Of a stretch of 64,000 nucleotides of DNA, positions 1-64,000 are shown in pieces (the first letter of the stretch is position 1; each line of letters begins with the position of its first letter). This DNA comes from Candidatus Poribacteria bacterium (lineage in GTDB: Bacteria > Poribacteria > WGA-4E > WGA-3G): NCBI GenBank assembly GCA_963665235.2, contig CAXXLX010000001.1:4064001-4128000 (forward strand), in the 5' to 3' direction. The position numbers were made by a program, and so were the translations under genes. The notes below the pieces were generated by a model that had not been told where the DNA came from, made no database searches, and saw only the letters and a list, made by a program, of their open reading frames with translations.

Positions 1-1069
1 GGGTGACTGCTTCAGCAAAGGCTACCGGCGCATCGGCGATAAAAATTTCTTCACCGTCTCGGAGTGCTAACCCCTCCGCACCGACCGAGGTTGAGACAAT
101 CGCTTTACCCATCGCCAACGCTTCAAGGATTTTGAGACGTGTGCCGCTCCCAATACGCAACGGCACTACAAATACGGTGGTCTCTTCAAAGTAGGGTTTG
201 ATATCCGGTACACGGCCCGTAACAACAATTCCTTCCCTATCCGCTAATTTCTGCACCCGTTTCGATGGATTTCCACCGACAATTGAGAATTTGACATCCG
301 GCACCTTCTCCTGAATCTTGGGGAACACGTCATCGGCAAAAAATGAGACCGCGTCTTCATTCGGATACCAATCCATACTACCAATATAGATGAGGTGTGC
401 AGCTGCCTCACGGGCAAAGTTAGGTTGGTAATGCGTTACATCCACGCCGTTCGGGACGATTTCAATGTTTCCGCTACTTTGCAAGAGATGCCGTTCAAAA
501 ACAGCCCGGTCAATATCGGATGTGCACGTAACTGCTGCAAACTTCGGCGTCATAACCCGTTCATAACGTTGAAATGCAAGTTGTTGTGTCCAATAGACAC
601 ATTTATAGAAGGGATTTGTAGTTTCGGCGCAGAGCCGCCGCCAGATAGCGGAATCAACGTTTTGCTGTGAAAGCACCCCGGGCAAACGTGTCTCTGTATG
701 AAATTGGGCGGTGTGCAACATTTCATAGTGGACCAGGTCAAAAGTGTCGGTTTCTATTAGTGTTCTGAATTTGTGCCGATAGGCGGGTAGATTGTAACGT
801 GCAACGGTGATAGGATACCGTTTGAAAAAAGCAGTGGCAAGGGTGCCGAACGATACGCGCGGAAGCGTCTGTGCATTCGGAACGAGGTGTACCTGAATGC
901 CTAGCTGCTGTAGCTCCGCAACGCCTTCCGCATCTGTCGGTTGCGTCTCTAGGGCGAGCAGGGTGACATCACATTTCTGCGCGAGCTGTTTGAGGAGGTT
1001 AAAAACCCGAATTCGTCCACCATCGGTGAGTGGAAAAGGTACGGTGGGGGATAAAAATAGAATCTTCAT
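1..1069 (-). CDS. Glycosyltransferase family 4 (GT-B fold), 3' end runs off the window
   Basis: Missing from the ORF track; manual translation from ATG at 1069 gives MKILFLSPTVPFPLTDGGRIRVFNLLKQL...IVPNGVD...YIGSMDWYPNEDAV...VVPLRIGSGTRLKILEALAMGKAIVSTSVGAEGL, typical GT4 motifs. Confidence 0.9.
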   Translation of the reverse strand, partial: MKILFLSPTVPFPLTDGGRIRVFNLLKQLAQKCDVTLLALETQPTDAEGVAELQQLGIQVHLVPNAQTLPRVSFGTLATAFFKRYPITVARYNLPAYRHKFRTLIETDTFDLVHYEMLHTAQFHTETRLPGVLSQQNVDSAIWRRLCAETTNPFYKCVYWTQQLAFQRYERVMTPKFAAVTCTSDIDRAVFERHLLQSSGNIEIVPNGVDVTHYQPNFAREAAAHLIYIGSMDWYPNEDAVSFFADDVFPKIQEKVPDVKFSIVGGNPSKRVQKLADREGIVVTGRVPDIKPYFEETTVFVVPLRIGSGTRLKILEALAMGKAIVSTSVGAEGLALRDGEEIFIADAPVAFAEAVT

Positions 1070-1121
1070 TTTTAAACGAAAATAATGAACCCCCTAGGTG
1101 CACGAAATTGTTTCGATACGA

Positions 1122-2228
1122 TTACTCGGGGACAGCCTCTTCGGTTTCATTCTTTTCATCCTCCCGCCCTATTTTCTCTTTTATTTTATCAACGAATGTG
1201 AGCAGCCGCTTTTTAGCGAGTTGGCGTGAACTGAGTACTGGCGGTGGCGGGTGGATAATAGTGCCGCGTTCCCGTTGGACCCAACCTTTTAAGTTTGCGT
1301 CCCCCCGGATGAGGAGCCACTCACTGTCAAGTTCGAGATAGACCTGCAACCGCACCTCTCCTTTCCGGATGCTATATTTCAGAGGGGAATCGCTTATGAA
1401 CCAACTGATTCCATCTGGTCCCGCTGTGAGTTTGGCATTCAGCGATAAAGGTATTTTCAGATTCTCAAATTCCTTCCGCAATTCATCGGAGAATTTTCCT
1501 TCGGCTAGGGCCGTCTGCGATGCTACATCGACCTTAAATAGCTCTGTCACAATTGGATACTTGGATTGCTGGTAGACAGCTAGTTTTTGAGGGCCATTCC
1601 TGATTTCGTAAGTTTGCTTATATTTTTTATCCTTAAGCAACCACTGTTTTCCTTTTACCTCAATAGAGACTTCCAAATCATCGGAGAGTTGGATTCTGTT
1701 TATGTCAAATTGCTCGACGAGGTTGGGGAGATATACATCGAGATGGTTGCGAACGCGAACGACCGTATATCCAGCTCCATCACTATCTGTGAGGAGCCAC
1801 TCCTCACCAGTTAGCAATACCTTAATGGAGCCGGTGCTTGAACGAAACTGATTTTTTTCTGTTAAATCGGCAAACATCTTTTTCCAATCAACGCCGGTTG
1901 CCAACGCTTTGTCGAGTTTTCCCTTTCTGAGCACAGCGCGATGCGCTAGGTCTGCACTAAACAGCAGATTCGGGGAAAACTGGTCACTGTTTAAGTTGCT
2001 GATATATTTCCGGTCGAGGTTAAAACGGTAAACATCTTTTGTCTTGGCAAACGGTCTTGAGTTGACTGTGGGCCGTTTACGAAATGAGGTGAGTGTGTGT
2101 ACCTGCAACTTCGGTGACCCTGGCTCCGGGACCGGGGGTGCTTGGAGGATATAGATGCAGAAGCAAAACCCGGTAACAAGGGTTGAAAGGATGGCTATCG
2201 TTAGGATTCTAATAATTATCTTTTTCAT
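1122..2228 (-). CDS. Membrane-anchored hypothetical protein with three internal repeats and a possibly split SH3b-like domain
   Basis: 368 aa ORF with N-terminal hydrophobic anchor; three W-x-(L/I)-x-D...Y-x-(I/V)...L-x-V-Y modules; FRKRPTVNS and WLLIR...KGWVQ halves. Confidence 0.7.
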   Translation of the reverse strand: MKKIIIRILTIAILSTLVTGFCFCIYILQAPPVPEPGSPKLQVHTLTSFRKRPTVNSRPFAKTKDVYRFNLDRKYISNLNSDQFSPNLLFSADLAHRAVLRKGKLDKALATGVDWKKMFADLTEKNQFRSSTGSIKVLLTGEEWLLTDSDGAGYTVVRVRNHLDVYLPNLVEQFDINRIQLSDDLEVSIEVKGKQWLLKDKKYKQTYEIRNGPQKLAVYQQSKYPIVTELFKVDVASQTALAEGKFSDELRKEFENLKIPLSLNAKLTAGPDGISWFISDSPLKYSIRKGEVRLQVYLELDSEWLLIRGDANLKGWVQRERGTIIHPPPPVLSSRQLAKKRLLTFVDKIKEKIGREDEKNETEEAVPE

Positions 2229-2288
2229 AATAGCGTGTGGAAAGTTCCACGATTTTACGGTTGATAAAATAACCGCTGCAAAAATTGG

Positions 2289-2317
2289 TTGACATTAAGT
2301 CGTTTGCGGGCCACAAT
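2289..2317 (+). promoter_or_regulatory. sigma70-type promoter upstream of the aminotransferase
   Basis: TTGACA-N17-CACAAT, about 40 bp before the ATG at 2360. Confidence 0.5.
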
Positions 2318-2359
2318 TAGTGTAAGTCTTATGCTATTTTAACACAAATTGGGAAAAAT

Positions 2360-3652
2360 ATGCAAGAATTAAATTCTTTAGCAGTTGAATTAAATGAACA
2401 GATTCGGGGAGCATCGCCGGAGGTTTTCTCGCTGCTCTCCAAATTGGGGCAGCGCATCTATCTACCGAAAGGTATTTTAAGCCAGAGCGCGGAAGCGAAG
2501 GTACAGGCGAGTCGGTTTAATGCAACGCGCGCGGTCGCGTTAGAATCCGGGCACCTAATGCATCTGGCTGCGTCGCGGCAGTTAATACCTGAACTTTCGC
2601 CTGAAGGCATCTACGGATACGCGCCGGTGCTCGGCAATCCGGAATTACGTCACGTCTGGCAAACCTGTCTACGTACTGAAAATCCGCTCCTATCAGCGGC
2701 CCCCTTGAGTCTTCCGATTGCAACAAGTGGTATGACACACGGCTTCAGTCTACTCGCAGAACTCTTTGTAGATAGCGGTGATATGCTTGTTCTGCCAGAT
2801 AAGAGTTGGGGAAATTACAAGCTCATTTTTCAGACAAAAGCGGGCGCGAATATCCAAACCTATCCCTTCTTCAACAACAGTAGACGTTTTAATATCGGTG
2901 GATTTCGGGAAATTCTCTCACAACAGAACAACACTAAATTGCTGATTCTTCTCAATTTTCCTCACAATCCGACCGGCTACTCGATTACGCGTGTCGAGGC
3001 AGAGCAAATTGTGGAGGCAATTGTGGCGCGTGCTGATGCTGGATGCCGTATCCTTGTGATGGTTGACGATGCCTACGCAGGGTTTTGGTACGATCCAGCA
3101 GTGATGCACGAATCTCTTTTCGGTTTGCTGGTAGGATGCCATTCGAATGTCGTGCCGGTGAAAATAGATGGTGCGACTAAAACGGAATATGCATGGGGTT
3201 TGCGCGTGGGATTTCTTACGTTCGGGCTTGAGGAGAAAGTGATGATGGGTATTGAGGAAAAGTTAAGCGGTCTTATCAGAGCAAATACCTCAGGGGCCGC
3301 GCAAATTGCTCAAACGCTTATTCTACAGGCGATGAAAACCCCAGGATATGCAGAACAGAAACGACGCAATTATGAAATTCTGAAGGCACGAGCGTTGAAG
3401 ATGAAACAGGTTGCATCGGATGCACAATATGCAGCGTTTTGGGAGGTGTATCCGAGTCATGCGGGGTATTTTCTGTGCCTTCGACTGAAATCAGGAGATG
3501 CGGAGCGGGTTCGGCAGCGGCTCCTTGCGGAGCACGGTATCGGCACAATTGCGCTCGGTGAAACGGAGTTGCGGGTGGCGTATTCATGTCTTGAGGAATC
3601 AGATATTGCGGATGTTTTCAGGGCAATTGCGGAGGTTATTCAATGGCTATAA
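2360..3652 (+). CDS. Class I/II PLP-dependent aminotransferase
   Basis: LNFPHNPTGYS, VDDAYAG, KIDGATKTEYAWGLRVG (PLP lysine), LRVAYS motifs. Confidence 0.9.
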   Translation: MQELNSLAVELNEQIRGASPEVFSLLSKLGQRIYLPKGILSQSAEAKVQASRFNATRAVALESGHLMHLAASRQLIPELSPEGIYGYAPVLGNPELRHVWQTCLRTENPLLSAAPLSLPIATSGMTHGFSLLAELFVDSGDMLVLPDKSWGNYKLIFQTKAGANIQTYPFFNNSRRFNIGGFREILSQQNNTKLLILLNFPHNPTGYSITRVEAEQIVEAIVARADAGCRILVMVDDAYAGFWYDPAVMHESLFGLLVGCHSNVVPVKIDGATKTEYAWGLRVGFLTFGLEEKVMMGIEEKLSGLIRANTSGAAQIAQTLILQAMKTPGYAEQKRRNYEILKARALKMKQVASDAQYAAFWEVYPSHAGYFLCLRLKSGDAERVRQRLLAEHGIGTIALGETELRVAYSCLEESDIADVFRAIAEVIQWL

Positions 3653-3823
3653 TGAAGTTTGGACAATTTTAGGGAGTGGGTAACGTTCTGGTCAAAGGGA
3701 TAGGTGGAAGGGTGGAAGAGTGGAAGAGTGGATTTGTCATGTGTTGTCAGAATCGCGGATTAGCGCGGATTTATCGGATTTCGCGGATTTTAAGCGTAAC
3801 GCTCTAAGTTTGTGAGTATAGGT

Positions 3824-3976
3824 TAACGTGAGCTTGATAATAAATGTCCGTTGGTTTCCCTAACCCCTATAAACATATCGTCCATACTGGACTAAGAGGA
3901 GGAGGGTAGAAACCCTCGCTTCTATAGACATATCGTCCATACTGGACTAAAGAAAACTTTTTCCAAACTCACGTTA
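3824..3976. mobile_element. MITE-like element carrying two CTATAAA...GTCCATACTGGAC palindromes
   Basis: Imperfect terminal inverted repeats TAACGTGAGCTTG / CAAACTCACGTTA; related copies start near 32633 and 56281. Confidence 0.55.
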
Positions 3977-3982
3977 TAGTAC

Positions 3983-4226
3983 TACCATTTTTATTAATTA
4001 TTCTATCATTACCGGTTGTTAGAAATGAAACGGAGAACGGAAGACACAAACTAAAAGTTTATGCTACGATAAAGCACACAAACTGGAAGTTTATGCTACG
4101 ATAAAGCACACAAACTGGAAGTTTATGCTACGATAAAGCACACAAACTGGAAGTTTATGCTACGATAAAGCACACAAACTGGAAGTTTATGCTACAATAA
4201 AGAGACATTTTCAATTAGAAATGGTA
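3983..4226. mobile_element. MITE (TACCATTT...AAATGGTA) containing five 32-bp GTAG-REP tandem units
   Basis: Terminal inverted repeats, TAC flanking duplication, internal (CACAAACTGGAAGTTTATGCTACGATAAAGCA)x5; same element at 13738-13909 and partial at 32780-33037. Confidence 0.75.
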
Positions 4227-4285
4227 TACGAACATAATGTGTTTACAGAGAACGGCACGGAAGCCGTTCCCTGTAAGATATGGGT

Positions 4286-4894
4286 TTATCTACGAGCCTT
4301 CAAGGCGGCCCAGGTGGTTGTGACTTTTCCATTGGGTTCGACAGGGGTTGGCAAGTCGCCGACGGTTTTCCGAAAATAGACATCATCTGCGACGTTATTC
4401 GGTCCTGCCCAGACCCAGAATGCGGTTGAGTCAGGGTCTTTCAACGTTTCGCGCATTGTGTTCGCGCCAAATGCCCAGACCCCTTCGCCGAAGGGTGCAA
4501 GTTGGGTTGCGTTATCCCAATCGCTGTCGTCAAAATCAACCTTTTCCCATCCATCATTGCGTTCTGCAAGGGGTGCCCCTGCGTTAGCCTTCCATGTTTC
4601 ATCTGAAGGGATATAGGTGCCATCGTCAAGGATAACATCAAACAGGGCACCGCCGACTCCTGCGCCGCCGGGTTCCGCGTCGTGGACATACACGGCGATA
4701 ACGGCATACCCCTCAGACATTTCAAATTCGGTGACAGAGGCTTGTTGCCAATTATCGCCTTCGGCTACCTTTTCGCCGTTGACGAAACCGACCCAGGAGT
4801 TGTCGCCGTTGATTCGGAGGGTTGCCCCCCAGACACTTAAAGCCACTAAGGATAAAACGAAAACCAACATTGTTCGAATGATAATCTTTTTCAT
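4286..4894 (-). CDS. Secreted beta-sandwich (galactose-binding/lectin-like) protein with conserved C-terminal tail
   Basis: Signal peptide; GDN...VNG, GW..VDFDDSDW, W-V-W...VYFR motifs; ends PVEPNGKVTTTWAALKARR. Confidence 0.7.
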   Translation of the reverse strand: MKKIIIRTMLVFVLSLVALSVWGATLRINGDNSWVGFVNGEKVAEGDNWQQASVTEFEMSEGYAVIAVYVHDAEPGGAGVGGALFDVILDDGTYIPSDETWKANAGAPLAERNDGWEKVDFDDSDWDNATQLAPFGEGVWAFGANTMRETLKDPDSTAFWVWAGPNNVADDVYFRKTVGDLPTPVEPNGKVTTTWAALKARR

Positions 4895-4975
4895 GCAATT
4901 CTCCTTTATTTTTTTAATGATCGGATTTGACCAATCGTTAGTGTTACAAAAATTCAGCCCTTTTGTTTACTTGGG

Positions 4976-5611
4976 CTACTTGGACTCATTCTTAATACGC
5001 GCCCACGAGGTGGCGAGTTTGTCTTGAGGTTCAACGGGAAGTGTTCCGATAGTGTAACGGAAGTAGACATCGTCTTCGACATTGTTTGGACCACACCAGA
5101 CCCAATTTGCTGTGCAGTCAGGATTGTTGAGCGTTCCACGCATTGCGTCTGCGCCGAATCCCCATATTCCTCCGCCGAATTTTTCGTAAATTTGTAGTTC
5201 AGTTTCCCATTTACTGTCGTCAAAATTAACCTTTTCCCAGCCATCGTTTCGTTGGGCGATAGGTTTACCAGCCTCACATCGCCAGCCTTCCTCGCCTGTG
5301 CCAATATATTCAGGCTTATCATCAAGGATGATGTCAGCGAGGAATCCGCCGCTGCCGGCACCGCCCGGTTCCGCATCGTGAACATAGACTGCAATTACGG
5401 CGAAGCCATCTTTCAATGTGAATTCACTGGCAGTGGGGGCCTGCCAATTTGCGTTCTCAGCGACCTTTTCCCCATTCACGTAAACGATCCAGGAGTTATC
5501 GCCACTCACACGCACCGTTCCTTTTTTGGAAACAGCGTTTGTTGTTTGTATCAGAATTATGCTGCCTAACAACAGTAAAAGTGTTACACAGCCTATTAGC
5601 CGGTTGTTCAT
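4976..5611 (-). CDS. Paralog of the 4286-4894 secreted lectin-like protein
   Basis: Shares AVIAVYVHDAEPGGAG, RNDGWEKV.FDDS.W and DDVYFR; ends PVEPQDKLATSWARIKNESK. Confidence 0.75.
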   Translation of the reverse strand: MNNRLIGCVTLLLLLGSIILIQTTNAVSKKGTVRVSGDNSWIVYVNGEKVAENANWQAPTASEFTLKDGFAVIAVYVHDAEPGGAGSGGFLADIILDDKPEYIGTGEEGWRCEAGKPIAQRNDGWEKVNFDDSKWETELQIYEKFGGGIWGFGADAMRGTLNNPDCTANWVWCGPNNVEDDVYFRYTIGTLPVEPQDKLATSWARIKNESK

Positions 5612-5648
5612 AAAAAACCTCCATTTTTTGTTTTAATTTCAGTACTTA

Positions 5649-6914
5649 TCAATTCCCAAATTCACGATAAAGTGAAAGCAGCCCATACGCAGTATTTTCG
5701 TTGAAAAGACACCGCGCGTAGGGCTCGTAGGGTCTGTACTGTTGGTTGAAATACGTAATCAGTGCCTGCTGTGCAGGTTCAACCTTACGATTTTCAATTG
5801 CCTCACATAAAATGCAATACGGCAGCCATTGCCGCAACTGATTGTGAAATATGAGTTCCGCATCGGTTTGCGTTGTAACATAAACCTTGCCTAACGGGGT
5901 GAGTGCATAAGTGACACGTCGCCCTTTCCTCCGTTTAGACACAAAGCCAAGGAGGATGAGATTGTCTAATGCTTTCCGTACGCCTGTCTCTCCTGTCTTC
6001 CAATTTTGTGTCTGTAGCCACGCCTGAATCGCCTGAAGTGGTTGGTTTTCACATGCCTCAACTGCGTCTGCGGTGATTTTCATTGCGCCATAGACACGCG
6101 CGGAATAACCGAGCAGGCTATCTTCTAATTGCCACGCCTCCCATAAACTCAACTCGGATTTACGGTCAGCGATATAGCGAACCGCCTCCGTTTCCTGTAC
6201 ATAGTGGAAGTGCCCATTGCCGAATTGCGTTTGTGCCACCGACAACCCGGGTAAACGCCGTATCCATCTTTCAAGTTCATCAGGAAAACTGACAAATTCA
6301 GGAAATCCCTTAACCGGTGCGCCGTAACGGAGCTTATTGCCGACTCTCATTTGACTGCCCGTAGTGCTGATGATGCAATCGTCTTGGAGTTCAAAAGCAT
6401 CTAACAGGACAGATGCACTTCCAGTACCGATGCGGGCTAAGACATGTGGTCGCAGTGCCTTCCAATCAATTAGTAGAATTTTCAAGGACATTTCCCGTTT
6501 CTGCCACCTATAAACACTTTCGTCAAACCCGTTGAGAGATACACAGACAATTCCATCACATCCGAGGTCATTCGCTGCTTGTATCCGGCGTTCGACACGT
6601 AAATCCTGAATTGAGGCGGGCCGTTTCTCAAAGAACTTCGCTTCTAATAGGTATCGGTCTGAACCGTCCCACAAAATTCCATCACATTGATAGAGCGTAC
6701 CGGATTCTCCGTAAAGACAACTCGACCACTCTTTGACCTCTAAGCTGCGAACGGAGTTGTAGTAGCTAAGGATTAGGTGTTCGAAGGCGTTTCCACGTTT
6801 TGAGGGGGATGTCGGTAAAGCAATTTTGGGTGCGGTCTCCCCTTTCGGCACAGCTGGTACGTCCCCCTCGTTCAGTATAGTAAAGGCAGTAGGTTGTGCG
6901 TAGATAAAGGTCAT
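5649..6914 (-). CDS. PD-(D/E)XK (Mrr-like) endonuclease with C-terminal winged-helix region
   Basis: RGNAFEHL...YQCDGIL...YLLEAKF...IVCVSLNGF pattern; C-terminal GVRKALDNLILLGFVSK...YALTPLG winged-helix signature. Confidence 0.65.
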   Translation of the reverse strand: MTFIYAQPTAFTILNEGDVPAVPKGETAPKIALPTSPSKRGNAFEHLILSYYNSVRSLEVKEWSSCLYGESGTLYQCDGILWDGSDRYLLEAKFFEKRPASIQDLRVERRIQAANDLGCDGIVCVSLNGFDESVYRWQKREMSLKILLIDWKALRPHVLARIGTGSASVLLDAFELQDDCIISTTGSQMRVGNKLRYGAPVKGFPEFVSFPDELERWIRRLPGLSVAQTQFGNGHFHYVQETEAVRYIADRKSELSLWEAWQLEDSLLGYSARVYGAMKITADAVEACENQPLQAIQAWLQTQNWKTGETGVRKALDNLILLGFVSKRRKGRRVTYALTPLGKVYVTTQTDAELIFHNQLRQWLPYCILCEAIENRKVEPAQQALITYFNQQYRPYEPYARCLFNENTAYGLLSLYREFGN

Positions 6915-6948
6915 ATTTGTGTCTAAAATGTCTTCAAATATTGTCGGT

Positions 6949-7842
6949 TTATTTTAGTGCTAACCTTCCAGCGAGGTCGGTGACAAACTGATAGGCGACG
7001 CGTCCCGAACGTCCACTTGACGTTGCCTCCCATTCCAATGCCATCCGGTGTAGCTCCGCAGTGGGGAGGGTAAGTCCGCGTTTTTGGGCATAATGGGAAA
7101 CAATCTGCAAATACGTGTTTTGTGAAATTCTATAAAAAGCGAGCCGTAGTCCAAAACGGTCGCTCAACGAAACCTTTTCTTCTGTTGCCTCGCGTGGGTA
7201 GAGTTCATCCTCCTCGTTTTGCGGGTACCGATTTTCTCGTACCTGTCGTGGCATTAAATGCCGTCGATTTGAGGTGGCATAGACCAGGACGTTGTCTGGG
7301 CATGCTGAAATGCCTCCTTCCAGTATCGCCTTCAGTTCGCGATATTCAGGTTCGTCTTCGCTAAAGGCGAGGTCATCACAAAACAGGATATAGTATTCAG
7401 GCCGTTCCCACAGTAGCTCTGCGATTTCTTGTAAATGTATAAGTCCCTCTTTACCGAGCCCGATTAACCGAAGTCCATCGTCAGCGTAGCGATTCAGCAT
7501 GGCTTTGATGAGAGAGGATTTCCCTGTGCCGCGGTCGCCCCACAGCAGGACGTGGTTTGCCGGCACGTTTTGTAAAAACTGACGGGTGTTCCGGTCTAAT
7601 GCTGCGTATTGTGCATCTAGCCCAATTAGGTCTGTGCTCTCAACAAGATGTGGATGTTTAACGGGTACAATGTGCCCCGTGCCGTTTCGGGTTCGCCACT
7701 GAAAAGCGATGTAGTTATCCAAATATTCGGCGAGCGTGTTTGCTGGGTGTACGTTCAAGCGGTTCAACACGTTATCGGCTTTTTGAAGCAGCTGCTCAAA
7801 AAGTGGTAAGATATTATCTAGCTCCCGGTTTTTCTCAGACAT
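6949..7842 (-). CDS. DUF815-family AAA+ ATPase
   Basis: LLWGDRGTGKSS Walker A, LFCDDLAF, LKAILEGG, YATSNRRHL, EEKVSLSDRFGL, RSGRVAYQF; start taken at MSEKN. Confidence 0.9.
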   Translation of the reverse strand: MSEKNRELDNILPLFEQLLQKADNVLNRLNVHPANTLAEYLDNYIAFQWRTRNGTGHIVPVKHPHLVESTDLIGLDAQYAALDRNTRQFLQNVPANHVLLWGDRGTGKSSLIKAMLNRYADDGLRLIGLGKEGLIHLQEIAELLWERPEYYILFCDDLAFSEDEPEYRELKAILEGGISACPDNVLVYATSNRRHLMPRQVRENRYPQNEEDELYPREATEEKVSLSDRFGLRLAFYRISQNTYLQIVSHYAQKRGLTLPTAELHRMALEWEATSSGRSGRVAYQFVTDLAGRLALK

Positions 7843-7893
7843 AGTTCCATCAATCGCTCCCTTGGAGAGCATTTCGGATGAGCCGCCCCTGCC

Positions 7894-8094
7894 TTATTTA
7901 TCAGGGGAGCTAAAAAATTGTTTCAGCCACGTGCCGAACTCGGAATCTCTGGTAATGTCTTTCAACACCCACGTGAATCCCCATCTTATTCCCAGTGCAA
8001 TACCAACCCCGAGCAGGACTGCTCCTAACAGGGCTCCTGATATGTAAAGGAATATTATTATGACAAACTCCATAAGACCTGTCCCGAACATCAT
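7894..8094 (-). CDS. Small membrane protein
   Basis: AAGGAGGG RBS before MMFGTGLMEFVIIIF; long hydrophobic stretch. Confidence 0.55.
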   Translation of the reverse strand: MMFGTGLMEFVIIIFLYISGALLGAVLLGVGIALGIRWGFTWVLKDITRDSEFGTWLKQFFSSPDK

Positions 8095-8183
8095 GAATAC
8101 CCTCCTTGCATCGTATAGCGGCGCGGACACCGCTGCTTCTATAAACATATCGCGACTAGCGATTGGCAATAGGTTTTTATAGA

Positions 8184-8213
8184 ATTATATCGCTTTTCTG
8201 CTTTCTATGTCAA
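8184..8213 (-). promoter_or_regulatory. sigma70-type promoter
   Basis: TTGACA-N18-TATAAT on the minus strand. Confidence 0.55.
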
Positions 8214-8304
8214 CAAAATTTTTGTGTTGGTTATCAGCAGATCGTTCAGCTGACAATAGACAAATATTCCTCCGACTGTTGACAACCGATAGGCATCTGC
8301 GTTT

Positions 8305-9114
8305 TCACTGTGCAAATTTTCTCAGATGTCCCCATGTTATTGCAAGTTTGCCTGCCGGCACTACTGCAAGGGGCCCGCCAAACTTCAAAGTTCCAAGGTT
8401 CGCTGAATCATCTGGATTCAAGCCGTACCAATTCATGAACACAAGCTTCTTCCTTTTTTCTGGGTCATCCGTTCCCTCTTCATATCCGGGTGTGAACCCG
8501 ATTTCGGTGCCCCGCTTGACTTTGATGTCTGTGAGTCCTGTGAACGGCATGGCGATTTCATAAATGGTGCCGCCTTTTCCTAATTCAGGCGTTAGCACAA
8601 TGGCGAGCTTGGAGTCAAGGAGGTCCGCCTTTTTATCGGCACTGAAGTCAGAAATCAGGGGTTGATTTTTGATAAGGGCGAAGTTAGGTTTGCTTGCAGG
8701 CTATCCTACGCCCAATTTCTCCCAATCAATGTATAAAAAAATGGTATCGCCTTTCCACGGCTGTGCGGCATCTGGCGAGGGGAAAAAAGCATCATCGCGG
8801 ACCGCTGCGGCGAAATAGAAATTTTTTGCATCATACATCGTTGCCCACGTCATCGAGAGGTCGTCCTTCCCTTGCCATACGTCCTTTCCGCGCAGGAGCT
8901 CCCTTTCTGTATCAAAGGTAACCCAGACAGCGTGTTGCCAATCGCCAAGTTTTCCATCAATTTTGGGGGGATTTGGCGTTAGACCCGTGATAGATTCGCC
9001 ATATTCTAGTCCAAATGCGTCGCTGTTGTCTTGTGGCAAGAAGTCAGCATTTGCTGCAAAAACGAGTAACAGTCCAAAAATTGCGGTTAAAATTATCGGT
9101 TTCATGATTTTCAA
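8305..9114 (-). pseudogene. Secreted CBM9/DOMON-like sugar-binding protein interrupted by one in-frame TAG
   Basis: ORFs 8701-9114 and 8305-8598 are in frame; reads ...EKLGVG*PASKPNFAL...; PKIDGKLGDW, YDAKNFYFAAAVRDD, YEIAMPF motifs; ends AVVPAGKLAITWGHLRKFAQ. Confidence 0.75.
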
Positions 9115-9141
9115 TTCAACTCCTTTGATAGTGTCAGTTCG

Positions 9142-10926
9142 TTAGCCGGGGATTTGTTCGGGACGCGCTTCGGGAATATCTATTGGTACGCACCTGTCGC
9201 ATATCCCGCATCGGTAATCTTCTGGTACATCCTCACTGAAATAGTCCCGAATAACTTTCATTCTGCATTCGTTAGCAACCGCGTAGTAGACCATTTTGTC
9301 TATTCTGCGGCGTTTGTATTGGACATAATCGCTGAGGCCCATCTGTTCTTCAGAGAGCGAGGCGAAGAGTTCACTGTCTTGAAGGAGCTCTATAAGCATC
9401 AGGTCATCCTGTCCTCGGTATTGAAGGTGTCCCTCGTTTTGAAATTCAGCGAGTTGTTCCATTAATTCCTTCGGGTTCAGTTCAAGGGTTTGGCAAAAGC
9501 TTAGAATATCAGTCACATTTTTTTCCCGCAGTTGTGCAAGGAGGTCCGGTTGTGTTGATGTTTCTGTTGTGGGCACTGTTCGTAATCGGACGGAGAGCTG
9601 AGAAGGGACGTTATACCACCGTTTCAGAAAACCGAGTTTTTCGAGATAGCTAAGCCCTACCTGAATTTTGGCTTCCTTAAAACCGATTTGCCAATGCAAT
9701 TCATCCATCGCCATCATTCGGTATTCGCCTGTCCCTTTAAAGTTTTCAAGCCCTTTTAAAAGCTTGAGGAGTGAAGCCTTATCGGGTGCGCTCTCTTTAA
9801 TGAACCATTCATGTAATTCTCTATCCTCTTGGAGATAGAATAGAATACATTGGGCCCGCAATCCGTCTCTGCCTGCTCGGCCGATTTCTTGACAGTATTC
9901 CTCCAGAGTGCCGGTCATCGTCCAATGAATGATATACCGAATATTGGGTTTATCTATGCCCATCCCAAATGCATTTGTAGCGACGACAATGTCTAACCCA
10001 CCTCCTTGGTCGTCAAAAAAAGCTTCCTGAATCTGCTTGCGTTCGTGCGGTTCACGGCCGGCGTGATAAAAATCGGCTCGAAACCCTCGCTGCCGCAGAT
10101 AATGAGCGACCTCCTCTGTTTCACGGCGGCGGCCTGCATAGATAATGCCGTTTCCCTCAAGCTCGCTTAGGTTGTCCGTAAGCAGGGTATATTTCTGGTC
10201 TTCATCTTCGCTATTGTGAACGACTAGCTGTAGATTGTGCCGTTCAATGCCCTGTACTAGGACTCGCGGTTCAGTGAGATTTAGGAGGTTCAGGATATCT
10301 TTTCGGATATCTGGCGGTGCAGTGGCTGTGAAAAGTGCAATGACCCGCGGATAGAGCGTGTCGATGGCATCACAGAGTGAAAGATACGCGGGTCGAAAAT
10401 CGCGTCCCCATTGCGAAATACAGTGTGCTTCATCTATGACAAATAGAGAGATAGAAGCGGAATTGAGCGTATCTAAAAACCGGCGACTCCGTAAACGTTC
10501 CGGTGAAATGTAGAGCAGTTTAGTCTCACCTCGCTTTAATCGCGTAAGCTCAAAGCGGTATTGTTCCCAGGTTTGCGCGCTGTTTATCAGCGAGACCGTG
10601 TCTATCCCACGTGTTTTTAGCGCGTCGACCTGGTCTTTCATCAGTGAGATGAGCGGCGATACGACAACGGTTATCCCCGGAAGCATCAAGGCTGGCAGCT
10701 GATAACATAAAGATTTTCCATGTCCGGTCGGAAAGACAGCGAAAACGTTCTCACCTCCGAGGATTGCTTCAATAATTTCGCGTTGCCCATGTCGGAAGGT
10801 GTTATAACCAAAGTGCTGGTGGAGCGCGTCTAGGAGTTCATCTTTTTGGCCTATAACGACTTGAGGTGCATCCGATGGATTCAGTAAACCGTCAACCTCT
10901 TCTAGCAAATCCTGCAAATTCTGCAT
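9142..10926 (-). CDS. recQ: RecQ-family ATP-dependent DNA helicase (no HRDC domain seen)
   Basis: PTGHGKSLCYQLP, IDEAHCISQWGRDFRP, VATNAFGMGIDKPNIR, QEIGRAGRDG, C-terminal CR...CGICDRC zinc site. Confidence 0.92.
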   Translation of the reverse strand: MQNLQDLLEEVDGLLNPSDAPQVVIGQKDELLDALHQHFGYNTFRHGQREIIEAILGGENVFAVFPTGHGKSLCYQLPALMLPGITVVVSPLISLMKDQVDALKTRGIDTVSLINSAQTWEQYRFELTRLKRGETKLLYISPERLRSRRFLDTLNSASISLFVIDEAHCISQWGRDFRPAYLSLCDAIDTLYPRVIALFTATAPPDIRKDILNLLNLTEPRVLVQGIERHNLQLVVHNSEDEDQKYTLLTDNLSELEGNGIIYAGRRRETEEVAHYLRQRGFRADFYHAGREPHERKQIQEAFFDDQGGGLDIVVATNAFGMGIDKPNIRYIIHWTMTGTLEEYCQEIGRAGRDGLRAQCILFYLQEDRELHEWFIKESAPDKASLLKLLKGLENFKGTGEYRMMAMDELHWQIGFKEAKIQVGLSYLEKLGFLKRWYNVPSQLSVRLRTVPTTETSTQPDLLAQLREKNVTDILSFCQTLELNPKELMEQLAEFQNEGHLQYRGQDDLMLIELLQDSELFASLSEEQMGLSDYVQYKRRRIDKMVYYAVANECRMKVIRDYFSEDVPEDYRCGICDRCVPIDIPEARPEQIPG

Positions 10927-10976
10927 AAGTTTTCAACGTTTTTAAAGGGCCGGTGTATAGCATATTCCTACGACTT

Positions 10977-11675
10977 TTAGGAGAAAAAACGAAATCGGAG
11001 GATGTGGAAGATTGCTGCAACGCCATCTTTCCAACTTACGGTTTTTCCTTCGTCGTAGTCTCTGCCTCGATAACTGATTGGCACATCAACGATGCGGCAC
11101 TTTCGTTTGGCGAGTTTTGCGGTAATTTCGGGTTCAAATCCGAACCGGTCAGAGCGCAGGGAGATGCCCTTCAAAATGTCGGTTTTCATGACTTTGTAGC
11201 AGGTCTCCATGTCGGTTAGCTTTGTGCCGTTGACAAGGTTTGAGAGTGACGTTAGGAATCGGTTTGCGATATAACTGCGCAATAATCCTTCTTGCCGTCC
11301 CGCCATAAATCGTGACCCGTAGACGACATCGGCTTCATCTGATAGGATAGGTGCCAGCAGTTTAGGGTAATCCTGCGGGTCATATTCTAAATCGGCATCT
11401 TGGATGAGCGTAATATCGCCGGTAACATGCTCGAAGCCGGCTCGCAAGGTCGCGCCTTTGCCGCGATTTACTGTGTTATAGAAAATTTTGGCGATGTTGT
11501 CCGCTGAACGTTGGCGTTTCTCTAGAATTTCACGCGTCCCATCTGTTGAACAATCATCGACAAGGATTAACTCTTTTTCCATGCCGACATCAACTGCTTC
11601 AACCTGCCGTAGGATTTCTTCTAGATGCTCAGCCTCATTGTAAATCGGAATCACAATGGATAGTTTGTGCGCCAT
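10977..11675 (-). CDS. Glycosyltransferase family 2 (DPM-synthase-like)
   Basis: LSIVIPIYNE, VDDCSTDGT, NRGKGA, QDADLEYDP, DVVYGSRF, TDMETCYK. Confidence 0.92.
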   Translation of the reverse strand: MAHKLSIVIPIYNEAEHLEEILRQVEAVDVGMEKELILVDDCSTDGTREILEKRQRSADNIAKIFYNTVNRGKGATLRAGFEHVTGDITLIQDADLEYDPQDYPKLLAPILSDEADVVYGSRFMAGRQEGLLRSYIANRFLTSLSNLVNGTKLTDMETCYKVMKTDILKGISLRSDRFGFEPEITAKLAKRKCRIVDVPISYRGRDYDEGKTVSWKDGVAAIFHILRFRFFS

Positions 11676-11854
11676 CCGGATTCCTCCAATTTTTGGGTGT
11701 AAGGATTTCGGTCCACATTTCTCTAGGAAGCAAACTGTGTGCTCTCATCGTCAGGAGGATAAAAGTCCTCTAATATAAGGATACCTTATTGTGGATTTTA
11801 ATGCAAGTTAAAAAATGAAACAAAATGGGTGTGTACAGTTTTTGAACTATGATA

Positions 11855-11998
11855 GATGGAAGGATGGAAGGATGGAAGGATGGAAGGATGGAAGGATGGA
11901 AGGATGGAAGGATGGAAGGATGGAAGGATGGAAGGATGGAAGGATGGAAGGATGGAAGGATGGAAGGATGGAAGGATGGAAGGATGGAAGGATGGAAG
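11855..11998. repeat. Octamer microsatellite (GATGGAAG)x18
   Basis: Perfect 8-bp tandem repeat; degenerate relatives near 3703 and 14725. Confidence 0.95.
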
Positions 11999-12122
11999 AG
12001 GGGATGTTGCGTTTTTTGTCTGAATGCACGTCGCATTTGGGCGAATACGCCGCAAATCGCGGATTACACAGAGGACGCGGAAAACGCGGAGTTTAAGAGG
12101 TGTCTGCCTATATTGAAAGGTA

Positions 12123-12146
12123 TCGCGTGCACAGCACGCTCCTACA
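12123..12146. repeat. Single GTAG-type REP palindrome, same unit as the 42062 array
   Basis: TCGCGTGCACAGCACGCTCCTAC. Confidence 0.75.
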
Positions 12147-12257
12147 TAACCCGTTAAGTACAAAAATTTTACGCGTAATGAAACGAAAATAGTTTTGATT
12201 TTCTTAGCTGTTTTTGATATACTTATAGCAAGAAATAGAGGAGGGTTACGTAAAACG

Positions 12258-13664
12258 ATGAGAACGCACACATTACAACTCACTGATGAAGAGATGCGGG
12301 ATTTTATCATAAATGGGTATGTTAAGGTGAAAACCGATTTTCCGCCGAGTTTTCATGAAAATATCTATGAACAGTTGGACGCAATGTTTGAACACACGGG
12401 CAACTTGGGCAACAATGTGCTACCGCTTATTCCTGAAATTCAGGAGGTTTTTGACCATCCGGTGGTCCACGGTGCCATGCAAGGTGTGCTCGGTTCAAAT
12501 TATGTGATGCATCCGCATCGCTACTGCCATTACAATCCCCAAGGGAGTGGCGGTCAAGGTTTCCATAAGGATACGTATGAAGGTGATGAACAAATTCGGA
12601 GGCACCGATGCCGCTGGACTATGGGATTCTATTATCCGCAGGATGTCACAGAGGACATGGGCCCTACTGCTGTGCTCCCCGGTTCGCAATATTATGAGAC
12701 TGGGGAAAGCGCGCATGAACAGCCCGAACTGTCACTCTGTGGTGAAGCGGGCACGGTGACGATTGTCCATTACGATTTGTGGCACCGCGCTACGCCGAAT
12801 CGTAGTGATAAGAAACGGTATATGTTAAAGTTCCTATTCCTACGGCTTGACGAACCCCAAACGCCTTTATGGCAAAGCAGGACCGATGACTGGGATGCGG
12901 TTGGCGATATGGATGAATCTCAACACCCCGACTTATGGGAATCCCAGTGGGATTGGTACTGCGGAAAACAGGACGGGACAACTAACGGTGTATCGCAAAC
13001 TGAAATGGATACGTTGCTTGACAGTTTGCAAGATGCGGATGAAAAAATAAGGTTGAACGCGGCTTATCGCTTAGGGAGGGTCGGCGCAGCTGCTGTGCCT
13101 ACGTTGAAACAGGCGTTGTATGGCAGTTCCGAATCTATCCGCAACTATGCCGGGTATGCCTTGAGCCTCACTGGCACGCCTGCTGTGCCAACTCTCATTG
13201 ACGCGTTGCAAGACACGGATGATTCGGTCCGCGCAAGTGCGGCCTATTCGCTGGCAGACATGGGAAAGGTTGCACAAGAGGCTATCCCTGCGCTAACGCT
13301 TGCAGCAAAAGATGGCTCCGAATGGGTTCGACGGCACGCAGTTGAAGGGTTGGGACTTATCGGACAACAGGTCGATGAAGAAACCGACTTGGACGAGACT
13401 GTACAGGTGTTGACAGACGCGCTTCGCGACGAGTACCATTGGGTCCGGGATAATGCCGCACGTTCATTGGCTAAACTTGGTCCCCTTGCTGAACCTGCGA
13501 TGCCAGTCCTCGTCCCGCTGTTGGAGGATGAGAATAGGTACGTCCGTTTCCACGCGGCGTTGGCGTTGAAACAGATTGAGACGCGAGAGGCACAGGATGT
13601 GCTTTTTGAGCATCTATTGGCTACAAGGTGGTGTTCATTGACAACGCGGGGAACACCTTATTAG
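12258..13664 (+). CDS. Phytanoyl-CoA dioxygenase (PhyH) family domain fused to HEAT repeats
   Basis: [38 protein letters not shown]; C-terminal VR..AA..L repeats. Confidence 0.85.
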
Positions 13665-13667
13665 GAA

Positions 13668-13729
13668 ATGGACAACGTTGGAAGCACGGTAATTGCAAGA
13701 TGCCGCGCTTCCAACGTATCTATGTCCAT
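13668..13729. terminator. Inverted repeat between convergent genes (possible bidirectional terminator)
   Basis: ACGTTGGAAGCACGG...CCGCGCTTCCAACGT stem with outer ATGGACA/TGTCCAT arms. Confidence 0.45.
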
Positions 13730-13737
13730 CTAACTTA

Positions 13738-13909
13738 TACCATTTTTATTAATTATTCTATCATTACCGGTTGTTAGAAATGAAACGGAGAACGGAAGAC
13801 CCAAACTGGAAGTTTATGCTACAAGAACACAAACTGGAAGTTTATGCTACAAGAACACAAACTAAAAGTTTATGCTACAAGAAAGAGACATTTTCAATTA
13901 GAAATGGTA
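13738..13909. mobile_element. Second copy of the TACCATTT...AAATGGTA MITE with three REP units
   Basis: Near-identical to 3983-4226; flanked on both sides by TAACTTA. Confidence 0.75.
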
Positions 13910-13913
13910 TAAC

Positions 13914-14558
13914 TTAGTTCGCATTCCCATTAGTTTGGCCGGATTGCAGTTCCTCAAGACGTTCTCTTCCCAATTCTAAGAGAATCTCTGTTACGAAGAC
14001 ACTATCATGTTCAGCCTTGGCGTGACAGCCGTGGCATCCCATGCTTCCTCTTTCGGTTCCATCGCCGGCTTTTGGGACGAATTTATCCGTTTCCGAATCC
14101 CGTTGATATTGGACATACACCCACCCATTGTGGTCAGCGTACATTACATCGTCGGTTTTCTTCATTATAGCAACACGCCAGACGAATGTGTTCGTGTCAT
14201 CCATAATTTCCTTGACAAGTGTGAGCCCTATTGGATACTCAACGGGGATTCCTGCATCTATTGCTGCGGGAACGGAATAGAAGAACTGATGGTCAAGGTT
14301 GCCTATATAGACGGTTCGGGTACCTAGGCCGTGCGCGCTCCCGCTCTCTTCTGGTTCAGTGAATGTAGCAGGGGGTGCGTCAAGCGGCTGGGCATATTTC
14401 CATGACTTATACGTTGCTAAGACTTCGTCCAATATATGTGTGTCCATCATCTCATCGTCGGACGTGGGTGGTGTCATCGCTTTTTGCATTCGCTGACAAG
14501 ATGTAAAGGTAACACAGGCGATTAGTACCACAATCAAGCTAATCTGGAATTTTAGCAT
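13914..14558 (-). CDS. Cytochrome P460-family lipoprotein
   Basis: Lipobox FTSC; YPIGLTLVKE, M-K-K, GWVY, C-terminal CHGCH...DSVF. Confidence 0.75.
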   Translation of the reverse strand: MLKFQISLIVVLIACVTFTSCQRMQKAMTPPTSDDEMMDTHILDEVLATYKSWKYAQPLDAPPATFTEPEESGSAHGLGTRTVYIGNLDHQFFYSVPAAIDAGIPVEYPIGLTLVKEIMDDTNTFVWRVAIMKKTDDVMYADHNGWVYVQYQRDSETDKFVPKAGDGTERGSMGCHGCHAKAEHDSVFVTEILLELGRERLEELQSGQTNGNAN

Positions 14559-15076
14559 AAGTACTACTCCTTTAGAGTTTTGACATACTCTCCCTGATAG
14601 AGCGTGGGAGATTCTGTAGTAGAAATTCTAATCTCTAATAATAGGCATAGCATACCACAGTTTAAAGAAAAAGTCAAATTAATTTTTCATCAAGGGTGCG
14701 TAAAGTTTTTGTCATAATGATAGAGGGAAGGATGGAAGGGTGGAAGAATGGAAGAATGGAAGGGTAAATTTCGCGTGTGTTGTCTGAATGCACGTTGCAT
14801 TTGGGCGTGCACGCCGCAAATCGCGGATTAGCGCGGAGGACGCGGATTGCGCGGATTTTAATTCTATAAACATATCGCCCCGCTGGGGCTAGTTTTTGTT
14901 TTGTTTGTGTTTTCCATAAAGATACCGCCCCGCTGGGGCTGCGCTTTCGCACATCGGAGGCTATTTTTCTCCCATTTGTCCTTGTGTGGGAAACTTGGTG
15001 AAAAATCAACAATGCTTTGAAATCGGGCAGCAGCCTCACTGATAGTATCCAAAATATAGTACACAATATAGGAGCA

Positions 15077-17800
15077 TCACGGATTTATCTCCCAGAGCAG
15101 CACAGAGCCATCAGAGCCGCCACTTGCAAGGATTTTTCCATCCGGACTGAACGCGATGCTATTGACTGAAGATGTATGTCCAGCGAGTGTTTTCTTGTAT
15201 TCGCCTGTGTGTGCATCCCATAAGTTGAGCGTGGTGTCAAAAGATGCACTTGCAAGGGTTTTCCCATCCGGACTGAACGCTATACTGTACACCCAATCTG
15301 TATGTCCTATAAGCTTCGTCTTAGTTTTTCCTGTCTCTATATCCCACAAGAAAATGATACGTTCTGTCCCACCACTTGCAAGGGTTTTGCCATCAGGACT
15401 GAACGCGAGACTTCTAATCCACTCTGTCTGTCCGGTAAGTGTCATTTTGTTCTCACCCGTGTCAACGTCCCAGAGACGTATCGTATTGTCTTGATTGCCA
15501 CTTGCGAGGGTTTTGCCATCAGGACTGAATGTGACGCTTTCGGCCTCAGATTTATGTCCTGTGAGCGTTTTTTTGTGTTCGCCTGTGTGTGCATCATAGA
15601 GGCGGATGGTATTATCCCAACTTCCACTTGCAAGTATATTTCCATCGGGACTGAGGACTACTGTATCAACAACATCCGTATGTCCGGTGAGTGTTTTTTT
15701 GTGTTCACCTGTATGCGTATCCCAGAAGCGGATGCCTTCATCACTGCCACAAATAAGGGTTTTTCCATCAGGACTAAACACCAGACTGCGTGCCATATCC
15801 TTAAACCCATCTTTAGACCCATTGAGGGTTTTTATATGTTGCCTTGTGTCTACATCCCAAAAACGAATAATCCCATTGTAAGATCCACTTGCGATAAAAT
15901 CCCCGGTGGGGTTGAACGCCACACTCAAGACACCTTCAGAATGCCCAATGAACATATTTCTTGCTTTGCCTGTGCGTGCATCATAGAAGCGGATAGTGCC
16001 ATCGCCACTTCCACTCGCCAATGTTTTTCCATCAGGACTGAACGCTAAGTGTCGAACATATCGTGTATGCTCAGTGAGGGTTAGTCTATGTTCGCCAGTG
16101 TGTGCATCATAGAGGCGGATTGTTTCATCATAAAGTGCTGAGGTAGCGAGTGTTTTTCCATCCGGGCTAAACGCTAAGTTGTCAACATGCTCCCCATGTC
16201 CGGTGAGTGTCATCTTGAGTTCGCCTGTCTCTAAGTGGTGGAGGTAGACAATGCCATTTTTATCACCACCGATAGCGACCGTTTTTCCATCCGGACTGAA
16301 GGCTGCGCCTACAGTGGAGCAATCAGGGTGTAGAGCGAATGTTTTCTGGTGTTCACCTGTGATTGAATCCCATAGACTGATTTTGTCTTCCAAACTCACA
16401 CTTACAAGTGTCTGTCCATCTGGCGTGAATGATAACATGGTGGCACGCCAGGAATCTTTCGTGAGCGTATACTTCACCTCTCCGGTGATTGCGTCCCATA
16501 ATCGGATAGTGCCGTCTCGACTATCACTTGCGATTGTTTTTCCATCCGGACTGAATACCACACACCAGATAATATCTGTATGTCCGGTAAGTGTCGTTAG
16601 CGCACCCGTGCGCCTATCCCACAACGTAATGGGACCGTACACACTCCCGCTTGCAATGGTGTGTCCATCCGGACCGAATGCAAAGGAATCAACTTCACTC
16701 ATATCCTCTGTGAGCAGTGCAACCTCTTGATGTGTGGTCGTATCATAGAGCCAAATTCCGATTCCGCCCGCAACAGCGAGAAACTTTCCATCCGGTGAAT
16801 ACTGTATTTCAGTTATTTTCCCTTTGCCGAGCCGGGCTTTGGCATCTTCAGGTAAGTTCCATTGCATGGCATCTTGTGTTAGGTTGTTTTTCACTGTTTT
16901 TGCTCCTTTTGTTAGACCGTTGTTACTGTTTTCGCTTCGATTCGTATCGCCCCCAGCCCGGTTTTGCAATTCCGGTTTTAATTGAATATTAAGAACGACC
17001 GGTGCATCAACGATTTCAATAGTAGGTTCTGATTTTGCATCAACACTATATGGTTTCTGAAAATTAGCGGTGAATTGTTTGCTTGCACCCATCAACAAAA
17101 TAATCAAAATAGTAGATGCCCCTAAAGCTGCAAACGGGAGTAGCGGTTTGCTTCCTGATGGAGACAGTTGCTTTGTTGTGTCAATGCGCCGCATGATGTT
17201 TTCCGTTAAATCGGGTCGCAATGGAACACTGCCGAGGGTTTCCCGAATTATGTGTTCTTCACTTCTTAGCCGTTCTCGTGCGCGTTTAAGTCGGCTTTTA
17301 ACCGTGTTCGGAGATACCCCCAAAAACTTGCTAATCTCTTCACAACTCATTTCACCGAGATAGTGAAGGACCATCACTGTGCGTTCGCTCTCTGGTAGTT
17401 TTTCCATGAGCTTTTGCACAATTCGGCGGCGGTGTTCAACGGCTGCTTCCTCACGCTGTTCGCAGATATAGTCCGCATAAGCCGTTTTTTCGAGTGTTTC
17501 TTCATTGGTGGCTTCAAGCGATTGTGTTTGTAGTCTCTTTTTTCTGAACTCTGCTTTGCAACGTCTATCTGCGATTACGTAAAGCCATCCAGCAAATTGG
17601 TTCGGATTTTTTAACGTGGCAAGTTTTTTATGTGCCTGCAAAAAAGTGTCTTGCGTAATTTCTTCAGCAATATGAAAATCGCCTATTTTTCGCCAGGCAA
17701 GGGCGTGAACACTCTTTTGGTATTTTTTAACTAAATCGCTGAAAGCAGACTCGTCCCCTGATAATGTCCTCTGAATCAGTTCAACGTCATCTTTTTCCAT
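15077..17800 (-). CDS. ECF sigma factor - transmembrane helix - WD40 propeller fusion (copy 1, intact)
   Basis: sigma2 DFHIAEEITQDTFL...FAGWLY; sigma4 LPESERTVMVLHYL...TVKSRL; TM AALGASTILIILLMG; about 14 WD40 repeats (FSPDG...LWD). Confidence 0.92.
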   Translation of the reverse strand: MEKDDVELIQRTLSGDESAFSDLVKKYQKSVHALAWRKIGDFHIAEEITQDTFLQAHKKLATLKNPNQFAGWLYVIADRRCKAEFRKKRLQTQSLEATNEETLEKTAYADYICEQREEAAVEHRRRIVQKLMEKLPESERTVMVLHYLGEMSCEEISKFLGVSPNTVKSRLKRARERLRSEEHIIRETLGSVPLRPDLTENIMRRIDTTKQLSPSGSKPLLPFAALGASTILIILLMGASKQFTANFQKPYSVDAKSEPTIEIVDAPVVLNIQLKPELQNRAGGDTNRSENSNNGLTKGAKTVKNNLTQDAMQWNLPEDAKARLGKGKITEIQYSPDGKFLAVAGGIGIWLYDTTTHQEVALLTEDMSEVDSFAFGPDGHTIASGSVYGPITLWDRRTGALTTLTGHTDIIWCVVFSPDGKTIASDSRDGTIRLWDAITGEVKYTLTKDSWRATMLSFTPDGQTLVSVSLEDKISLWDSITGEHQKTFALHPDCSTVGAAFSPDGKTVAIGGDKNGIVYLHHLETGELKMTLTGHGEHVDNLAFSPDGKTLATSALYDETIRLYDAHTGEHRLTLTEHTRYVRHLAFSPDGKTLASGSGDGTIRFYDARTGKARNMFIGHSEGVLSVAFNPTGDFIASGSYNGIIRFWDVDTRQHIKTLNGSKDGFKDMARSLVFSPDGKTLICGSDEGIRFWDTHTGEHKKTLTGHTDVVDTVVLSPDGNILASGSWDNTIRLYDAHTGEHKKTLTGHKSEAESVTFSPDGKTLASGNQDNTIRLWDVDTGENKMTLTGQTEWIRSLAFSPDGKTLASGGTERIIFLWDIETGKTKTKLIGHTDWVYSIAFSPDGKTLASASFDTTLNLWDAHTGEYKKTLAGHTSSVNSIAFSPDGKILASGGSDGSVLLWEINP

Positions 17801-17826
17801 CAGAAACCTCCCGTAATCAATTTATA

Positions 17827-17856
17827 GTGACGCGATTTTAGGGTGGACAGGTTGCA
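17827..17856 (-). promoter_or_regulatory. Putative ECF autoregulatory promoter
   Basis: TGCAACC-N17-CGTCAC, conserved upstream of all four ECF-WD40 loci. Confidence 0.7.
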
Positions 17857-17958
17857 TAAATGTCATAATTCAAACAAAACCTGCCTTTTCTGTGTGTGGA
17901 CCAAAACACAAACAATGAATTGTGCTACTACCAACGCAGGTATGATGAATTGGGAACA

Positions 17959-20686
17959 TTAGGGCTCTATATCTATTTCCCAGAGCAGCACAGAACCATC
18001 GAGACTACCACTCACGAGAGTTTTTCCATCAGGACTAAAAGCGATACTTCTGACTATATCTGTATGACCTGATAATGTTGCCTTTTCCTCTCCGGTATGT
18101 GCATTCCAGAGATAGATAACCTTGTTCCTGTCTCCACTTGCAAGGGTTTTTCCATCTGGACTGAACGCTAACGCGTAACTATGCATCCAATTCGTTCTTT
18201 TGCTTTTGAGTATCTTCATATTCTCGCCAGTATCAACATCCCAAAAGCAGATGGTAGTGTCGTCACTCCCACTCGTCAGCGTTTTTCCATCAGGACTGAA
18301 CGCTAAAGAACTTACCCAATCTACATGTCCTCTAAGCACCTTGTTCTTGCCAGTGTCAATATCCCAAAGGCGGATGGTCCCTTTATAAGTCGCACTTGCA
18401 AGCGTTTTTCCATCAGGACTGAACGTTAAATAGCTCAAGTGATTTGTATGACCTTTAAGCGTTTTCTTGCGTTCGCCTATGTGCACATCCCATAGGGATA
18501 TAGTCTTCTCGTCGTCAACACCACTTGCAACTGTATTTCCATCTGGACTGAATGCCCTGAGTACTGGGCTATAGGGATCATTCATATAAAACATTTTCTT
18601 GTGTTCACCTATGTGTACATCCCAGAGGTAAACACCATTGTCAGTCCCACAAGTAAGGATTTTTCCATCGGGACTGAATAGCATACTGAGTACCATATCA
18701 TTATTAAACCCATTGAGCGTTTTGATGTGCTGCCCTGTGTCTGCGTTCCACAAGCGGACAATCCCATCAGTGGATCCACTTGCAATAATGTTCCCATTCC
18801 AGTTGAACGTTACACTCATGACAGATTCTGAATGTCCAGTGAATGTATGTTTTTCGGTCCCCGTGTGGGCATCCCAGAAACGGATAGTGCCATCACCACT
18901 TCCACTTGCAAGTGTCTTTCCATTTGGACTGAACGCTAAGTCTCGAACATACCGAATATGTAGTGAAGTAAGTGTTAGCCGGTGTTCACCGGTGTTGACA
19001 TCCCACAGACGAATTGTTTCATCTATAGGTGATGAAGTGGCAAGTCCTTTTCCATCAGGGGTAAACGCTAAGTTGTCAACATGCTTCTCATGTCCGATGA
19101 GTTCCATCCCGAGTTCGCCTGTATCCAAGTCGTGGAGGTAGATGATGCCATTTTCACTGCCAATTGCGGCTGTTTTCCCATCCGGACTGAACGCTGCGCC
19201 CGTAACAGAACAATCGGGATGCAAAGCGAATGTTTTCTTGTGTTTACCTGTGCTCGAATTCCACAAACTGATTTTGTTGTCCCAACTCACACTTACAAGT
19301 GCCTGTCCGTTTGGCATGAATAATAACCTGGTGGCACGCCAGGAATCTTTCGTGAGCGTATACTTCATCTCTCCGGTGCTCACATTCCATAATCGGATAG
19401 TGCCGTCTCGACTATCACTTGCGACTGTTTTTCCATCCGGACTGAATGCTAAGCTTGAGATCCAATTTATATGTCCGGTGAGCCTTGTTTGCGCTCCGGT
19501 GCTTCTATCCCACAGGATAATGGTATCTGCACTTCCACTCGCCAGGGTGCGGCCATCAGCACTGAACGCCAAACTGTCAACTCCGCTTGCATGCCCTGTG
19601 AGCAGACTGGCCTCCTGATATGATGTTACATCGTAAAGCCAAATACCGATGCCACTCGCAACAGCCAGAAACTTACCATCTGGAGAATACTGTATCTCAT
19701 TTATCTTCCCTTTACCGAAACGCGTTTTGGCATCTTTTGGTAAGTTTAATTGCATAGCATCCTGTGCTAAGTTGTTTTTCATAGGTGTTTCTCCTCTCTG
19801 TAGACTTTCGTTGCTATTTTTGCCGGGGGACATATCGTTGCCAACACGGTTCTGTAAATCGGGTTTTGAATGAATATCAAGGATAATTGGCGCGTCAACG
19901 ATTTCAATCGTCGGTTCCGACTGCGCCTCAAGGTTATACGGCCGTTGAAAACGGGTGAAGTATTGATTGCTCACACCTATCAGCAAAATGGCTAAAACAG
20001 CTGACGAAACTAAAGCTGCCCACGGTACCGGTTTGCTCAACGGCGAGGGGGTTTGCTTCGGTGTGGCAACATTCCGCATGATGTTTTCTAATAGACTCGG
20101 ACTTAACGAAATACCACCGAGGGTTTCGTCGAATTATAGAGTCATCTGCTCTTAGCCGGTTTCGCGCACGGCTCAGTCGACTTTTAACGGTGTTCACGGA
20201 TACCCCTAAGAACTTGCTAATCCGTTCACAACTCATTTCACCGAGATAGTGCAGTATCATCACTGTGCGTTCGCTCTCAGGTAGCTTTTCCAACAAGCTT
20301 TCAACGACTTGACGGCGATGCTCCGCAGCGGTTTCCTCACGTTGTTCCGATACATAGTTGGCGTAAGCGGTTTTCTCCAATATCTCATCACTGACGGTTT
20401 CCATTGACTGCGCCACACGTTTCTGTTTTCGCTGCCACGCAATGCAACGTCTACTTGCGATGACATATAACCACCCAGCGAAACGCGCCGGCTCCCGTAA
20501 GGTCGACAATTTCTCATACACATGAAGAAAAGTGTCCTGTGTAATCTCCTCGGCAATATGAAAATCTTTGATTTTACGCCAGGCAAGGGCATGGACACTC
20601 TTTTGGTATTTTTTAACTAAATCGCTGAAAGCAGTTTCGTCCCCTGATAATGTCCTCTGGATCAGTTCAATGTCATCTCTTTCCAT
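17959..20686 (-). pseudogene. ECF sigma-TM-WD40 fusion (copy 2), split by a 1-nt insertion near 20128
   Basis: Sigma ORF (from 20686) and TM-WD40 ORF 17959-20079 join as IIRETLGGISLSPSLLENIMRN if one base is removed, matching copy 1 IIRETLGSVPLRPDLTENIMRR. Confidence 0.85.
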
Positions 20687-20723
20687 GGGAAACCTCCACA
20701 ATCAATTTTGGCATGCAATCATA

Positions 20724-20753
20724 GTGACGCGATTCTGAGGACGAAAGGTTGCA
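20724..20753 (-). promoter_or_regulatory. Putative ECF autoregulatory promoter
   Basis: TGCAACC-N17-CGTCAC. Confidence 0.7.
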
Positions 20754-21115
20754 GGATTTAATGAAAATTTGAAAAAAACGGCATTTTTAATCAGAAATAG
20801 CCAATTTTTACCCCATTTTCGCTCATTCTATAAACATATCGCCCCGCTGGGGCTAGCTCGTGCGGGGGTCCGTTTGCTATAAACATTCCGCCCCGCTGGG
20901 GCTGCGTTTTCGCATGAGAAGCGGGGAACTGTTTGCCCGAACACTGTGTCTGTTTTCTCCTAAACGATGAGCAACATAAACGCTATAATCTTGCCCGATG
21001 GCTCTTCGTTCCTAAATTCTTTTTCAATCATAATTATGCGTCCCAAGTCGAAAATGCACATTTGATAATAATAGAATTTGCGCAATTCTCTGGTAGATGC
21101 GGTTTGAAACCCCAC

Positions 21116-23257
21116 CTACAAATGATTAATATGAGGTGTCAGATCCCAAAGGAGGATAGAACCATCATAACTCACGCTTGCTAAAAGTTTGTTGTCCGGA
21201 GAAAATGCAAGTGCCTGCACGTCTGTCGGGTGCCCTCTAAAGGTGGCAATATGTTCTCCGTTTGCAACCTCCCACAAATAGATTGGTACTTTTTCTACAC
21301 CCTCTTTCCACCAAGCTCCCGCAGCAAGATAGCTCCCACACTGCGAAAATGTTAAAGGAAACATATCCGAGCATCCAGGGGGTAGCGGTAGCCGCCTATG
21401 GAGTTCACAACGCATGATGTCCCATAAGATGATTTCATTTCTACCTGCAGCGAGGTATTGTCCACATGGCGAAAAAGCGAATTCATCTGTTACCTGCTCA
21501 GGTGTTATTGATGTTTGGCACATTTCAGCAGAGGCGATGTCCCACAATTGGATATATTCTTCTCCAAAGGAGAATAGATACCTGCTGCACGGCGAAAATC
21601 CTATGATACCTCTAATATCACTTGGAAATGTATCTACCTCTTCGCCAGTTTGTAGATTCCACAAGCGTGCAGATGTGAAACGCGATTCACTTGCAAGTAA
21701 GCGTCCATCGGGGCTGAATTTCAACTCCCGTACTTCGTCGCCATCATCCTCTTCATCGTCATCATCATGATCAAGCGGATGCGTCAACTCATAAAGTTGC
21801 GCGCCCCGTTGCACATCCCAGACCTTCAGGGTGCCATCTTCCGTAGCATACGCGAATAGGTTGCCTGTCGGTGCCAAGGCAGGAAGTGCACTCCAGTACT
21901 TACGGTCCATGCCTTCAATAAGTGGTATGCCATCACCATCCGCTTCCCAAAGGGTGACGTTGTCCGCCTTGATGCTAGCGATATAGAGTTTGTCATCTAC
22001 GGATTTATAGACGAACTGATTCTTTCCAGCGGAGGCTCCCTGAATCGCGGGCCGTGAACGTTGACTTGCAATATCCCATAACACAACTCCTTCATGATGA
22101 TATTTCACCGCTAACGTGTTTCTGTCTTGTGAGAATATCGCTGATTTCGGAAACGAAATAGGTGAATGAACGAATTGGCGCGTGTGTGGGGTCTCAAGTG
22201 TCCACACGTTGATAAATTCGTGTCTGCATTCGTAAGCGAGTTGCGAACCGTTTGAAAATTCTACGGTATTGCCCCAATCGTGCACAGTAGAAAATTCTAC
22301 GGTATTGCCCCAAATTTGCTCTTTATAAAGTTGCTCTCCGCTTTCCAAGTCAGAGACTGTGATAGTTGCGGGCCCGGTCTCGTCGTAAGCGACTATCGCT
22401 GCACGGAGGATACCCTCAGGTGAATAGGAGGGAATGATACGATAGACATCACCATAATCAGCATAAACCTTTGCCTGTTGCCAAGTGTTGACATCCCAGA
22501 CGTACACTGCGCCATCTTCACCGCCGGAGGCGATAAACTTCCCACACGGTGAAAAACAGAGCGTCGATATCCAAGAGGTGTGTGCTGCGAGAAATGCAAT
22601 TTGCTGCGCACTTTCTACATCCCATACCACTATTCCCTCTGCTGTTGGGGTTTGAGACGTGTCTGTTTCACACGTAGAAACTATCAGTCGGGTATCAGGT
22701 GAAAAACTGATAGGTCTAAAATAATTCGCCTTTTCGGTGTTGGTGGCGAATTTTGGAAGCGGTTCGCCTGTCTCTATATTGTAGATTTCAGCGGTAGAAG
22801 AACTGGCATAGGCGACAGCAAGATAGCGGTTATTAGGTGAAAAGGTGAGTCCTGTTACATAATCACTTGTTTTGACTTGTGTCAAGCACGTTCCGTTTTG
22901 GATATCCAACACTTTAAGGATTTGGTCTGAATTGCTAACAGCTATCCATTTTCCGTTGGGTGAAAAGGCAACACATCCCACCATGCCACGTTCTGTTTCG
23001 AATAGCATAATAGGGGAAAGCGTCTGTAGGTCGTACATCCACAACCCTACCCAAGTTCCAACAGCAAGGTATTGTCTGTCTGGAGAGAATGCCATATTAG
23101 GTACGCTGCCGCGCCCTAAGCGTGAAATTGCCCCTTCGGGTAGTGCCCATGTGTTGCCGGTAGGGTCGTTGGGGACAACGTTAGACTGTGCTGGTTTAAT
23201 GTATTGTCGGGTTCCGCTTCGTTCAACTAGGCCTATATCGGAAGCTCGATTTGGCAT
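21116..23257 (-). CDS. WD40 repeat protein, no signal peptide
   Basis: AAGGA RBS before MPNRASD; WALPEGAISRLGRG cap; FSP/WD repeats; the ORF-track extension to 23461 is repeat-derived. Confidence 0.85.
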   Translation of the reverse strand: MPNRASDIGLVERSGTRQYIKPAQSNVVPNDPTGNTWALPEGAISRLGRGSVPNMAFSPDRQYLAVGTWVGLWMYDLQTLSPIMLFETERGMVGCVAFSPNGKWIAVSNSDQILKVLDIQNGTCLTQVKTSDYVTGLTFSPNNRYLAVAYASSSTAEIYNIETGEPLPKFATNTEKANYFRPISFSPDTRLIVSTCETDTSQTPTAEGIVVWDVESAQQIAFLAAHTSWISTLCFSPCGKFIASGGEDGAVYVWDVNTWQQAKVYADYGDVYRIIPSYSPEGILRAAIVAYDETGPATITVSDLESGEQLYKEQIWGNTVEFSTVHDWGNTVEFSNGSQLAYECRHEFINVWTLETPHTRQFVHSPISFPKSAIFSQDRNTLAVKYHHEGVVLWDIASQRSRPAIQGASAGKNQFVYKSVDDKLYIASIKADNVTLWEADGDGIPLIEGMDRKYWSALPALAPTGNLFAYATEDGTLKVWDVQRGAQLYELTHPLDHDDDDEEDDGDEVRELKFSPDGRLLASESRFTSARLWNLQTGEEVDTFPSDIRGIIGFSPCSRYLFSFGEEYIQLWDIASAEMCQTSITPEQVTDEFAFSPCGQYLAAGRNEIILWDIMRCELHRRLPLPPGCSDMFPLTFSQCGSYLAAGAWWKEGVEKVPIYLWEVANGEHIATFRGHPTDVQALAFSPDNKLLASVSYDGSILLWDLTPHINHL

Positions 23258-23296
23258 TGTGTTTGTTCCTTGTTTAGCGTTTCCGGTTTGCGTATT

Positions 23297-23790
23297 TTCT
23301 ATAAATATATCACCCCTACGGGGTTTAGCCTTTCCAGGGGACGACGTTTCTATAAATATATCACCCCTACGGGGTTTAGCCTTTCCAGGGGACGACGTTT
23401 CTATAAACATATCACCCCTACGGGGTTTAGCCTTTCCAGGGGACGACGTTTCTATAAACATATCACCCCTACGGGGTTTAGCCTTTCCAGGGGACGACGT
23501 TTCTATTACGGGGTTTAGCCTTTCCAGGGGACGACGTTTCTATAAATATATCACCCCTACGGGGTTTAGCCTTTCCAGGGGACGACGTTTCTATAAATAT
23601 ATCACCCCTACGGGGTTTAGCCTTTCCAGGGGACGACGTTTCTATAAATATATCACCCCTACGGGGTTTAGCCTTTCCAGGGGACGACGTTTCTATAAAT
23701 ATATCACTTTGTTTATCATTTTTGCTTTGGTGTACGGCTTTCCAGGGGACGACGTTTCTATAAATATATCACCCCTACGGGGTTTAGCCT
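23297..23790. repeat. Tandem array of about ten 51-bp palindromic units
   Basis: TTCTATAAATATATCACCCCTACGGGGTTTAGCCTTTCCAGGGGACGACGT repeated; one truncated unit near 23503 and one altered unit near 23707. Confidence 0.92.
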
Positions 23791-23985
23791 TAATTACCGA
23801 AGCTAAAAATTAATTTTCATACAGCTTGTGTTCGCATCGGCACAAACTGGAAAGTTTGTGCTACAAAAATCGACGGGCAATAAGTTTCCCTACTACGAAC
23901 GCTCTTACTGCTCGGCACAAACTGGGAAGTTTGTGCTACAAAAAATCGGCGGGCAATAAATTGTGGGACATTTATCGCCCAGGAG

Positions 23986-25926
23986 CTAACGTTTCACCTC
24001 CCACAAGAGGATGGTGCCATCACGGCTGCCACTTGCAAGGGTTTTACCATCTGCTGAAAAAGCGAGGCTATCTACTGTATCTGTGTGTCCCTTAAGGGTG
24101 TCGATGAGGTTTTCGGTGCTCAGGTCCCACAGGTAGATGGTATCGTCATTGCCGAAGACAAGCAGGTTTCCATCCGGAGAAAACAGGACAGAAGCAACAT
24201 TCAGGGCATGGCCTCTGAAAGTCTTCAAATGCTGGTAGGTTTCGGTATTCCACAAGCGTACCGTGCCATCCCAACTACCGCTGGCGAGGGTTTTACCGTC
24301 AGGCGAATATGCTACAGTATGTACGCCGCCGGTGTGACCTTCAAGGGTTTTCAAAAGGCTGCCAGCGGCCGTATTCCACAAACGGACAGTCATGTCATGG
24401 CTGCCAGTCGCAAGGATATTACCATCAGGGGAAAAGGCGACAGAAGGAACATCATTTCCATGCTCGGAAAGTGTTTGTAACAGTTTGCCGATAAGGTAAA
24501 GTTCGCCGGTGCGAATTTTCCACAAACGGACGGTATTATCCTGACTACCCGTTGCAAGCATCCCGCCATCGGCGGAAAAGGCGACAGAATAAATTGGGCC
24601 CGTATGCCCTGCGAAAGTGCCGAGGAATCGCCCGGTTTCCACATCCCAGAGGCGTGCCTTCATCGTATCCCCGCCACTTGCAAGTATTCTTCCATCCGAT
24701 GAATAGGTTACCGAGCGCACGGTTTCACGCGGGCCTGTGATAGCTGTTCGGAGCTCCCCGGTTTCTGGATTTCGCATAAGAATTTGGGTGTCGTAACCGT
24801 AAGCAAAGGTGTTGCCATCCGGAGAATAGGCGACAGGAAAGGTCCGCTCAGCAGGTTGGCGTGAGCCCTCCGTTTTTTGTGTGGCGGAGAGATGCGGGGC
24901 ATGACCTGTAATCGTTTTTGTGAGTTTACCGGTGTTTACCTCCCAAAACCGAATTGTGCCGTCCTCACTGGCAAAGGCAATTGTTTGCTCATCAGGAGAA
25001 AACGCTGCGGAAGAGGGTGACAAATCTCCATCATAGTCTTCCAATTCAAAAGTTTTCAGTAGCCTCCCACTGTTAACATCCCATAAGGCGATATAACCAT
25101 CCTCAAGACCGGTGGCACAAGTCTGTCCATCCGGTGCGAAGGTTATGGGGGTGAAGTCATTCATCCAATCCTCTGTTTCACATGTTCTGAGTTTTTTGCC
25201 GGTGTCAGCATCCCAAAAATTTATCTCTCCAGGGGTGTCTCGACTGATGAGCGTCCTGCCATCTGGCGAGTATACAATATACTCCGCCCAATCTGTATCC
25301 TCGGTGAAGGTTTTTAGCGGTTCGCCAGTGTGAGCGTCCCAAATCCGAATTCCCGCATCTCCCCAAGCGGCACTACTTGCGAGGACTGTACCGTCCGGCG
25401 AAAATACGGCTGAATAAACGGGTGTCGTATGTCCATCAAGTCTTGCTATCTGTTCTGCGGTGTGCAGATTGTAGAGGCGAACCGTTCTGTCGTCACTACT
25501 GGTAGCGAGCCGTTCACCATCCGGACTGAATGCTACTGAATTGACAGCGTCGGTATGTTCAACGAAACGTGCTTTGCGCTGTCCGGTGTTAGCATCCCAC
25601 AACTGAACGGTATTATCATCACTTGTAGTGGCAAAGGTTGCACCGTCAGGACTGAACGCGATTGAATTCACGGGGCCGGTATGCCCTGTGAGCAGGTCAA
25701 GGGATTCGCCTGTGTGTACGTCGTAGATGTAGATGCCGATTGTGCTTGTAACGGCAAGTTTTGTGCCGTCTGGAAAATATGCTATTGCATTTATTCCGCC
25801 TTTCCCGAGGCGCATTTTGGCACCGGGGGGTAAATTCCATTGCTCCTTTGCCTGCGCAAGAACGGTTGATGGGCAGAGCAGAAAAATCAGGGGTAAAATT
25901 GTCAATAATAGGCTCACTGTTTTCAT
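23986..25926 (-). CDS. Secreted WD40 repeat protein
   Basis: Signal peptide ending VLA-Q; WNLPPGAKMRLGKG cap; many GH...FSPDG...LW repeats. Confidence 0.9.
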   Translation of the reverse strand: MKTVSLLLTILPLIFLLCPSTVLAQAKEQWNLPPGAKMRLGKGGINAIAYFPDGTKLAVTSTIGIYIYDVHTGESLDLLTGHTGPVNSIAFSPDGATFATTSDDNTVQLWDANTGQRKARFVEHTDAVNSVAFSPDGERLATSSDDRTVRLYNLHTAEQIARLDGHTTPVYSAVFSPDGTVLASSAAWGDAGIRIWDAHTGEPLKTFTEDTDWAEYIVYSPDGRTLISRDTPGEINFWDADTGKKLRTCETEDWMNDFTPITFAPDGQTCATGLEDGYIALWDVNSGRLLKTFELEDYDGDLSPSSAAFSPDEQTIAFASEDGTIRFWEVNTGKLTKTITGHAPHLSATQKTEGSRQPAERTFPVAYSPDGNTFAYGYDTQILMRNPETGELRTAITGPRETVRSVTYSSDGRILASGGDTMKARLWDVETGRFLGTFAGHTGPIYSVAFSADGGMLATGSQDNTVRLWKIRTGELYLIGKLLQTLSEHGNDVPSVAFSPDGNILATGSHDMTVRLWNTAAGSLLKTLEGHTGGVHTVAYSPDGKTLASGSWDGTVRLWNTETYQHLKTFRGHALNVASVLFSPDGNLLVFGNDDTIYLWDLSTENLIDTLKGHTDTVDSLAFSADGKTLASGSRDGTILLWEVKR

Positions 25927-26037
25927 GAAATATATCCTCCTTTGGCGATTGGCAAGAGGAAGAGGGTTTTGACGCGCGGCAGAGATATGCTTATCATCGC
26001 AACCTTCTTGCTAAATGCCATAAGCCAACAGCCAACA

Positions 26038-26438
26038 TTCTATAAACATATCGTCCCTACGGGACTAAAGATTTTTTTTCGAACTCAGGTTTCTATAAAT
26101 ATATCGTCCCTACAGGACTAAAGATTTTTCGAACTCAGGTTTCTATAAATATATCGTCCATACTGGACTAAAGATTTTTTTTCGAACTCAGGTTTCTATA
26201 AATATATCGTCCATACTGGACTAAAGATTTTTTTTCGAACTCAGGTTTCTATAAATATATCGTCCCTACAGGACTAAAGAGATTTTTTCGAACTCAGGTT
26301 TCTATAAATATATCGTCCCTACTGGACTAAAGATTTTTTTCGAACTCAGGTTTCTATAAATATATCGTCCATACTGGACTAAAGAGATTTTTTTCGAACT
26401 CAGGTTTCTATAAATATATCGTCCATACAGGACTAAAG
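26038..26438. repeat. Tandem array of eight 50-55 bp palindromic units
   Basis: TTCTATAAATATATCGTCCMTACDGGACTAAAGA(T)nCGAACTCAGGT repeated. Confidence 0.92.
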
Positions 26439-26539
26439 AAAACTTGGCTCAGGTAAAAAATGGGTGCATAAGAAAAATTTAACCCGTTCGGCCATTGCGT
26501 TTATTAAAACAATCACACACCCCTTTAACATGAACCTTA

Positions 26540-28369
26540 TCAAACGGCACTGCGGGACTGCCGACTGGTAGTGACAGTCTCAAGGTCCCAGAGGAGAATG
26601 ATGCCATCGGCACCCCCACTGGCAAGGGTTCTACCATCGGGACTAAATGTGAGAACGTCAACATCAGCAAGATGTCCGCTTAAGACTGTTCGCAGCTCGC
26701 CGGTATGGGCATCCCATAATCGGACTTTTTCATCCTGACCGCCACTAGCAAGGATGTACCCATCCGGGGAAAATGCCAATGCATAAACATGACTCGGCAC
26801 CGTCAACGTTGAAAGATGTTGGCAAGAATGTATATCCCAAAATCGGATGGTCTCATCTGAACTGCCACTGACAAGAATTCTATTATCCGGCGAAAACGCA
26901 ACGGTTTCAACGATGGCGGTATGGCCTTTGAGAACGGTAAGATGATGCCCCGTGTTGGCATTCCATAAACGGACTGTCTTATCAACGCCGCTACTCGCCA
27001 GGGTTCTCCCATCTGGCGAAATAGCAATGGCATCAACCCGGTCGGTATGTCCTGTTAGAAGGGCTAGCTGGTCGCAGGTATCAATATCCCAGAGTCGGAT
27101 AGTCTTATCGTCACCGCCGCTGGCGAGCGTGGTGCCGTTAGGTGCAAAGGCTAATGTCTGAATCATACCCGTATGTCCTTGCAAGACAGCTCGCTGGGTG
27201 CTGGCGTTGGTATCCCATAAAAAAATCCGCTCATCTCGACTAGCACTCGCAAGCGTTGTGCCATCGGGAGAAAATACGATGCGGTCAACGCAATCGTGAT
27301 GCCCGTCGAAGGTTGTAACCTCGGTGTAGGTGTCCACATCCCACAGGTAAAGGGTTTTATTATTAGTGCCGTAAGCGAGCTGGGTGCCATCCGGTGAAAA
27401 GGCGATGGAACCGAGCCATCTAAAATGTCCCGTGATAATTCCTTTTTCGGTGCCATCGGTTAAATCCCAGAACCGAATCGTCCCATCTTCGCCGACACTT
27501 GCAAGCGTTTTACCATCAGGTGAGAATGCAGTTGTCCAAACTGAGAATGTATGCCCTGTGAGGGTTGCGTGTTCGGTGCCTGTGTCGGCATCCCAGATTC
27601 GGACGGTATGATTGTTGCCGCCGCTCGCGATAAGCGTGCCGTCCGGTGAAAAAACAAAATGCCCAACATCTTTCAGATTTGTAGCGAGTGTCATCCGCTT
27701 TTCATTCGTGGCGACATCCCACATAGAGAGCATGCCGTCTAGGCTTCGACTGGCGAGAATAACACCGTTTGGAGAAAATGCCAATTGCCAGACCTCACCT
27801 CCATGTCCAGTGAGGGTGGCGAGATGTCTACCGTTATCAGTATCCCAGAGCCGAATAGTTTTGTCGGCACTTCCAGTTGCAAGAATTTTGCCATCGGGTG
27901 AAATTGCTATTCCAGCGACTTGGCCCGTATGTCCAATTGCATTAAACAGCAAACGCCCTGTACGGCTGTCCCAAAATCGGACTGTATTATCCCACCCTGC
28001 TGTTATCAGTTTTGTGCCATCCGGTGACAACACTATATCGGATACATCCTCTATATTTTGGGCAATCGGAATTCGACGTTGTCCGGTGTGTGTATCCCAT
28101 AAGGATATAGTTTCATCCCAATTTTGGATGGCAAGGGTTGTGCCTTCCCACGCAATCGGGAGTGGGGTTGTTCCATGCTCTTGCCCGGCGCGCAGCAGTG
28201 CGATTTCAGTGTGGGTATAGGCATCGTATAACCAAATTCCTAAGGCCCCGGAAACAGATAGTTGTGCGCCATCCGGTGAAAACCGAATTTTTCCGATTGC
28301 GCCTTTGCCGAGGCGGGCTTTGGCACCGTGCGGTAAACCCCATTGTGTGTAGGGTTGTGAGTTTTGCAT
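26540..28369 (-). CDS. WD40 repeat protein, no signal peptide
   Basis: Start at MQNSQPYTQWGLPHGAKARLGKG, 8 bp after the upstream stop; WD40 repeats. Confidence 0.88.
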   Translation of the reverse strand: MQNSQPYTQWGLPHGAKARLGKGAIGKIRFSPDGAQLSVSGALGIWLYDAYTHTEIALLRAGQEHGTTPLPIAWEGTTLAIQNWDETISLWDTHTGQRRIPIAQNIEDVSDIVLSPDGTKLITAGWDNTVRFWDSRTGRLLFNAIGHTGQVAGIAISPDGKILATGSADKTIRLWDTDNGRHLATLTGHGGEVWQLAFSPNGVILASRSLDGMLSMWDVATNEKRMTLATNLKDVGHFVFSPDGTLIASGGNNHTVRIWDADTGTEHATLTGHTFSVWTTAFSPDGKTLASVGEDGTIRFWDLTDGTEKGIITGHFRWLGSIAFSPDGTQLAYGTNNKTLYLWDVDTYTEVTTFDGHHDCVDRIVFSPDGTTLASASRDERIFLWDTNASTQRAVLQGHTGMIQTLAFAPNGTTLASGGDDKTIRLWDIDTCDQLALLTGHTDRVDAIAISPDGRTLASSGVDKTVRLWNANTGHHLTVLKGHTAIVETVAFSPDNRILVSGSSDETIRFWDIHSCQHLSTLTVPSHVYALAFSPDGYILASGGQDEKVRLWDAHTGELRTVLSGHLADVDVLTFSPDGRTLASGGADGIILLWDLETVTTSRQSRSAV

Positions 28370-28377
28370 GATAATTT

Positions 28378-30399
28378 CTACTCCGTTAAATCCCAGAGTA
28401 TGACAGTGCTGTCCCGACTTCCACTGGCGAGTGTTTTTCCATCGGAAGAATAGGTGAGGGCACCGACAACGCCAACATGTCCGTTCAAAGTTTTGAGAAG
28501 TTCGCCGGTGGTGGCATTCCAAAAATTGATTTTCTCCCAACCCCCAGTGGCAAGGACATCGTCCTCGGGCGAATACGCTACGGAATTGATAACTTCGGTT
28601 TCTGTCGTAATGGTTTTCAGGAGCTCCCCCGTGGCAACATTCCAAAAATGGATAGCGTTATCGTCCATGTCGTGACTGATCGCAAGCGTTTGTCCATCGG
28701 GTGAATACGCCACAGAATTGATAACTTCGGTTTCTGTCGTAATGGTTTTCAGGAGCTCCCCCGTGGCAACATTCCAAACACGAATCGTGCTATCGGTACC
28801 GCCACTAACAAGGGTTTGTCCGTTCGAAGAGAATGCCACATCGGAAACCCCAGATGTATGTCCCTTCAATGTATTCAAAAGTTCCCCCGTCTGGGGATTC
28901 CACAATCGGATTGTTTTGTCCCAACTGCTGCTAGCGAGGGTTTGTCCATTGGGACTGAAAGCTACGGATGAAGTGCGCTGCGTATGTCCTTCAAGCAAAC
29001 CTTTACGTTCCCAAGTGCTAACATGCCATAACAGAATCGTGTTGTCGCCAGCTCCACACGCGAATGTTGTACCGTCCGGAGAATAGGCCATAGCTGCGGA
29101 ATTTTCAACAAAAAGTGTCTTGAGCAGTTTGTGAGTAGCTATATCCCAAATACGGACGACAGACCAATCTGAGGTTGTTAGTGTTTCCTCATTCGGCCCG
29201 TATATCACATTGCCGATAACATCGCTATATCCGGTGATGGTTTTTTGAGGTGCACCGGTGTCCACATCATAGAAATATATTCCATATCCGGAGGAAGCAG
29301 CAAGCGTACGCCCATCGGGAGAATATCTAAGGGCCCAGACCCTGCCATACTCGCCGCTAGGCATTTCGAGAGTGTGTGATAATTCCCCGGTGTTGGCATC
29401 AAAGCGTAGGACGGTGCCTTCATTGTCGGCACAGGCGTAAGTTCTCCCCATCGGGGAACAGAGAGCAAAATCCAAGGGTTTATCCCATGTGAAAGTTCTG
29501 ATTTTCTCTGTAGTGTCGGCGTTCCACAAACGAACTGTGCCATCGGAACTCGTGATAGCAAGTGTTTTGCTATCTTTTAGAAAATCGATGGAGGAAACAT
29601 TGCTAGGACTGTCGCTTTTGAGTATGTGCAAAAATTCGCCAGTATTGGCATCCCATAGGCAGACATTGTTATCGCCGCCATGCGTAGCAATTCGCTTGCC
29701 ATCCGGTGAATATATTAGGGAATCAATAGAATTCGCATGTGCCGCAAAGGTGAGTTGAAGTTCACCCGTAACAGCGTCCCAAAACCGGATGACCTCATCA
29801 TTTCCAGCACCTGCGATTTTACTGCCATCCGGACTAAACGCTAATATCAGCACCCGATTTGTCTGTTCAGAGAACGTTGCTTTCGATTCACCTGTGGCGA
29901 CATCCCATAATCGGATGTTTCCATCGTCGCCCACTGTAGCAAGCGTTTTGCCATTAGGGCTGAAGACCATGCTATGAACTCGCTCTGTATGTCCAGAGAG
30001 CGTTGCCTTCAGTTCACCCGTGGCGACATCCCATAATTTAATTACAGACAAACCGTCAGGATTCTCACTGACAAGTGTTTTGCCATCGGGACTGAAAACA
30101 ACAGTCCTGACGTAATCTGTATGTCCGGTCAGTAGATGCAGTTCTTCACAGGTTTCGGTATCATAGAGCCAGACCCCGATTGTGCTGGCGACGGCAAGTC
30201 GAGTGCCATCGGGTGAATACGCAAAATCAAAGATATACCCTTTGCCGAAACGGGCATAAGCCCCCTCCGGTAGATAGTTCTTGAGGTAATTTTGTGCAGA
30301 ACTCACAGGTCGCGAGCACAGCTCGCTCCTACAGAGGAAGGGCGACAGCACTATGAACAGTATAAGACATGTGAACAGATTTACATTTCCCACTGCCAA
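28378..30399 (-). CDS. Secreted WD40 repeat protein with a REP inside its leader
   Basis: Hydrophobic leader; YLPEGAYARFGKG cap; close paralog of 30461-32512. Confidence 0.88.
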   Translation of the reverse strand: MAVGNVNLFTCLILFIVLSPFLCRSELCSRPVSSAQNYLKNYLPEGAYARFGKGYIFDFAYSPDGTRLAVASTIGVWLYDTETCEELHLLTGHTDYVRTVVFSPDGKTLVSENPDGLSVIKLWDVATGELKATLSGHTERVHSMVFSPNGKTLATVGDDGNIRLWDVATGESKATFSEQTNRVLILAFSPDGSKIAGAGNDEVIRFWDAVTGELQLTFAAHANSIDSLIYSPDGKRIATHGGDNNVCLWDANTGEFLHILKSDSPSNVSSIDFLKDSKTLAITSSDGTVRLWNADTTEKIRTFTWDKPLDFALCSPMGRTYACADNEGTVLRFDANTGELSHTLEMPSGEYGRVWALRYSPDGRTLAASSGYGIYFYDVDTGAPQKTITGYSDVIGNVIYGPNEETLTTSDWSVVRIWDIATHKLLKTLFVENSAAMAYSPDGTTFACGAGDNTILLWHVSTWERKGLLEGHTQRTSSVAFSPNGQTLASSSWDKTIRLWNPQTGELLNTLKGHTSGVSDVAFSSNGQTLVSGGTDSTIRVWNVATGELLKTITTETEVINSVAYSPDGQTLAISHDMDDNAIHFWNVATGELLKTITTETEVINSVAYSPEDDVLATGGWEKINFWNATTGELLKTLNGHVGVVGALTYSSDGKTLASGSRDSTVILWDLTE

Positions 30400-30460
30400 T
30401 CCTCCTTATTATCAAATTTAAGGTAGTAGATACGCTCCGCCGGGTTTCCGTAACATAAAA

Positions 30461-32512
30461 TCACTTGGTTAAATCCCATAGTATCACAGTGCTATCCCGG
30501 CTGCTGGTGACGAGGGTTTTACTGTCTGAAGAATAGGTGATAGAATAGATAGTCCCTTTATGTCCGGTCAAAGTTTTGAGAAGTTCGCCGGTGGTGGCAT
30601 TCCAAAGACAGGCTTCTCCCTCTAAACCGTCGGTGGCAACGACCTGACCATCGGGTGAATAGACTACAACATAAGCGTGTCTGGCATGTTTATCAGCAAT
30701 GGTTTGCAGGAGCTCTCCCGTGGCAACATCCCAAAAGCGGATATTGTAATCGCTACTGTCTCCGGCGGTTGCAAGCGTTTTTCCATCGGGTGAAAATGCC
30801 ACAGAATTGATAGAATCGGCTTCTGTCGTAATGGTTTTTATGAGCTCCCCCGTGGCAACATTCCAAAACCGAATTGTGCCATCATCATCCCCACTTGCAA
30901 GGGTTTGTCCGTTTGGCGAGAATGCCACATCGGAAACCCCAGATGTATATCCATTGAAGGTTTTTAAGTTTTCGCCTGTGCGGGGATTCCAGAGGCGAAT
31001 CGTTTTGTCCCAACTCCCGCTGGCGAGGGTTTGTCCATCTGGACTAAATGCTACTGAGCTTATCCATTTTGTATGGCCTTTGAGAAGCAGCCTATCTTCC
31101 CATGTGGTGGCATTCCATAAGAGAATTGTTGCGTCCCTTGTTCCACACGCGAGGGTTGCACCGTCCGGAGAATAGGCTATATCTCTTATATAACTTTCAG
31201 TCTGTTCGGTGTGTCCAAACCGACCTACAGTGGAAAGTTTTTTGAGGCGTTGGCCGGTGTGAACATCCCAAATACGCACAATACCACTCCCTTCACTTGC
31301 AAGTGTTTTCTCATCCGGCGCGTATATCGTAGTGCCTAAAACATCAGAATATCCGGTGATGGTATTTTGAAGTGCACCGGTGTTTACACTGTAGAAATAT
31401 ATCTCTGAGCCGCTGGAGACCGCAAGTGTCTGTCCATCGGGAGAATATCTAAGGTCATTAACACTCTTGCGGCCAGGCATGTCGAGGGTATGTAATAACG
31501 TCCCGGTGTTGGCATCAAAGAGTAGTACCGTGCCTTTATTGTCGTCACAGGCGTAAGTTCTACCCATCGGGGAACAGAGGACAGACTCCAAGGGTTTATC
31601 CCAGGTGAAAGTTTCGATTTCCTCTGTGGTGTTGGCGTTCCACAAACGAACTGTGCCATCGGATTCACCGGAACTCGCGATAACAAGCGTTTTGTTATCT
31701 TTTAGAAAATCGATAGAAGAAACATTCGTAGGACTGTTGTCTTTGAGTATGTGCAAAAATTCGCCTGTATTGGCATCCCATAGACAGACGTTGTTATCGC
31801 CGCCATGCGTAGCAATTCGCTTGCCATCCGGTGAATATATTAGGGAATCAATAGAATTCGCATGCGCCGCAAAGGTGAGTTGAAGTTCACTGGTAACAAC
31901 ATCCCACAAACGGATTACTTCATCACCAGCACTTGCAAGCTGACTGCCGTCAGGACTAAAAGACAGCTCCCCGCCTCTGTATCCTGTAAAGGTGGTTTTG
32001 TGTTCACCGGTGGCACTGTCCCATAATCGAATAGTCCTATCCTCACCTGCACCTGCTAAGGATTTACCGTCTGGACTGAAAATAAGATTTCTATTCCGTT
32101 TATTACTTCCAGGGAGTGTCGACTTAAGGTCGCCCGTGGCTACATCCCATAATTTAATTGCAGGGGGAGCCTCGGGGTCGTCGGGGTCGCCGGGGTAGTC
32201 ATCAAAATCCGCACTGACAAGCACTTTGCTATCAGGACTGAAACCGACAAGCGCGACATAATTTGTATGTCCAGTCAGTAGATGCAGTTCTTCACAGGTT
32301 TCGGTATCGTAGAGCCAGACCCCGAGTGTGCTGGCGATAGCAAGTCGAGTGCCATCGGGGGAATACGCAAAATCAAAGATATACCCTTTGCCGAAACGGG
32401 CAATAGCCCCTTCAGGAAGGTAACGTCCATTAAAATTCTGGGCAAAACCGTAAGGTATCCACATCAGTGACGTAAGGATGAACGGTATGATGAATAGACA
32501 GGTTGTTTTCAA
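30461..32512 (-). CDS. Secreted WD40 repeat protein
   Basis: Signal peptide GFA-Q; YLPEGAIARFGKG cap; WD40 repeats. Confidence 0.9.
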   Translation of the reverse strand: MKTTCLFIIPFILTSLMWIPYGFAQNFNGRYLPEGAIARFGKGYIFDFAYSPDGTRLAIASTLGVWLYDTETCEELHLLTGHTNYVALVGFSPDSKVLVSADFDDYPGDPDDPEAPPAIKLWDVATGDLKSTLPGSNKRNRNLIFSPDGKSLAGAGEDRTIRLWDSATGEHKTTFTGYRGGELSFSPDGSQLASAGDEVIRLWDVVTSELQLTFAAHANSIDSLIYSPDGKRIATHGGDNNVCLWDANTGEFLHILKDNSPTNVSSIDFLKDNKTLVIASSGESDGTVRLWNANTTEEIETFTWDKPLESVLCSPMGRTYACDDNKGTVLLFDANTGTLLHTLDMPGRKSVNDLRYSPDGQTLAVSSGSEIYFYSVNTGALQNTITGYSDVLGTTIYAPDEKTLASEGSGIVRIWDVHTGQRLKKLSTVGRFGHTEQTESYIRDIAYSPDGATLACGTRDATILLWNATTWEDRLLLKGHTKWISSVAFSPDGQTLASGSWDKTIRLWNPRTGENLKTFNGYTSGVSDVAFSPNGQTLASGDDDGTIRFWNVATGELIKTITTEADSINSVAFSPDGKTLATAGDSSDYNIRFWDVATGELLQTIADKHARHAYVVVYSPDGQVVATDGLEGEACLWNATTGELLKTLTGHKGTIYSITYSSDSKTLVTSSRDSTVILWDLTK

Positions 32513-32632
32513 TGTTAATTTTCCTTTGATTGGCGATTAGCAATTGGGTCATTGGCAATTAGCAGATGTTGTGATTCTAATACGCGGTCTGACGCGCGTC
32601 AAGAGATATTACTCTTGCCCACGGTTTCCAAT

Positions 32633-33037
32633 TAACACGGGAGCTTGACAATAAATGTCCGTTTGCACTAAACCCTATAAATATATCGTCCTTGAAGAGC
32701 GGGCTGCTTGCCCGAATACTGGGACTAAGAAAGCGGAGACATCTGCTTCTATAAATATATCGTCCCTACGGGACTAAGAGAAATGAAACGGAGAACGGAA
32801 GACCCAAACTGGAAGTTTATGATACAATAAAGCACACAAACTGGAAGTTTATGATACAATAAAGCACACAAACTGGAAGTTTATGATACAATAAAGCACA
32901 CAAACTGGAAGTTTATGATACAATAAAGCACACAAACTGGAAGTTTATGATACTATAAAGCACACAAACTGGAAGTTTATGATACAATAAAGCACACAAA
33001 CTGGAAGTTTATGATACAATTTCAATTAGAAATGGTA
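32633..33037. mobile_element. Composite of two MITE-like elements with seven 32-bp REP tandem units (32804-33020)
   Basis: Left part matches 3824-3976; right part matches 3983-4226 including the AAATGGTA end; unit CACAAACTGGAAGTTTATGATACAATAAAGCA. Confidence 0.75.
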
Positions 33038-33084
33038 TAAGTTCAAGGCGTTGGCAATTCTGACCGTTCCAATACGCAGCACGT

Positions 33085-35403
33085 CTAAGGGTCAAGTTCC
33101 CAGAAAAGGATAGTGCCATCCCAACCCCCACTAACAAGCGTGCGACCATCAGGACTAAACGACACGCTAGAGATTACATCTGTATGTCCTTTGAATGTTC
33201 TGATAAGTTCTCCTGTGTTTGTGTCCCATAGCCGAATAGTCTTGTCCTTACCCCCGCTAACTATGGTATTGCCATCCGGACTAAACGATACGCTATAGAC
33301 CCCATCTGTATGTCCAGTAAATGTTCTGATAATTTTTCCTGTCCTAATGTCCCATAGCCGAATAGTTTTGTCCCCACCCGCACTAACGACGGTATTTCCA
33401 TCCGGGCTAAACGACACGGTTTCGACCCAACCCAGATGTCCTATAAGTGTTCTGATAAGTTGCCCAGTGCCTGCGTCCCATAGACGAATAGTCTCATCCA
33501 AACAGCCACTAACAACGGTGTTGCCATCCGGACTAAATGCCACGCTAACGACACGCTCCGTATGTCCTGTGAGTGTTCTGATAAGCTGTCCTGTGTCTGT
33601 GTCCCATAGACGAACAGTGCTGTCATAACTGCCACTAACGATGGTGTTTCCATCCGGACTAAAAGACACACTGTAGGGGCGTTCTGTATGTCCTTTGAGT
33701 GTTCTGATAAGTTCTCCTGTGTTTGTGTCCCATAGACAGATAGTCTTGTCCGCACTCCCACTAACTACGATATTCCCATCCGGACTAAACGACACGCTAC
33801 AGACAAACCATGTATGTCCCGTGAGTGTTCTAATAAGTTGCCTTGTGTTAATGCCCCATAGACGAATAGTATCGCCGTCACCCGCACTAACTAGGGTGTT
33901 GCCATCCGGACTAAACGACACACTACTGGCATCATCGATATGTCCTGTGAGTGTTCTGATAAGTTCTCCTGTTTTCGTATTCCACAGACGAATAGTATCG
34001 TCCCTACCCCCACTAGCTATGGTGTTGCCATCAGGACTAAATGACACGGTACGGACTAAATCGGTATGTCCCGTAAGTGTTCTGATAAGTTCTCCGGTGT
34101 TCGTATTCCCAAGGCGGATAGTCTCGTCATCACTTCCACTAACGATGGTATTGCCATCCGGACTAAACGACACACTATTGACCCCATCGATATCTCCTGT
34201 GAGTGTTCTGATAAGTTCTCCGGTGTTTGCGTCCCATAGCCGAATAGTCTCGTCCGCACTTCCACTAACGATGGTATTGCCATCCGGACTAAACGACGCA
34301 CTACGGAGACATATGTCCTGTGAGTGTTCGAGTTCTCCTGTGTTCGTGTCCCATCGAATAGTATGTCCCGTGAGTGTTCTGGACTAAGTTCGGTATGTCC
34401 CGGTGTTCTAATAAGTTGCCCAGTGTTTGTGTCCCATAGACGAATTGTCTCCCACTAACCATCATCTAAATGACACACTAACGATGGTATTGCCATCCGG
34501 ACTAAATGACATCGCTAACGACCTATGGAATCCTGTAAATATCTCCGTAAATCCAAATCCCGATGAGTGTTCTGCCATAAGTTCTCCTTACAGTGTTTGT
34601 GTCCCATAGCATCTTGTGCTAACCTGTTTTCCATAGGTGCCTCTCCTCTCTGTCTTGTCCCAACTCCCACGGTTATGTAAATCAAGCAAGGACAATGCGA
34701 CCATCTGGACTGCGCAAAGACACGGCTAACGACCGTATCTCGCATGTCCTGTGAGCGTTCTGATAAGTTCTCCTGTTTGCTTCAGTGAGGCAACATTCCG
34801 CATGATGGTTTCTAATAGATTTGGCGTAACGAAATACCACCGAGGATTTCGCGAATTGTCATCCGCTCTTAGCCGTTCGCGCGCACGGCTCAGCCGACTT
34901 TTAACGGTGTTCACGGATACACCTAAGAACTTGCTAATCCGTTCGCAACTCGTTTCACCGAGATAGTGCAGTATCATTACTGTCCGTTCGCTCTCAGGCA
35001 GCTTTTCCAACAAGCTTTCAACGACTTGACGGCGACGCTCCGCAGCGGCCTCCTCTCGCTGTTCCGATACATAGTTGGCATAAGCGGTTTTCTCCAATAC
35101 CTCATCACTAACGGTTTCCATTGACTGCACCACACGTTTCTGCTTTCGCTGCCATGCAATGCAACGCCTACTCGCGATGACATATAACCACCCAGCGAAA
35201 CGCGCCGGCTCGCGTAAGGTCGGCAGTTTCTCATACACATGAAGAAAAGTGTCCTGTGTAATCTCTTCGGCAATATGAAAATCTTTGATTTTACCCCATA
35301 CAAGCGCGTGAACACTCTTTTGATATTTTTTAACTAAATCGCTGAAAGCAGACTCGTCACCTGATAATGTCCTCTGAATTAGTTCAATGTCCTCTCTTTC
35401 CAT
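33085..35403 (-). pseudogene. ECF sigma-WD40 fusion (copy 3) with scrambled or deleted middle; sigma part and C-terminal WD40 repeats intact
   Basis: Sigma ORF 34726-35403 nearly identical to copy 2; remnants MENRLAQDAM and IGIWIY inside 34300-34790; clean WD40 ORF 33085-34173. Confidence 0.8.
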
Positions 35404-35443
35404 CAGAAACCTCCCGTAATCAATTTTGATTTATCGTTATATA

Positions 35444-35473
35444 GTGACGCGATTCTGAGGAAGAAAGGTTGCA
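35444..35473 (-). promoter_or_regulatory. Putative ECF autoregulatory promoter
   Basis: TGCAACC-N17-CGTCAC. Confidence 0.7.
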
Positions 35474-35552
35474 GGATTCAATAAAAAATTTGAAAAAACA
35501 GCTTTTTTTTAATCAGAAATAGCCAATTTTTACCTATTTTCGCTCATGTATA

Positions 35553-35710
35553 TAAACTCAAGTTGCTAGGGACAAGATTTTCGGCACACAAGAAACGGCT
35601 CCTGTTGAAAGCCATCGTGCCGCTCCGGAGTTTTGTAGCGCGAACTACTACTTTGCACCCTTATGCCACAAACTGGAAAGTTTGTGCTACTATGGGGCAA
35701 CTTGCGTTAT
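35553..35710. mobile_element. MITE-like element carrying an inverted REP doublet
   Basis: Ends TAAACTCAAGTTGC / GCAACTTGCGTTA; internal GTAGCG...CACAAACTGGAAAGTTTGTGCTAC; relative at 47223-47368. Confidence 0.55.
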
Positions 35711-36033
35711 TATAGAGCAAATCCCATGGATATGAAAGTAATTTATTACTTGGCAACTTGGGTTATAATAAATACTCACGGATTTATGTCCCAAATCTAA
35801 CAGACGAACCCACTGTATAGGAAATAGTCTAGCCCTTTTGACAGATATTGTCAAGAAAAATAACCCAACTTTGCAGAGGCATTTAGTTTTTGGTTTTTTC
35901 AAGCGTTTTGCGGGGAAGATGGTGAGCGAAGCTCGCTCTTGAGGAGCGGGCTGCTTGCCCGAATACTAGAAGAGTCGCGAGCACAGCTCGCTCCTACAGA
36001 AGATTGACCCGCTTCCGATGTGACTACAAAAGA

Positions 36034-37926
36034 TTATCGATTAAGAACAGCCATTCCTGCATCCCATAAGAGTACAGTGCCGTCGCGACTACTACTGGCA
36101 AGCGTCTTGCCACGGGAGAATGCAACATCAGTGACATCCAGTGAATGTCCAACGAAGGTATGTATCCCTTTACCTGTTTGTGCGTCCCAAAGGTAAACAG
36201 CATCGCTGGTGCTACCGCTAACAATAACGTTTCCATCCGGCGAAAACGCGAGAGCGTTGACATCGCCGAAATGTCCGATTACCGGAAAACGCAATTCACC
36301 GGTTTCCAAATTCCAAACCCAGATACCGTTGTCCTCTCCACCACTAGCAAGCGTCTTGCCATCCGGAGAGAAGGCAATGTCATAAACATAGTCTGAGTGT
36401 CCAACAAAGGTTTTTAAATGGTCGCCTGTGCTGACATCCCATAACATAATAGTGTTGTCGGAGCTACCACTCGCGAGTGTGGTCCCATCTGGGGAAAATG
36501 CGATAGTCCTCACGGACCTAGTATGGCCAGTGAGGGTTTTTAGTAGGTCGCCGATAAGCAATTGTTCATCAGTGCGAACCTGCCATAACCGAATTTTACC
36601 CACTCTGTCCCCGCTGGCAAGTTTGCTGCCATCTGGAGAATAGACGATGGCGACAGCCGGAGAGAAACCATCTACGAAGCTGCCCATGAACCGCCCTGTT
36701 TGTGCATCCCATAAGCGGACCTTGCTGCCTCGGGTGCTCCGACTGGCAAGTGTTTTCCCATCCGGCGAATATGCAATTGGATCAAACAGTGTATTCGGGC
36801 CTGTGACGGTTTCGCGAATTTGATGTGTGTGTAAATCCCACAGGTGGAGTTTACGTCTACCACAGGCAAGTGTGTTGCCATCCGGCGAATATGCAATTGA
36901 AGAGACTCGATATGTATGTCCAGTGACGGTTTTCAAGAGTTTCCAATCGGCACTATTCCAAAACCGTATAGTGCCATCGTAACTTCCGCTGGCGAGTGTT
37001 TTCCCATCCGGTGAATATGCGACTGTTTTAACGAAACTTTGATGTTCTAACGTTTTAAGAAGGGCACCGGTGTTAATATCCCAAACCCGGAGCGTGCTGT
37101 CGTGACTTGTACTTGCAAGGGTCCGTCCATCGGGAGCAAAGACAACAGAATCTATGTAGCTCTCATGTCCCGTGAGGGTCTTCAAACGTTTTCCTGCGGC
37201 AACATCATAGATGTATACCGTGTCCTCGTCTCCGGCACATGCAAGGATTTTTCCATCCGGGGAGAATGCGATTGTTTGCACCCACGTATCTTCTTGTACA
37301 ATAGTCTTCAGTTGTTCACCGGTAGCTGCGTGCCACAACCTTAGTGTACTATCCCGCGCCCCACTGGCAATTATTTCACCATTCGGAGAGTATGCTACAC
37401 AATAGACCTGTCCATCATGCCCTAGGAGCGTTTTTAGGGATTCGCCGGTGTGGACGTTCCACACCTGAATTGTGTTGTCATAACTGCCACTCGCGAGGGT
37501 TTCACCTTTTGGATTAAGAGCGACTGAACTCACAGTCCCCGCATGCCCGATGAGTGTGGATTTATGTGCACCGGTATGGGCATCCCATAACATGACAGTG
37601 TAATCGCTGCTCCCTGTGGCAAATAGGGTGCCATCAGAGCTAAAGGATATGGCGTTTACACGGTCGGTATGCTCTGAGAGCAGGTCAATTTCATGTCCGG
37701 TGTGTGCATCATAAATCCAAACGCCGGCTGCGGTGGCGACGGCTAGCTTGCTGCCATCAGGAAAATACTTAATGTGATATATCCTGCCTTTCCCGAGTCG
37801 TGCTTTCGCGCCTGTCGGTAATCCCCAACGTGTGTATTCTTCGGAGAAGGCGTTTGGCACAACAAATGAATATATTATTGCAGAAAGTAGAAGGAACACA
37901 AGACGTAACAAGTTCGTTGTTTTCAT
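36034..37926 (-). CDS. Secreted WD40 repeat protein
   Basis: AGGAG RBS, MKTTNLL signal peptide, WGLPTGAKARLGKG cap. Confidence 0.9.
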   Translation of the reverse strand: MKTTNLLRLVFLLLSAIIYSFVVPNAFSEEYTRWGLPTGAKARLGKGRIYHIKYFPDGSKLAVATAAGVWIYDAHTGHEIDLLSEHTDRVNAISFSSDGTLFATGSSDYTVMLWDAHTGAHKSTLIGHAGTVSSVALNPKGETLASGSYDNTIQVWNVHTGESLKTLLGHDGQVYCVAYSPNGEIIASGARDSTLRLWHAATGEQLKTIVQEDTWVQTIAFSPDGKILACAGDEDTVYIYDVAAGKRLKTLTGHESYIDSVVFAPDGRTLASTSHDSTLRVWDINTGALLKTLEHQSFVKTVAYSPDGKTLASGSYDGTIRFWNSADWKLLKTVTGHTYRVSSIAYSPDGNTLACGRRKLHLWDLHTHQIRETVTGPNTLFDPIAYSPDGKTLASRSTRGSKVRLWDAQTGRFMGSFVDGFSPAVAIVYSPDGSKLASGDRVGKIRLWQVRTDEQLLIGDLLKTLTGHTRSVRTIAFSPDGTTLASGSSDNTIMLWDVSTGDHLKTFVGHSDYVYDIAFSPDGKTLASGGEDNGIWVWNLETGELRFPVIGHFGDVNALAFSPDGNVIVSGSTSDAVYLWDAQTGKGIHTFVGHSLDVTDVAFSRGKTLASSSRDGTVLLWDAGMAVLNR

Positions 37927-38004
37927 GAAAATCAACTCCTTTGAGATAGACATCCTCTATAAACATATCGTCCATATTGGACTAAGAGGATTTTAAGGAT
38001 GCGT

Positions 38005-39888
38005 TTATGGGTTTATCTCCCAAAAAATCAACGTATCATCATACCCCATACTAACAAGCGTTTTGCTATCCGGTGCAAACACGATAGACTGAATAAATCC
38101 TATATGTCCTGTAAGCGTTTGCAAAAGTTCCCCGGTATCCACATTCCAAAGTTTAATTTCGCCTGAATGTGCACTCGCCACTGTACGTAGTGTGGGTGAA
38201 AACGCCATAGAAAGGATATTTTTCCCAGGCGTGATTGTTCTTAAACGTTCGCCTGTGGCAACATCCCAGACCCGGATTGTACCATCTCTGCTTGAACTGA
38301 CAAAAATATCACCCGATGGTGAAAATGCTATATCGTTGATAACTCCTTTATGCGCTACGATTGTTTTCACAGTTTCGCCTGTGGCAACATCCCAGACCCG
38401 AATTGTGCCAACTCTGCTTGCACTCACAAGGATATCCCCCGATGGTGAAAATGCTATATCGTAGACATTTTCTGCATGCCCAGCAAGCGTGCTTTTCAAC
38501 TTGCCTGTGTCAACACGCCACAGATGGATTAGATTATCAGGACCACAACTACCGAGTAGGCTTCCATCTGGACTGAATGCTACATCACCAATGCGTCCGG
38601 CGTTTGCATGCATGATAGTTTGATTGCGTCCTGTGTCCATATCAAGTAAAACCAAAGTCCCTTCATAATTTCCACATGCAAACGTCACATTATCCGGAGA
38701 GTAGTCAGCAACCGTTACGCGATTCAGTTCAACGTCAAGCGTTCTTATCACCGTCCCTGTCTGTGGATTCCTCAACTGAATCTCACCCGGACCTAATGGA
38801 CCGAATACACATGCAAGTGTCTGTCCATGCGAAGAGTACATCATAGCTCTTGGAAATATCATTGCATGTTCAGCGATGGTGTGCCGTAAACTGCCGGACG
38901 CACTATCCCAAATACATAAAGCATTATCAGGACTATAACTTGCCAGTGTGCTCCCATCTGGCGAAAAAACAAGGGACGTAACTCTCTCCGAATGGTCTTT
39001 GAAGTTTTTTACACGTTCACCGGTAGCGATATCCCATAATTGGAGACCGTCGACATTTTCAGTATGCCCCCCCGGAACAAATGTCTTTCCATCAGGACTG
39101 ACTGCTATTGCGTAAACGCCGGATGCATTCCCTGTCAACGTCAATTTGAGCTGTGCGGTGTTAACGTCCCACACACGAATTATGCCGGAACTATTCCCTG
39201 TGACTACCGTTTTACTGTCTGGAGACAATGCCATACAATAAATTTTTGCATCGCCAGCTGTGTCACTGAGTGGGTGAGGTTGGAGGGTTTTTATGAATTC
39301 CCCGGTATCTGCATCCCAAACATGAATTTTTTCATCGTATCCAGAACTCATAAGCATTTCTCCATCAGGAGAATATAGGACATTAGAGACACGTTCCGCA
39401 TGTCCAGCGATAGTGCGGTGTAGCTCTCCACTTTTTACATTCCAAAACCGAATAAACTCATCCCTGCCACCACTTGCAAGTATATCCCCATCAGGACTGA
39501 ATGCTACAGAATACACGCTCTGTCCTGTTAGCGTTGTTTTGAGCTCGCCGGTGTTGACATCCCACAATCGAATAGTGCCATCGTAACTGCCACTCGCGAG
39601 TGTGTTGCCATCAGGACTGAAATCCACTGAAGAAACGGGGCTTGTATGTCCTGTGAACAAATCAAGGGGTTGACCTGTGCGCGCATCATAGAGCCAGATG
39701 CCTATGGAACTCGCTACAGCAAGTCGTGTGCTGTCTGGAGAATATGCAAGGTGATGTACCTGCCCCTTTCCGATGCGGGTTCTGGCACCTTCGGGCAGGT
39801 AGTTTTTCATAAATTCTTGTGCAAAAGCGTTTGACAAACATAGCACAGAAGTAGCAAGAAACGCTAAAAACGAAAGTCTTGTTTTCAT
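38005..39888 (-). CDS. Secreted WD40 repeat protein
   Basis: GAGG RBS, MKTRLSF...AFA-Q signal peptide, YLPEGARTRIGKG cap. Confidence 0.9.
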   Translation of the reverse strand: MKTRLSFLAFLATSVLCLSNAFAQEFMKNYLPEGARTRIGKGQVHHLAYSPDSTRLAVASSIGIWLYDARTGQPLDLFTGHTSPVSSVDFSPDGNTLASGSYDGTIRLWDVNTGELKTTLTGQSVYSVAFSPDGDILASGGRDEFIRFWNVKSGELHRTIAGHAERVSNVLYSPDGEMLMSSGYDEKIHVWDADTGEFIKTLQPHPLSDTAGDAKIYCMALSPDSKTVVTGNSSGIIRVWDVNTAQLKLTLTGNASGVYAIAVSPDGKTFVPGGHTENVDGLQLWDIATGERVKNFKDHSERVTSLVFSPDGSTLASYSPDNALCIWDSASGSLRHTIAEHAMIFPRAMMYSSHGQTLACVFGPLGPGEIQLRNPQTGTVIRTLDVELNRVTVADYSPDNVTFACGNYEGTLVLLDMDTGRNQTIMHANAGRIGDVAFSPDGSLLGSCGPDNLIHLWRVDTGKLKSTLAGHAENVYDIAFSPSGDILVSASRVGTIRVWDVATGETVKTIVAHKGVINDIAFSPSGDIFVSSSRDGTIRVWDVATGERLRTITPGKNILSMAFSPTLRTVASAHSGEIKLWNVDTGELLQTLTGHIGFIQSIVFAPDSKTLVSMGYDDTLIFWEINP

Positions 39889-40085
39889 GAAAGAAACCTC
39901 AATTTTAGGGTGAAGTTTGCCGTCTAGACGCGGTGCGAAACTAAGAGCATCAATTTCGCCAGAGAAGAAAGTATACCATATTTTGTGAAAAAACAGAAGG
40001 ATTTTTTCAAAAAAGGAGCCCCCCTGCAAGGATGTGTAAAGTTTTGGTACACCATTCTATAAACATACCGCCCCGCTGGGGCTAT

Positions 40086-42041
40086 TTACCGTTCAAGATT
40101 TAGCACGGTTAAGTCCCATAACAGAATTGTGCTGTCAGAACTCACACTTGCAAGCGTTTTGCCATCCGGTGAGAATAGGACAGCATTGACGCGGTGTGTA
40201 TGTCCCATAAAGGTGTGAAGGTGTTTGCCTGTTAATGCGTCCCAAATGTTGATGTAGTTTGGGTCTTCGCTGGCACTTGCAAGTATTCTATCATCGGGAG
40301 AATACGCGAGAGACGTTACGTGTCCAGCTCCCTCTATTGGCGGAAGTAGTAGGTCGCCGGTGTGTGTATTCCACAAACGGATAGTGCCATCCTCGCTGCC
40401 GCTTGCAAGTGTACTGCCGTAAAAAGCATATACTACAGCCGTGACACCCCCTTCATGTCCGGTGAGCGTTTTGTAGTGGGTGTGTGTATTTACGTCCCAT
40501 AATTGGATTGTCTTGTCTTGACTACCACTGGCGAGCGTTTTACCATCAGGTGAGAACGTTACGGAAGAGACGCGCGCGGTATGCTCGGTAAAAGTTGCCA
40601 GACGTTCACCAATGTGATACAGCTCCCCCGTGCGAATTTCCCACAAACTGACCGTGTTGTCCCCGTCACTGTGCTTATTGGCACCCCTTCTAGGTGATTT
40701 GCTCCCACCGCCGCTTGCAAGGAGAGTTTGGTCAGGAGAAATAGCAACGGCATATATAGTATCTTTATGTCCTGTAAAACTTCCGAGGAACCGCCCGGTT
40801 CCTACGTCCCACAGACGCGCCTTTTTAGAGGTCCCGCCGGTAGCGAGTAGTTTGGCATCGGAAGAATATACCACGGAATAGACCTTACAACCGGGTTCAG
40901 TAGCTGTCTTCAGCAGCTCACCGGTCTGTGGATTCCACAATTGAATTTTCCTTTCACTGCCGCAGGTAAGGGTGCTGCCATCAGGTGAATATGTTGCGGC
41001 GTAAATTTCTGAAGATAGGTGTCCCGTAATCTCTTTTTTCAGTTCTCCTGTAGCCACATCCCAAAACCGGATTATGCCATCGTCAGCACCGGCTGCAACT
41101 GTCTTTCCATCAGGTGAATATGTCACAGAATTGAACTCTTCTCCACCTCCGAAGGTTTTCAGAAGTTTTGCCGTGCTAACCTCCCAAACACTAACGGTTT
41201 CCCAAGAACTTCCGGTAACGAGTTTGCGTCCGTCGGGTGAAAATTCCAGAGATTCGGGCCGTTCATCCGCTTTCTCTACACTTTTCAAGCGTTCACCTGT
41301 CTCCAAATCCCAAAAGTAGAGTGGACCATGACCACCACAAGCGAGAATTTTGCGCTGTGGTGAAATTGCAGCAACATCGAAATCTTCTTCAATCAGAACA
41401 TTTTTTATATTATTACCGGCTTGTGCATCCCAATACTCAATATAGGATTCGGACTTGTCGGATCTCCCGATAGTGAGAAATAACGCACCGTCCGGTGAAT
41501 ATGTTAGAGCATAAGTAGGTGTAACATCAGATTCAATAGCGGTTTTTAGCTGTTTACCTGTTTGCACATCCCAGAATCGGTTAGATTCGTCATAATCAAC
41601 ACTGGCGAGTATATCTCCGGCAGGATTAAATGTTATGAAACTAATATCATCTTCATGCCCAATACATGTGGCTTTATGTTTACCTGTGTTTGCGTCCCAT
41701 AATCGGATTGTGTTGTCTTCACTGCCCGTTGCAAACGTTCTACCGTCCGGACTGAAGACGATACACTCAATCGGTCCCGTATGCCCCGTGAGCAGGTCAA
41801 GGGGTTCGCCTGTTTGCACATCATAGATATGGATGCCGATAGAGGTGGCGACAGCGAGACGTTTGCCATCGGGAAAATATTTTAGCTGATATATCTTTCC
41901 TTTTCCGAGGCGCGCTTTGGCACCAATAGGTAAGCCTAAGTGTGTGTGATTTTGGGAGAAGGCGGTTGTTGTCAAAAAAGTTAGTAGATAAAATGTAGAG
42001 ATTATCGGTAAAAACGTCAGCAGGATGTTTGCTATTTTCAT
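40086..42041 (-). CDS. Secreted WD40 repeat protein
   Basis: AAGGAG RBS, MKIANIL...AFS-Q signal peptide, LGLPIGAKARLGKG cap. Confidence 0.9.
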   Translation of the reverse strand: MKIANILLTFLPIISTFYLLTFLTTTAFSQNHTHLGLPIGAKARLGKGKIYQLKYFPDGKRLAVATSIGIHIYDVQTGEPLDLLTGHTGPIECIVFSPDGRTFATGSEDNTIRLWDANTGKHKATCIGHEDDISFITFNPAGDILASVDYDESNRFWDVQTGKQLKTAIESDVTPTYALTYSPDGALFLTIGRSDKSESYIEYWDAQAGNNIKNVLIEEDFDVAAISPQRKILACGGHGPLYFWDLETGERLKSVEKADERPESLEFSPDGRKLVTGSSWETVSVWEVSTAKLLKTFGGGEEFNSVTYSPDGKTVAAGADDGIIRFWDVATGELKKEITGHLSSEIYAATYSPDGSTLTCGSERKIQLWNPQTGELLKTATEPGCKVYSVVYSSDAKLLATGGTSKKARLWDVGTGRFLGSFTGHKDTIYAVAISPDQTLLASGGGSKSPRRGANKHSDGDNTVSLWEIRTGELYHIGERLATFTEHTARVSSVTFSPDGKTLASGSQDKTIQLWDVNTHTHYKTLTGHEGGVTAVVYAFYGSTLASGSEDGTIRLWNTHTGDLLLPPIEGAGHVTSLAYSPDDRILASASEDPNYINIWDALTGKHLHTFMGHTHRVNAVLFSPDGKTLASVSSDSTILLWDLTVLNLER

Positions 42042-42061
42042 GCTAATTGAGCTCCTTAATA

Positions 42062-42565
42062 TCGCGTGCACAGCACGCTCCTACAGAAGAATATCGCATG
42101 CACAGCACGCTCCTACAGAATATAAGAAAGACATCGCGTGCACAGCACGCTCCTACAGAAGAGTCGCGTGCACAGCACGCTCCTACAGAAGAGTCGCGTG
42201 CACAGCACGCTCCTACAGAAGAGTCGCGTGCACAGCACGCTCCTACAGAAGAATATCGCATGCACAGCACGCTCCTACAGAAGAGTCGCGTGCACAGCAC
42301 GCTCCTACAGAAGAGTCGCGTGCACAGCACGCTCCTACAGAAGAGTCGCGTGCACAGCACGCTCCTACAGAAGAGTCGCGTGCACAGCACGCTCCTACAG
42401 AAGAGTCGCGTGCACAGCACGCTCCTACAGAAGAATATCGCATGCACAGCACGCTCCTACAGAATATAAGAAAGACATCGCGTGCACAGCACGCTCCTAC
42501 AGAAGAGTCGCGTGCACAGCACGCTCCTACAGAAGAGTCGCGTGCACAGCACGCTCCTACAGAAG
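42062..42565. repeat. Tandem array of 16 GTAG-type REP units (mostly 30-bp period)
   Basis: TCGCRTGCACAGCACGCTCCTACAGAAGAG with three recurring linker variants. Confidence 0.95.
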
Positions 42566-42581
42566 ATGGGAAACGCAACCC

Positions 42582-45278
42582 CTACTGTGGGACATCCCAC
42601 AGCATGACTGTGCTATTCCATCCGGCTGTGGCGAGGGTGCGTCCATCCGGTGAAAATAACATAAACCAAGCCCCCTGGATATGCTCGTGATCGAAAGTTT
42701 GGATTACTTCACCTATAGCGGCATCCCAAAACGAAAGTTTTTTGTCTGAACCGATGCCAGCGAACGTCTGTCCATTTGGAGAGTAGGCAAGAGAATAGAG
42801 CTTCATTTCTGAAGTGATGGTTTTTAGCGGTTCATCCACATCAAATTCCCAAAGCTTGATTTCGCCATCAATACCCGTGCTTACGAACGTTTGCCAATCC
42901 GGTGAAAGTGCCACAACGGAGTCAGAAAGTGTTTTTAGGGTGTCCCCGGTGGTGATATCCCAAAAACGCACTTCCGAATCACTGGTACTTACAAGCCTCT
43001 GCCCATCAGGAGAGAACGCCAAACTCCGGACGTAATCGTCGTGCCATTCAAGTATTTTTAAAGTTTTGCCGGTAGGCACGTCCCATAAGTGGATACGGCC
43101 GTTAGAATCGCCGCTTGCAAGCGTCTGCCCATCAGGACTAAACGCTACCGATTCAGCACAATCCTTCTTATGTCCTGTGAAAATGCGTCCGCGTTCACCG
43201 GTTTCAGTATTCAAAAGCCAAACCGTATCACCACTGCCACATGCAAGCGTTACGCCGTCCGGTGAATATGCAATACTATGGATCATTTTGGAATCTGGAT
43301 AGTACGTTTTTATCAATTCCCCGGTACGGGTGTCCCATATCCGAAGACTGGGGCAAGAACTCACAGCGACAACCTTTGTCCCATCTGGTGAATACGCCAT
43401 GCACATAAACATTTGTGCATATCCGGTGAGAGTCCTTAGCGGAGCTTTGGAGTCAACATCCCAAAACCGGATTGTGCCATCACCGTGTGCATTTACCAAC
43501 GTATCGCCATCCGGGGAGAAAACAATGTGATGGGCGGTATCTGGTGGACTTTCAATAGTTTTGAGACGTTCACCTGTAGAGACATCCCAAAACTGAATCA
43601 CATCATCTCCCCAATGAGTACTAGCGAGTGTCTGTCCATCCGGACTAAACACAACTTTGTCAACACCTTCAGAATTAGTGGTGGCAGCGAAAGTCGCCTG
43701 AAGCGCGCCAGTGCGGGGCTCCCACAACCGAATTTTGCCATCACCACCCCCACTTGCTAGCAACTTAGCGTCCGGTGAGAAAGTTATAGCGGAAACGCGG
43801 CCTGTATATCCGGTGAGAGTGCGTAAGAATTCCCCGGTATGTGCATCCCACAGATGAATCAACTCGTCTCTGCCATAACTAGCAAGCATTTCGCCATCAG
43901 GCGAGTATATCACTTTGGAGACACGATCTGCATGTCCAGCATAGGTAAGAAGTAATTCACCAGTGTTCAAATCCCAAATACGAATTGTCTCATCTTCGCC
44001 GCCGCTTGCAAGTCTTTTTCCATCGGGACTAAACGCTATCGAACTGACCTCCGCATGTCCCGTGAGCGTCTTTTCAAGCTGCCCGGTACGGGGGTCCCAT
44101 AATAGGATTGTCTCATCTTTTCCCTCACACGCCAAGAGTTGATTATCCGGACTGAAAGCGAGTGCTCCAACACCCTCCGTGTGTTCTTTAAGCAGATGGA
44201 GTTCTTCACCGGTGCGTGCATCATAAATCCAAATACCGATAGTGCCTGCTGCAGCAAGAAGTGTACCGTCCGGGGAATACGCCATATTAAATACGTAGCC
44301 TTTTCCGAGCCGTGCTTTAGCTCCTTCAGGCAATTTCCATCTAGTAGAATCTTGGGTAAAGTTATTTTGCATAGATGTCTTTCCTTTTTGTAGACCGTCC
44401 GAACGGGTTTTGCCGGGGACATCATCACGTCCAGCTCGGTTTTGCAAATCGGGTTTCGCGTGAATATCCAGCACGAGCGGCACCTCCACGATGTCAATCG
44501 TCGGCTCTGACTGTGCGGCAAAACTATACGGCAGTTGAAACCGAATACGGTGCTGCTGACTTGCACCTATTAGCAATATCGCCAAAATAATCGATGCCCC
44601 CAGCGTGGCTAAAGGCAGCAACGGCTTCCCACCTGTCGGAGCGGGTTGTTTCACAGCGGTGCTCTCGCGCACAATACGCTCGGTTAGGTTGGCAGGCAAT
44701 TGCACACCACCGAGCACATCGCGAATCAGCGGCACCGCTTCCCTCAGCCGTTTTCGTGCGCGACTCAATCGACTTTTTACCGTGTTCGGGGATACACCTA
44801 AAAACTTGCTGATCGCCTCACAGCTCATTTCACCGAGATAGTGTAGGACCATCACTGTCCGTTCGTTCTCTGGCAATCTTTCCAATAGCTCCTCAACGAT
44901 TTCACGGCAACGTTCTGCGGATGCTTCCTCCTGCTGTTCTGATACATAGCAGGTGTATGCGGATTGTTCAAGGACATCTTCACTCGTGGTTTCTAACGAT
45001 TCCATCGGCAGTTTTCTCTTTCGATGCCACGCAATGCAGCGTCTATTAGCAATGACATAGAGCCACCCCGCAAACTGCTTAGGGTCTTTTAGGGTGGGCA
45101 ACTTCTGATATACACGTAGAAAGGTGTCCTGTGTAATTTCTTCGGCAATGTGGAAATCCCCGATTTTTCGCCATGCAAGTGCGTGAACGCTTTTCTGATA
45201 TTTATCAACTAAAGTCGTGAAGGCGGATTCGTCACCCGATAGGATGTCGTTAATCAGTTCAACGTCGTTTTTTTCCAT
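42582..45278 (-). CDS. ECF sigma factor - transmembrane helix - WD40 propeller fusion (copy 4, intact)
   Basis: Same architecture as copy 1; TM LATLGASIILAILLIG; WKLPEGAKARLGKG cap. Confidence 0.92.
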   Translation of the reverse strand: MEKNDVELINDILSGDESAFTTLVDKYQKSVHALAWRKIGDFHIAEEITQDTFLRVYQKLPTLKDPKQFAGWLYVIANRRCIAWHRKRKLPMESLETTSEDVLEQSAYTCYVSEQQEEASAERCREIVEELLERLPENERTVMVLHYLGEMSCEAISKFLGVSPNTVKSRLSRARKRLREAVPLIRDVLGGVQLPANLTERIVRESTAVKQPAPTGGKPLLPLATLGASIILAILLIGASQQHRIRFQLPYSFAAQSEPTIDIVEVPLVLDIHAKPDLQNRAGRDDVPGKTRSDGLQKGKTSMQNNFTQDSTRWKLPEGAKARLGKGYVFNMAYSPDGTLLAAAGTIGIWIYDARTGEELHLLKEHTEGVGALAFSPDNQLLACEGKDETILLWDPRTGQLEKTLTGHAEVSSIAFSPDGKRLASGGEDETIRIWDLNTGELLLTYAGHADRVSKVIYSPDGEMLASYGRDELIHLWDAHTGEFLRTLTGYTGRVSAITFSPDAKLLASGGGDGKIRLWEPRTGALQATFAATTNSEGVDKVVFSPDGQTLASTHWGDDVIQFWDVSTGERLKTIESPPDTAHHIVFSPDGDTLVNAHGDGTIRFWDVDSKAPLRTLTGYAQMFMCMAYSPDGTKVVAVSSCPSLRIWDTRTGELIKTYYPDSKMIHSIAYSPDGVTLACGSGDTVWLLNTETGERGRIFTGHKKDCAESVAFSPDGQTLASGDSNGRIHLWDVPTGKTLKILEWHDDYVRSLAFSPDGQRLVSTSDSEVRFWDITTGDTLKTLSDSVVALSPDWQTFVSTGIDGEIKLWEFDVDEPLKTITSEMKLYSLAYSPNGQTFAGIGSDKKLSFWDAAIGEVIQTFDHEHIQGAWFMLFSPDGRTLATAGWNSTVMLWDVPQ

Positions 45279-45314
45279 CGGAACCTCCGCGATAAAATGT
45301 ACCTACAATTATTA

Positions 45315-45344
45315 ATGACGCGATTTTGCAGCGGAAAGGTTGCA
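45315..45344 (-). promoter_or_regulatory. Putative ECF autoregulatory promoter
   Basis: TGCAACC-N17-CGTCAT. Confidence 0.7.
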
Positions 45345-45528
45345 GGATTGACAAAAATTGATAAAAAAATTCAATTTTTGGAGAAAATCTGGAAAATACT
45401 GTTTGATGTCTGGCCGATTTCATGATGGGGCGGCACTAAAATTTGTCAAAGGACGTAAAGGTATGAAAAGGGTAAGCGACAATCAAATTAAGAATACAAG
45501 AAGGTAGCAGGACAACGCGCGTTCACGC

Positions 45529-46062
45529 TTAGACGATAAACCATAGGCCTAAGTGTCCCGAAAAAATTCCGATGAGCGCACCTGCAAGCACATCGGTCGG
45601 ATAGTGGACTCCGAGGTAGACACGGGCAACCCCAACTGTAGCTGCCCAACAAAAAGTCGGAATTTGTAAAAACGGAAAGAAGTTGGATAAAAGCATCATC
45701 ATCAGAAAAGCGGCGGAAGTATGTCCTGATGGAAAACTGAACCTATCGGGAGGACGAACCCGAAAATGCACGTCAACAATTTGGGCGAACGGACGGTCCC
45801 GTTTCAATGACTGTTTTAGCAGATGATAGAGAAATCTCTCAATCGGGAATGACATGCAGGCTGCCATTAAAAAAGGTCTACTTCTAACAGTGTCAACTGT
45901 CAGAAATACATAGAGTGCTACACACGGATAGAGATATCCGTTAGCACTCCAAGAAATCAAACGGAACGAACGGTTCAGAAACCTTCTATCTCCCCAATTA
46001 AAAATACGATGAAATAACGACTCATCCCATCGACTAAGGTTATTTGTAAATCCTCTAAGCAT
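45529..46062 (-). CDS. PAP2-family phosphatase
   Basis: K...KRDRP, SFPSGH, ARVYLGVHYPTDVLAG. Confidence 0.92.
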   Translation of the reverse strand: MLRGFTNNLSRWDESLFHRIFNWGDRRFLNRSFRLISWSANGYLYPCVALYVFLTVDTVRSRPFLMAACMSFPIERFLYHLLKQSLKRDRPFAQIVDVHFRVRPPDRFSFPSGHTSAAFLMMMLLSNFFPFLQIPTFCWAATVGVARVYLGVHYPTDVLAGALIGIFSGHLGLWFIV

Positions 46063-46220
46063 CGATTACGACGTAAATAGGCACACTTGATAAAGTAAAC
46101 CTCTAAACTTCTCCATCCTCTTTTTTAAATATGAAAAACTTGCCACAATTAAGTATACCACAAAAAACAGCGAATTGCAAGCGAAATATTTTGGGGGACT
46201 TCATCTCTATTTTCTGCGAT

Positions 46221-46949
46221 TCATCGTACATCGACATAGGCGCGGAGAGCACGCAATGCAATGACCGTATAACCGTTTTGGGCGAGATGTTCCATGTAAC
46301 CTTCAAAGGCTTCAGGGGACGTATGCACCCAAGGGTGCTCCAAATCGGGTACACCGTGGAACGTGAGAACAGCGATGTTCCCATCCTTTGCCTGTGCAAG
46401 TGCCCAAGTGAAATCGTCAAAATCCCAGTTGGGACCAGAGGCACCGGTCGTCGGTATCAGGAGTGGATGGTGAACGGTTGGGTTGTATGCAGGCCCACGG
46501 CCGCCTTCAGAATCATATTGAAACTCCGGCGCAACGCCGCGGCGCGCAAACTGGAATCCGTGTTCAGCAAGCACGTTGACCGCCCCATCGCTATAGTTAT
46601 AACCGGGGTAGCAGAAGGTTGTTGGACGCGGGATGCGATACGCCTCACACCGTTCGTCAATGTGTTGTATATCAGCCTTGAGTTCCTCGGCAGGTTGATG
46701 CTTGACGTTACGGTGCTGTTTCGTGTGATTTCCAATTTCGAAACCTGCATCGTGTAAGCCGCGGATTTGTTCCCAGGTCATAAACGCCTCTTTATTGTGC
46801 AGAAAACCGAGCCCTTCCGTGATATAAAAGGTTGCTCCGAAGCCGTACCGCTTCAGAAGTGGGGCAACAAAGGTCGCATGTGATTCGCAGCCATCATCAA
46901 ACGTGAGAACGACCAATTTATCAGGAATTGGTTGTAAAGTCTGTTGCAT
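46221..46949 (-). CDS. Polysaccharide deacetylase family protein
   Basis: VVLTFDDG, ATFYI, FEIGNHT..H, FCYPG, LTFHG. Confidence 0.9.
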   Translation of the reverse strand: MQQTLQPIPDKLVVLTFDDGCESHATFVAPLLKRYGFGATFYITEGLGFLHNKEAFMTWEQIRGLHDAGFEIGNHTKQHRNVKHQPAEELKADIQHIDERCEAYRIPRPTTFCYPGYNYSDGAVNVLAEHGFQFARRGVAPEFQYDSEGGRGPAYNPTVHHPLLIPTTGASGPNWDFDDFTWALAQAKDGNIAVLTFHGVPDLEHPWVHTSPEAFEGYMEHLAQNGYTVIALRALRAYVDVR

Positions 46950-46999
46950 AGATTCCCCAAATTCAGTGAAAACGGTTATGTGTTCGCGTAAGTATTAAT

Positions 47000-47028
47000 A
47001 TTATACCTGCGCAAACCGGCAATGTCAA
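47000..47028 (-). promoter_or_regulatory. Consensus sigma70 promoter for the deacetylase
   Basis: TTGACA-N17-TATAAT on the minus strand. Confidence 0.75.
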
Positions 47029-47059
47029 GGAAAAATTGTTAAAGGGTTGTAATTTTTTC

Positions 47060-47088
47060 TTGACAAAAATTTATGAATTGTGTATTAT
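47060..47088 (+). promoter_or_regulatory. Divergent sigma70 promoter
   Basis: TTGACA-N17-TATTAT preceded by an AT-rich tract. Confidence 0.6.
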
Positions 47089-47222
47089 AATTTCAAGTTG
47101 CCACTTATAAACCTTTTTTTTCAATTTTTTCAATACATGAGGAGAGATTTTCAAACCTATAACCTATTGAAGAGAGTGGTAAAGGAGATGTGGAAAGATT
47201 CCGTTTCGGGTTCCACTATATT

Positions 47223-47368
47223 TAACCTAAGTTGCCAGCTATAAACTTTTTAGACTTGGGAACGCCGTTTTTAATGAAAAAATGATGATAATTGTAGCGT
47301 GAACTTTTAGTTTACGCCTTATGGCACAAACTAGGAAGTTTATGCTACTATGTGGCAACTTGCGTATA
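47223..47368. mobile_element. MITE-like element with inverted REP doublet, related to 35553-35710
   Basis: Ends TAACCTAAGTTGCCA / TGGCAACTTGCGTA; internal GTAGCGTGAACT...AGTTTATGCTAC. Confidence 0.55.
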
Positions 47369-47405
47369 TTTTGATGAATACAGAGAAAAAATGGAGGGAT
47401 ACATA

Positions 47406-48398
47406 ATGCTCGATCGGCGCGGATTTTTAAAATCGTTAGCAGGTTTGACAACCGGCATTCTGCTATCGTCAGCGTGTGCGGAGGGAGTGGAAGAAACCCC
47501 CCGCAGTGACCGCCTCGGCACGCTTCTACCTATGCGGAAACTAGGTAGAACAGGTGAGGCTGTAACAATGCTTGGGGTCGGCGGATGGCATATAGGCGAA
47601 ATGAACGAAGCGGAAGCACAGAAAACAATTGAGACAGCACTCGAAGGCGGTGTCCGGTTCTTTGACAGCGCGGAATCTTATCAAGCAGGTGGAAGCGAGC
47701 GTCGCTTGGGAAAACTGCTTATTCCGAAGTACCGCGATGATGTGTTCATCATGACCAAGACAACAGCGCGGGACGCAGCGGGTGCACAGAAACACCTTGA
47801 AGCGTCACTCAAACGCCTGAATACCGAACAACTCGACCTGTGGCAGGTGCATGCAGTTCAAACTCGCGAGGATGTCGACCTACGCATTGACAACGGTGTT
47901 TTTGATGTGATGCTAAAGGCGAAGGAGACAGGAAAAACGCGTTACATCGGATTTACCGGACACACAAGTCCAGCTGCGCATCTCCGTGTGCTAGCGCAAT
48001 CCGATATTTTCGATGCATGTCAATTGCCGGTCAACCTTGTCGATGTCAGTTACGAAAGTTTCATAGAGGGTGTAGTGCCAACACTTGTCGAGCGAAATAT
48101 CGGGGTGATTGGAATGAAAGCGTTGGCAAACGGTGGCTTCTTCGGGGGTACCAAACATGGTAAACACGGCCCGAATCCAAAAGTAGTGCCGAATCGGGTG
48201 AGCATTCCAGAGGCAATCCGTTTCACTTGGTCATTTCCGGTTAGCACACTTGTCACAGGTCCGGACAACGCAGCCCAGCTACAAGAGAAAATTGACATCG
48301 CGAAATCGTTCGCTGGCATGGAAGACGCTGAACGCCAGAAGCTGATAGAAAAGGTCGCTGATATGGCCGGAACAACGGTTGAATTTTATAAAGCATAA
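47406..48398 (+). CDS. Aldo/keto reductase with Tat signal
   Basis: DRRGFLK twin-arginine motif; RKLGRTG, FFDSAESY, SLKRLNTEQLDLWQVH, RYIGFTGH. Confidence 0.9.
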   Translation: MLDRRGFLKSLAGLTTGILLSSACAEGVEETPRSDRLGTLLPMRKLGRTGEAVTMLGVGGWHIGEMNEAEAQKTIETALEGGVRFFDSAESYQAGGSERRLGKLLIPKYRDDVFIMTKTTARDAAGAQKHLEASLKRLNTEQLDLWQVHAVQTREDVDLRIDNGVFDVMLKAKETGKTRYIGFTGHTSPAAHLRVLAQSDIFDACQLPVNLVDVSYESFIEGVVPTLVERNIGVIGMKALANGGFFGGTKHGKHGPNPKVVPNRVSIPEAIRFTWSFPVSTLVTGPDNAAQLQEKIDIAKSFAGMEDAERQKLIEKVADMAGTTVEFYKA

Positions 48399-48540
48399 GC
48401 TGTTGGTTATTAGCAATTAGCAAATAGTAAGAGGGGGGTTGATGTTTATAAGATTTGTGAAGTCATCACAAACCAGCCAACTGCCAACTGCCAGTAGCCA
48501 ACTGCCAATTATTATTATTATTATCCAAAGGAGGCAGAAA

Positions 48541-49368
48541 ATGCGTCAATCTTTTGTTTTTATACTACTCATAACAGTTCTTTTTTACGTACCCTTTAGC
48601 ACGAACGCAGCAAATATCGAGGATGGGCTCTGGCTTTACTTACCTTTGAACGAGGGAAAAGGTGAAAAGGTTAAGGACCACGGCCCCCACAATTTTGAAA
48701 CGGAATTTAGCGCAGATGCCCCGAAATGGGTCGAGGCGAAGCATGAAACCCTCGACAAAGCCTTGGAATTTGATGGAAAAGGAAATTACGTGAAAATCGA
48801 CATGGAGGCCCAAGGAAATGATATTGATTCCCATTTTGACGCGAAGAAGGGGCTCACGATTTGCGCATGGGTGAAAGTCTTGGCGACAGCCGTTGATGGA
48901 CATGGACAAACGCGTCAACCGATTGTTATGAAAGGTTTCCATGGCGTATGGGAATTCGCGCTCTATATCTATGACGATTTCGGAACAGGCCTGTCAGTCT
49001 GGAAGTGTGATGGCAGCGGCGTAGCTGAAACGAGCAAGCCAGGGGCTGCCCCAGTAGGAACATGGATTCATCAATGCGGTACCTTTAAAATAAAGGACGG
49101 CTCTCGGGTCTATATCAACGGCGACAAAAACCCCGTGGCACATAGAGAGGATAACGGAGTGCCTTGTGAAACAGGTAACCGACCTGTCTTTATCGGACAC
49201 CGCGAGGATGGACAATGGTTAAACGCTATCATTGCAGAAGTCTATATATGGGACAGGGTGATTGACATCGATGAAATGAACATCGCTATGAAAAGCGCGG
49301 GAGGGTTAGGAGTCGTTCACCCCGGGGATAAACTGACGACAATGTGGGGAAATATCAAACGTCGGTAA
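48541..49368 (+). CDS. Secreted LamG/concanavalin-like protein with conserved C-terminal tail
   Basis: AAGGAGG RBS; LYLPLNEGKG, ALEFDG, LTICAWV, VYING, IAEVYIWDR; ends VHPGDKLTTMWGNIKRR. Confidence 0.85.
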   Translation: MRQSFVFILLITVLFYVPFSTNAANIEDGLWLYLPLNEGKGEKVKDHGPHNFETEFSADAPKWVEAKHETLDKALEFDGKGNYVKIDMEAQGNDIDSHFDAKKGLTICAWVKVLATAVDGHGQTRQPIVMKGFHGVWEFALYIYDDFGTGLSVWKCDGSGVAETSKPGAAPVGTWIHQCGTFKIKDGSRVYINGDKNPVAHREDNGVPCETGNRPVFIGHREDGQWLNAIIAEVYIWDRVIDIDEMNIAMKSAGGLGVVHPGDKLTTMWGNIKRR

Positions 49369-49446
49369 ACATCTACCGTCTCGTCCTGTTTTGTATGCGC
49401 GCCTACACCGGCTAACCTCTGTAGGCATGCTTATCGTTTCCTCTCT

Positions 49447-50781
49447 CTATTCACCGAAATGACTTGCAACAAGTGTCAAATCCAGGATGTTTACTCTCCC
49501 ATCCCCGTTGACATCCGCAGCGGGGGGCGCGTCCGGCTTACCAAAGTAAGACGCTACAAAGGTCAGATCGAGAATATTGACCTTGCCATCGTTATTGACA
49601 TCCCACGGCCTTTCCGGCGGTTTAGTAATCTTGGCATTTTCAACTGTCACGGGCAATTCCTGCCCTTTACTCGTTGCAACAAGCACGTCAGATAAGGTTA
49701 GTGCTGACGCTTTGACAGCAACAACTTCAAATGTTATCGTCACGAGGGTGCCCGCTGCTGCGCTTGCTGTAGAACCGATAGCAATTTTGGCAAAGGTAAT
49801 CTTATTTTCCCTAACATGTGTCGGAATATCCAACACATCCCCAGGTAAATAGTCCCCATGCGTCAGTGAGACATATCGGAGGGCTGTCGTGTCAAATTGC
49901 ACTGTGCCTTGATAACCGCCTACCTCACGTCCCTTAGCAATATCAACGGTGACAACGAGCTCTTGTCCAATATTAGGCGACTCCACCGAGGCAGGTGCAA
50001 TTCTAACAATTATTGGGGCTGGCGCGAGGCTTAGTAAGACAGCGAGTTCATCAATAGCGGCAGGGGTTTGGAGCAATACATGAACATCCGCATCACTAAG
50101 CACTTTCCTGACTTCTGCATCCTCTTTGAGAAGTGTTATGAATTCATCGTCAATCTGCGGCAACACTATTTTCAGCGCGTCCGGATTATCTACCACCAGC
50201 TTTATCGTCGTGGGGTTCAAGAGCTCCTGGTTCTCAGGGACTTTTAATTCGATGAGGATTGTGGGCAGCAATTGCCGAATATCTGGACGTTGAAAAAAGG
50301 GCCTATACCTTTCAAAAATTCGTTCTGCGAGTGAGCGTTTACTCGCGTCAAGTAAGGCTGTCAATTCATCAATCGCCGCTGTATCCTGAAACAAAGCCTG
50401 AACGTCCGCATCGCCAAGCATCGTTCGAATCTCCTGATCTGTTTTTAGCAGGGTAATAAACTCATCTGCTATATCAGGCACGAACCGCTTCAAGAGGTCC
50501 GGATCATCGAGCACTAACCCGATAGTTTCCGGTGTTAAAAGGGCTTGATTGTCCGGTTTTTTGATTTCAGTGAGAACAGTGGGCAGGAGTGTTTGAACAT
50601 CATCCCGCTGCAGAAGTGTCTGATATCTTTCAAACACCCGCTCAGCGAGAGAAGGCTCCTGACCGAACACACCCGTCGTGAAAATCAAACATATCCCCAC
50701 CATATAAAGGCAAACGAGGGGTTTTGAGAAGATGCTGGGCATCTCTTTCAGAGTATAATTGCGTTTAAAACGACAAAACAT
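49447..50781 (-). CDS. Secreted protein with two helical repeats, a cohesin-like domain and a dockerin
   Basis: Duplicated SLAER(V/I)FERY module; VGGYQGTVQFDTTALRYV...GTLVTITFEV cohesin; two DVNxDGxVNILDLTxVASxFG calcium-binding motifs; start uncertain. Confidence 0.8.
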   Translation of the reverse strand: MFCRFKRNYTLKEMPSIFSKPLVCLYMVGICLIFTTGVFGQEPSLAERVFERYQTLLQRDDVQTLLPTVLTEIKKPDNQALLTPETIGLVLDDPDLLKRFVPDIADEFITLLKTDQEIRTMLGDADVQALFQDTAAIDELTALLDASKRSLAERIFERYRPFFQRPDIRQLLPTILIELKVPENQELLNPTTIKLVVDNPDALKIVLPQIDDEFITLLKEDAEVRKVLSDADVHVLLQTPAAIDELAVLLSLAPAPIIVRIAPASVESPNIGQELVVTVDIAKGREVGGYQGTVQFDTTALRYVSLTHGDYLPGDVLDIPTHVRENKITFAKIAIGSTASAAAGTLVTITFEVVAVKASALTLSDVLVATSKGQELPVTVENAKITKPPERPWDVNNDGKVNILDLTFVASYFGKPDAPPAADVNGDGRVNILDLTLVASHFGE

Positions 50782-51005
50782 TGACTTCCTTCCTTATTCT
50801 ATCGGCGGTCTCTTAACCAAACAAGACAGACGCAGGGATTTAATAGGTCCTTATGATAACGGGATTTAAGTGGGAAACATAGCGGGCGAGGTGACCTCGC
50901 CCCTACGAGCCTATTGAAAATGGGGGTTTATAGGTCGGATTTCTCTTTGTTCAACCCGACCTACAGCGGTTGCGGATAAACGCAGAAACGCGCCATCGGC
51001 TTAGA

Positions 51006-51788
51006 CTAAGCGAGTACTTCTCCCGCCTCCGGATTGACCTTGAAACCGCCAGCCATAATGCTGTTATAAGGCTCCTTCGGGTCACGTCCGACAGGCCGCA
51101 TCTCCGGTGTGTGATATCCGAATCGTACTGCTTTCCGCCACTGCTCGGTACGATTGACCTCCGACCAATGGATAAGACAGTAGCTAAAGAAGATTACATC
51201 GCCTGCCTTTGCAGGAATAGGAATGGAGTCGATGAAATCCGGATGAAATTTATCGGTAGGCAGATGCGGTGCAGTGCCTGCCCCGGTGATGTGTTCCCGC
51301 GGTCCCTCTTTATGACTCCCGGGGACAACCCGCAGTGCCCCGCTCTCAAAAGGCGCGTCGTCAAGATGAACGAGACAATCAACGAAGTCAAGTCCATCGT
51401 GTGGATAAAACGGATAATCCTGATGCATAGGGAACGGGGTGCCTTTGTCCGGCGGCTTCGCATGCAGCACCGTATGATGCCATTGGATAGTATCCCCAAT
51501 AAGCGACTGAACCGCGCCAGTCAACCGCTCATGGAAAATGACCCTGCCCCACGTAGCCGAATAAAAATGGGGGTTGTGCATAAAAACTGCCTTAGTCGTC
51601 TGCTGGTCTTCCTCTTCAAGGTACCGGGAACGCCAAGGTCCAGGCCAACCGATGGTTTCCTGCCCCCAATTGTTAATAATCTTCACCATCTCAGAGGCAA
51701 GCTGCTCCGTCTCTTCGGGTGCAAAGAGTTGCTCTACCTTGAGGTAACCGTTTTCGTTGTAAAAATCAACCTGAGCTTGTGTTAGCAT
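51006..51788 (-). CDS. Phytanoyl-CoA dioxygenase (PhyH) family protein
   Basis: FYNENGYL, MHQDY, SGALRVVPGSH, AGDVIFF...H. Confidence 0.9.
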   Translation of the reverse strand: MLTQAQVDFYNENGYLKVEQLFAPEETEQLASEMVKIINNWGQETIGWPGPWRSRYLEEEDQQTTKAVFMHNPHFYSATWGRVIFHERLTGAVQSLIGDTIQWHHTVLHAKPPDKGTPFPMHQDYPFYPHDGLDFVDCLVHLDDAPFESGALRVVPGSHKEGPREHITGAGTAPHLPTDKFHPDFIDSIPIPAKAGDVIFFSYCLIHWSEVNRTEQWRKAVRFGYHTPEMRPVGRDPKEPYNSIMAGGFKVNPEAGEVLA

Positions 51789-52237
51789 GTTGAACTCCTT
51801 AATTTTAAGTGGTTATATGGGTTAAAACCGGACATTTTACTTTTTAAACCTATGCCCGACCGTAAACACTTTGGTAGTCTGAATCGCGGAAGGCGCGGAG
51901 AACGCAGAGGACGCGGAAAGAAGGGGGGTTTTGCAAAATAGCCCTAGAGGGGCGATATGTTTATAGAATATTGGAAACCATTGGCTTATGGCCAAGAAAA
52001 AGAGGTTTTTGACACACGCCATAAACCTGATTAGAATCACAAACTCTTGCCAATTGCTAATCGCTAATTGCCGACGATGGCGAGACCGGACGCTTAGGCC
52101 GTTGCGGTGGTTTCATTCTCGCTTCCCCTTTCTGCCTTATCTTCTCCAATTCATCAATAATTTTTCGGAGCTCTCTTAAATCTTTGGGCAATTGGTCATC
52201 ATGCAGTGCCTACTCTGTAAACCACTGATTGACTGCG

Positions 52238-53014
52238 TCAGGCGTGAGGAGTTCTGGTGGCATTCTCCACTAAGGTGATGTGGATAATTCGGTCCAAATT
52301 GGTTCCGATAACCGCATTTCGTGCCGTTAATAATCGCCGGATGGTCGCATCGTCTGAAGTTAGGAAACATATCACTTTAGCAACATCGGCAGTGTCCACC
52401 CAACGGCTGTGGTCTTCATCGGGCATAGATTCCCGATTAATGGGGGTGTCCATAATGCTCGGCATGATGGCATTGACGTTGATACCAACATCCATGACCT
52501 CTGCCGCTAAGGCTTCTGTTAAGGTGCGTACGCCGCCTTTGGAAACACAGTAAGCACTTAAGCCAGCCTCACCCTTCAAGCCGGCGCGTGCGGAGACGTT
52601 CACAATTTTGCCGTACCCCTGTTCTGTCATGTGTGGAATTGCTGTTTTACAACAGAGGAAAACAGATTTGAGATTGAGGTTCATCATGAAATCCCACTGC
52701 TCCTCTTCAAGCTCTGCTGTCGGAATTCCACCGACAAATCCGCCAACGATATTGACGAGTATGTCAAGCCGCCCGAATTGCGTTATAAACGTTTCGAAGG
52801 TTTTCTGAACATCAGCCGCCTCGGTGACGTTCGCAAATAGAAAGGTAACATCTTTACTGCGTTCCGGGTTGTGCTGCTTAAAACGTTCCACCTCATCTTC
52901 GAAAAGATACGTGACGGCGACAGTGTCGCCTTGGGTGAGATAGGCTTTGGTTACAGCACTTCCGAGTATACCGGTTCCGCCAGTGATAAGGACGTGTCGG
53001 TTCTGTTTTGTCAT
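52238..53014 (-). CDS. SDR-family oxidoreductase, C-terminus apparently corrupted
   Basis: ITGGTGILG, LDILVN, YCVSKGG; sequence after SDDA departs from the expected I-N-G ending. Confidence 0.85.
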   Translation of the reverse strand: MTKQNRHVLITGGTGILGSAVTKAYLTQGDTVAVTYLFEDEVERFKQHNPERSKDVTFLFANVTEAADVQKTFETFITQFGRLDILVNIVGGFVGGIPTAELEEEQWDFMMNLNLKSVFLCCKTAIPHMTEQGYGKIVNVSARAGLKGEAGLSAYCVSKGGVRTLTEALAAEVMDVGINVNAIMPSIMDTPINRESMPDEDHSRWVDTADVAKVICFLTSDDATIRRLLTARNAVIGTNLDRIIHITLVENATRTPHA

Positions 53015-53028
53015 TTAAAATTCTCCTT

Positions 53029-54030
53029 TTAGCGTGTTAAGGCTCCGATACCGGGCCGGTTGGGTAAAATCAACCTGCCTTTATCCAGGGTTACACCGGT
53101 GTAGGGGTCATTTGAAATTAGCAGATTACCATCTAAATCTGCGTAGTCTACCAGCGGTGTCAAGTGTGCAGCGGCAGTAATACTGAGGGATGTCTCTATC
53201 ATACAACCGAGCATGACTTTTAAACCGTGTGCTCGCGCGACATGTATCATCCGGTGCGCTTCTAGTAAACCGCCGCATTTGACCAATTTGATATTGATAC
53301 CGTCGACGCAGTCAGCAAGTGACGGGATATCGCTTGCCCGTTTAACGCTTTCATCCGCGATAATCGGTAAGGCAACGTGTTCTCGGACGAACTTGAGCCC
53401 CATCCTATCGTCCGCTTTTGTGGGTTGTTCAATCAATTCAACGCCGTATTGGGCGAGTTGATGTATTTTATCAACAGCCTCCTTCGGTGTCCATGCCGTA
53501 TTAGCATCGACGTAGATAGGTTTATCTGTGACGTTTCGGAGTGCCCGGATAATCTCAATATCGCGAGGTGTTCCTAATTTGACCTTGAGAATCGGATATT
53601 CCGTGGCCTGTCGGGCTTTTTCCGCCATTACCGCGGGTTCGTCAAGTCCGATGGTAAAAGCGGTGTTCGGTGTTTTTTGTGGATTGAGTCCCCAGAGTTG
53701 ATAGAGCGGTATCCCTAATTTTTTGCCGAGTCGGTCGTGCAGTGCCATATCAATAGCAGATTTCGCTGCGTAGTTGCCATGGAGTGCCGTTTCAATATCC
53801 GCCATGACATGGTGAATTGGGTCAAGGTCGTTATCAAGTATGGGCGCGACGGTTTCTAACGCCGCTGCTACCGTTTCAACGGTTTCACCATAAAACTTCG
53901 CTGGTGCGGCCTCGCCAATACCGCCATCGAGTTCTACAGAGATGACGTGACGGTACGCATCTGTTGCACGGCGGGCAATTTTAAACGGCTGCTTGAGTTG
54001 TAGTTTCGTGATTTTTGAGGCAAGGGGCAC
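53029..54030 (-). CDS. L-Ala-D/L-Glu dipeptide epimerase (enolase superfamily)
   Basis: LKVKLG, VDANTAW, IEQP, ADES, INIKLVKCGG, GCMIET, DLDG. Confidence 0.88.
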   Translation of the reverse strand: MPLASKITKLQLKQPFKIARRATDAYRHVISVELDGGIGEAAPAKFYGETVETVAAALETVAPILDNDLDPIHHVMADIETALHGNYAAKSAIDMALHDRLGKKLGIPLYQLWGLNPQKTPNTAFTIGLDEPAVMAEKARQATEYPILKVKLGTPRDIEIIRALRNVTDKPIYVDANTAWTPKEAVDKIHQLAQYGVELIEQPTKADDRMGLKFVREHVALPIIADESVKRASDIPSLADCVDGINIKLVKCGGLLEAHRMIHVARAHGLKVMLGCMIETSLSITAAAHLTPLVDYADLDGNLLISNDPYTGVTLDKGRLILPNRPGIGALTR

Positions 54031-54032
54031 CG

Positions 54033-56177
54033 TTATTCTCCTCGCGTCTCTTTTAAATATAACATGAAACGTTCCCGTTCTTCCGCATCAATTTCACCAT
54101 CAGATTTCTTCAGGAAAGTCCACGCCCCTAAGAAGATAGCGGCTGCCTCCTGCGCAGCTGAGGTGTTCGGATAATTTAAAGACCTTATTTCAACCGTCAT
54201 CGCCATTTTGTTGGTCTCTTGCAGCACAGGCGTTGTCCTATCTTGCACAGTGACGATGGGGGTTTCAAAAAGTTTTTCGTTGAATTGTTCCAATATCCGT
54301 TTCAAAAAGGTCTCTGTGCCCTGATTCCCACGGTAGTGCGCGGCAACAACGGGCTGCTTCCCTTTCTGCCACGGCGCGTGATTAATTTGTAAATAGTAGC
54401 CATCATCTGCAATGGCGTTGATTGTAGCAATCCGTTTTTTTGTAGACATCTTTTGCCCGGGGGTATAAACGTTGGACACCTTTGCTGCAGCGAGTTCCAG
54501 CATCTCATTCAACAATAGAATGAGTTGACGCGTCTTTGGCGTATCCGTTTGTGAGTCAAGCACAATAACAGTGTCGGCAAACGCACCCTCCGCAATAGGG
54601 TGGAGCTTTAGATTGGTAACGGTCGCCTTATTTGGGGCTATCTGCACCTGCCGTTTTTCGGGATAATACCCCGGTTTTGAAAAGTGAAGTGTGGTTTCAA
54701 TTGGACTTTTCAAGGGAAGCGCGGTTTTAATGAAGTAGTGTCCCTCAGCATCTGTAGTAGCCGTTAGCTTAGGATTTGCATGCAATTGAACAGCAGGAAT
54801 CGGGGTGCCAAGGTTTGCATCAGAGAGCTGGCCCTGTAAAATCCGGTCCGAAATATTAGCGAAACGGATTTTTAGCGACTTGCGAGTCTGCCCGTAGGTG
54901 GCAGTCACGGTCGCTGTCCCGGGGGTATTAGGCGCGTACAGATAAAAGTGTGCTGTGCCATCCTTTGAAAGCCGCCTATCTGCCTTGAGCGTGCCATTTG
55001 TCGTTTGTGCCCGAATCGTTTCCGCATCGGCAATTGGCAATCCATCGGCATCCTGTGCCGTTACAGTGATACCGACATAACTTTTATCATCAAACGGGAG
55101 GGTATTTGTCCACGCGTGCAACTTTAGTTCAGCCGCAGGTGGTGCAACCTTAAACCACTGTGGCGAAGGTAGGCTATGATTGCCGTAATAATTGACCAAT
55201 TCGGTTTGAACGAAATGGACACCGTTCGACAACGGTTTTTTGAGAGCGACAGTGATTATATCTGTATCCCGGTCATAGCGAAACGGGACGTTCACATTGT
55301 CGATTTTGACCTGGATAGTGTTCGTGAAGACCTGTTGCCGTTTGAGCATCCACGTTCCACGTTCGTGTAAGCCATCCTTGACACGAATTTGAAGTGAAGG
55401 CGTTTTGTTTTTTATGACAGATTCATGCTGGGGTGTTATCAGCACCCCCTTCGGAAACCCAGCTTCAACGTACCGGGCGATTCCAAGAAAATAGCCGTAC
55501 GCCTCTCTTTTGAGGTAATCATCCTGCCGCAGCCGCGCCTCCTCTTCCGGATTAGAGTAGAAAGAGGCTTCGCACACAATTGCCGGACAGTGGGTCATTC
55601 GCAAGACACCGAACCCCGATGCGGTCATCAGCTTATCGGAATAAAGGCCTGTTGCTGCAGCGGTAGGTAAGCGGAGGGCATCGGAGACACCTAGTTGAAC
55701 GTAACGCGCGAGGTCAAGACTGGGACGCGATTCATCAGCGTCCCCGTGATACCACGTAGAGGTATAGTTAGTTTTCGGGTTATCTATTTTGTTATGGTGC
55801 AACGAAATGAAAAAGTCGGCGCGGCTTTCATTGGCAATTTGACTGCGCCTCGACAGACTAACGTAGGAATCATCAACGCGTGTCATGAGGACGGTAGCAC
55901 CGACTCCTTGCAACATCTGCTGTAGATAACGTGCTACTTTTAAATTAATTTCAGCCTCGCGAAGCCCTGTCGGCCCGCGTTTGTAATCGGGAACATGCGC
56001 TTGCCCGCCGTGTCCTGGGTCGAGACAGATTTTGATGCCGTTGAGGTGACGAGCGTACGGGGGGACTTCCATCTGAATCGTCTCCAGCTGTTGTGGAACC
56101 TCAGGCGGTTGTCCACAGTCGAACAATAGCAAGGCAAGAAGAGCGATAAAAAAAATCTGACAAATGAACCGCGACAT
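54033..56177 (-). CDS. N-acetylmuramoyl-L-alanine amidase (Amidase_3) lipoprotein with Ig-like domains and a degenerate second amidase domain
   Basis: ICLDPGHGG, E..INL, FISLHHN, VCEASF; C-terminal VIVLD...YLQINH...VEI. Confidence 0.85.
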   Translation of the reverse strand: MSRFICQIFFIALLALLLFDCGQPPEVPQQLETIQMEVPPYARHLNGIKICLDPGHGGQAHVPDYKRGPTGLREAEINLKVARYLQQMLQGVGATVLMTRVDDSYVSLSRRSQIANESRADFFISLHHNKIDNPKTNYTSTWYHGDADESRPSLDLARYVQLGVSDALRLPTAAATGLYSDKLMTASGFGVLRMTHCPAIVCEASFYSNPEEEARLRQDDYLKREAYGYFLGIARYVEAGFPKGVLITPQHESVIKNKTPSLQIRVKDGLHERGTWMLKRQQVFTNTIQVKIDNVNVPFRYDRDTDIITVALKKPLSNGVHFVQTELVNYYGNHSLPSPQWFKVAPPAAELKLHAWTNTLPFDDKSYVGITVTAQDADGLPIADAETIRAQTTNGTLKADRRLSKDGTAHFYLYAPNTPGTATVTATYGQTRKSLKIRFANISDRILQGQLSDANLGTPIPAVQLHANPKLTATTDAEGHYFIKTALPLKSPIETTLHFSKPGYYPEKRQVQIAPNKATVTNLKLHPIAEGAFADTVIVLDSQTDTPKTRQLILLLNEMLELAAAKVSNVYTPGQKMSTKKRIATINAIADDGYYLQINHAPWQKGKQPVVAAHYRGNQGTETFLKRILEQFNEKLFETPIVTVQDRTTPVLQETNKMAMTVEIRSLNYPNTSAAQEAAAIFLGAWTFLKKSDGEIDAEERERFMLYLKETRGE

Positions 56178-56280
56178 ATATGAACATCTCTTTTTATGTG
56201 GTTGGTTTGGCACTAGCAGGTCGAGTTGAACGAAGAGAAACGCGACACACTATAGGTGTCGTTAACCTTATCCATCTGTA

Positions 56281-56662
56281 CAACGCGAGCTTGATAATAA
56301 ATGTCTGTTTGTGTTAACCTCTATAAAGATATCGTCCCTACGGGACTAAGAGCGGTGGGGAAACGGTTGGTTCTATAAAGATATCGTCCCTACGGGACTA
56401 ATACCAAATTTATCTGATTCATCGTGTTCACGGATCGCTCCGATGGAGCGGAAGAATGAAAAGAACAAGCCGGATTGTGTTAATTTGGTATAAGAGGTCA
56501 AAACTTTTTTTCAAACTCACGTTTCTATAAAGATATCGTCCCTACGGGACTAAGAGTTTTGGTTTTAACGGCTGCTCTATAAAGATATCGTCCTTGAAGA
56601 GCGGGCTGCTTGCCCGAATACTGGGACTAAGAGGTCAAAACTTTTTTTTCAAACTCACGTTT
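56281..56662. repeat. Cluster of CTATAAAGATATCGTCCCTACGGGACTAA palindromes and MITE ends with nested insertions
   Basis: Four copies of the unit; left end matches 3824; CAAACTCACGTT occurs twice. Confidence 0.8.
56402..56490. mobile_element. 89-bp MITE inserted into a REP
   Basis: TACCAAATT...AATTTGGTA inverted ends; TAA duplicated on both sides; empty site GGACTAAGAGGTCAAAAC present at about 56624. Confidence 0.75.
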
Positions 56663-56664
56663 GG

Positions 56665-57123
56665 CTACCGTCGTCTGCTACGGAGGGTTTTGGGACGACC
56701 GAGGATTTCTTTGAGAATAATACCTTGCCGAAACGTTTCAGGCGATAAGTTTAGCAGAGATGTCGCCGGGAGCGGTTTCGTTGGCAGCGGTGTAGGCGAA
56801 TCTACAGGAACAGGCGGCGGTTCAATCTGTTTTTCCGCTTGAACTGTTTCAGGTGCAGATTGCCCTGACGTGCCTGATCTATCCTCTGCCCTCCCCACAG
56901 TTTCCTGTGCAGCTGTGGTTTCAGCGGGCAATTCCTCAAAATTCTCCATAAAGGGCGGAAAATCGGTTTTACTATTGACAGACGCATCGACCCCACCACT
57001 ATTTCCTTCTGCCTTCTTTTTCGCTATTGCCTTATATGACCTATTGGCAGAGATGATGACGTAAATTACGAAAATCAGCACCGCCAGGGGCGTGATAATC
57101 CGTGTCCAGACGAAGTAATCCAT
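56665..57123 (-). CDS. YqfB-like membrane-anchored protein (paralog 2)
   Basis: N-terminal TM; ends LSPETFRQGIILKEILGRPKTLRSRRR; lies downstream of floA. Confidence 0.65.
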   Translation of the reverse strand: MDYFVWTRIITPLAVLIFVIYVIISANRSYKAIAKKKAEGNSGGVDASVNSKTDFPPFMENFEELPAETTAAQETVGRAEDRSGTSGQSAPETVQAEKQIEPPPVPVDSPTPLPTKPLPATSLLNLSPETFRQGIILKEILGRPKTLRSRRR

Positions 57124-57199
57124 GAAGCGAGTCTCCTAATCCGAAATGTCCAACCATTGTAGGCGCGGTTACAAACCGTGCCTACCAATAGCGGTCCGT

Positions 57200-57646
57200 T
57201 TACCGCCTCCGAGACCGGAGGGTTTTAGGACGTCCGAGGATTTCCGCGAGAATAATACCTTGCCGAAACGTTTCGGGCGACAGGTCTGGCAAAGCGGTTA
57301 CCGGGAGCGGTTTCGCTGGCAGTGCTGTAGGCGAATCTACAGGCACAGGCGGCGGTTTTTGCTCCTCATTTTTCGGTTCAGGCTCTTTAGGCGGTTCCGG
57401 TTCGGACTGTTCAACAACAAGCGGGACAGCCGCCTCCTGGGCTTGCTCGACTGGCTGTGTTTCTCCTACCTCGAACGGAAAATTCTCCATGAAGGGAGGT
57501 AAGGCTTCCTGCCCATCAGGTGTTCCCTCAACCTCACCTTCTGTTCGTGTTCGCTGCTGTCTCGCTTTCCGTTGGCGTGACCCGCCGAGGACAATCGTCA
57601 AAATGATAACAACGAACATTATAATCATCTGTACGAATTCATCCAT
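57200..57646 (-). CDS. YqfB-like membrane-anchored protein (paralog 1)
   Basis: N-terminal TM; ends LSPETFRQGIILAEILGRPKTLRSRRR. Confidence 0.65.
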   Translation of the reverse strand: MDEFVQMIIMFVVIILTIVLGGSRQRKARQQRTRTEGEVEGTPDGQEALPPFMENFPFEVGETQPVEQAQEAAVPLVVEQSEPEPPKEPEPKNEEQKPPPVPVDSPTALPAKPLPVTALPDLSPETFRQGIILAEILGRPKTLRSRRR

Positions 57647-57671
57647 CAGTTTTTCCTCCGTTAGTTATGGC

Positions 57672-58709
57672 TTAGGAAAGTCCGAGGGAATGTGCTGACC
57701 GGGTTGTGTCCATGTCTTGTGTGCCGCCCGGTGAAGCGATAGACTGGCGCATCTCGGTATCCGCGAGGATATTTCGGAGTGTATAGTAATCCATAACACT
57801 CATCTTTTCGGAATCAAACGAGTCCGATATAGAGAGCGGGATTTCCGCTTCCGCTTCAATCAATTTAATCGTCATTTCCTCGACGAGTGCTTTATTTTCT
57901 TCCTCTTCGGCTTCAGCGCGTGCACGTTGTTCTTCCGCTTTTGCCCGTGCTATCTTGAGTTCCGCTTCAGCCTGATCGGTTTGTAATTTCGCGCCGACGT
58001 TCTCACCGACGTTAATGTCGGCTATATCAATAGAGAGGATTTCAAAAGCGGTGCCTGCCTCAAGCCCACGGTCAAGGACAGTTTCAGAGATTCGCACCGG
58101 ATTTTCCAAAACCTGTTTATGATTTGCGGAGGAGCCGATGGTTGTGATAATCCCTTCGCCGACCCGTGCGCGTATCGTATCCTCAGTTGCCCCCCCGACG
58201 AGTCGGTCTATGTTTGCCCTGACAGTGACGCGTGCCTTCACAATGAGTTGGATACCATCGCGTGCGACAGCAGTGATACCGTTGCTAGGGTCCTCTTTAC
58301 TTGGAATATCAATAATTTCTGGGGTGACACTGACTTGGACAGCTTGTAAAACATCTCTGCCCGCGAGGTCAATAGCGGCGGCTTGTGCAAAATCGAGGTC
58401 GATTTTGGCTTTATCTGCGGCGATGAGCGCAGAGACAACGCTTGGGACACGTCCCCCTGCAAGGAAATGCGCCTCAAGGTCATCAAGGGAGAGGCTCAAG
58501 CCGGCTTTTGTTGCGTTAATTTGTGGTTCGACAATTCCTGATGGCGGCACGCGTCGGAGACGCATCGCAACCAGATCGAAAATTCCTACTTTCACGCCTG
58601 CTGCAATGGCTGTAATCCATAAACCGAGTGGCACTAGCCAAGCGATAATAATTAAAAATAGGACGATACAGACAGCAACAATCGCAAGTATAGCAGATGA
58701 TTCAAGCAT
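57672..58709 (-). CDS. floA: Flotillin-like protein FloA/YqfA (copy 2)
   Basis: [59 protein letters not shown]. Confidence 0.9.
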
Positions 58710-58711
58710 GT

Positions 58712-59623
58712 TTATTCTCCATCAGTTAGGGGTGAAATATTTAAATTTCCTTCACGAAAAGCGGTTGCAAGGGCCCGCGGAACAGTCGCTTCAGCCTCAA
58801 CGACTCGCGCACGCATCTCCTGCACGTTTGCGGTCATCTGCTGCTTTTTAGCAACGGCAAGGGCGCGGCGTTCCTCCGCTTTCGCCTGGGCAACAACAAG
58901 GTCAGCCTCAGCCTGTTCAGCCTGAAGCTCCGCACCGATGTTTTTACCGACGTTCACATCCGCTATATCAATAGATAGAATTTCAAAAGCGGTACCCGCA
59001 TCAAGCCCACGGTCAAGCACCGTCTTGGAGATGATGTCGGGATTTTCGAGTACATCCTCATAGGTTTCGGAGGCACCGATTGCGCTGATGATTCCCTCTC
59101 CGACCCGTGCGATGATTGTATCTTCACCAGCACCACCAACGAGACGGTTGATATTGGTTCGGACAGTGATTCTGACGGTGGTAATAAGTTCTACCCCATC
59201 GAGGGCAAGTGCGGTAATCTTTTGTGTCGTAATGACGCGGGGATTTACACTGACCTGAACAGCTTCAAACACATCTCTGCCCGCCAAATCAATGGCAGCC
59301 GCTTGTGTGAAATCAAGATTGATGTTTCGCGCTTTATCAGCGGCAATTAGCGCGCTAACAACGTTAAGAACATTCCCTCCAGCGAGGTAATGCGCCTCTA
59401 ATTCTGAAGTCGCCACAGTCAATCCAGCTTTGTGGCTACTGATAAGTGCTCTGACAATGACGTTCGGATTGACTCGTCTCAAACGCATGCCGATTAGCTC
59501 TGAAATGCGAAGCGGTGCTCCAGCTGCGACGGCAGCAATCCAGAGCCCGACGGGGACAAACCAAAAGAATACAATGATAAAAATCAGAACAATGACAGCA
59601 ATTATCGGTATAATTGGTTCCAT
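58712..59623 (-). CDS. floA: Flotillin-like protein FloA/YqfA (copy 1, shorter C-terminus)
   Basis: [48 protein letters not shown]. Confidence 0.9.
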
Positions 59624-59661
59624 ATCTTATCTCCTTTCTTAGAACTACGGTTTCTAGGTTT

Positions 59662-60156
59662 CTATAAACTACGGACGACGACACGACTTCCCTCAACATG
59701 AATGACTTCAATCTCTGTCTCTGGTTCAACAAACTCCCCCTGCGTAACGATATCGACACGTTGGCCGTTTATAAGTGCGACCCCTGCTGGTCGTAAGGGG
59801 CTTAATGTTTTTCCCGATTTTCCGACGAGGGCGGTTAACTCTTGAGGTGCTGCATGAAAACCTTCTTCACTTTTCTCAGAAGCAGTTAGGATAAAGTTTT
59901 TGCCGAAAGGTGTGTCCCGAAGAATGGACAAACCGACAATGGCAATCGGTATTACGAAAATCAACGCGACACTGGCATAGATGAGTGCCGTTGTAGCCCC
60001 TGCTCTTACCCAAATCATGCCGATTCCGACAAAGAGCAGGATTAGTCCAGGAATGCCTGCTGCACCGAACCCTGGAAGAATCAAAATCTCAATAAATATC
60101 AAGAGTATACCGAGTGCTATAAGAACCGTTGGTACCCACATGGTTTTTTCCTCCAA
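59662..60156 (-). CDS. Short NfeD-family protein (TM plus OB-fold)
   Basis: EILILPGFG, LVGKSG...LRPAG, V.TQGEFV, VEGSRVVV. Confidence 0.85.
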   Translation of the reverse strand: MEEKTMWVPTVLIALGILLIFIEILILPGFGAAGIPGLILLFVGIGMIWVRAGATTALIYASVALIFVIPIAIVGLSILRDTPFGKNFILTASEKSEEGFHAAPQELTALVGKSGKTLSPLRPAGVALINGQRVDIVTQGEFVEPETEIEVIHVEGSRVVVRSL

Positions 60157-60176
60157 ACATTTTGTGTAAAAACGCC

Positions 60177-61763
60177 TTACTCCTCAAGAGCCTCAACCGA
60201 AATTTTTGAGCCTGAGACCTCTAGTACTTTGATAGGCGTATTCTCTGGAATGAAGTTGCCGACTGTGACAACGTCCAATCGTTTATTATCGATTTTCGCG
60301 GTGCCCGCAGGCCGCAACGGTGTCAACGCAACCCCTGTTTTACCTATAAAACTCTCAAAATCCTGAGTACCTGCAGCGTGATACCCCTCGTCAGTACTCA
60401 TCACAGTGGAAAGCGCGAACCGCTGAAATGGAGTCGATTTCGGGAGAAAAATCGTCGCAATAATGCCTAACACAGAGGTTAAAATTATTGAAATAGAGAG
60501 CCACAGCAGCGCAGTACTGACATTATCGGTCGTATCAAAAAAGACAAAAAAGGCACTCCCCACCATCAAGATAATACCAAGTATGCCCGCAATGCCGAAA
60601 CCGGGGATAACGAAGACCTCTACCACAATCAACGCTAAACCGATGACAAACGCGAGAAACGCATACCCTACCTCAATTTGGTTCAACATGTGCCCCCCAA
60701 AGAAGAGTCCTATGAAAAGCAATCCGAGGAATCCAGGGATACCGAAACCCGGGGTGCGAATCTCTATAAGGAGACCGAGACCCCCTAGCGATAAGAGCAA
60801 CGCGCTGATATACGGACTCGTAATAAAGAAGACAACCCTATCCGCAAGTGTCGCAGCAATTTTACGGACCTGTGCATTTGCCAAAGATTTCAGACGTTTG
60901 ACCCGCGTAGCACCCAGCTCCTCCTGTTTGTCCAAAATAGCATTTTCTGTGAGTGCCAACGTTGCAATGCCCGCCTCAGCTTGTGCTTCAATATCCGCAG
61001 TGTTCTCTGTTGGAGGTGGCAACGCGACGTTCCCTTTGTCATCTCCTTCAATCGTAACGATGTAGTACCGTGAAAGGAGCTGCTGTAACGTTTCCGCTTG
61101 CGCCTCCACGAATTTATAGGCAAGTGCCTGGCGCGTCGTTAAGGTAAGCAGTTCGCCCTCGGCACAGAGCACTTCCATCCTCGTGCCAGCTGTCTGTTCC
61201 TCCATATATTCTTCGGGGCGTAACCTAATAATATCACCACTTTCGAAGCGTACAAGGACATATTTTTTATCCACCATAGCTTCGGCAATATCGGCGTTTC
61301 TGTTTTGCTCTGCTGCGGCGCGAATTGCTCCGCGGATAGAGGACACATATTTCTCCTCCGCTTCCTGCCCTTGTGCATCAACGGGTGCCGAAGCACCTAT
61401 GATTGCTCCCGATGTCATCACAATTTGTGAGCACGTGGAAGAAATCATGGCACCCGCAGAGAGAGCTTGCCGGTTGACGAAGGCGATAGTTGGCAATCGG
61501 GTATTCCGAATTGCATTCATGATTTTAAAAGCAGCGTCAACTCGACCGCCCGGGGTGTTCACATCAAAAACAATCGCATCAGCCCCCGCCTGCTCCGCTT
61601 TTTCAATGCCCTTGCTGATGTAGCTGGCGACTCCACTGCCGATTTCGGTACGAATGTCTATAACGTAAACTAAGGCGGTGTCCTCAGCAGACACGCCACC
61701 CCCGATAAAAAGACACCCGATTAAGGGGAGCAGATAACGCAGCAGGTCTTTTTTGCCTTTCAT
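60177..61763 (-). CDS. nfeD: Long NfeD/YqeZ-type membrane serine protease
   Basis: VNTPGGRVD, ALSAGAMI, IGASAPV, LLTLT..QA, TPGFGIPG, LRPAG C-terminal domain. Confidence 0.88.
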   Translation of the reverse strand: MKGKKDLLRYLLPLIGCLFIGGGVSAEDTALVYVIDIRTEIGSGVASYISKGIEKAEQAGADAIVFDVNTPGGRVDAAFKIMNAIRNTRLPTIAFVNRQALSAGAMISSTCSQIVMTSGAIIGASAPVDAQGQEAEEKYVSSIRGAIRAAAEQNRNADIAEAMVDKKYVLVRFESGDIIRLRPEEYMEEQTAGTRMEVLCAEGELLTLTTRQALAYKFVEAQAETLQQLLSRYYIVTIEGDDKGNVALPPPTENTADIEAQAEAGIATLALTENAILDKQEELGATRVKRLKSLANAQVRKIAATLADRVVFFITSPYISALLLSLGGLGLLIEIRTPGFGIPGFLGLLFIGLFFGGHMLNQIEVGYAFLAFVIGLALIVVEVFVIPGFGIAGILGIILMVGSAFFVFFDTTDNVSTALLWLSISIILTSVLGIIATIFLPKSTPFQRFALSTVMSTDEGYHAAGTQDFESFIGKTGVALTPLRPAGTAKIDNKRLDVVTVGNFIPENTPIKVLEVSGSKISVEALEE

Positions 61764-61882
61764 GTCAATTACTCCTCATCACTTCTGAAATGCACCTTAA
61801 AATACTTTTGGCGAATTGTTGAAAAATAGAACGCCTATTATTAATATAACCTAAGTTTGGGGTGTATGTCAAGGAAAAAGTT

Positions 61883-62461
61883 TTAACAGAAATTAGATTC
61901 GTTTTCAGCCAATTCCTCTTGAATCCATGCATGGAGGATATGGTTTAGCACAAGATGGACATCTTCAACGGGACCATAAAGGTTGCTATCCACTACGACG
62001 TTGACATCGCAAATTGTTGCCAATTTGCCGCCGCCAAATCCGCTCCATCCGATAGTTTTACATCCAATATCGGCTGCGTATTGCATCGCCCGAAGGACGT
62101 TCTCCGAGTTGCCACTTGCACTGATACCGAGCACAACGTCGCCCGGGTTGACAAAATTTTTGAGTTGTTCCACGAAAACATCTTCGTAGGAGACATCGTT
62201 CGACCACGCTGTCATTGTTGCGACGTTGTCCGTTAAACTCATAACGCGGAACCGGGGTTTTCCGGGAACACTCGTGCCTTTCCCCAAATCACAGGCGAGA
62301 TGGGATGCGGTAGATGCACTGCCGCCGTTGCCGATGACAAAAATCTGTTTTTCAGCGCGATACGCCTCCATAATGGTATCTATGGTGTCCCGTACATCTG
62401 TCAACGTTAAACGTTCTAACACGTCTTGCAGATGGGATATGTATTTTTGAATTCTCTCCAT
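61883..62461 (-). CDS. SIS-domain phosphosugar isomerase (GmhA-like)
   Basis: IGNGGSASTASH, TAWSND..YEDVF.EQL, ISASGNSENV, VEDVH. Confidence 0.88.
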   Translation of the reverse strand: MERIQKYISHLQDVLERLTLTDVRDTIDTIMEAYRAEKQIFVIGNGGSASTASHLACDLGKGTSVPGKPRFRVMSLTDNVATMTAWSNDVSYEDVFVEQLKNFVNPGDVVLGISASGNSENVLRAMQYAADIGCKTIGWSGFGGGKLATICDVNVVVDSNLYGPVEDVHLVLNHILHAWIQEELAENESNFC

Positions 62462-62504
62462 TACGTTTTTTTCCTAATTTTTATTGCTTTGACAGGATTC
62501 GGAA

Positions 62505-63458
62505 TTAAACTACGAGGGCAATGGCAGCAAGATCTCCCAGTGCCTCACCGAGCTGTGCTGGCATAATTTTGACAGCTTCGACTGGACGCGTCATTGCAAA
62601 CGCGGAAACAGTTCGACGGATTGGCACAAGTAAAAGGTCACCTGCAGCAATAGCAATAGTTCCGAGTAAAACGATATCAGGGTTCAAGATGTTAACCACG
62701 TTTGCGATTCCCCACCCCATGTAGTAAGCCGTTTCGTCAACCAATTTTAGTGCTAATGCATCCCCCTGACGCGCCGCCTCAATCACATGTTCCGATTTTA
62801 TATTATCAATACACTCTTCGGCAAGCGTTAAAATAGCGGTCGTCGATTGCTTCTGAACTGCTGCTTTGGCACGACGTGCTATTGCTGGACCGGAACAGAG
62901 TGCCTCAAGACATCCCCGTTTGCCGCATCCACAGCGAGGCCCATCGGGCAGGAGTATTTGGTGCCCGACCTCACCTGCACTGTCGTTGGCACCGTGATAA
63001 ATCTGCCCATTTAGAACAAGTCCACCTCCGATGCCGGTGCTCATCGTGATATAGAGTACTGCCTTGTATCCTCTGCCCCCGCCGAACCTGAATTCGGCAA
63101 GCGCGCTGGCATTTGCATCGTTCTCAATCGTTACCGGAAGCTGAAACGTTGATTCAAGCTCTGCTTTGAGCGGCAGTGCGTCCCAACCGGGCAAATTCGG
63201 CGGTGAATAGACAACCCCGGTTTTTGTGTCCAATGGGCCGCCACAGCTCACGCCTATCGCTGAAATCGCGTGCTGTTCCAACCCTGCCTGTGTGATAGTC
63301 TCTCGAACCATCTCGAAAAGCAGTTGAAGGGCATAGTCGGGGCCCTTTTCTGCAAGCGTGGGTTTGCGTACCTTGCTGATAATTTGCCCTGTGCTATCGG
63401 CAACAACGGTTGCAAGTTTCGTACCCCCGATGTCAATACCTACGACGTGCTTTTTCAT
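62505..63458 (-). CDS. ROK-family sugar kinase (glucokinase-like)
   Basis: GIDIGGTK, ENDANA.ALAE, STGIGGG, GEVGH, CGCGKRGCLE. Confidence 0.92.
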   Translation of the reverse strand: MKKHVVGIDIGGTKLATVVADSTGQIISKVRKPTLAEKGPDYALQLLFEMVRETITQAGLEQHAISAIGVSCGGPLDTKTGVVYSPPNLPGWDALPLKAELESTFQLPVTIENDANASALAEFRFGGGRGYKAVLYITMSTGIGGGLVLNGQIYHGANDSAGEVGHQILLPDGPRCGCGKRGCLEALCSGPAIARRAKAAVQKQSTTAILTLAEECIDNIKSEHVIEAARQGDALALKLVDETAYYMGWGIANVVNILNPDIVLLGTIAIAAGDLLLVPIRRTVSAFAMTRPVEAVKIMPAQLGEALGDLAAIALVV

Positions 63459-63488
63459 GGGAGTCTCCAATTGTGCGTTGCAAATCCG

Positions 63489-64000
63489 CTACAACTGGTC
63501 GTTCAGGTCACAGAGTGCAGGATAAATCTGTTGATACGTTTTCAACTTCTCATCGTAAAGTTGGGCGAGCGCGTCGCGAGGATAATAGATTTCGCGCGGT
63601 GTGACTAGCTGCTCAACTGCTGCTTCAATAGACCTGTATTTGCCTATTGCTGTGCCAGATAAGATAGCGGTTCCGAGGCAGACCCCCTCCGATATATCAA
63701 GCGCAATGACCTTCTTACCGAACATATCGGCTTTGAGCTGCAGCCATTTTGCCGATTTCGCACCGCCCCCGATGGCACGTACCTCATTTATTATAACTCC
63801 CGCTTTTTGCAACATAGCGAGATTCTGTTTAATCTCGTAACTGATGCCTTCAAGGATTGCCTTGACCAATTCGGCTTTGGTGGTTGAAAGTGTCAACCCT
63901 ACAATTGCACCTTTTGATGATAGGTCTAGGTGCGGGGTGCCAGAACCGGTGAAGTGGGGTAGCAGCATAGCAGTCCCAGGTGAATCAGGCATCTCTTCAA
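63489..64000 (-). CDS. FGGY-family carbohydrate kinase (xylulokinase-like), 5' end outside the window
   Basis: LPHFTGSGTP, GAIVGLTL, AILEGI, GGGAKS..WLQLKAD. Confidence 0.88.
   Translation of the reverse strand, partial: EEMPDSPGTAMLLPHFTGSGTPHLDLSSKGAIVGLTLSTTKAELVKAILEGISYEIKQNLAMLQKAGVIINEVRAIGGGAKSAKWLQLKADMFGKKVIALDISEGVCLGTAILSGTAIGKYRSIEAAVEQLVTPREIYYPRDALAQLYDEKLKTYQQIYPALCDLNDQL

Follow-up and report, generated by a model that had tools for sequence, protein, structure and literature searches.

We report that a 30-kb segment of the genome of a sponge symbiont (Poribacteria), positions 15077 to 45278 of the window (the whole 64,000-nt stretch of DNA that was analysed), consists of 12 consecutive loci for WD40 propellers, all on the minus strand in the ORF listing. 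Three of these, L1, L2 and L12, are in our reading, to which we give a probability of roughly 0.6, autoregulated one-component sensors with an ECF sigma factor as output, placed in an array that was built by duplication and that also includes a decayed sigma locus, L8, and exported and cytoplasmic paralogs. The cluster is a local piece of one very large, Poribacteria-specific and apparently undescribed WD40 family. Specifically, we describe the architecture of the loci, candidate ECF-type promoters upstream of the four sigma loci, the history of the sigma and propeller modules and the distribution of the family, and we discuss how the sigma domain might be set free.

Organisation of the array

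That the 12 co-oriented loci follow each other without an intervening recognisable gene, as originally predicted, was confirmed by the ORF listing and by domain checks, where Pfam returned WD40 families for each of the seven propeller-bearing ORFs that were submitted; between the loci there are only tandem hairpin repeats and short, unconvincing ORFs. The array is flanked by unrelated genes, a P460-like gene and HEAT/PhyH on one side and PAP2 and a polysaccharide deacetylase on the other, and no receptor gene adjoining the array was present among the flanking genes examined.

Two sigma loci are intact. L1 (15077-17800) encodes 907 aa with an ECF sigma domain, a transmembrane (TM) segment at approximately aa 219-240, a conserved juxtamembrane piece, a spacer, a cap and a 14-blade WD40 double propeller, and L12 (42582-45278) encodes a sigma-TM-WD40 fusion of 898 aa. 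The corresponding fusion at L2 (17959-20701) is split in this assembly into two overlapping ORFs of 706 and 255 aa by one extra base at 20128, which is absent from every covering contig in four public runs. L8 (33085-35403) is decayed: a 225-aa sigma piece is retained, the TM segment, linker and cap have been lost, the interval 34173-34726 contains frameshifts and stops, and the 3' part is an open piece of 362 aa with very regular WD40 repeats. A single frameshift common to L2 and L8 was considered and rejected, the indels being different (+1 nt in L2 versus -5 and -1 nt in L8).

The other eight loci encode propellers with a cap and no sigma domain. L4 (23986-25926; 646 aa), L7 (30461-32512), L9 (36034-37953), L10 (38005-40029; likely start 39888) and L11 (40086-42071; likely start 42041) carry a signal peptide, and L6 (28378-30399), a close paralog of L7, has a hydrophobic leader that is atypical because it lacks a basic n-region. 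L3 (21116-23461) is leaderless with a divergent cap, and its likely start is near 23257, the first 68 codons of the ORF extending into a tandem repeat; L5 (26540-28369, with the ORF open to 28645) is also leaderless and its probable ATG at 28369 lies a few bases past the L6 stop. The larger intergenic repeats comprise a 51-bp-unit tandem array with a small hairpin upstream of L3 (23296-23791), a 53-bp hairpin-unit array of 7.6 copies upstream of L4 (26038-26439), a 32-bp-unit array of 6.8 copies upstream of L7 (32805-33020) and a 30-bp hairpin-unit array of 14 copies between L12 and L11 (42134-42566). A CRISPR or a diversity-generating retroelement was rejected as an explanation for these repeats, which run head to tail and spacerless, and the ORF and domain checks showed no reverse-transcriptase gene among the ORFs examined.

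An array of this kind could be produced by an assembly that joins dispersed paralogs, and it is true that among the matches listed from the four public runs no contig covers more than approximately 1.6 kb of it and that the one frameshift checked, in L2, appears to be an error or a variant of this assembly. However, apart from one 792-nt tract the paralogous copies are at least 25% different at the DNA level, which makes collapse or chimeras unlikely, the contig is 4.36 Mb long, and comparable arrays are present in other Poribacteria assemblies, one of them with the same PAP2 and deacetylase flank. We therefore regard an artefact as most improbable.

Sigma domain, linker and topology

The N-terminal part of the fusions consists of sigma2 and sigma4 only and scores above the family threshold, as expected of an ECF (group IV) sigma-70 factor. 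Pfam identified Sigma70_r2 (PF04542) and Sigma70_r4_2 (PF08281) in the separate sigma pieces of L2 and L8, the L1 N-terminus reached 99.5 bits against NCBIfam TIGR02937 (cut-off 42.9), the closest solved structure is SigW (5wuq; E 2.1e-25), and the N-terminal 310 aa matched only generic ECF sigma clusters in the ESM Atlas. Two cysteines are conserved among the fusions, C81 in 55 of 55 aligned sequences and C153 in at least 90%.

The original prediction that no separate anti-sigma gene is present holds. The distance from sigma4 to the TM helix is only approximately 35 residues, with a single short helix in the AlphaFold model (pLDDT <50; likewise <50 for the juxtamembrane region); Pfam gave no family for the TM and juxtamembrane piece of three paralogs (E up to 1), and the two gaps scanned for small ORFs, 20702-21115 and 35404-36033, contained no anti-sigma candidate. 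The same TM and juxtamembrane piece can be aligned across WD40-type and BNR-type sigma fusions (nine of 14 sequences, the other five lacking the anchor motif used), and elsewhere in the genome the sigma/TM/juxtamembrane module is joined to BNR-type propellers. In total, the genome has 17 sigma-family ORFs, seven of which are WD40-type, and a TM segment at approximately aa 220-250 was called in 13 of 15 sigma-family ORFs.

TM segments and signal peptides, and hence topology, were called with a hydropathy heuristic only. By this measure L1, L2 and L12 have a 19-aa segment (KD 2.2-2.4) that ends 76-77 aa ahead of the cap, in L4, L6, L7, L9, L10 and L11 the N-terminus contains a hydrophobic segment (KD 1.8-2.4) whose end lies 7-23 aa ahead of the cap, and L3 and L5 have no hydrophobic leader (KD -0.46 and -0.01). 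The proposed classes of six Sec-type signal peptides and two leaderless proteins were recovered in this way; of four membrane-anchored fusions, on the other hand, only three (L1, L2 and L12) stand, since L8 has lost its TM segment, linker and cap. For these three we infer from hydropathy a cytoplasmic sigma domain and a periplasmic propeller, while the members with a signal peptide are predicted to be periplasmic or secreted binding proteins and the leaderless members to be cytoplasmic. The order sigma-TM-linker followed by an outward propeller agrees with the suggestion that the propellers are extracytoplasmic, but it does not extend to the whole family: the L3 and L5 subfamilies are leaderless in other genomes too and TM-less sigma-WD40 fusions exist in relatives, which means that the family is not confined to extracytoplasmic propellers. 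The cap motif, present in all 11 loci that retain their N-terminus, is carried by 47 ORFs genome-wide and is not special to the array.

The propeller

AlphaFold predicted residues 315-907 of L1 with a pLDDT of approximately 90 as 14 four-stranded blades, and by length (583-675 aa) the propellers of the array would have approximately 14-16. The best solved match to the L1 propeller, in both structure and sequence, is 2ymu_A, annotated as a "highly repetitive propeller structure" (Foldseek; E 8.4e-58, 41% identity over 592 columns). With approximately 14 four-stranded blades, WD40 signatures and tandem propellers as the top PDB matches, the model suggests that the common part of the family is an N-terminal cap followed by a tandem double propeller of 14 blades. 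2YMU differs in being a stand-alone repetitive propeller, according to its entry title without a leader, a cap-plus-sigma context or a membrane anchor. Variability is highest at blade positions 14-16, 18 and 34, which map to the top face.

Candidate ECF-type promoters of the sigma loci

A candidate ECF-type promoter, GCAACC-N16-GCGTC, was found on the minus strand at 17829-17855, 55 nt upstream of the L1 start, and is conserved in an alignment of the upstream regions of L1 and its orthologs (n=31). The pattern GCAACC-N15-19-CGTC matches the window five times (0.48 expected), and four of these matches sit 51-69 nt upstream of the starts of L1, L2 (20726-20752), L8 (35446-35472) and L12 (45317-45343), all on the minus strand and each in the form GCAACC-N16-GCGTC. 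Genome-wide there are 20 matches against 8.75 expected by composition; 11 lie 35-82 nt upstream of sigma-fusion genes and the remaining nine equal the chance expectation. Counted by gene, 10 of the 17 sigma-family genes have the motif 37-84 nt from their start. Short motif patterns detected no target gene beyond the sigma genes themselves anywhere in the genome and no ECF-type promoter upstream of the soluble genes, and no 7-mer was shared by eight or more of the upstream regions of 31 signal-peptide-type cap genes. As a sequence element, an AAC...CGT-type promoter before a sigma gene is what ECF autoregulation predicts, and with an ECF-type promoter of its own each sigma locus most likely drives its own transcription. 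We also note that the -35 and -10 elements hardly differ among the paralogs, so that cross-talk becomes a question.

Probable module exchange and evolution of the family

The suggested modular design was borne out by phylogeny. In the sigma tree the four sigma modules of the array form one clade (96/94) within which L2 and L8 group together (100/99), their sigma modules being 93% identical; in the propeller tree L2 instead groups with L1 (100/100), and L12 with the soluble L10 (98/93). For full-length propellers the AU test rejected a single clade of sigma-fused propellers (p 0.0028 and 0.026), and for a quick tree of the N-terminal 280 aa of the propeller such a clade was not rejected (p 0.51 and 0.49). 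The disagreement between the sigma and propeller trees points to module exchange, and tandem duplication, accompanied by swapping of leader and sigma modules among the copies, appears to have enlarged the cluster. One recent copying tract was found, the 792 nt (89.5% identity) that join L2 and L8 and cover the sigma module; no recent conversion tract was found in any propeller.

Of 121 sampled Poribacteria genomes, 104 contained matches to the family, as many as 70 or more in a single genome, and the 78 related loci listed are all titled Poribacteria MAGs or uncultured bacterium. Orthologs of L1, L3, L4, L5, L7, L11 and L12 are present in other genera at 53-72% identity. Both gene content and order differ between genera, in keeping with the original prediction. 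The dN/dS values (0.09 for the sigma module, 0.26-0.30 for the propeller) indicate purifying selection on the cluster, the top-face positions of the blades having changed most.

Relation to known systems

The fusions appear closest to the planctomycetal group ECF57 (formerly ECF01-Gob), likened here by its described features. The topology of this group, including the question of a TM helix, is reportedly treated by Jogler 2012. Shared features are an ECF core with a long WD40-type repeat extension, the lack of a separate anti-sigma factor and many paralogs per genome, although the numbers in Poribacteria are far higher than the mean of 5.3 copies per planctomycete genome given for ECF57 in PMC7826278. 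C81 and C153 agree with the pair of conserved cysteines, in sigma2 and sigma4 respectively, that PMC8999054 describes for the group; ECF57 is filed there under "protein interaction" and not under proteolysis. The host phylum differs, Poribacteria and not Planctomycetes, though taxonomic range is a matter of description rather than a strict criterion, and in Poribacteria the sigma/TM/juxtamembrane module is also found on BNR/Sortilin-type propellers.

In IutY of Pseudomonas putida (ECF243), too, one protein chain spans the membrane, with sigma on the inner side and a periplasmic part beyond the TM segment; as presented in PMC8999054, it is the only such fusion for which sigma activation by cleavage, via Prc and RseP, has been shown experimentally. 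It differs in having a FecR-type anti-sigma part between sigma4 and the TM segment and a TonB-dependent receptor, whereas the poribacterial fusions have no anti-sigma domain in that place, their outer part is a 14-blade propeller and no receptor gene lies beside the array. ECF48, ECF52 and ECF53 of Actinobacteria (e.g. SCO4117) also join sigma via TM helices to an extracytoplasmic sensing part with predicted proteolytic activation (PMC8999054), but they have a zinc-finger anti-sigma domain and a carbohydrate-binding or proline-rich outer part, neither of which is present in the poribacterial fusions. A functional analogy exists with a further class of single-protein transmembrane regulators that have a large two-propeller periplasmic domain. 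These are the hybrid two-component systems of Bacteroides, in which a periplasmic double beta-propeller senses host-derived glycans; their repeat family is another one and the output is a histidine kinase and response regulator instead of a sigma factor.

Proposed mode of action and alternative explanations

By analogy with IutY and SigW/RsiW, the sigma domain is probably released by proteolysis: binding of a ligand to the propeller, or damage to it, would lead to regulated cleavage in the juxtamembrane piece and inside the membrane, which would set the sigma domain free, with the sigma loci transcribed from their own ECF-type promoters. A gene for an RseP-type site-2 protease (Peptidase_M50) is present at G000:C1:3436234-3437823, which says little about proteolytic release since RseP is universal. 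The lack of an anti-sigma domain and of a recognisable protease site, together with the short distance from sigma4 to the membrane, would also suit a sigma factor that is never released and that, tethered like ToxR/CadC, recruits RNA polymerase to nearby DNA on ligand binding. We consider this quite unlikely; a sigma subunit has to associate with the core enzyme and to accompany the initiation complex, we know of no tethered sigma factor of such a kind, and IutY, the only characterised sigma factor with a fused TM extension as presented in PMC8999054, requires cleavage by Prc and RseP. What the outer domain responds to is a separate matter. If the propeller were not a specific ligand sensor but a bulky domain in the periplasm or at the surface, its unfolding or degradation serving as a readout of stress on the envelope or from the host, the paralogs could be mainly structural or adhesive "eukaryote-like" repeat proteins monitored by the sigma fusions. 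Consistent with this, the sigma domain is nearest to the envelope-stress factors SigW and RpoE, the soluble exported paralogs far outnumber the sensors (47 cap ORFs versus 17 sigma-family ORFs), and poribacterial WD40 proteins are treated as eukaryote-like repeat proteins in the literature, as in the account in PMC3909097. Up to 70 or more paralogs per genome and two propeller classes are nevertheless hard to fit to one generic signal, and top-face positions that vary most are expected for binding surfaces, making this explanation rather doubtful.

The original prediction went further and saw a variable receptor repertoire, in which outward propellers sense and the soluble paralogs act as co-receptors, decoys or donor cassettes that reshuffle specificity. 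The exchange of leader and propeller modules, the position of L12 as sister to the soluble L10 downstream on the same strand, the differing content of arrays between genera and the variable top face are in its favour. Fast diversification with donor cassettes does not, however, fit propellers that are only 40-66% identical between paralogs and sit on long branches, that have orthologs in other genera and a dN/dS of 0.26-0.30, and among which the sole recent tract falls in the sigma module; in the contigs listed from three samples, pieces of the array 0.6-1.6 kb long differ from the window at 0-2 positions each, except for one 742-nt piece with 10 differences. Moreover, the soluble genes have no ECF promoter, and elsewhere in the genome most sigma fusions are without a soluble WD40 neighbour, a soluble cap-WD40 gene adjoining only one sigma-family locus outside the array (2611073) and a capless WD40 ORF lying approximately 7 kb from another (750368). 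A variable repertoire is in our view unlikely. Similarly doubtful is a scheme in which an anchored sigma-propeller heads a transcription unit of its own exported paralogs (L12 followed by L11-L9, and L8 by L7-L3), such that a molecule of the sponge host would induce soluble propellers binding the same class of ligand. If it were true, the dozens of units per genome would together let Poribacteria recognise host or matrix molecules in a combinatorial and self-amplifying way, and many of the WD40 proteins called "eukaryote-like" in sponge symbionts would belong to a signalling network instead of being host-mimicking effectors.

Implications

Our literature search found no publication linking Poribacteria with ECF sigma factors. 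New here are the ECF-type promoters at four sigma loci, the BNR-fused module, the disagreeing module trees and the distribution over 104 of 121 genomes. WD40 proteins have been counted among the "eukaryote-like" repeats that are used to argue for host manipulation by sponge symbionts; part of this WD40 load belongs to a family of transmembrane ECF-sigma signalling proteins whose sensor domains are interchangeable, WD40 or BNR, and which most of the genomes sampled from one poribacterial order possess, many of them in tens of copies. As presented in PMC8999054, no member of the ECF57-type fusions has been characterised experimentally, and the short autoregulated units reported here therefore offer a convenient way to study how a sigma factor anchored in the membrane becomes active. 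Finally, their defined promoter, sigma domains and sensor domains give a concrete starting point for learning how a symbiont that has not been cultured senses its environment.

Array architecture and leaders

The twelve WD40 loci (L1 to L12) are consecutive and all on the minus strand at 15077-45278 in the ORF listing of the window, and Pfam assigned WD40-type families to all seven propeller-bearing ORFs submitted; the predicted row of twelve co-oriented WD40 loci was hence borne out. The genome (G000; the window is C1:4064001-4128000) comprises 5.31 Mb in 4 contigs with approximately 47.7% GC. Sigma70_r2 and Sigma70_r4_2 were identified in both separate sigma pieces, the N-terminus of L1 scores 99.5 bits with TIGR02937, the ECF superfamily model (cut-off 42.9), and among solved structures SigW is nearest to the L1 sigma domain. 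The flanking genes are unrelated to the array: one flank encodes a RecQ-like helicase, a GT2 glycosyltransferase, HEAT/PhyH and a P460-like protein, and the opposite flank encodes PAP2, a polysaccharide deacetylase and an aldo-keto reductase. No convincing small ORF was found in the two inter-locus gaps examined.

The leader classes of the original prediction (four sigma-TM, six signal peptide, two without leader) were matched by a hydropathy heuristic, except that L8 has no TM segment and that L2 is split by an extra base. Specifically, in L1, L2 and L12 a 19-residue segment (KD 2.2-2.4) ends 76-77 residues ahead of the cap, i.e. the conserved N-terminal start of the propeller family; in L4, L6, L7, L9, L10 and L11 a hydrophobic N-terminal segment, mostly followed by an A-x-A-like site, ends 7-23 residues ahead of the cap, and no hydrophobic segment is present in L3 or L5. 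L8 has lost TM, linker and cap, and its sigma module runs directly into a WD40 blade followed by stops and frameshifts. In the part of L8 that is still open (33085-34173) the WD40 repeats, 42 residues each, are unusually regular (126-bp period, 9.7 copies, 77% matches), in contrast to the diverged blades in neighbouring loci. The split of L2 is due to one extra base at 20128. Since every contig covering the site in four public runs lacks one base at 20128 or 20130 (deletion depth/total depth 17.4/17.4, 19.8/19.8, 29.7/29.7 and 3.64/3.64), L2 is probably an intact gene of approximately 908 codons in the population.

All array propellers span 583-675 residues, which by length corresponds to an estimated 14-16 blades. 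The AlphaFold model of L1 (55 aligned relatives as input; mean pLDDT 76.6) predicts 14 four-stranded blades for the propeller (residues 315-907; pLDDT ≈90), with pLDDT ≈70-84 for the sigma domain and <50 for residues 186-314. The best solved match to this propeller is 2ymu_A (E 8.4e-58, 41% identity), after which eukaryotic tandem double propellers rank. The cap would close the propeller ring as a velcro strand.

Family size, sensor classes and distribution

The family extends far beyond the array. In G000 the cap motif is present in 47 ORFs, mostly directly after a Sec-type signal peptide, and the same sigma family in 17 ORFs (identity ≥54%), with a TM segment at approximately residues 220-250 in 13 of the 15 checked. 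Ten C-terminal parts of these sigma-family ORFs were submitted; seven matched BNR/Asp-box (Sortilin-Vps10-like) propellers, one WD40 and two nothing. A conserved juxtamembrane module is common to the WD40 and BNR sensor classes: the TM helix together with a juxtamembrane piece of approximately 45 residues, which has no Pfam domain, could be aligned in 9 of 14 sequences, the other five having no anchor motif and being left out. One sigma fusion outside the window (L002, G000:C1:1254946-1258062) has a BNR-type sensor that scores 116.8 bits against the glycosylhydrolase model NF045728, below the model's cut-off of 175; this is a hint at possible glycan binding by some of the sensors. G000 also has a second array (G000:C1:1574249-1589575) of six tandem signal-peptide WD40 genes (approximately 840-854 aa) in two alternating subtypes and with no sigma fusion. 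Outside the first array, sigma fusions in G000 are mostly alone or beside other fusions, and a soluble cap-WD40 gene adjoins only one of them.

Matches at E ≤1e-30 were found in 25 of 31 related genomes (at least 70 in G009, 57 in G018 and 47 in G017). In a phylum sample, 104 of 121 genomes had a match at E ≤1e-50 (79/81, 7/9 and 17/19 in families f1, f2 and f3, and 0/11 in five further families with the query used). A protein search gave at least 7945 clusters at E ≤1e-10 among the 8000 candidates scored; where the matches listed are named, the names are limited to "sigma-70 family RNA polymerase sigma factor" and "hypothetical", and all 78 titles of related loci listed refer to Candidatus Poribacteria MAGs or "uncultured bacterium".

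An extracytoplasmic position of the propellers, as originally proposed, is predicted for the loci with TM segment or signal peptide but not for the leaderless L3 and L5 types, which lack a leader also in G031, G034 and G017, nor for TM-less fusions in relatives. The latter include fusions of the same sigma family (L100/L101 joined, 28462-31083; L102, 15059-17605; coordinates of the respective related loci), with a hydrophilic linker of approximately 50 residues between sigma4 and cap; these may resemble a former state of L8. A second ECF sigma family is joined directly to the cap propeller, without TM helix, in L102 (2386-4941), L100/L101 joined (15352-18057) and L018 (6551-9313). These second-family fusions sit inside syntenic arrays of relatives, and a motif search found none in G000. 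Judged from these architectures, the propeller family is not only extracytoplasmic.

Module evolution

Separate trees of the sigma and propeller modules are not congruent, as expected from the modular make-up proposed originally. In the sigma tree all four sigma modules of the array fall into a single clade (96/94), in which L2 and L8 pair (100/99), and WD40- and BNR-type fusions are interleaved (3 changes in 200/200 bootstrap trees). The full-length propeller tree (23 rows of 575-660 aa, from 42 cap propellers) groups L1 with L2 (100/100), L12 with L10 (98/93), the latter pair with L6 and L7 (98/98), and L4, L9 and L11 (100/99). With full-length propellers, AU tests rejected a single clade for all four sigma-fused propellers (p 0.0028) and likewise for L1, L2 and L12 (p 0.026); in a quick tree of the N-terminal 280 residues neither was rejected (p 0.51 and 0.49). 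The sigma modules of L2 and L8 are 93.4% identical, and the two loci have in common a 792 nt tract (89.5% identity) that begins approximately 134 nt before the start and reaches approximately codon 217. L1 is 74.6% identical to L2 in the sigma module and 65.6% in the propeller; for L1 and L12 the values are 71.9% and 40.8%. The discordant groupings and the interleaved sensor types argue that leader, sigma and sensor modules have recombined; these events are mostly old.

Selection and synteny

Among 40 L1-like coding sequences (approximately 375 pairs with dS 0.1-1.2), dN/dS was 0.09 for sigma, 0.21 for TM and juxtamembrane, 0.34 for the spacer and 0.26-0.30 for the propeller. Variability among orthologs is highest at blade positions 14-16, 18 and 34, which we take to be top-face loops of the WD40 structure. 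The G017 array (at least 14 loci) has orthologs of L1, L3, L11 and L12 at 58-65% identity and has kept L12 adjacent to L11, in G007 the array is shorter and adjoins the same flanking PAP2 and deacetylase genes, in G013 there are only two tandem fusions, and the G031 and G034 arrays have L1-, L3-, L4-, L5- and L7-like genes in differing numbers and orders. Gene content and order are consequently not strictly conserved, and the locus is dynamic over long times. Array pieces compared with contigs of three samples from one study had 0-2 differences per 0.6-1.6 kb among the matches listed, with one exception of 742 nt with 10 differences. Neither the propeller dN/dS, nor the orthologs across genomes, nor these near-identical pieces gave any sign of rapid or programmed variation, and the idea of a variable repertoire was not upheld.

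Promoter element and intergenic repeats

An alignment of 31 upstream regions (L1 and orthologs) has a conserved element. GCAACC-N15-19-CGTC has five matches in the window (0.48 expected), four of them 51-69 nt ahead of the start codons of L1, L2, L8 and L12, which points to a putative ECF-type promoter of its own at every array sigma locus. Genome-wide, G[CT]AACC-N16-[GT]CGTC has 20 matches (8.75 expected by composition), of which 11 precede sigma-fusion genes by 35-82 nt, with both sensor classes represented among these genes. Relaxed patterns added no match upstream of soluble genes, no 7-mer is common to eight or more of the regions upstream of 31 signal-peptide-type cap genes, and simple motif patterns revealed no further targets beyond the sigma loci.

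The inter-locus gaps contain tandem hairpin repeats. A REP-like unit, a perfect 5-3-5 hairpin then GATATRTTTA, is located on the gene strand after many genes of the array and also occurs in tandem arrays (14877-14939, 20841-20853, 23296-23791, 26038-26439, 32762-32774, 37970-37982 and 40070-40082); 337 of 493 GATATRTTTA sites genome-wide have the hairpin. The window has 17, every one on the minus strand. Between L12 and L11 (42134-42566) a 30-bp unit that includes a hairpin with a 6-bp stem is present 14 times in tandem. Arrays of 28-bp and 32-bp units (13802-13883 and 32805-33020) have a common 17-nt start, and one of them is outside the WD40 array.

Relation to known sigma factors and proposed mechanism

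In ECF57 proteins the C-terminal extensions are described as WD40-like and two cysteines as conserved (PMC8999054), and planctomycete genomes have on average 5.3 ECF57 copies (PMC7826278); both cysteines are also conserved in the fusions studied here. PMC8567305 likewise mentions WD40 domains in planctomycetal ECFs, and the review that describes ECF57 gives IutY as a precedent for activation by cleavage (PMC8999054). Where Kamke 2014 reports WD40 domains as abundant in Poribacteria, sigma factors are not mentioned (PMC3909097). In a literature search we found no paper linking Poribacteria with ECF sigma factors; the ECF reclassification supplements, Jogler 2012 and Wiegand 2020 may list such proteins or describe ECF57 topology.

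The domain order of the anchored fusions is established, and their topology is predicted from hydropathy only. As anticipated, there is no separate anti-sigma gene: neither an anti-sigma domain nor such a gene was found at the array. An RseP-type gene is present in G000, but this gene is universal. By analogy with IutY and with SigW/RsiW, another precedent for activation by cleavage, the anchored sigma factors would be activated when they are cleaved both within the membrane and at the juxtamembrane piece, and each sigma gene would be autoregulated via its own ECF promoter.
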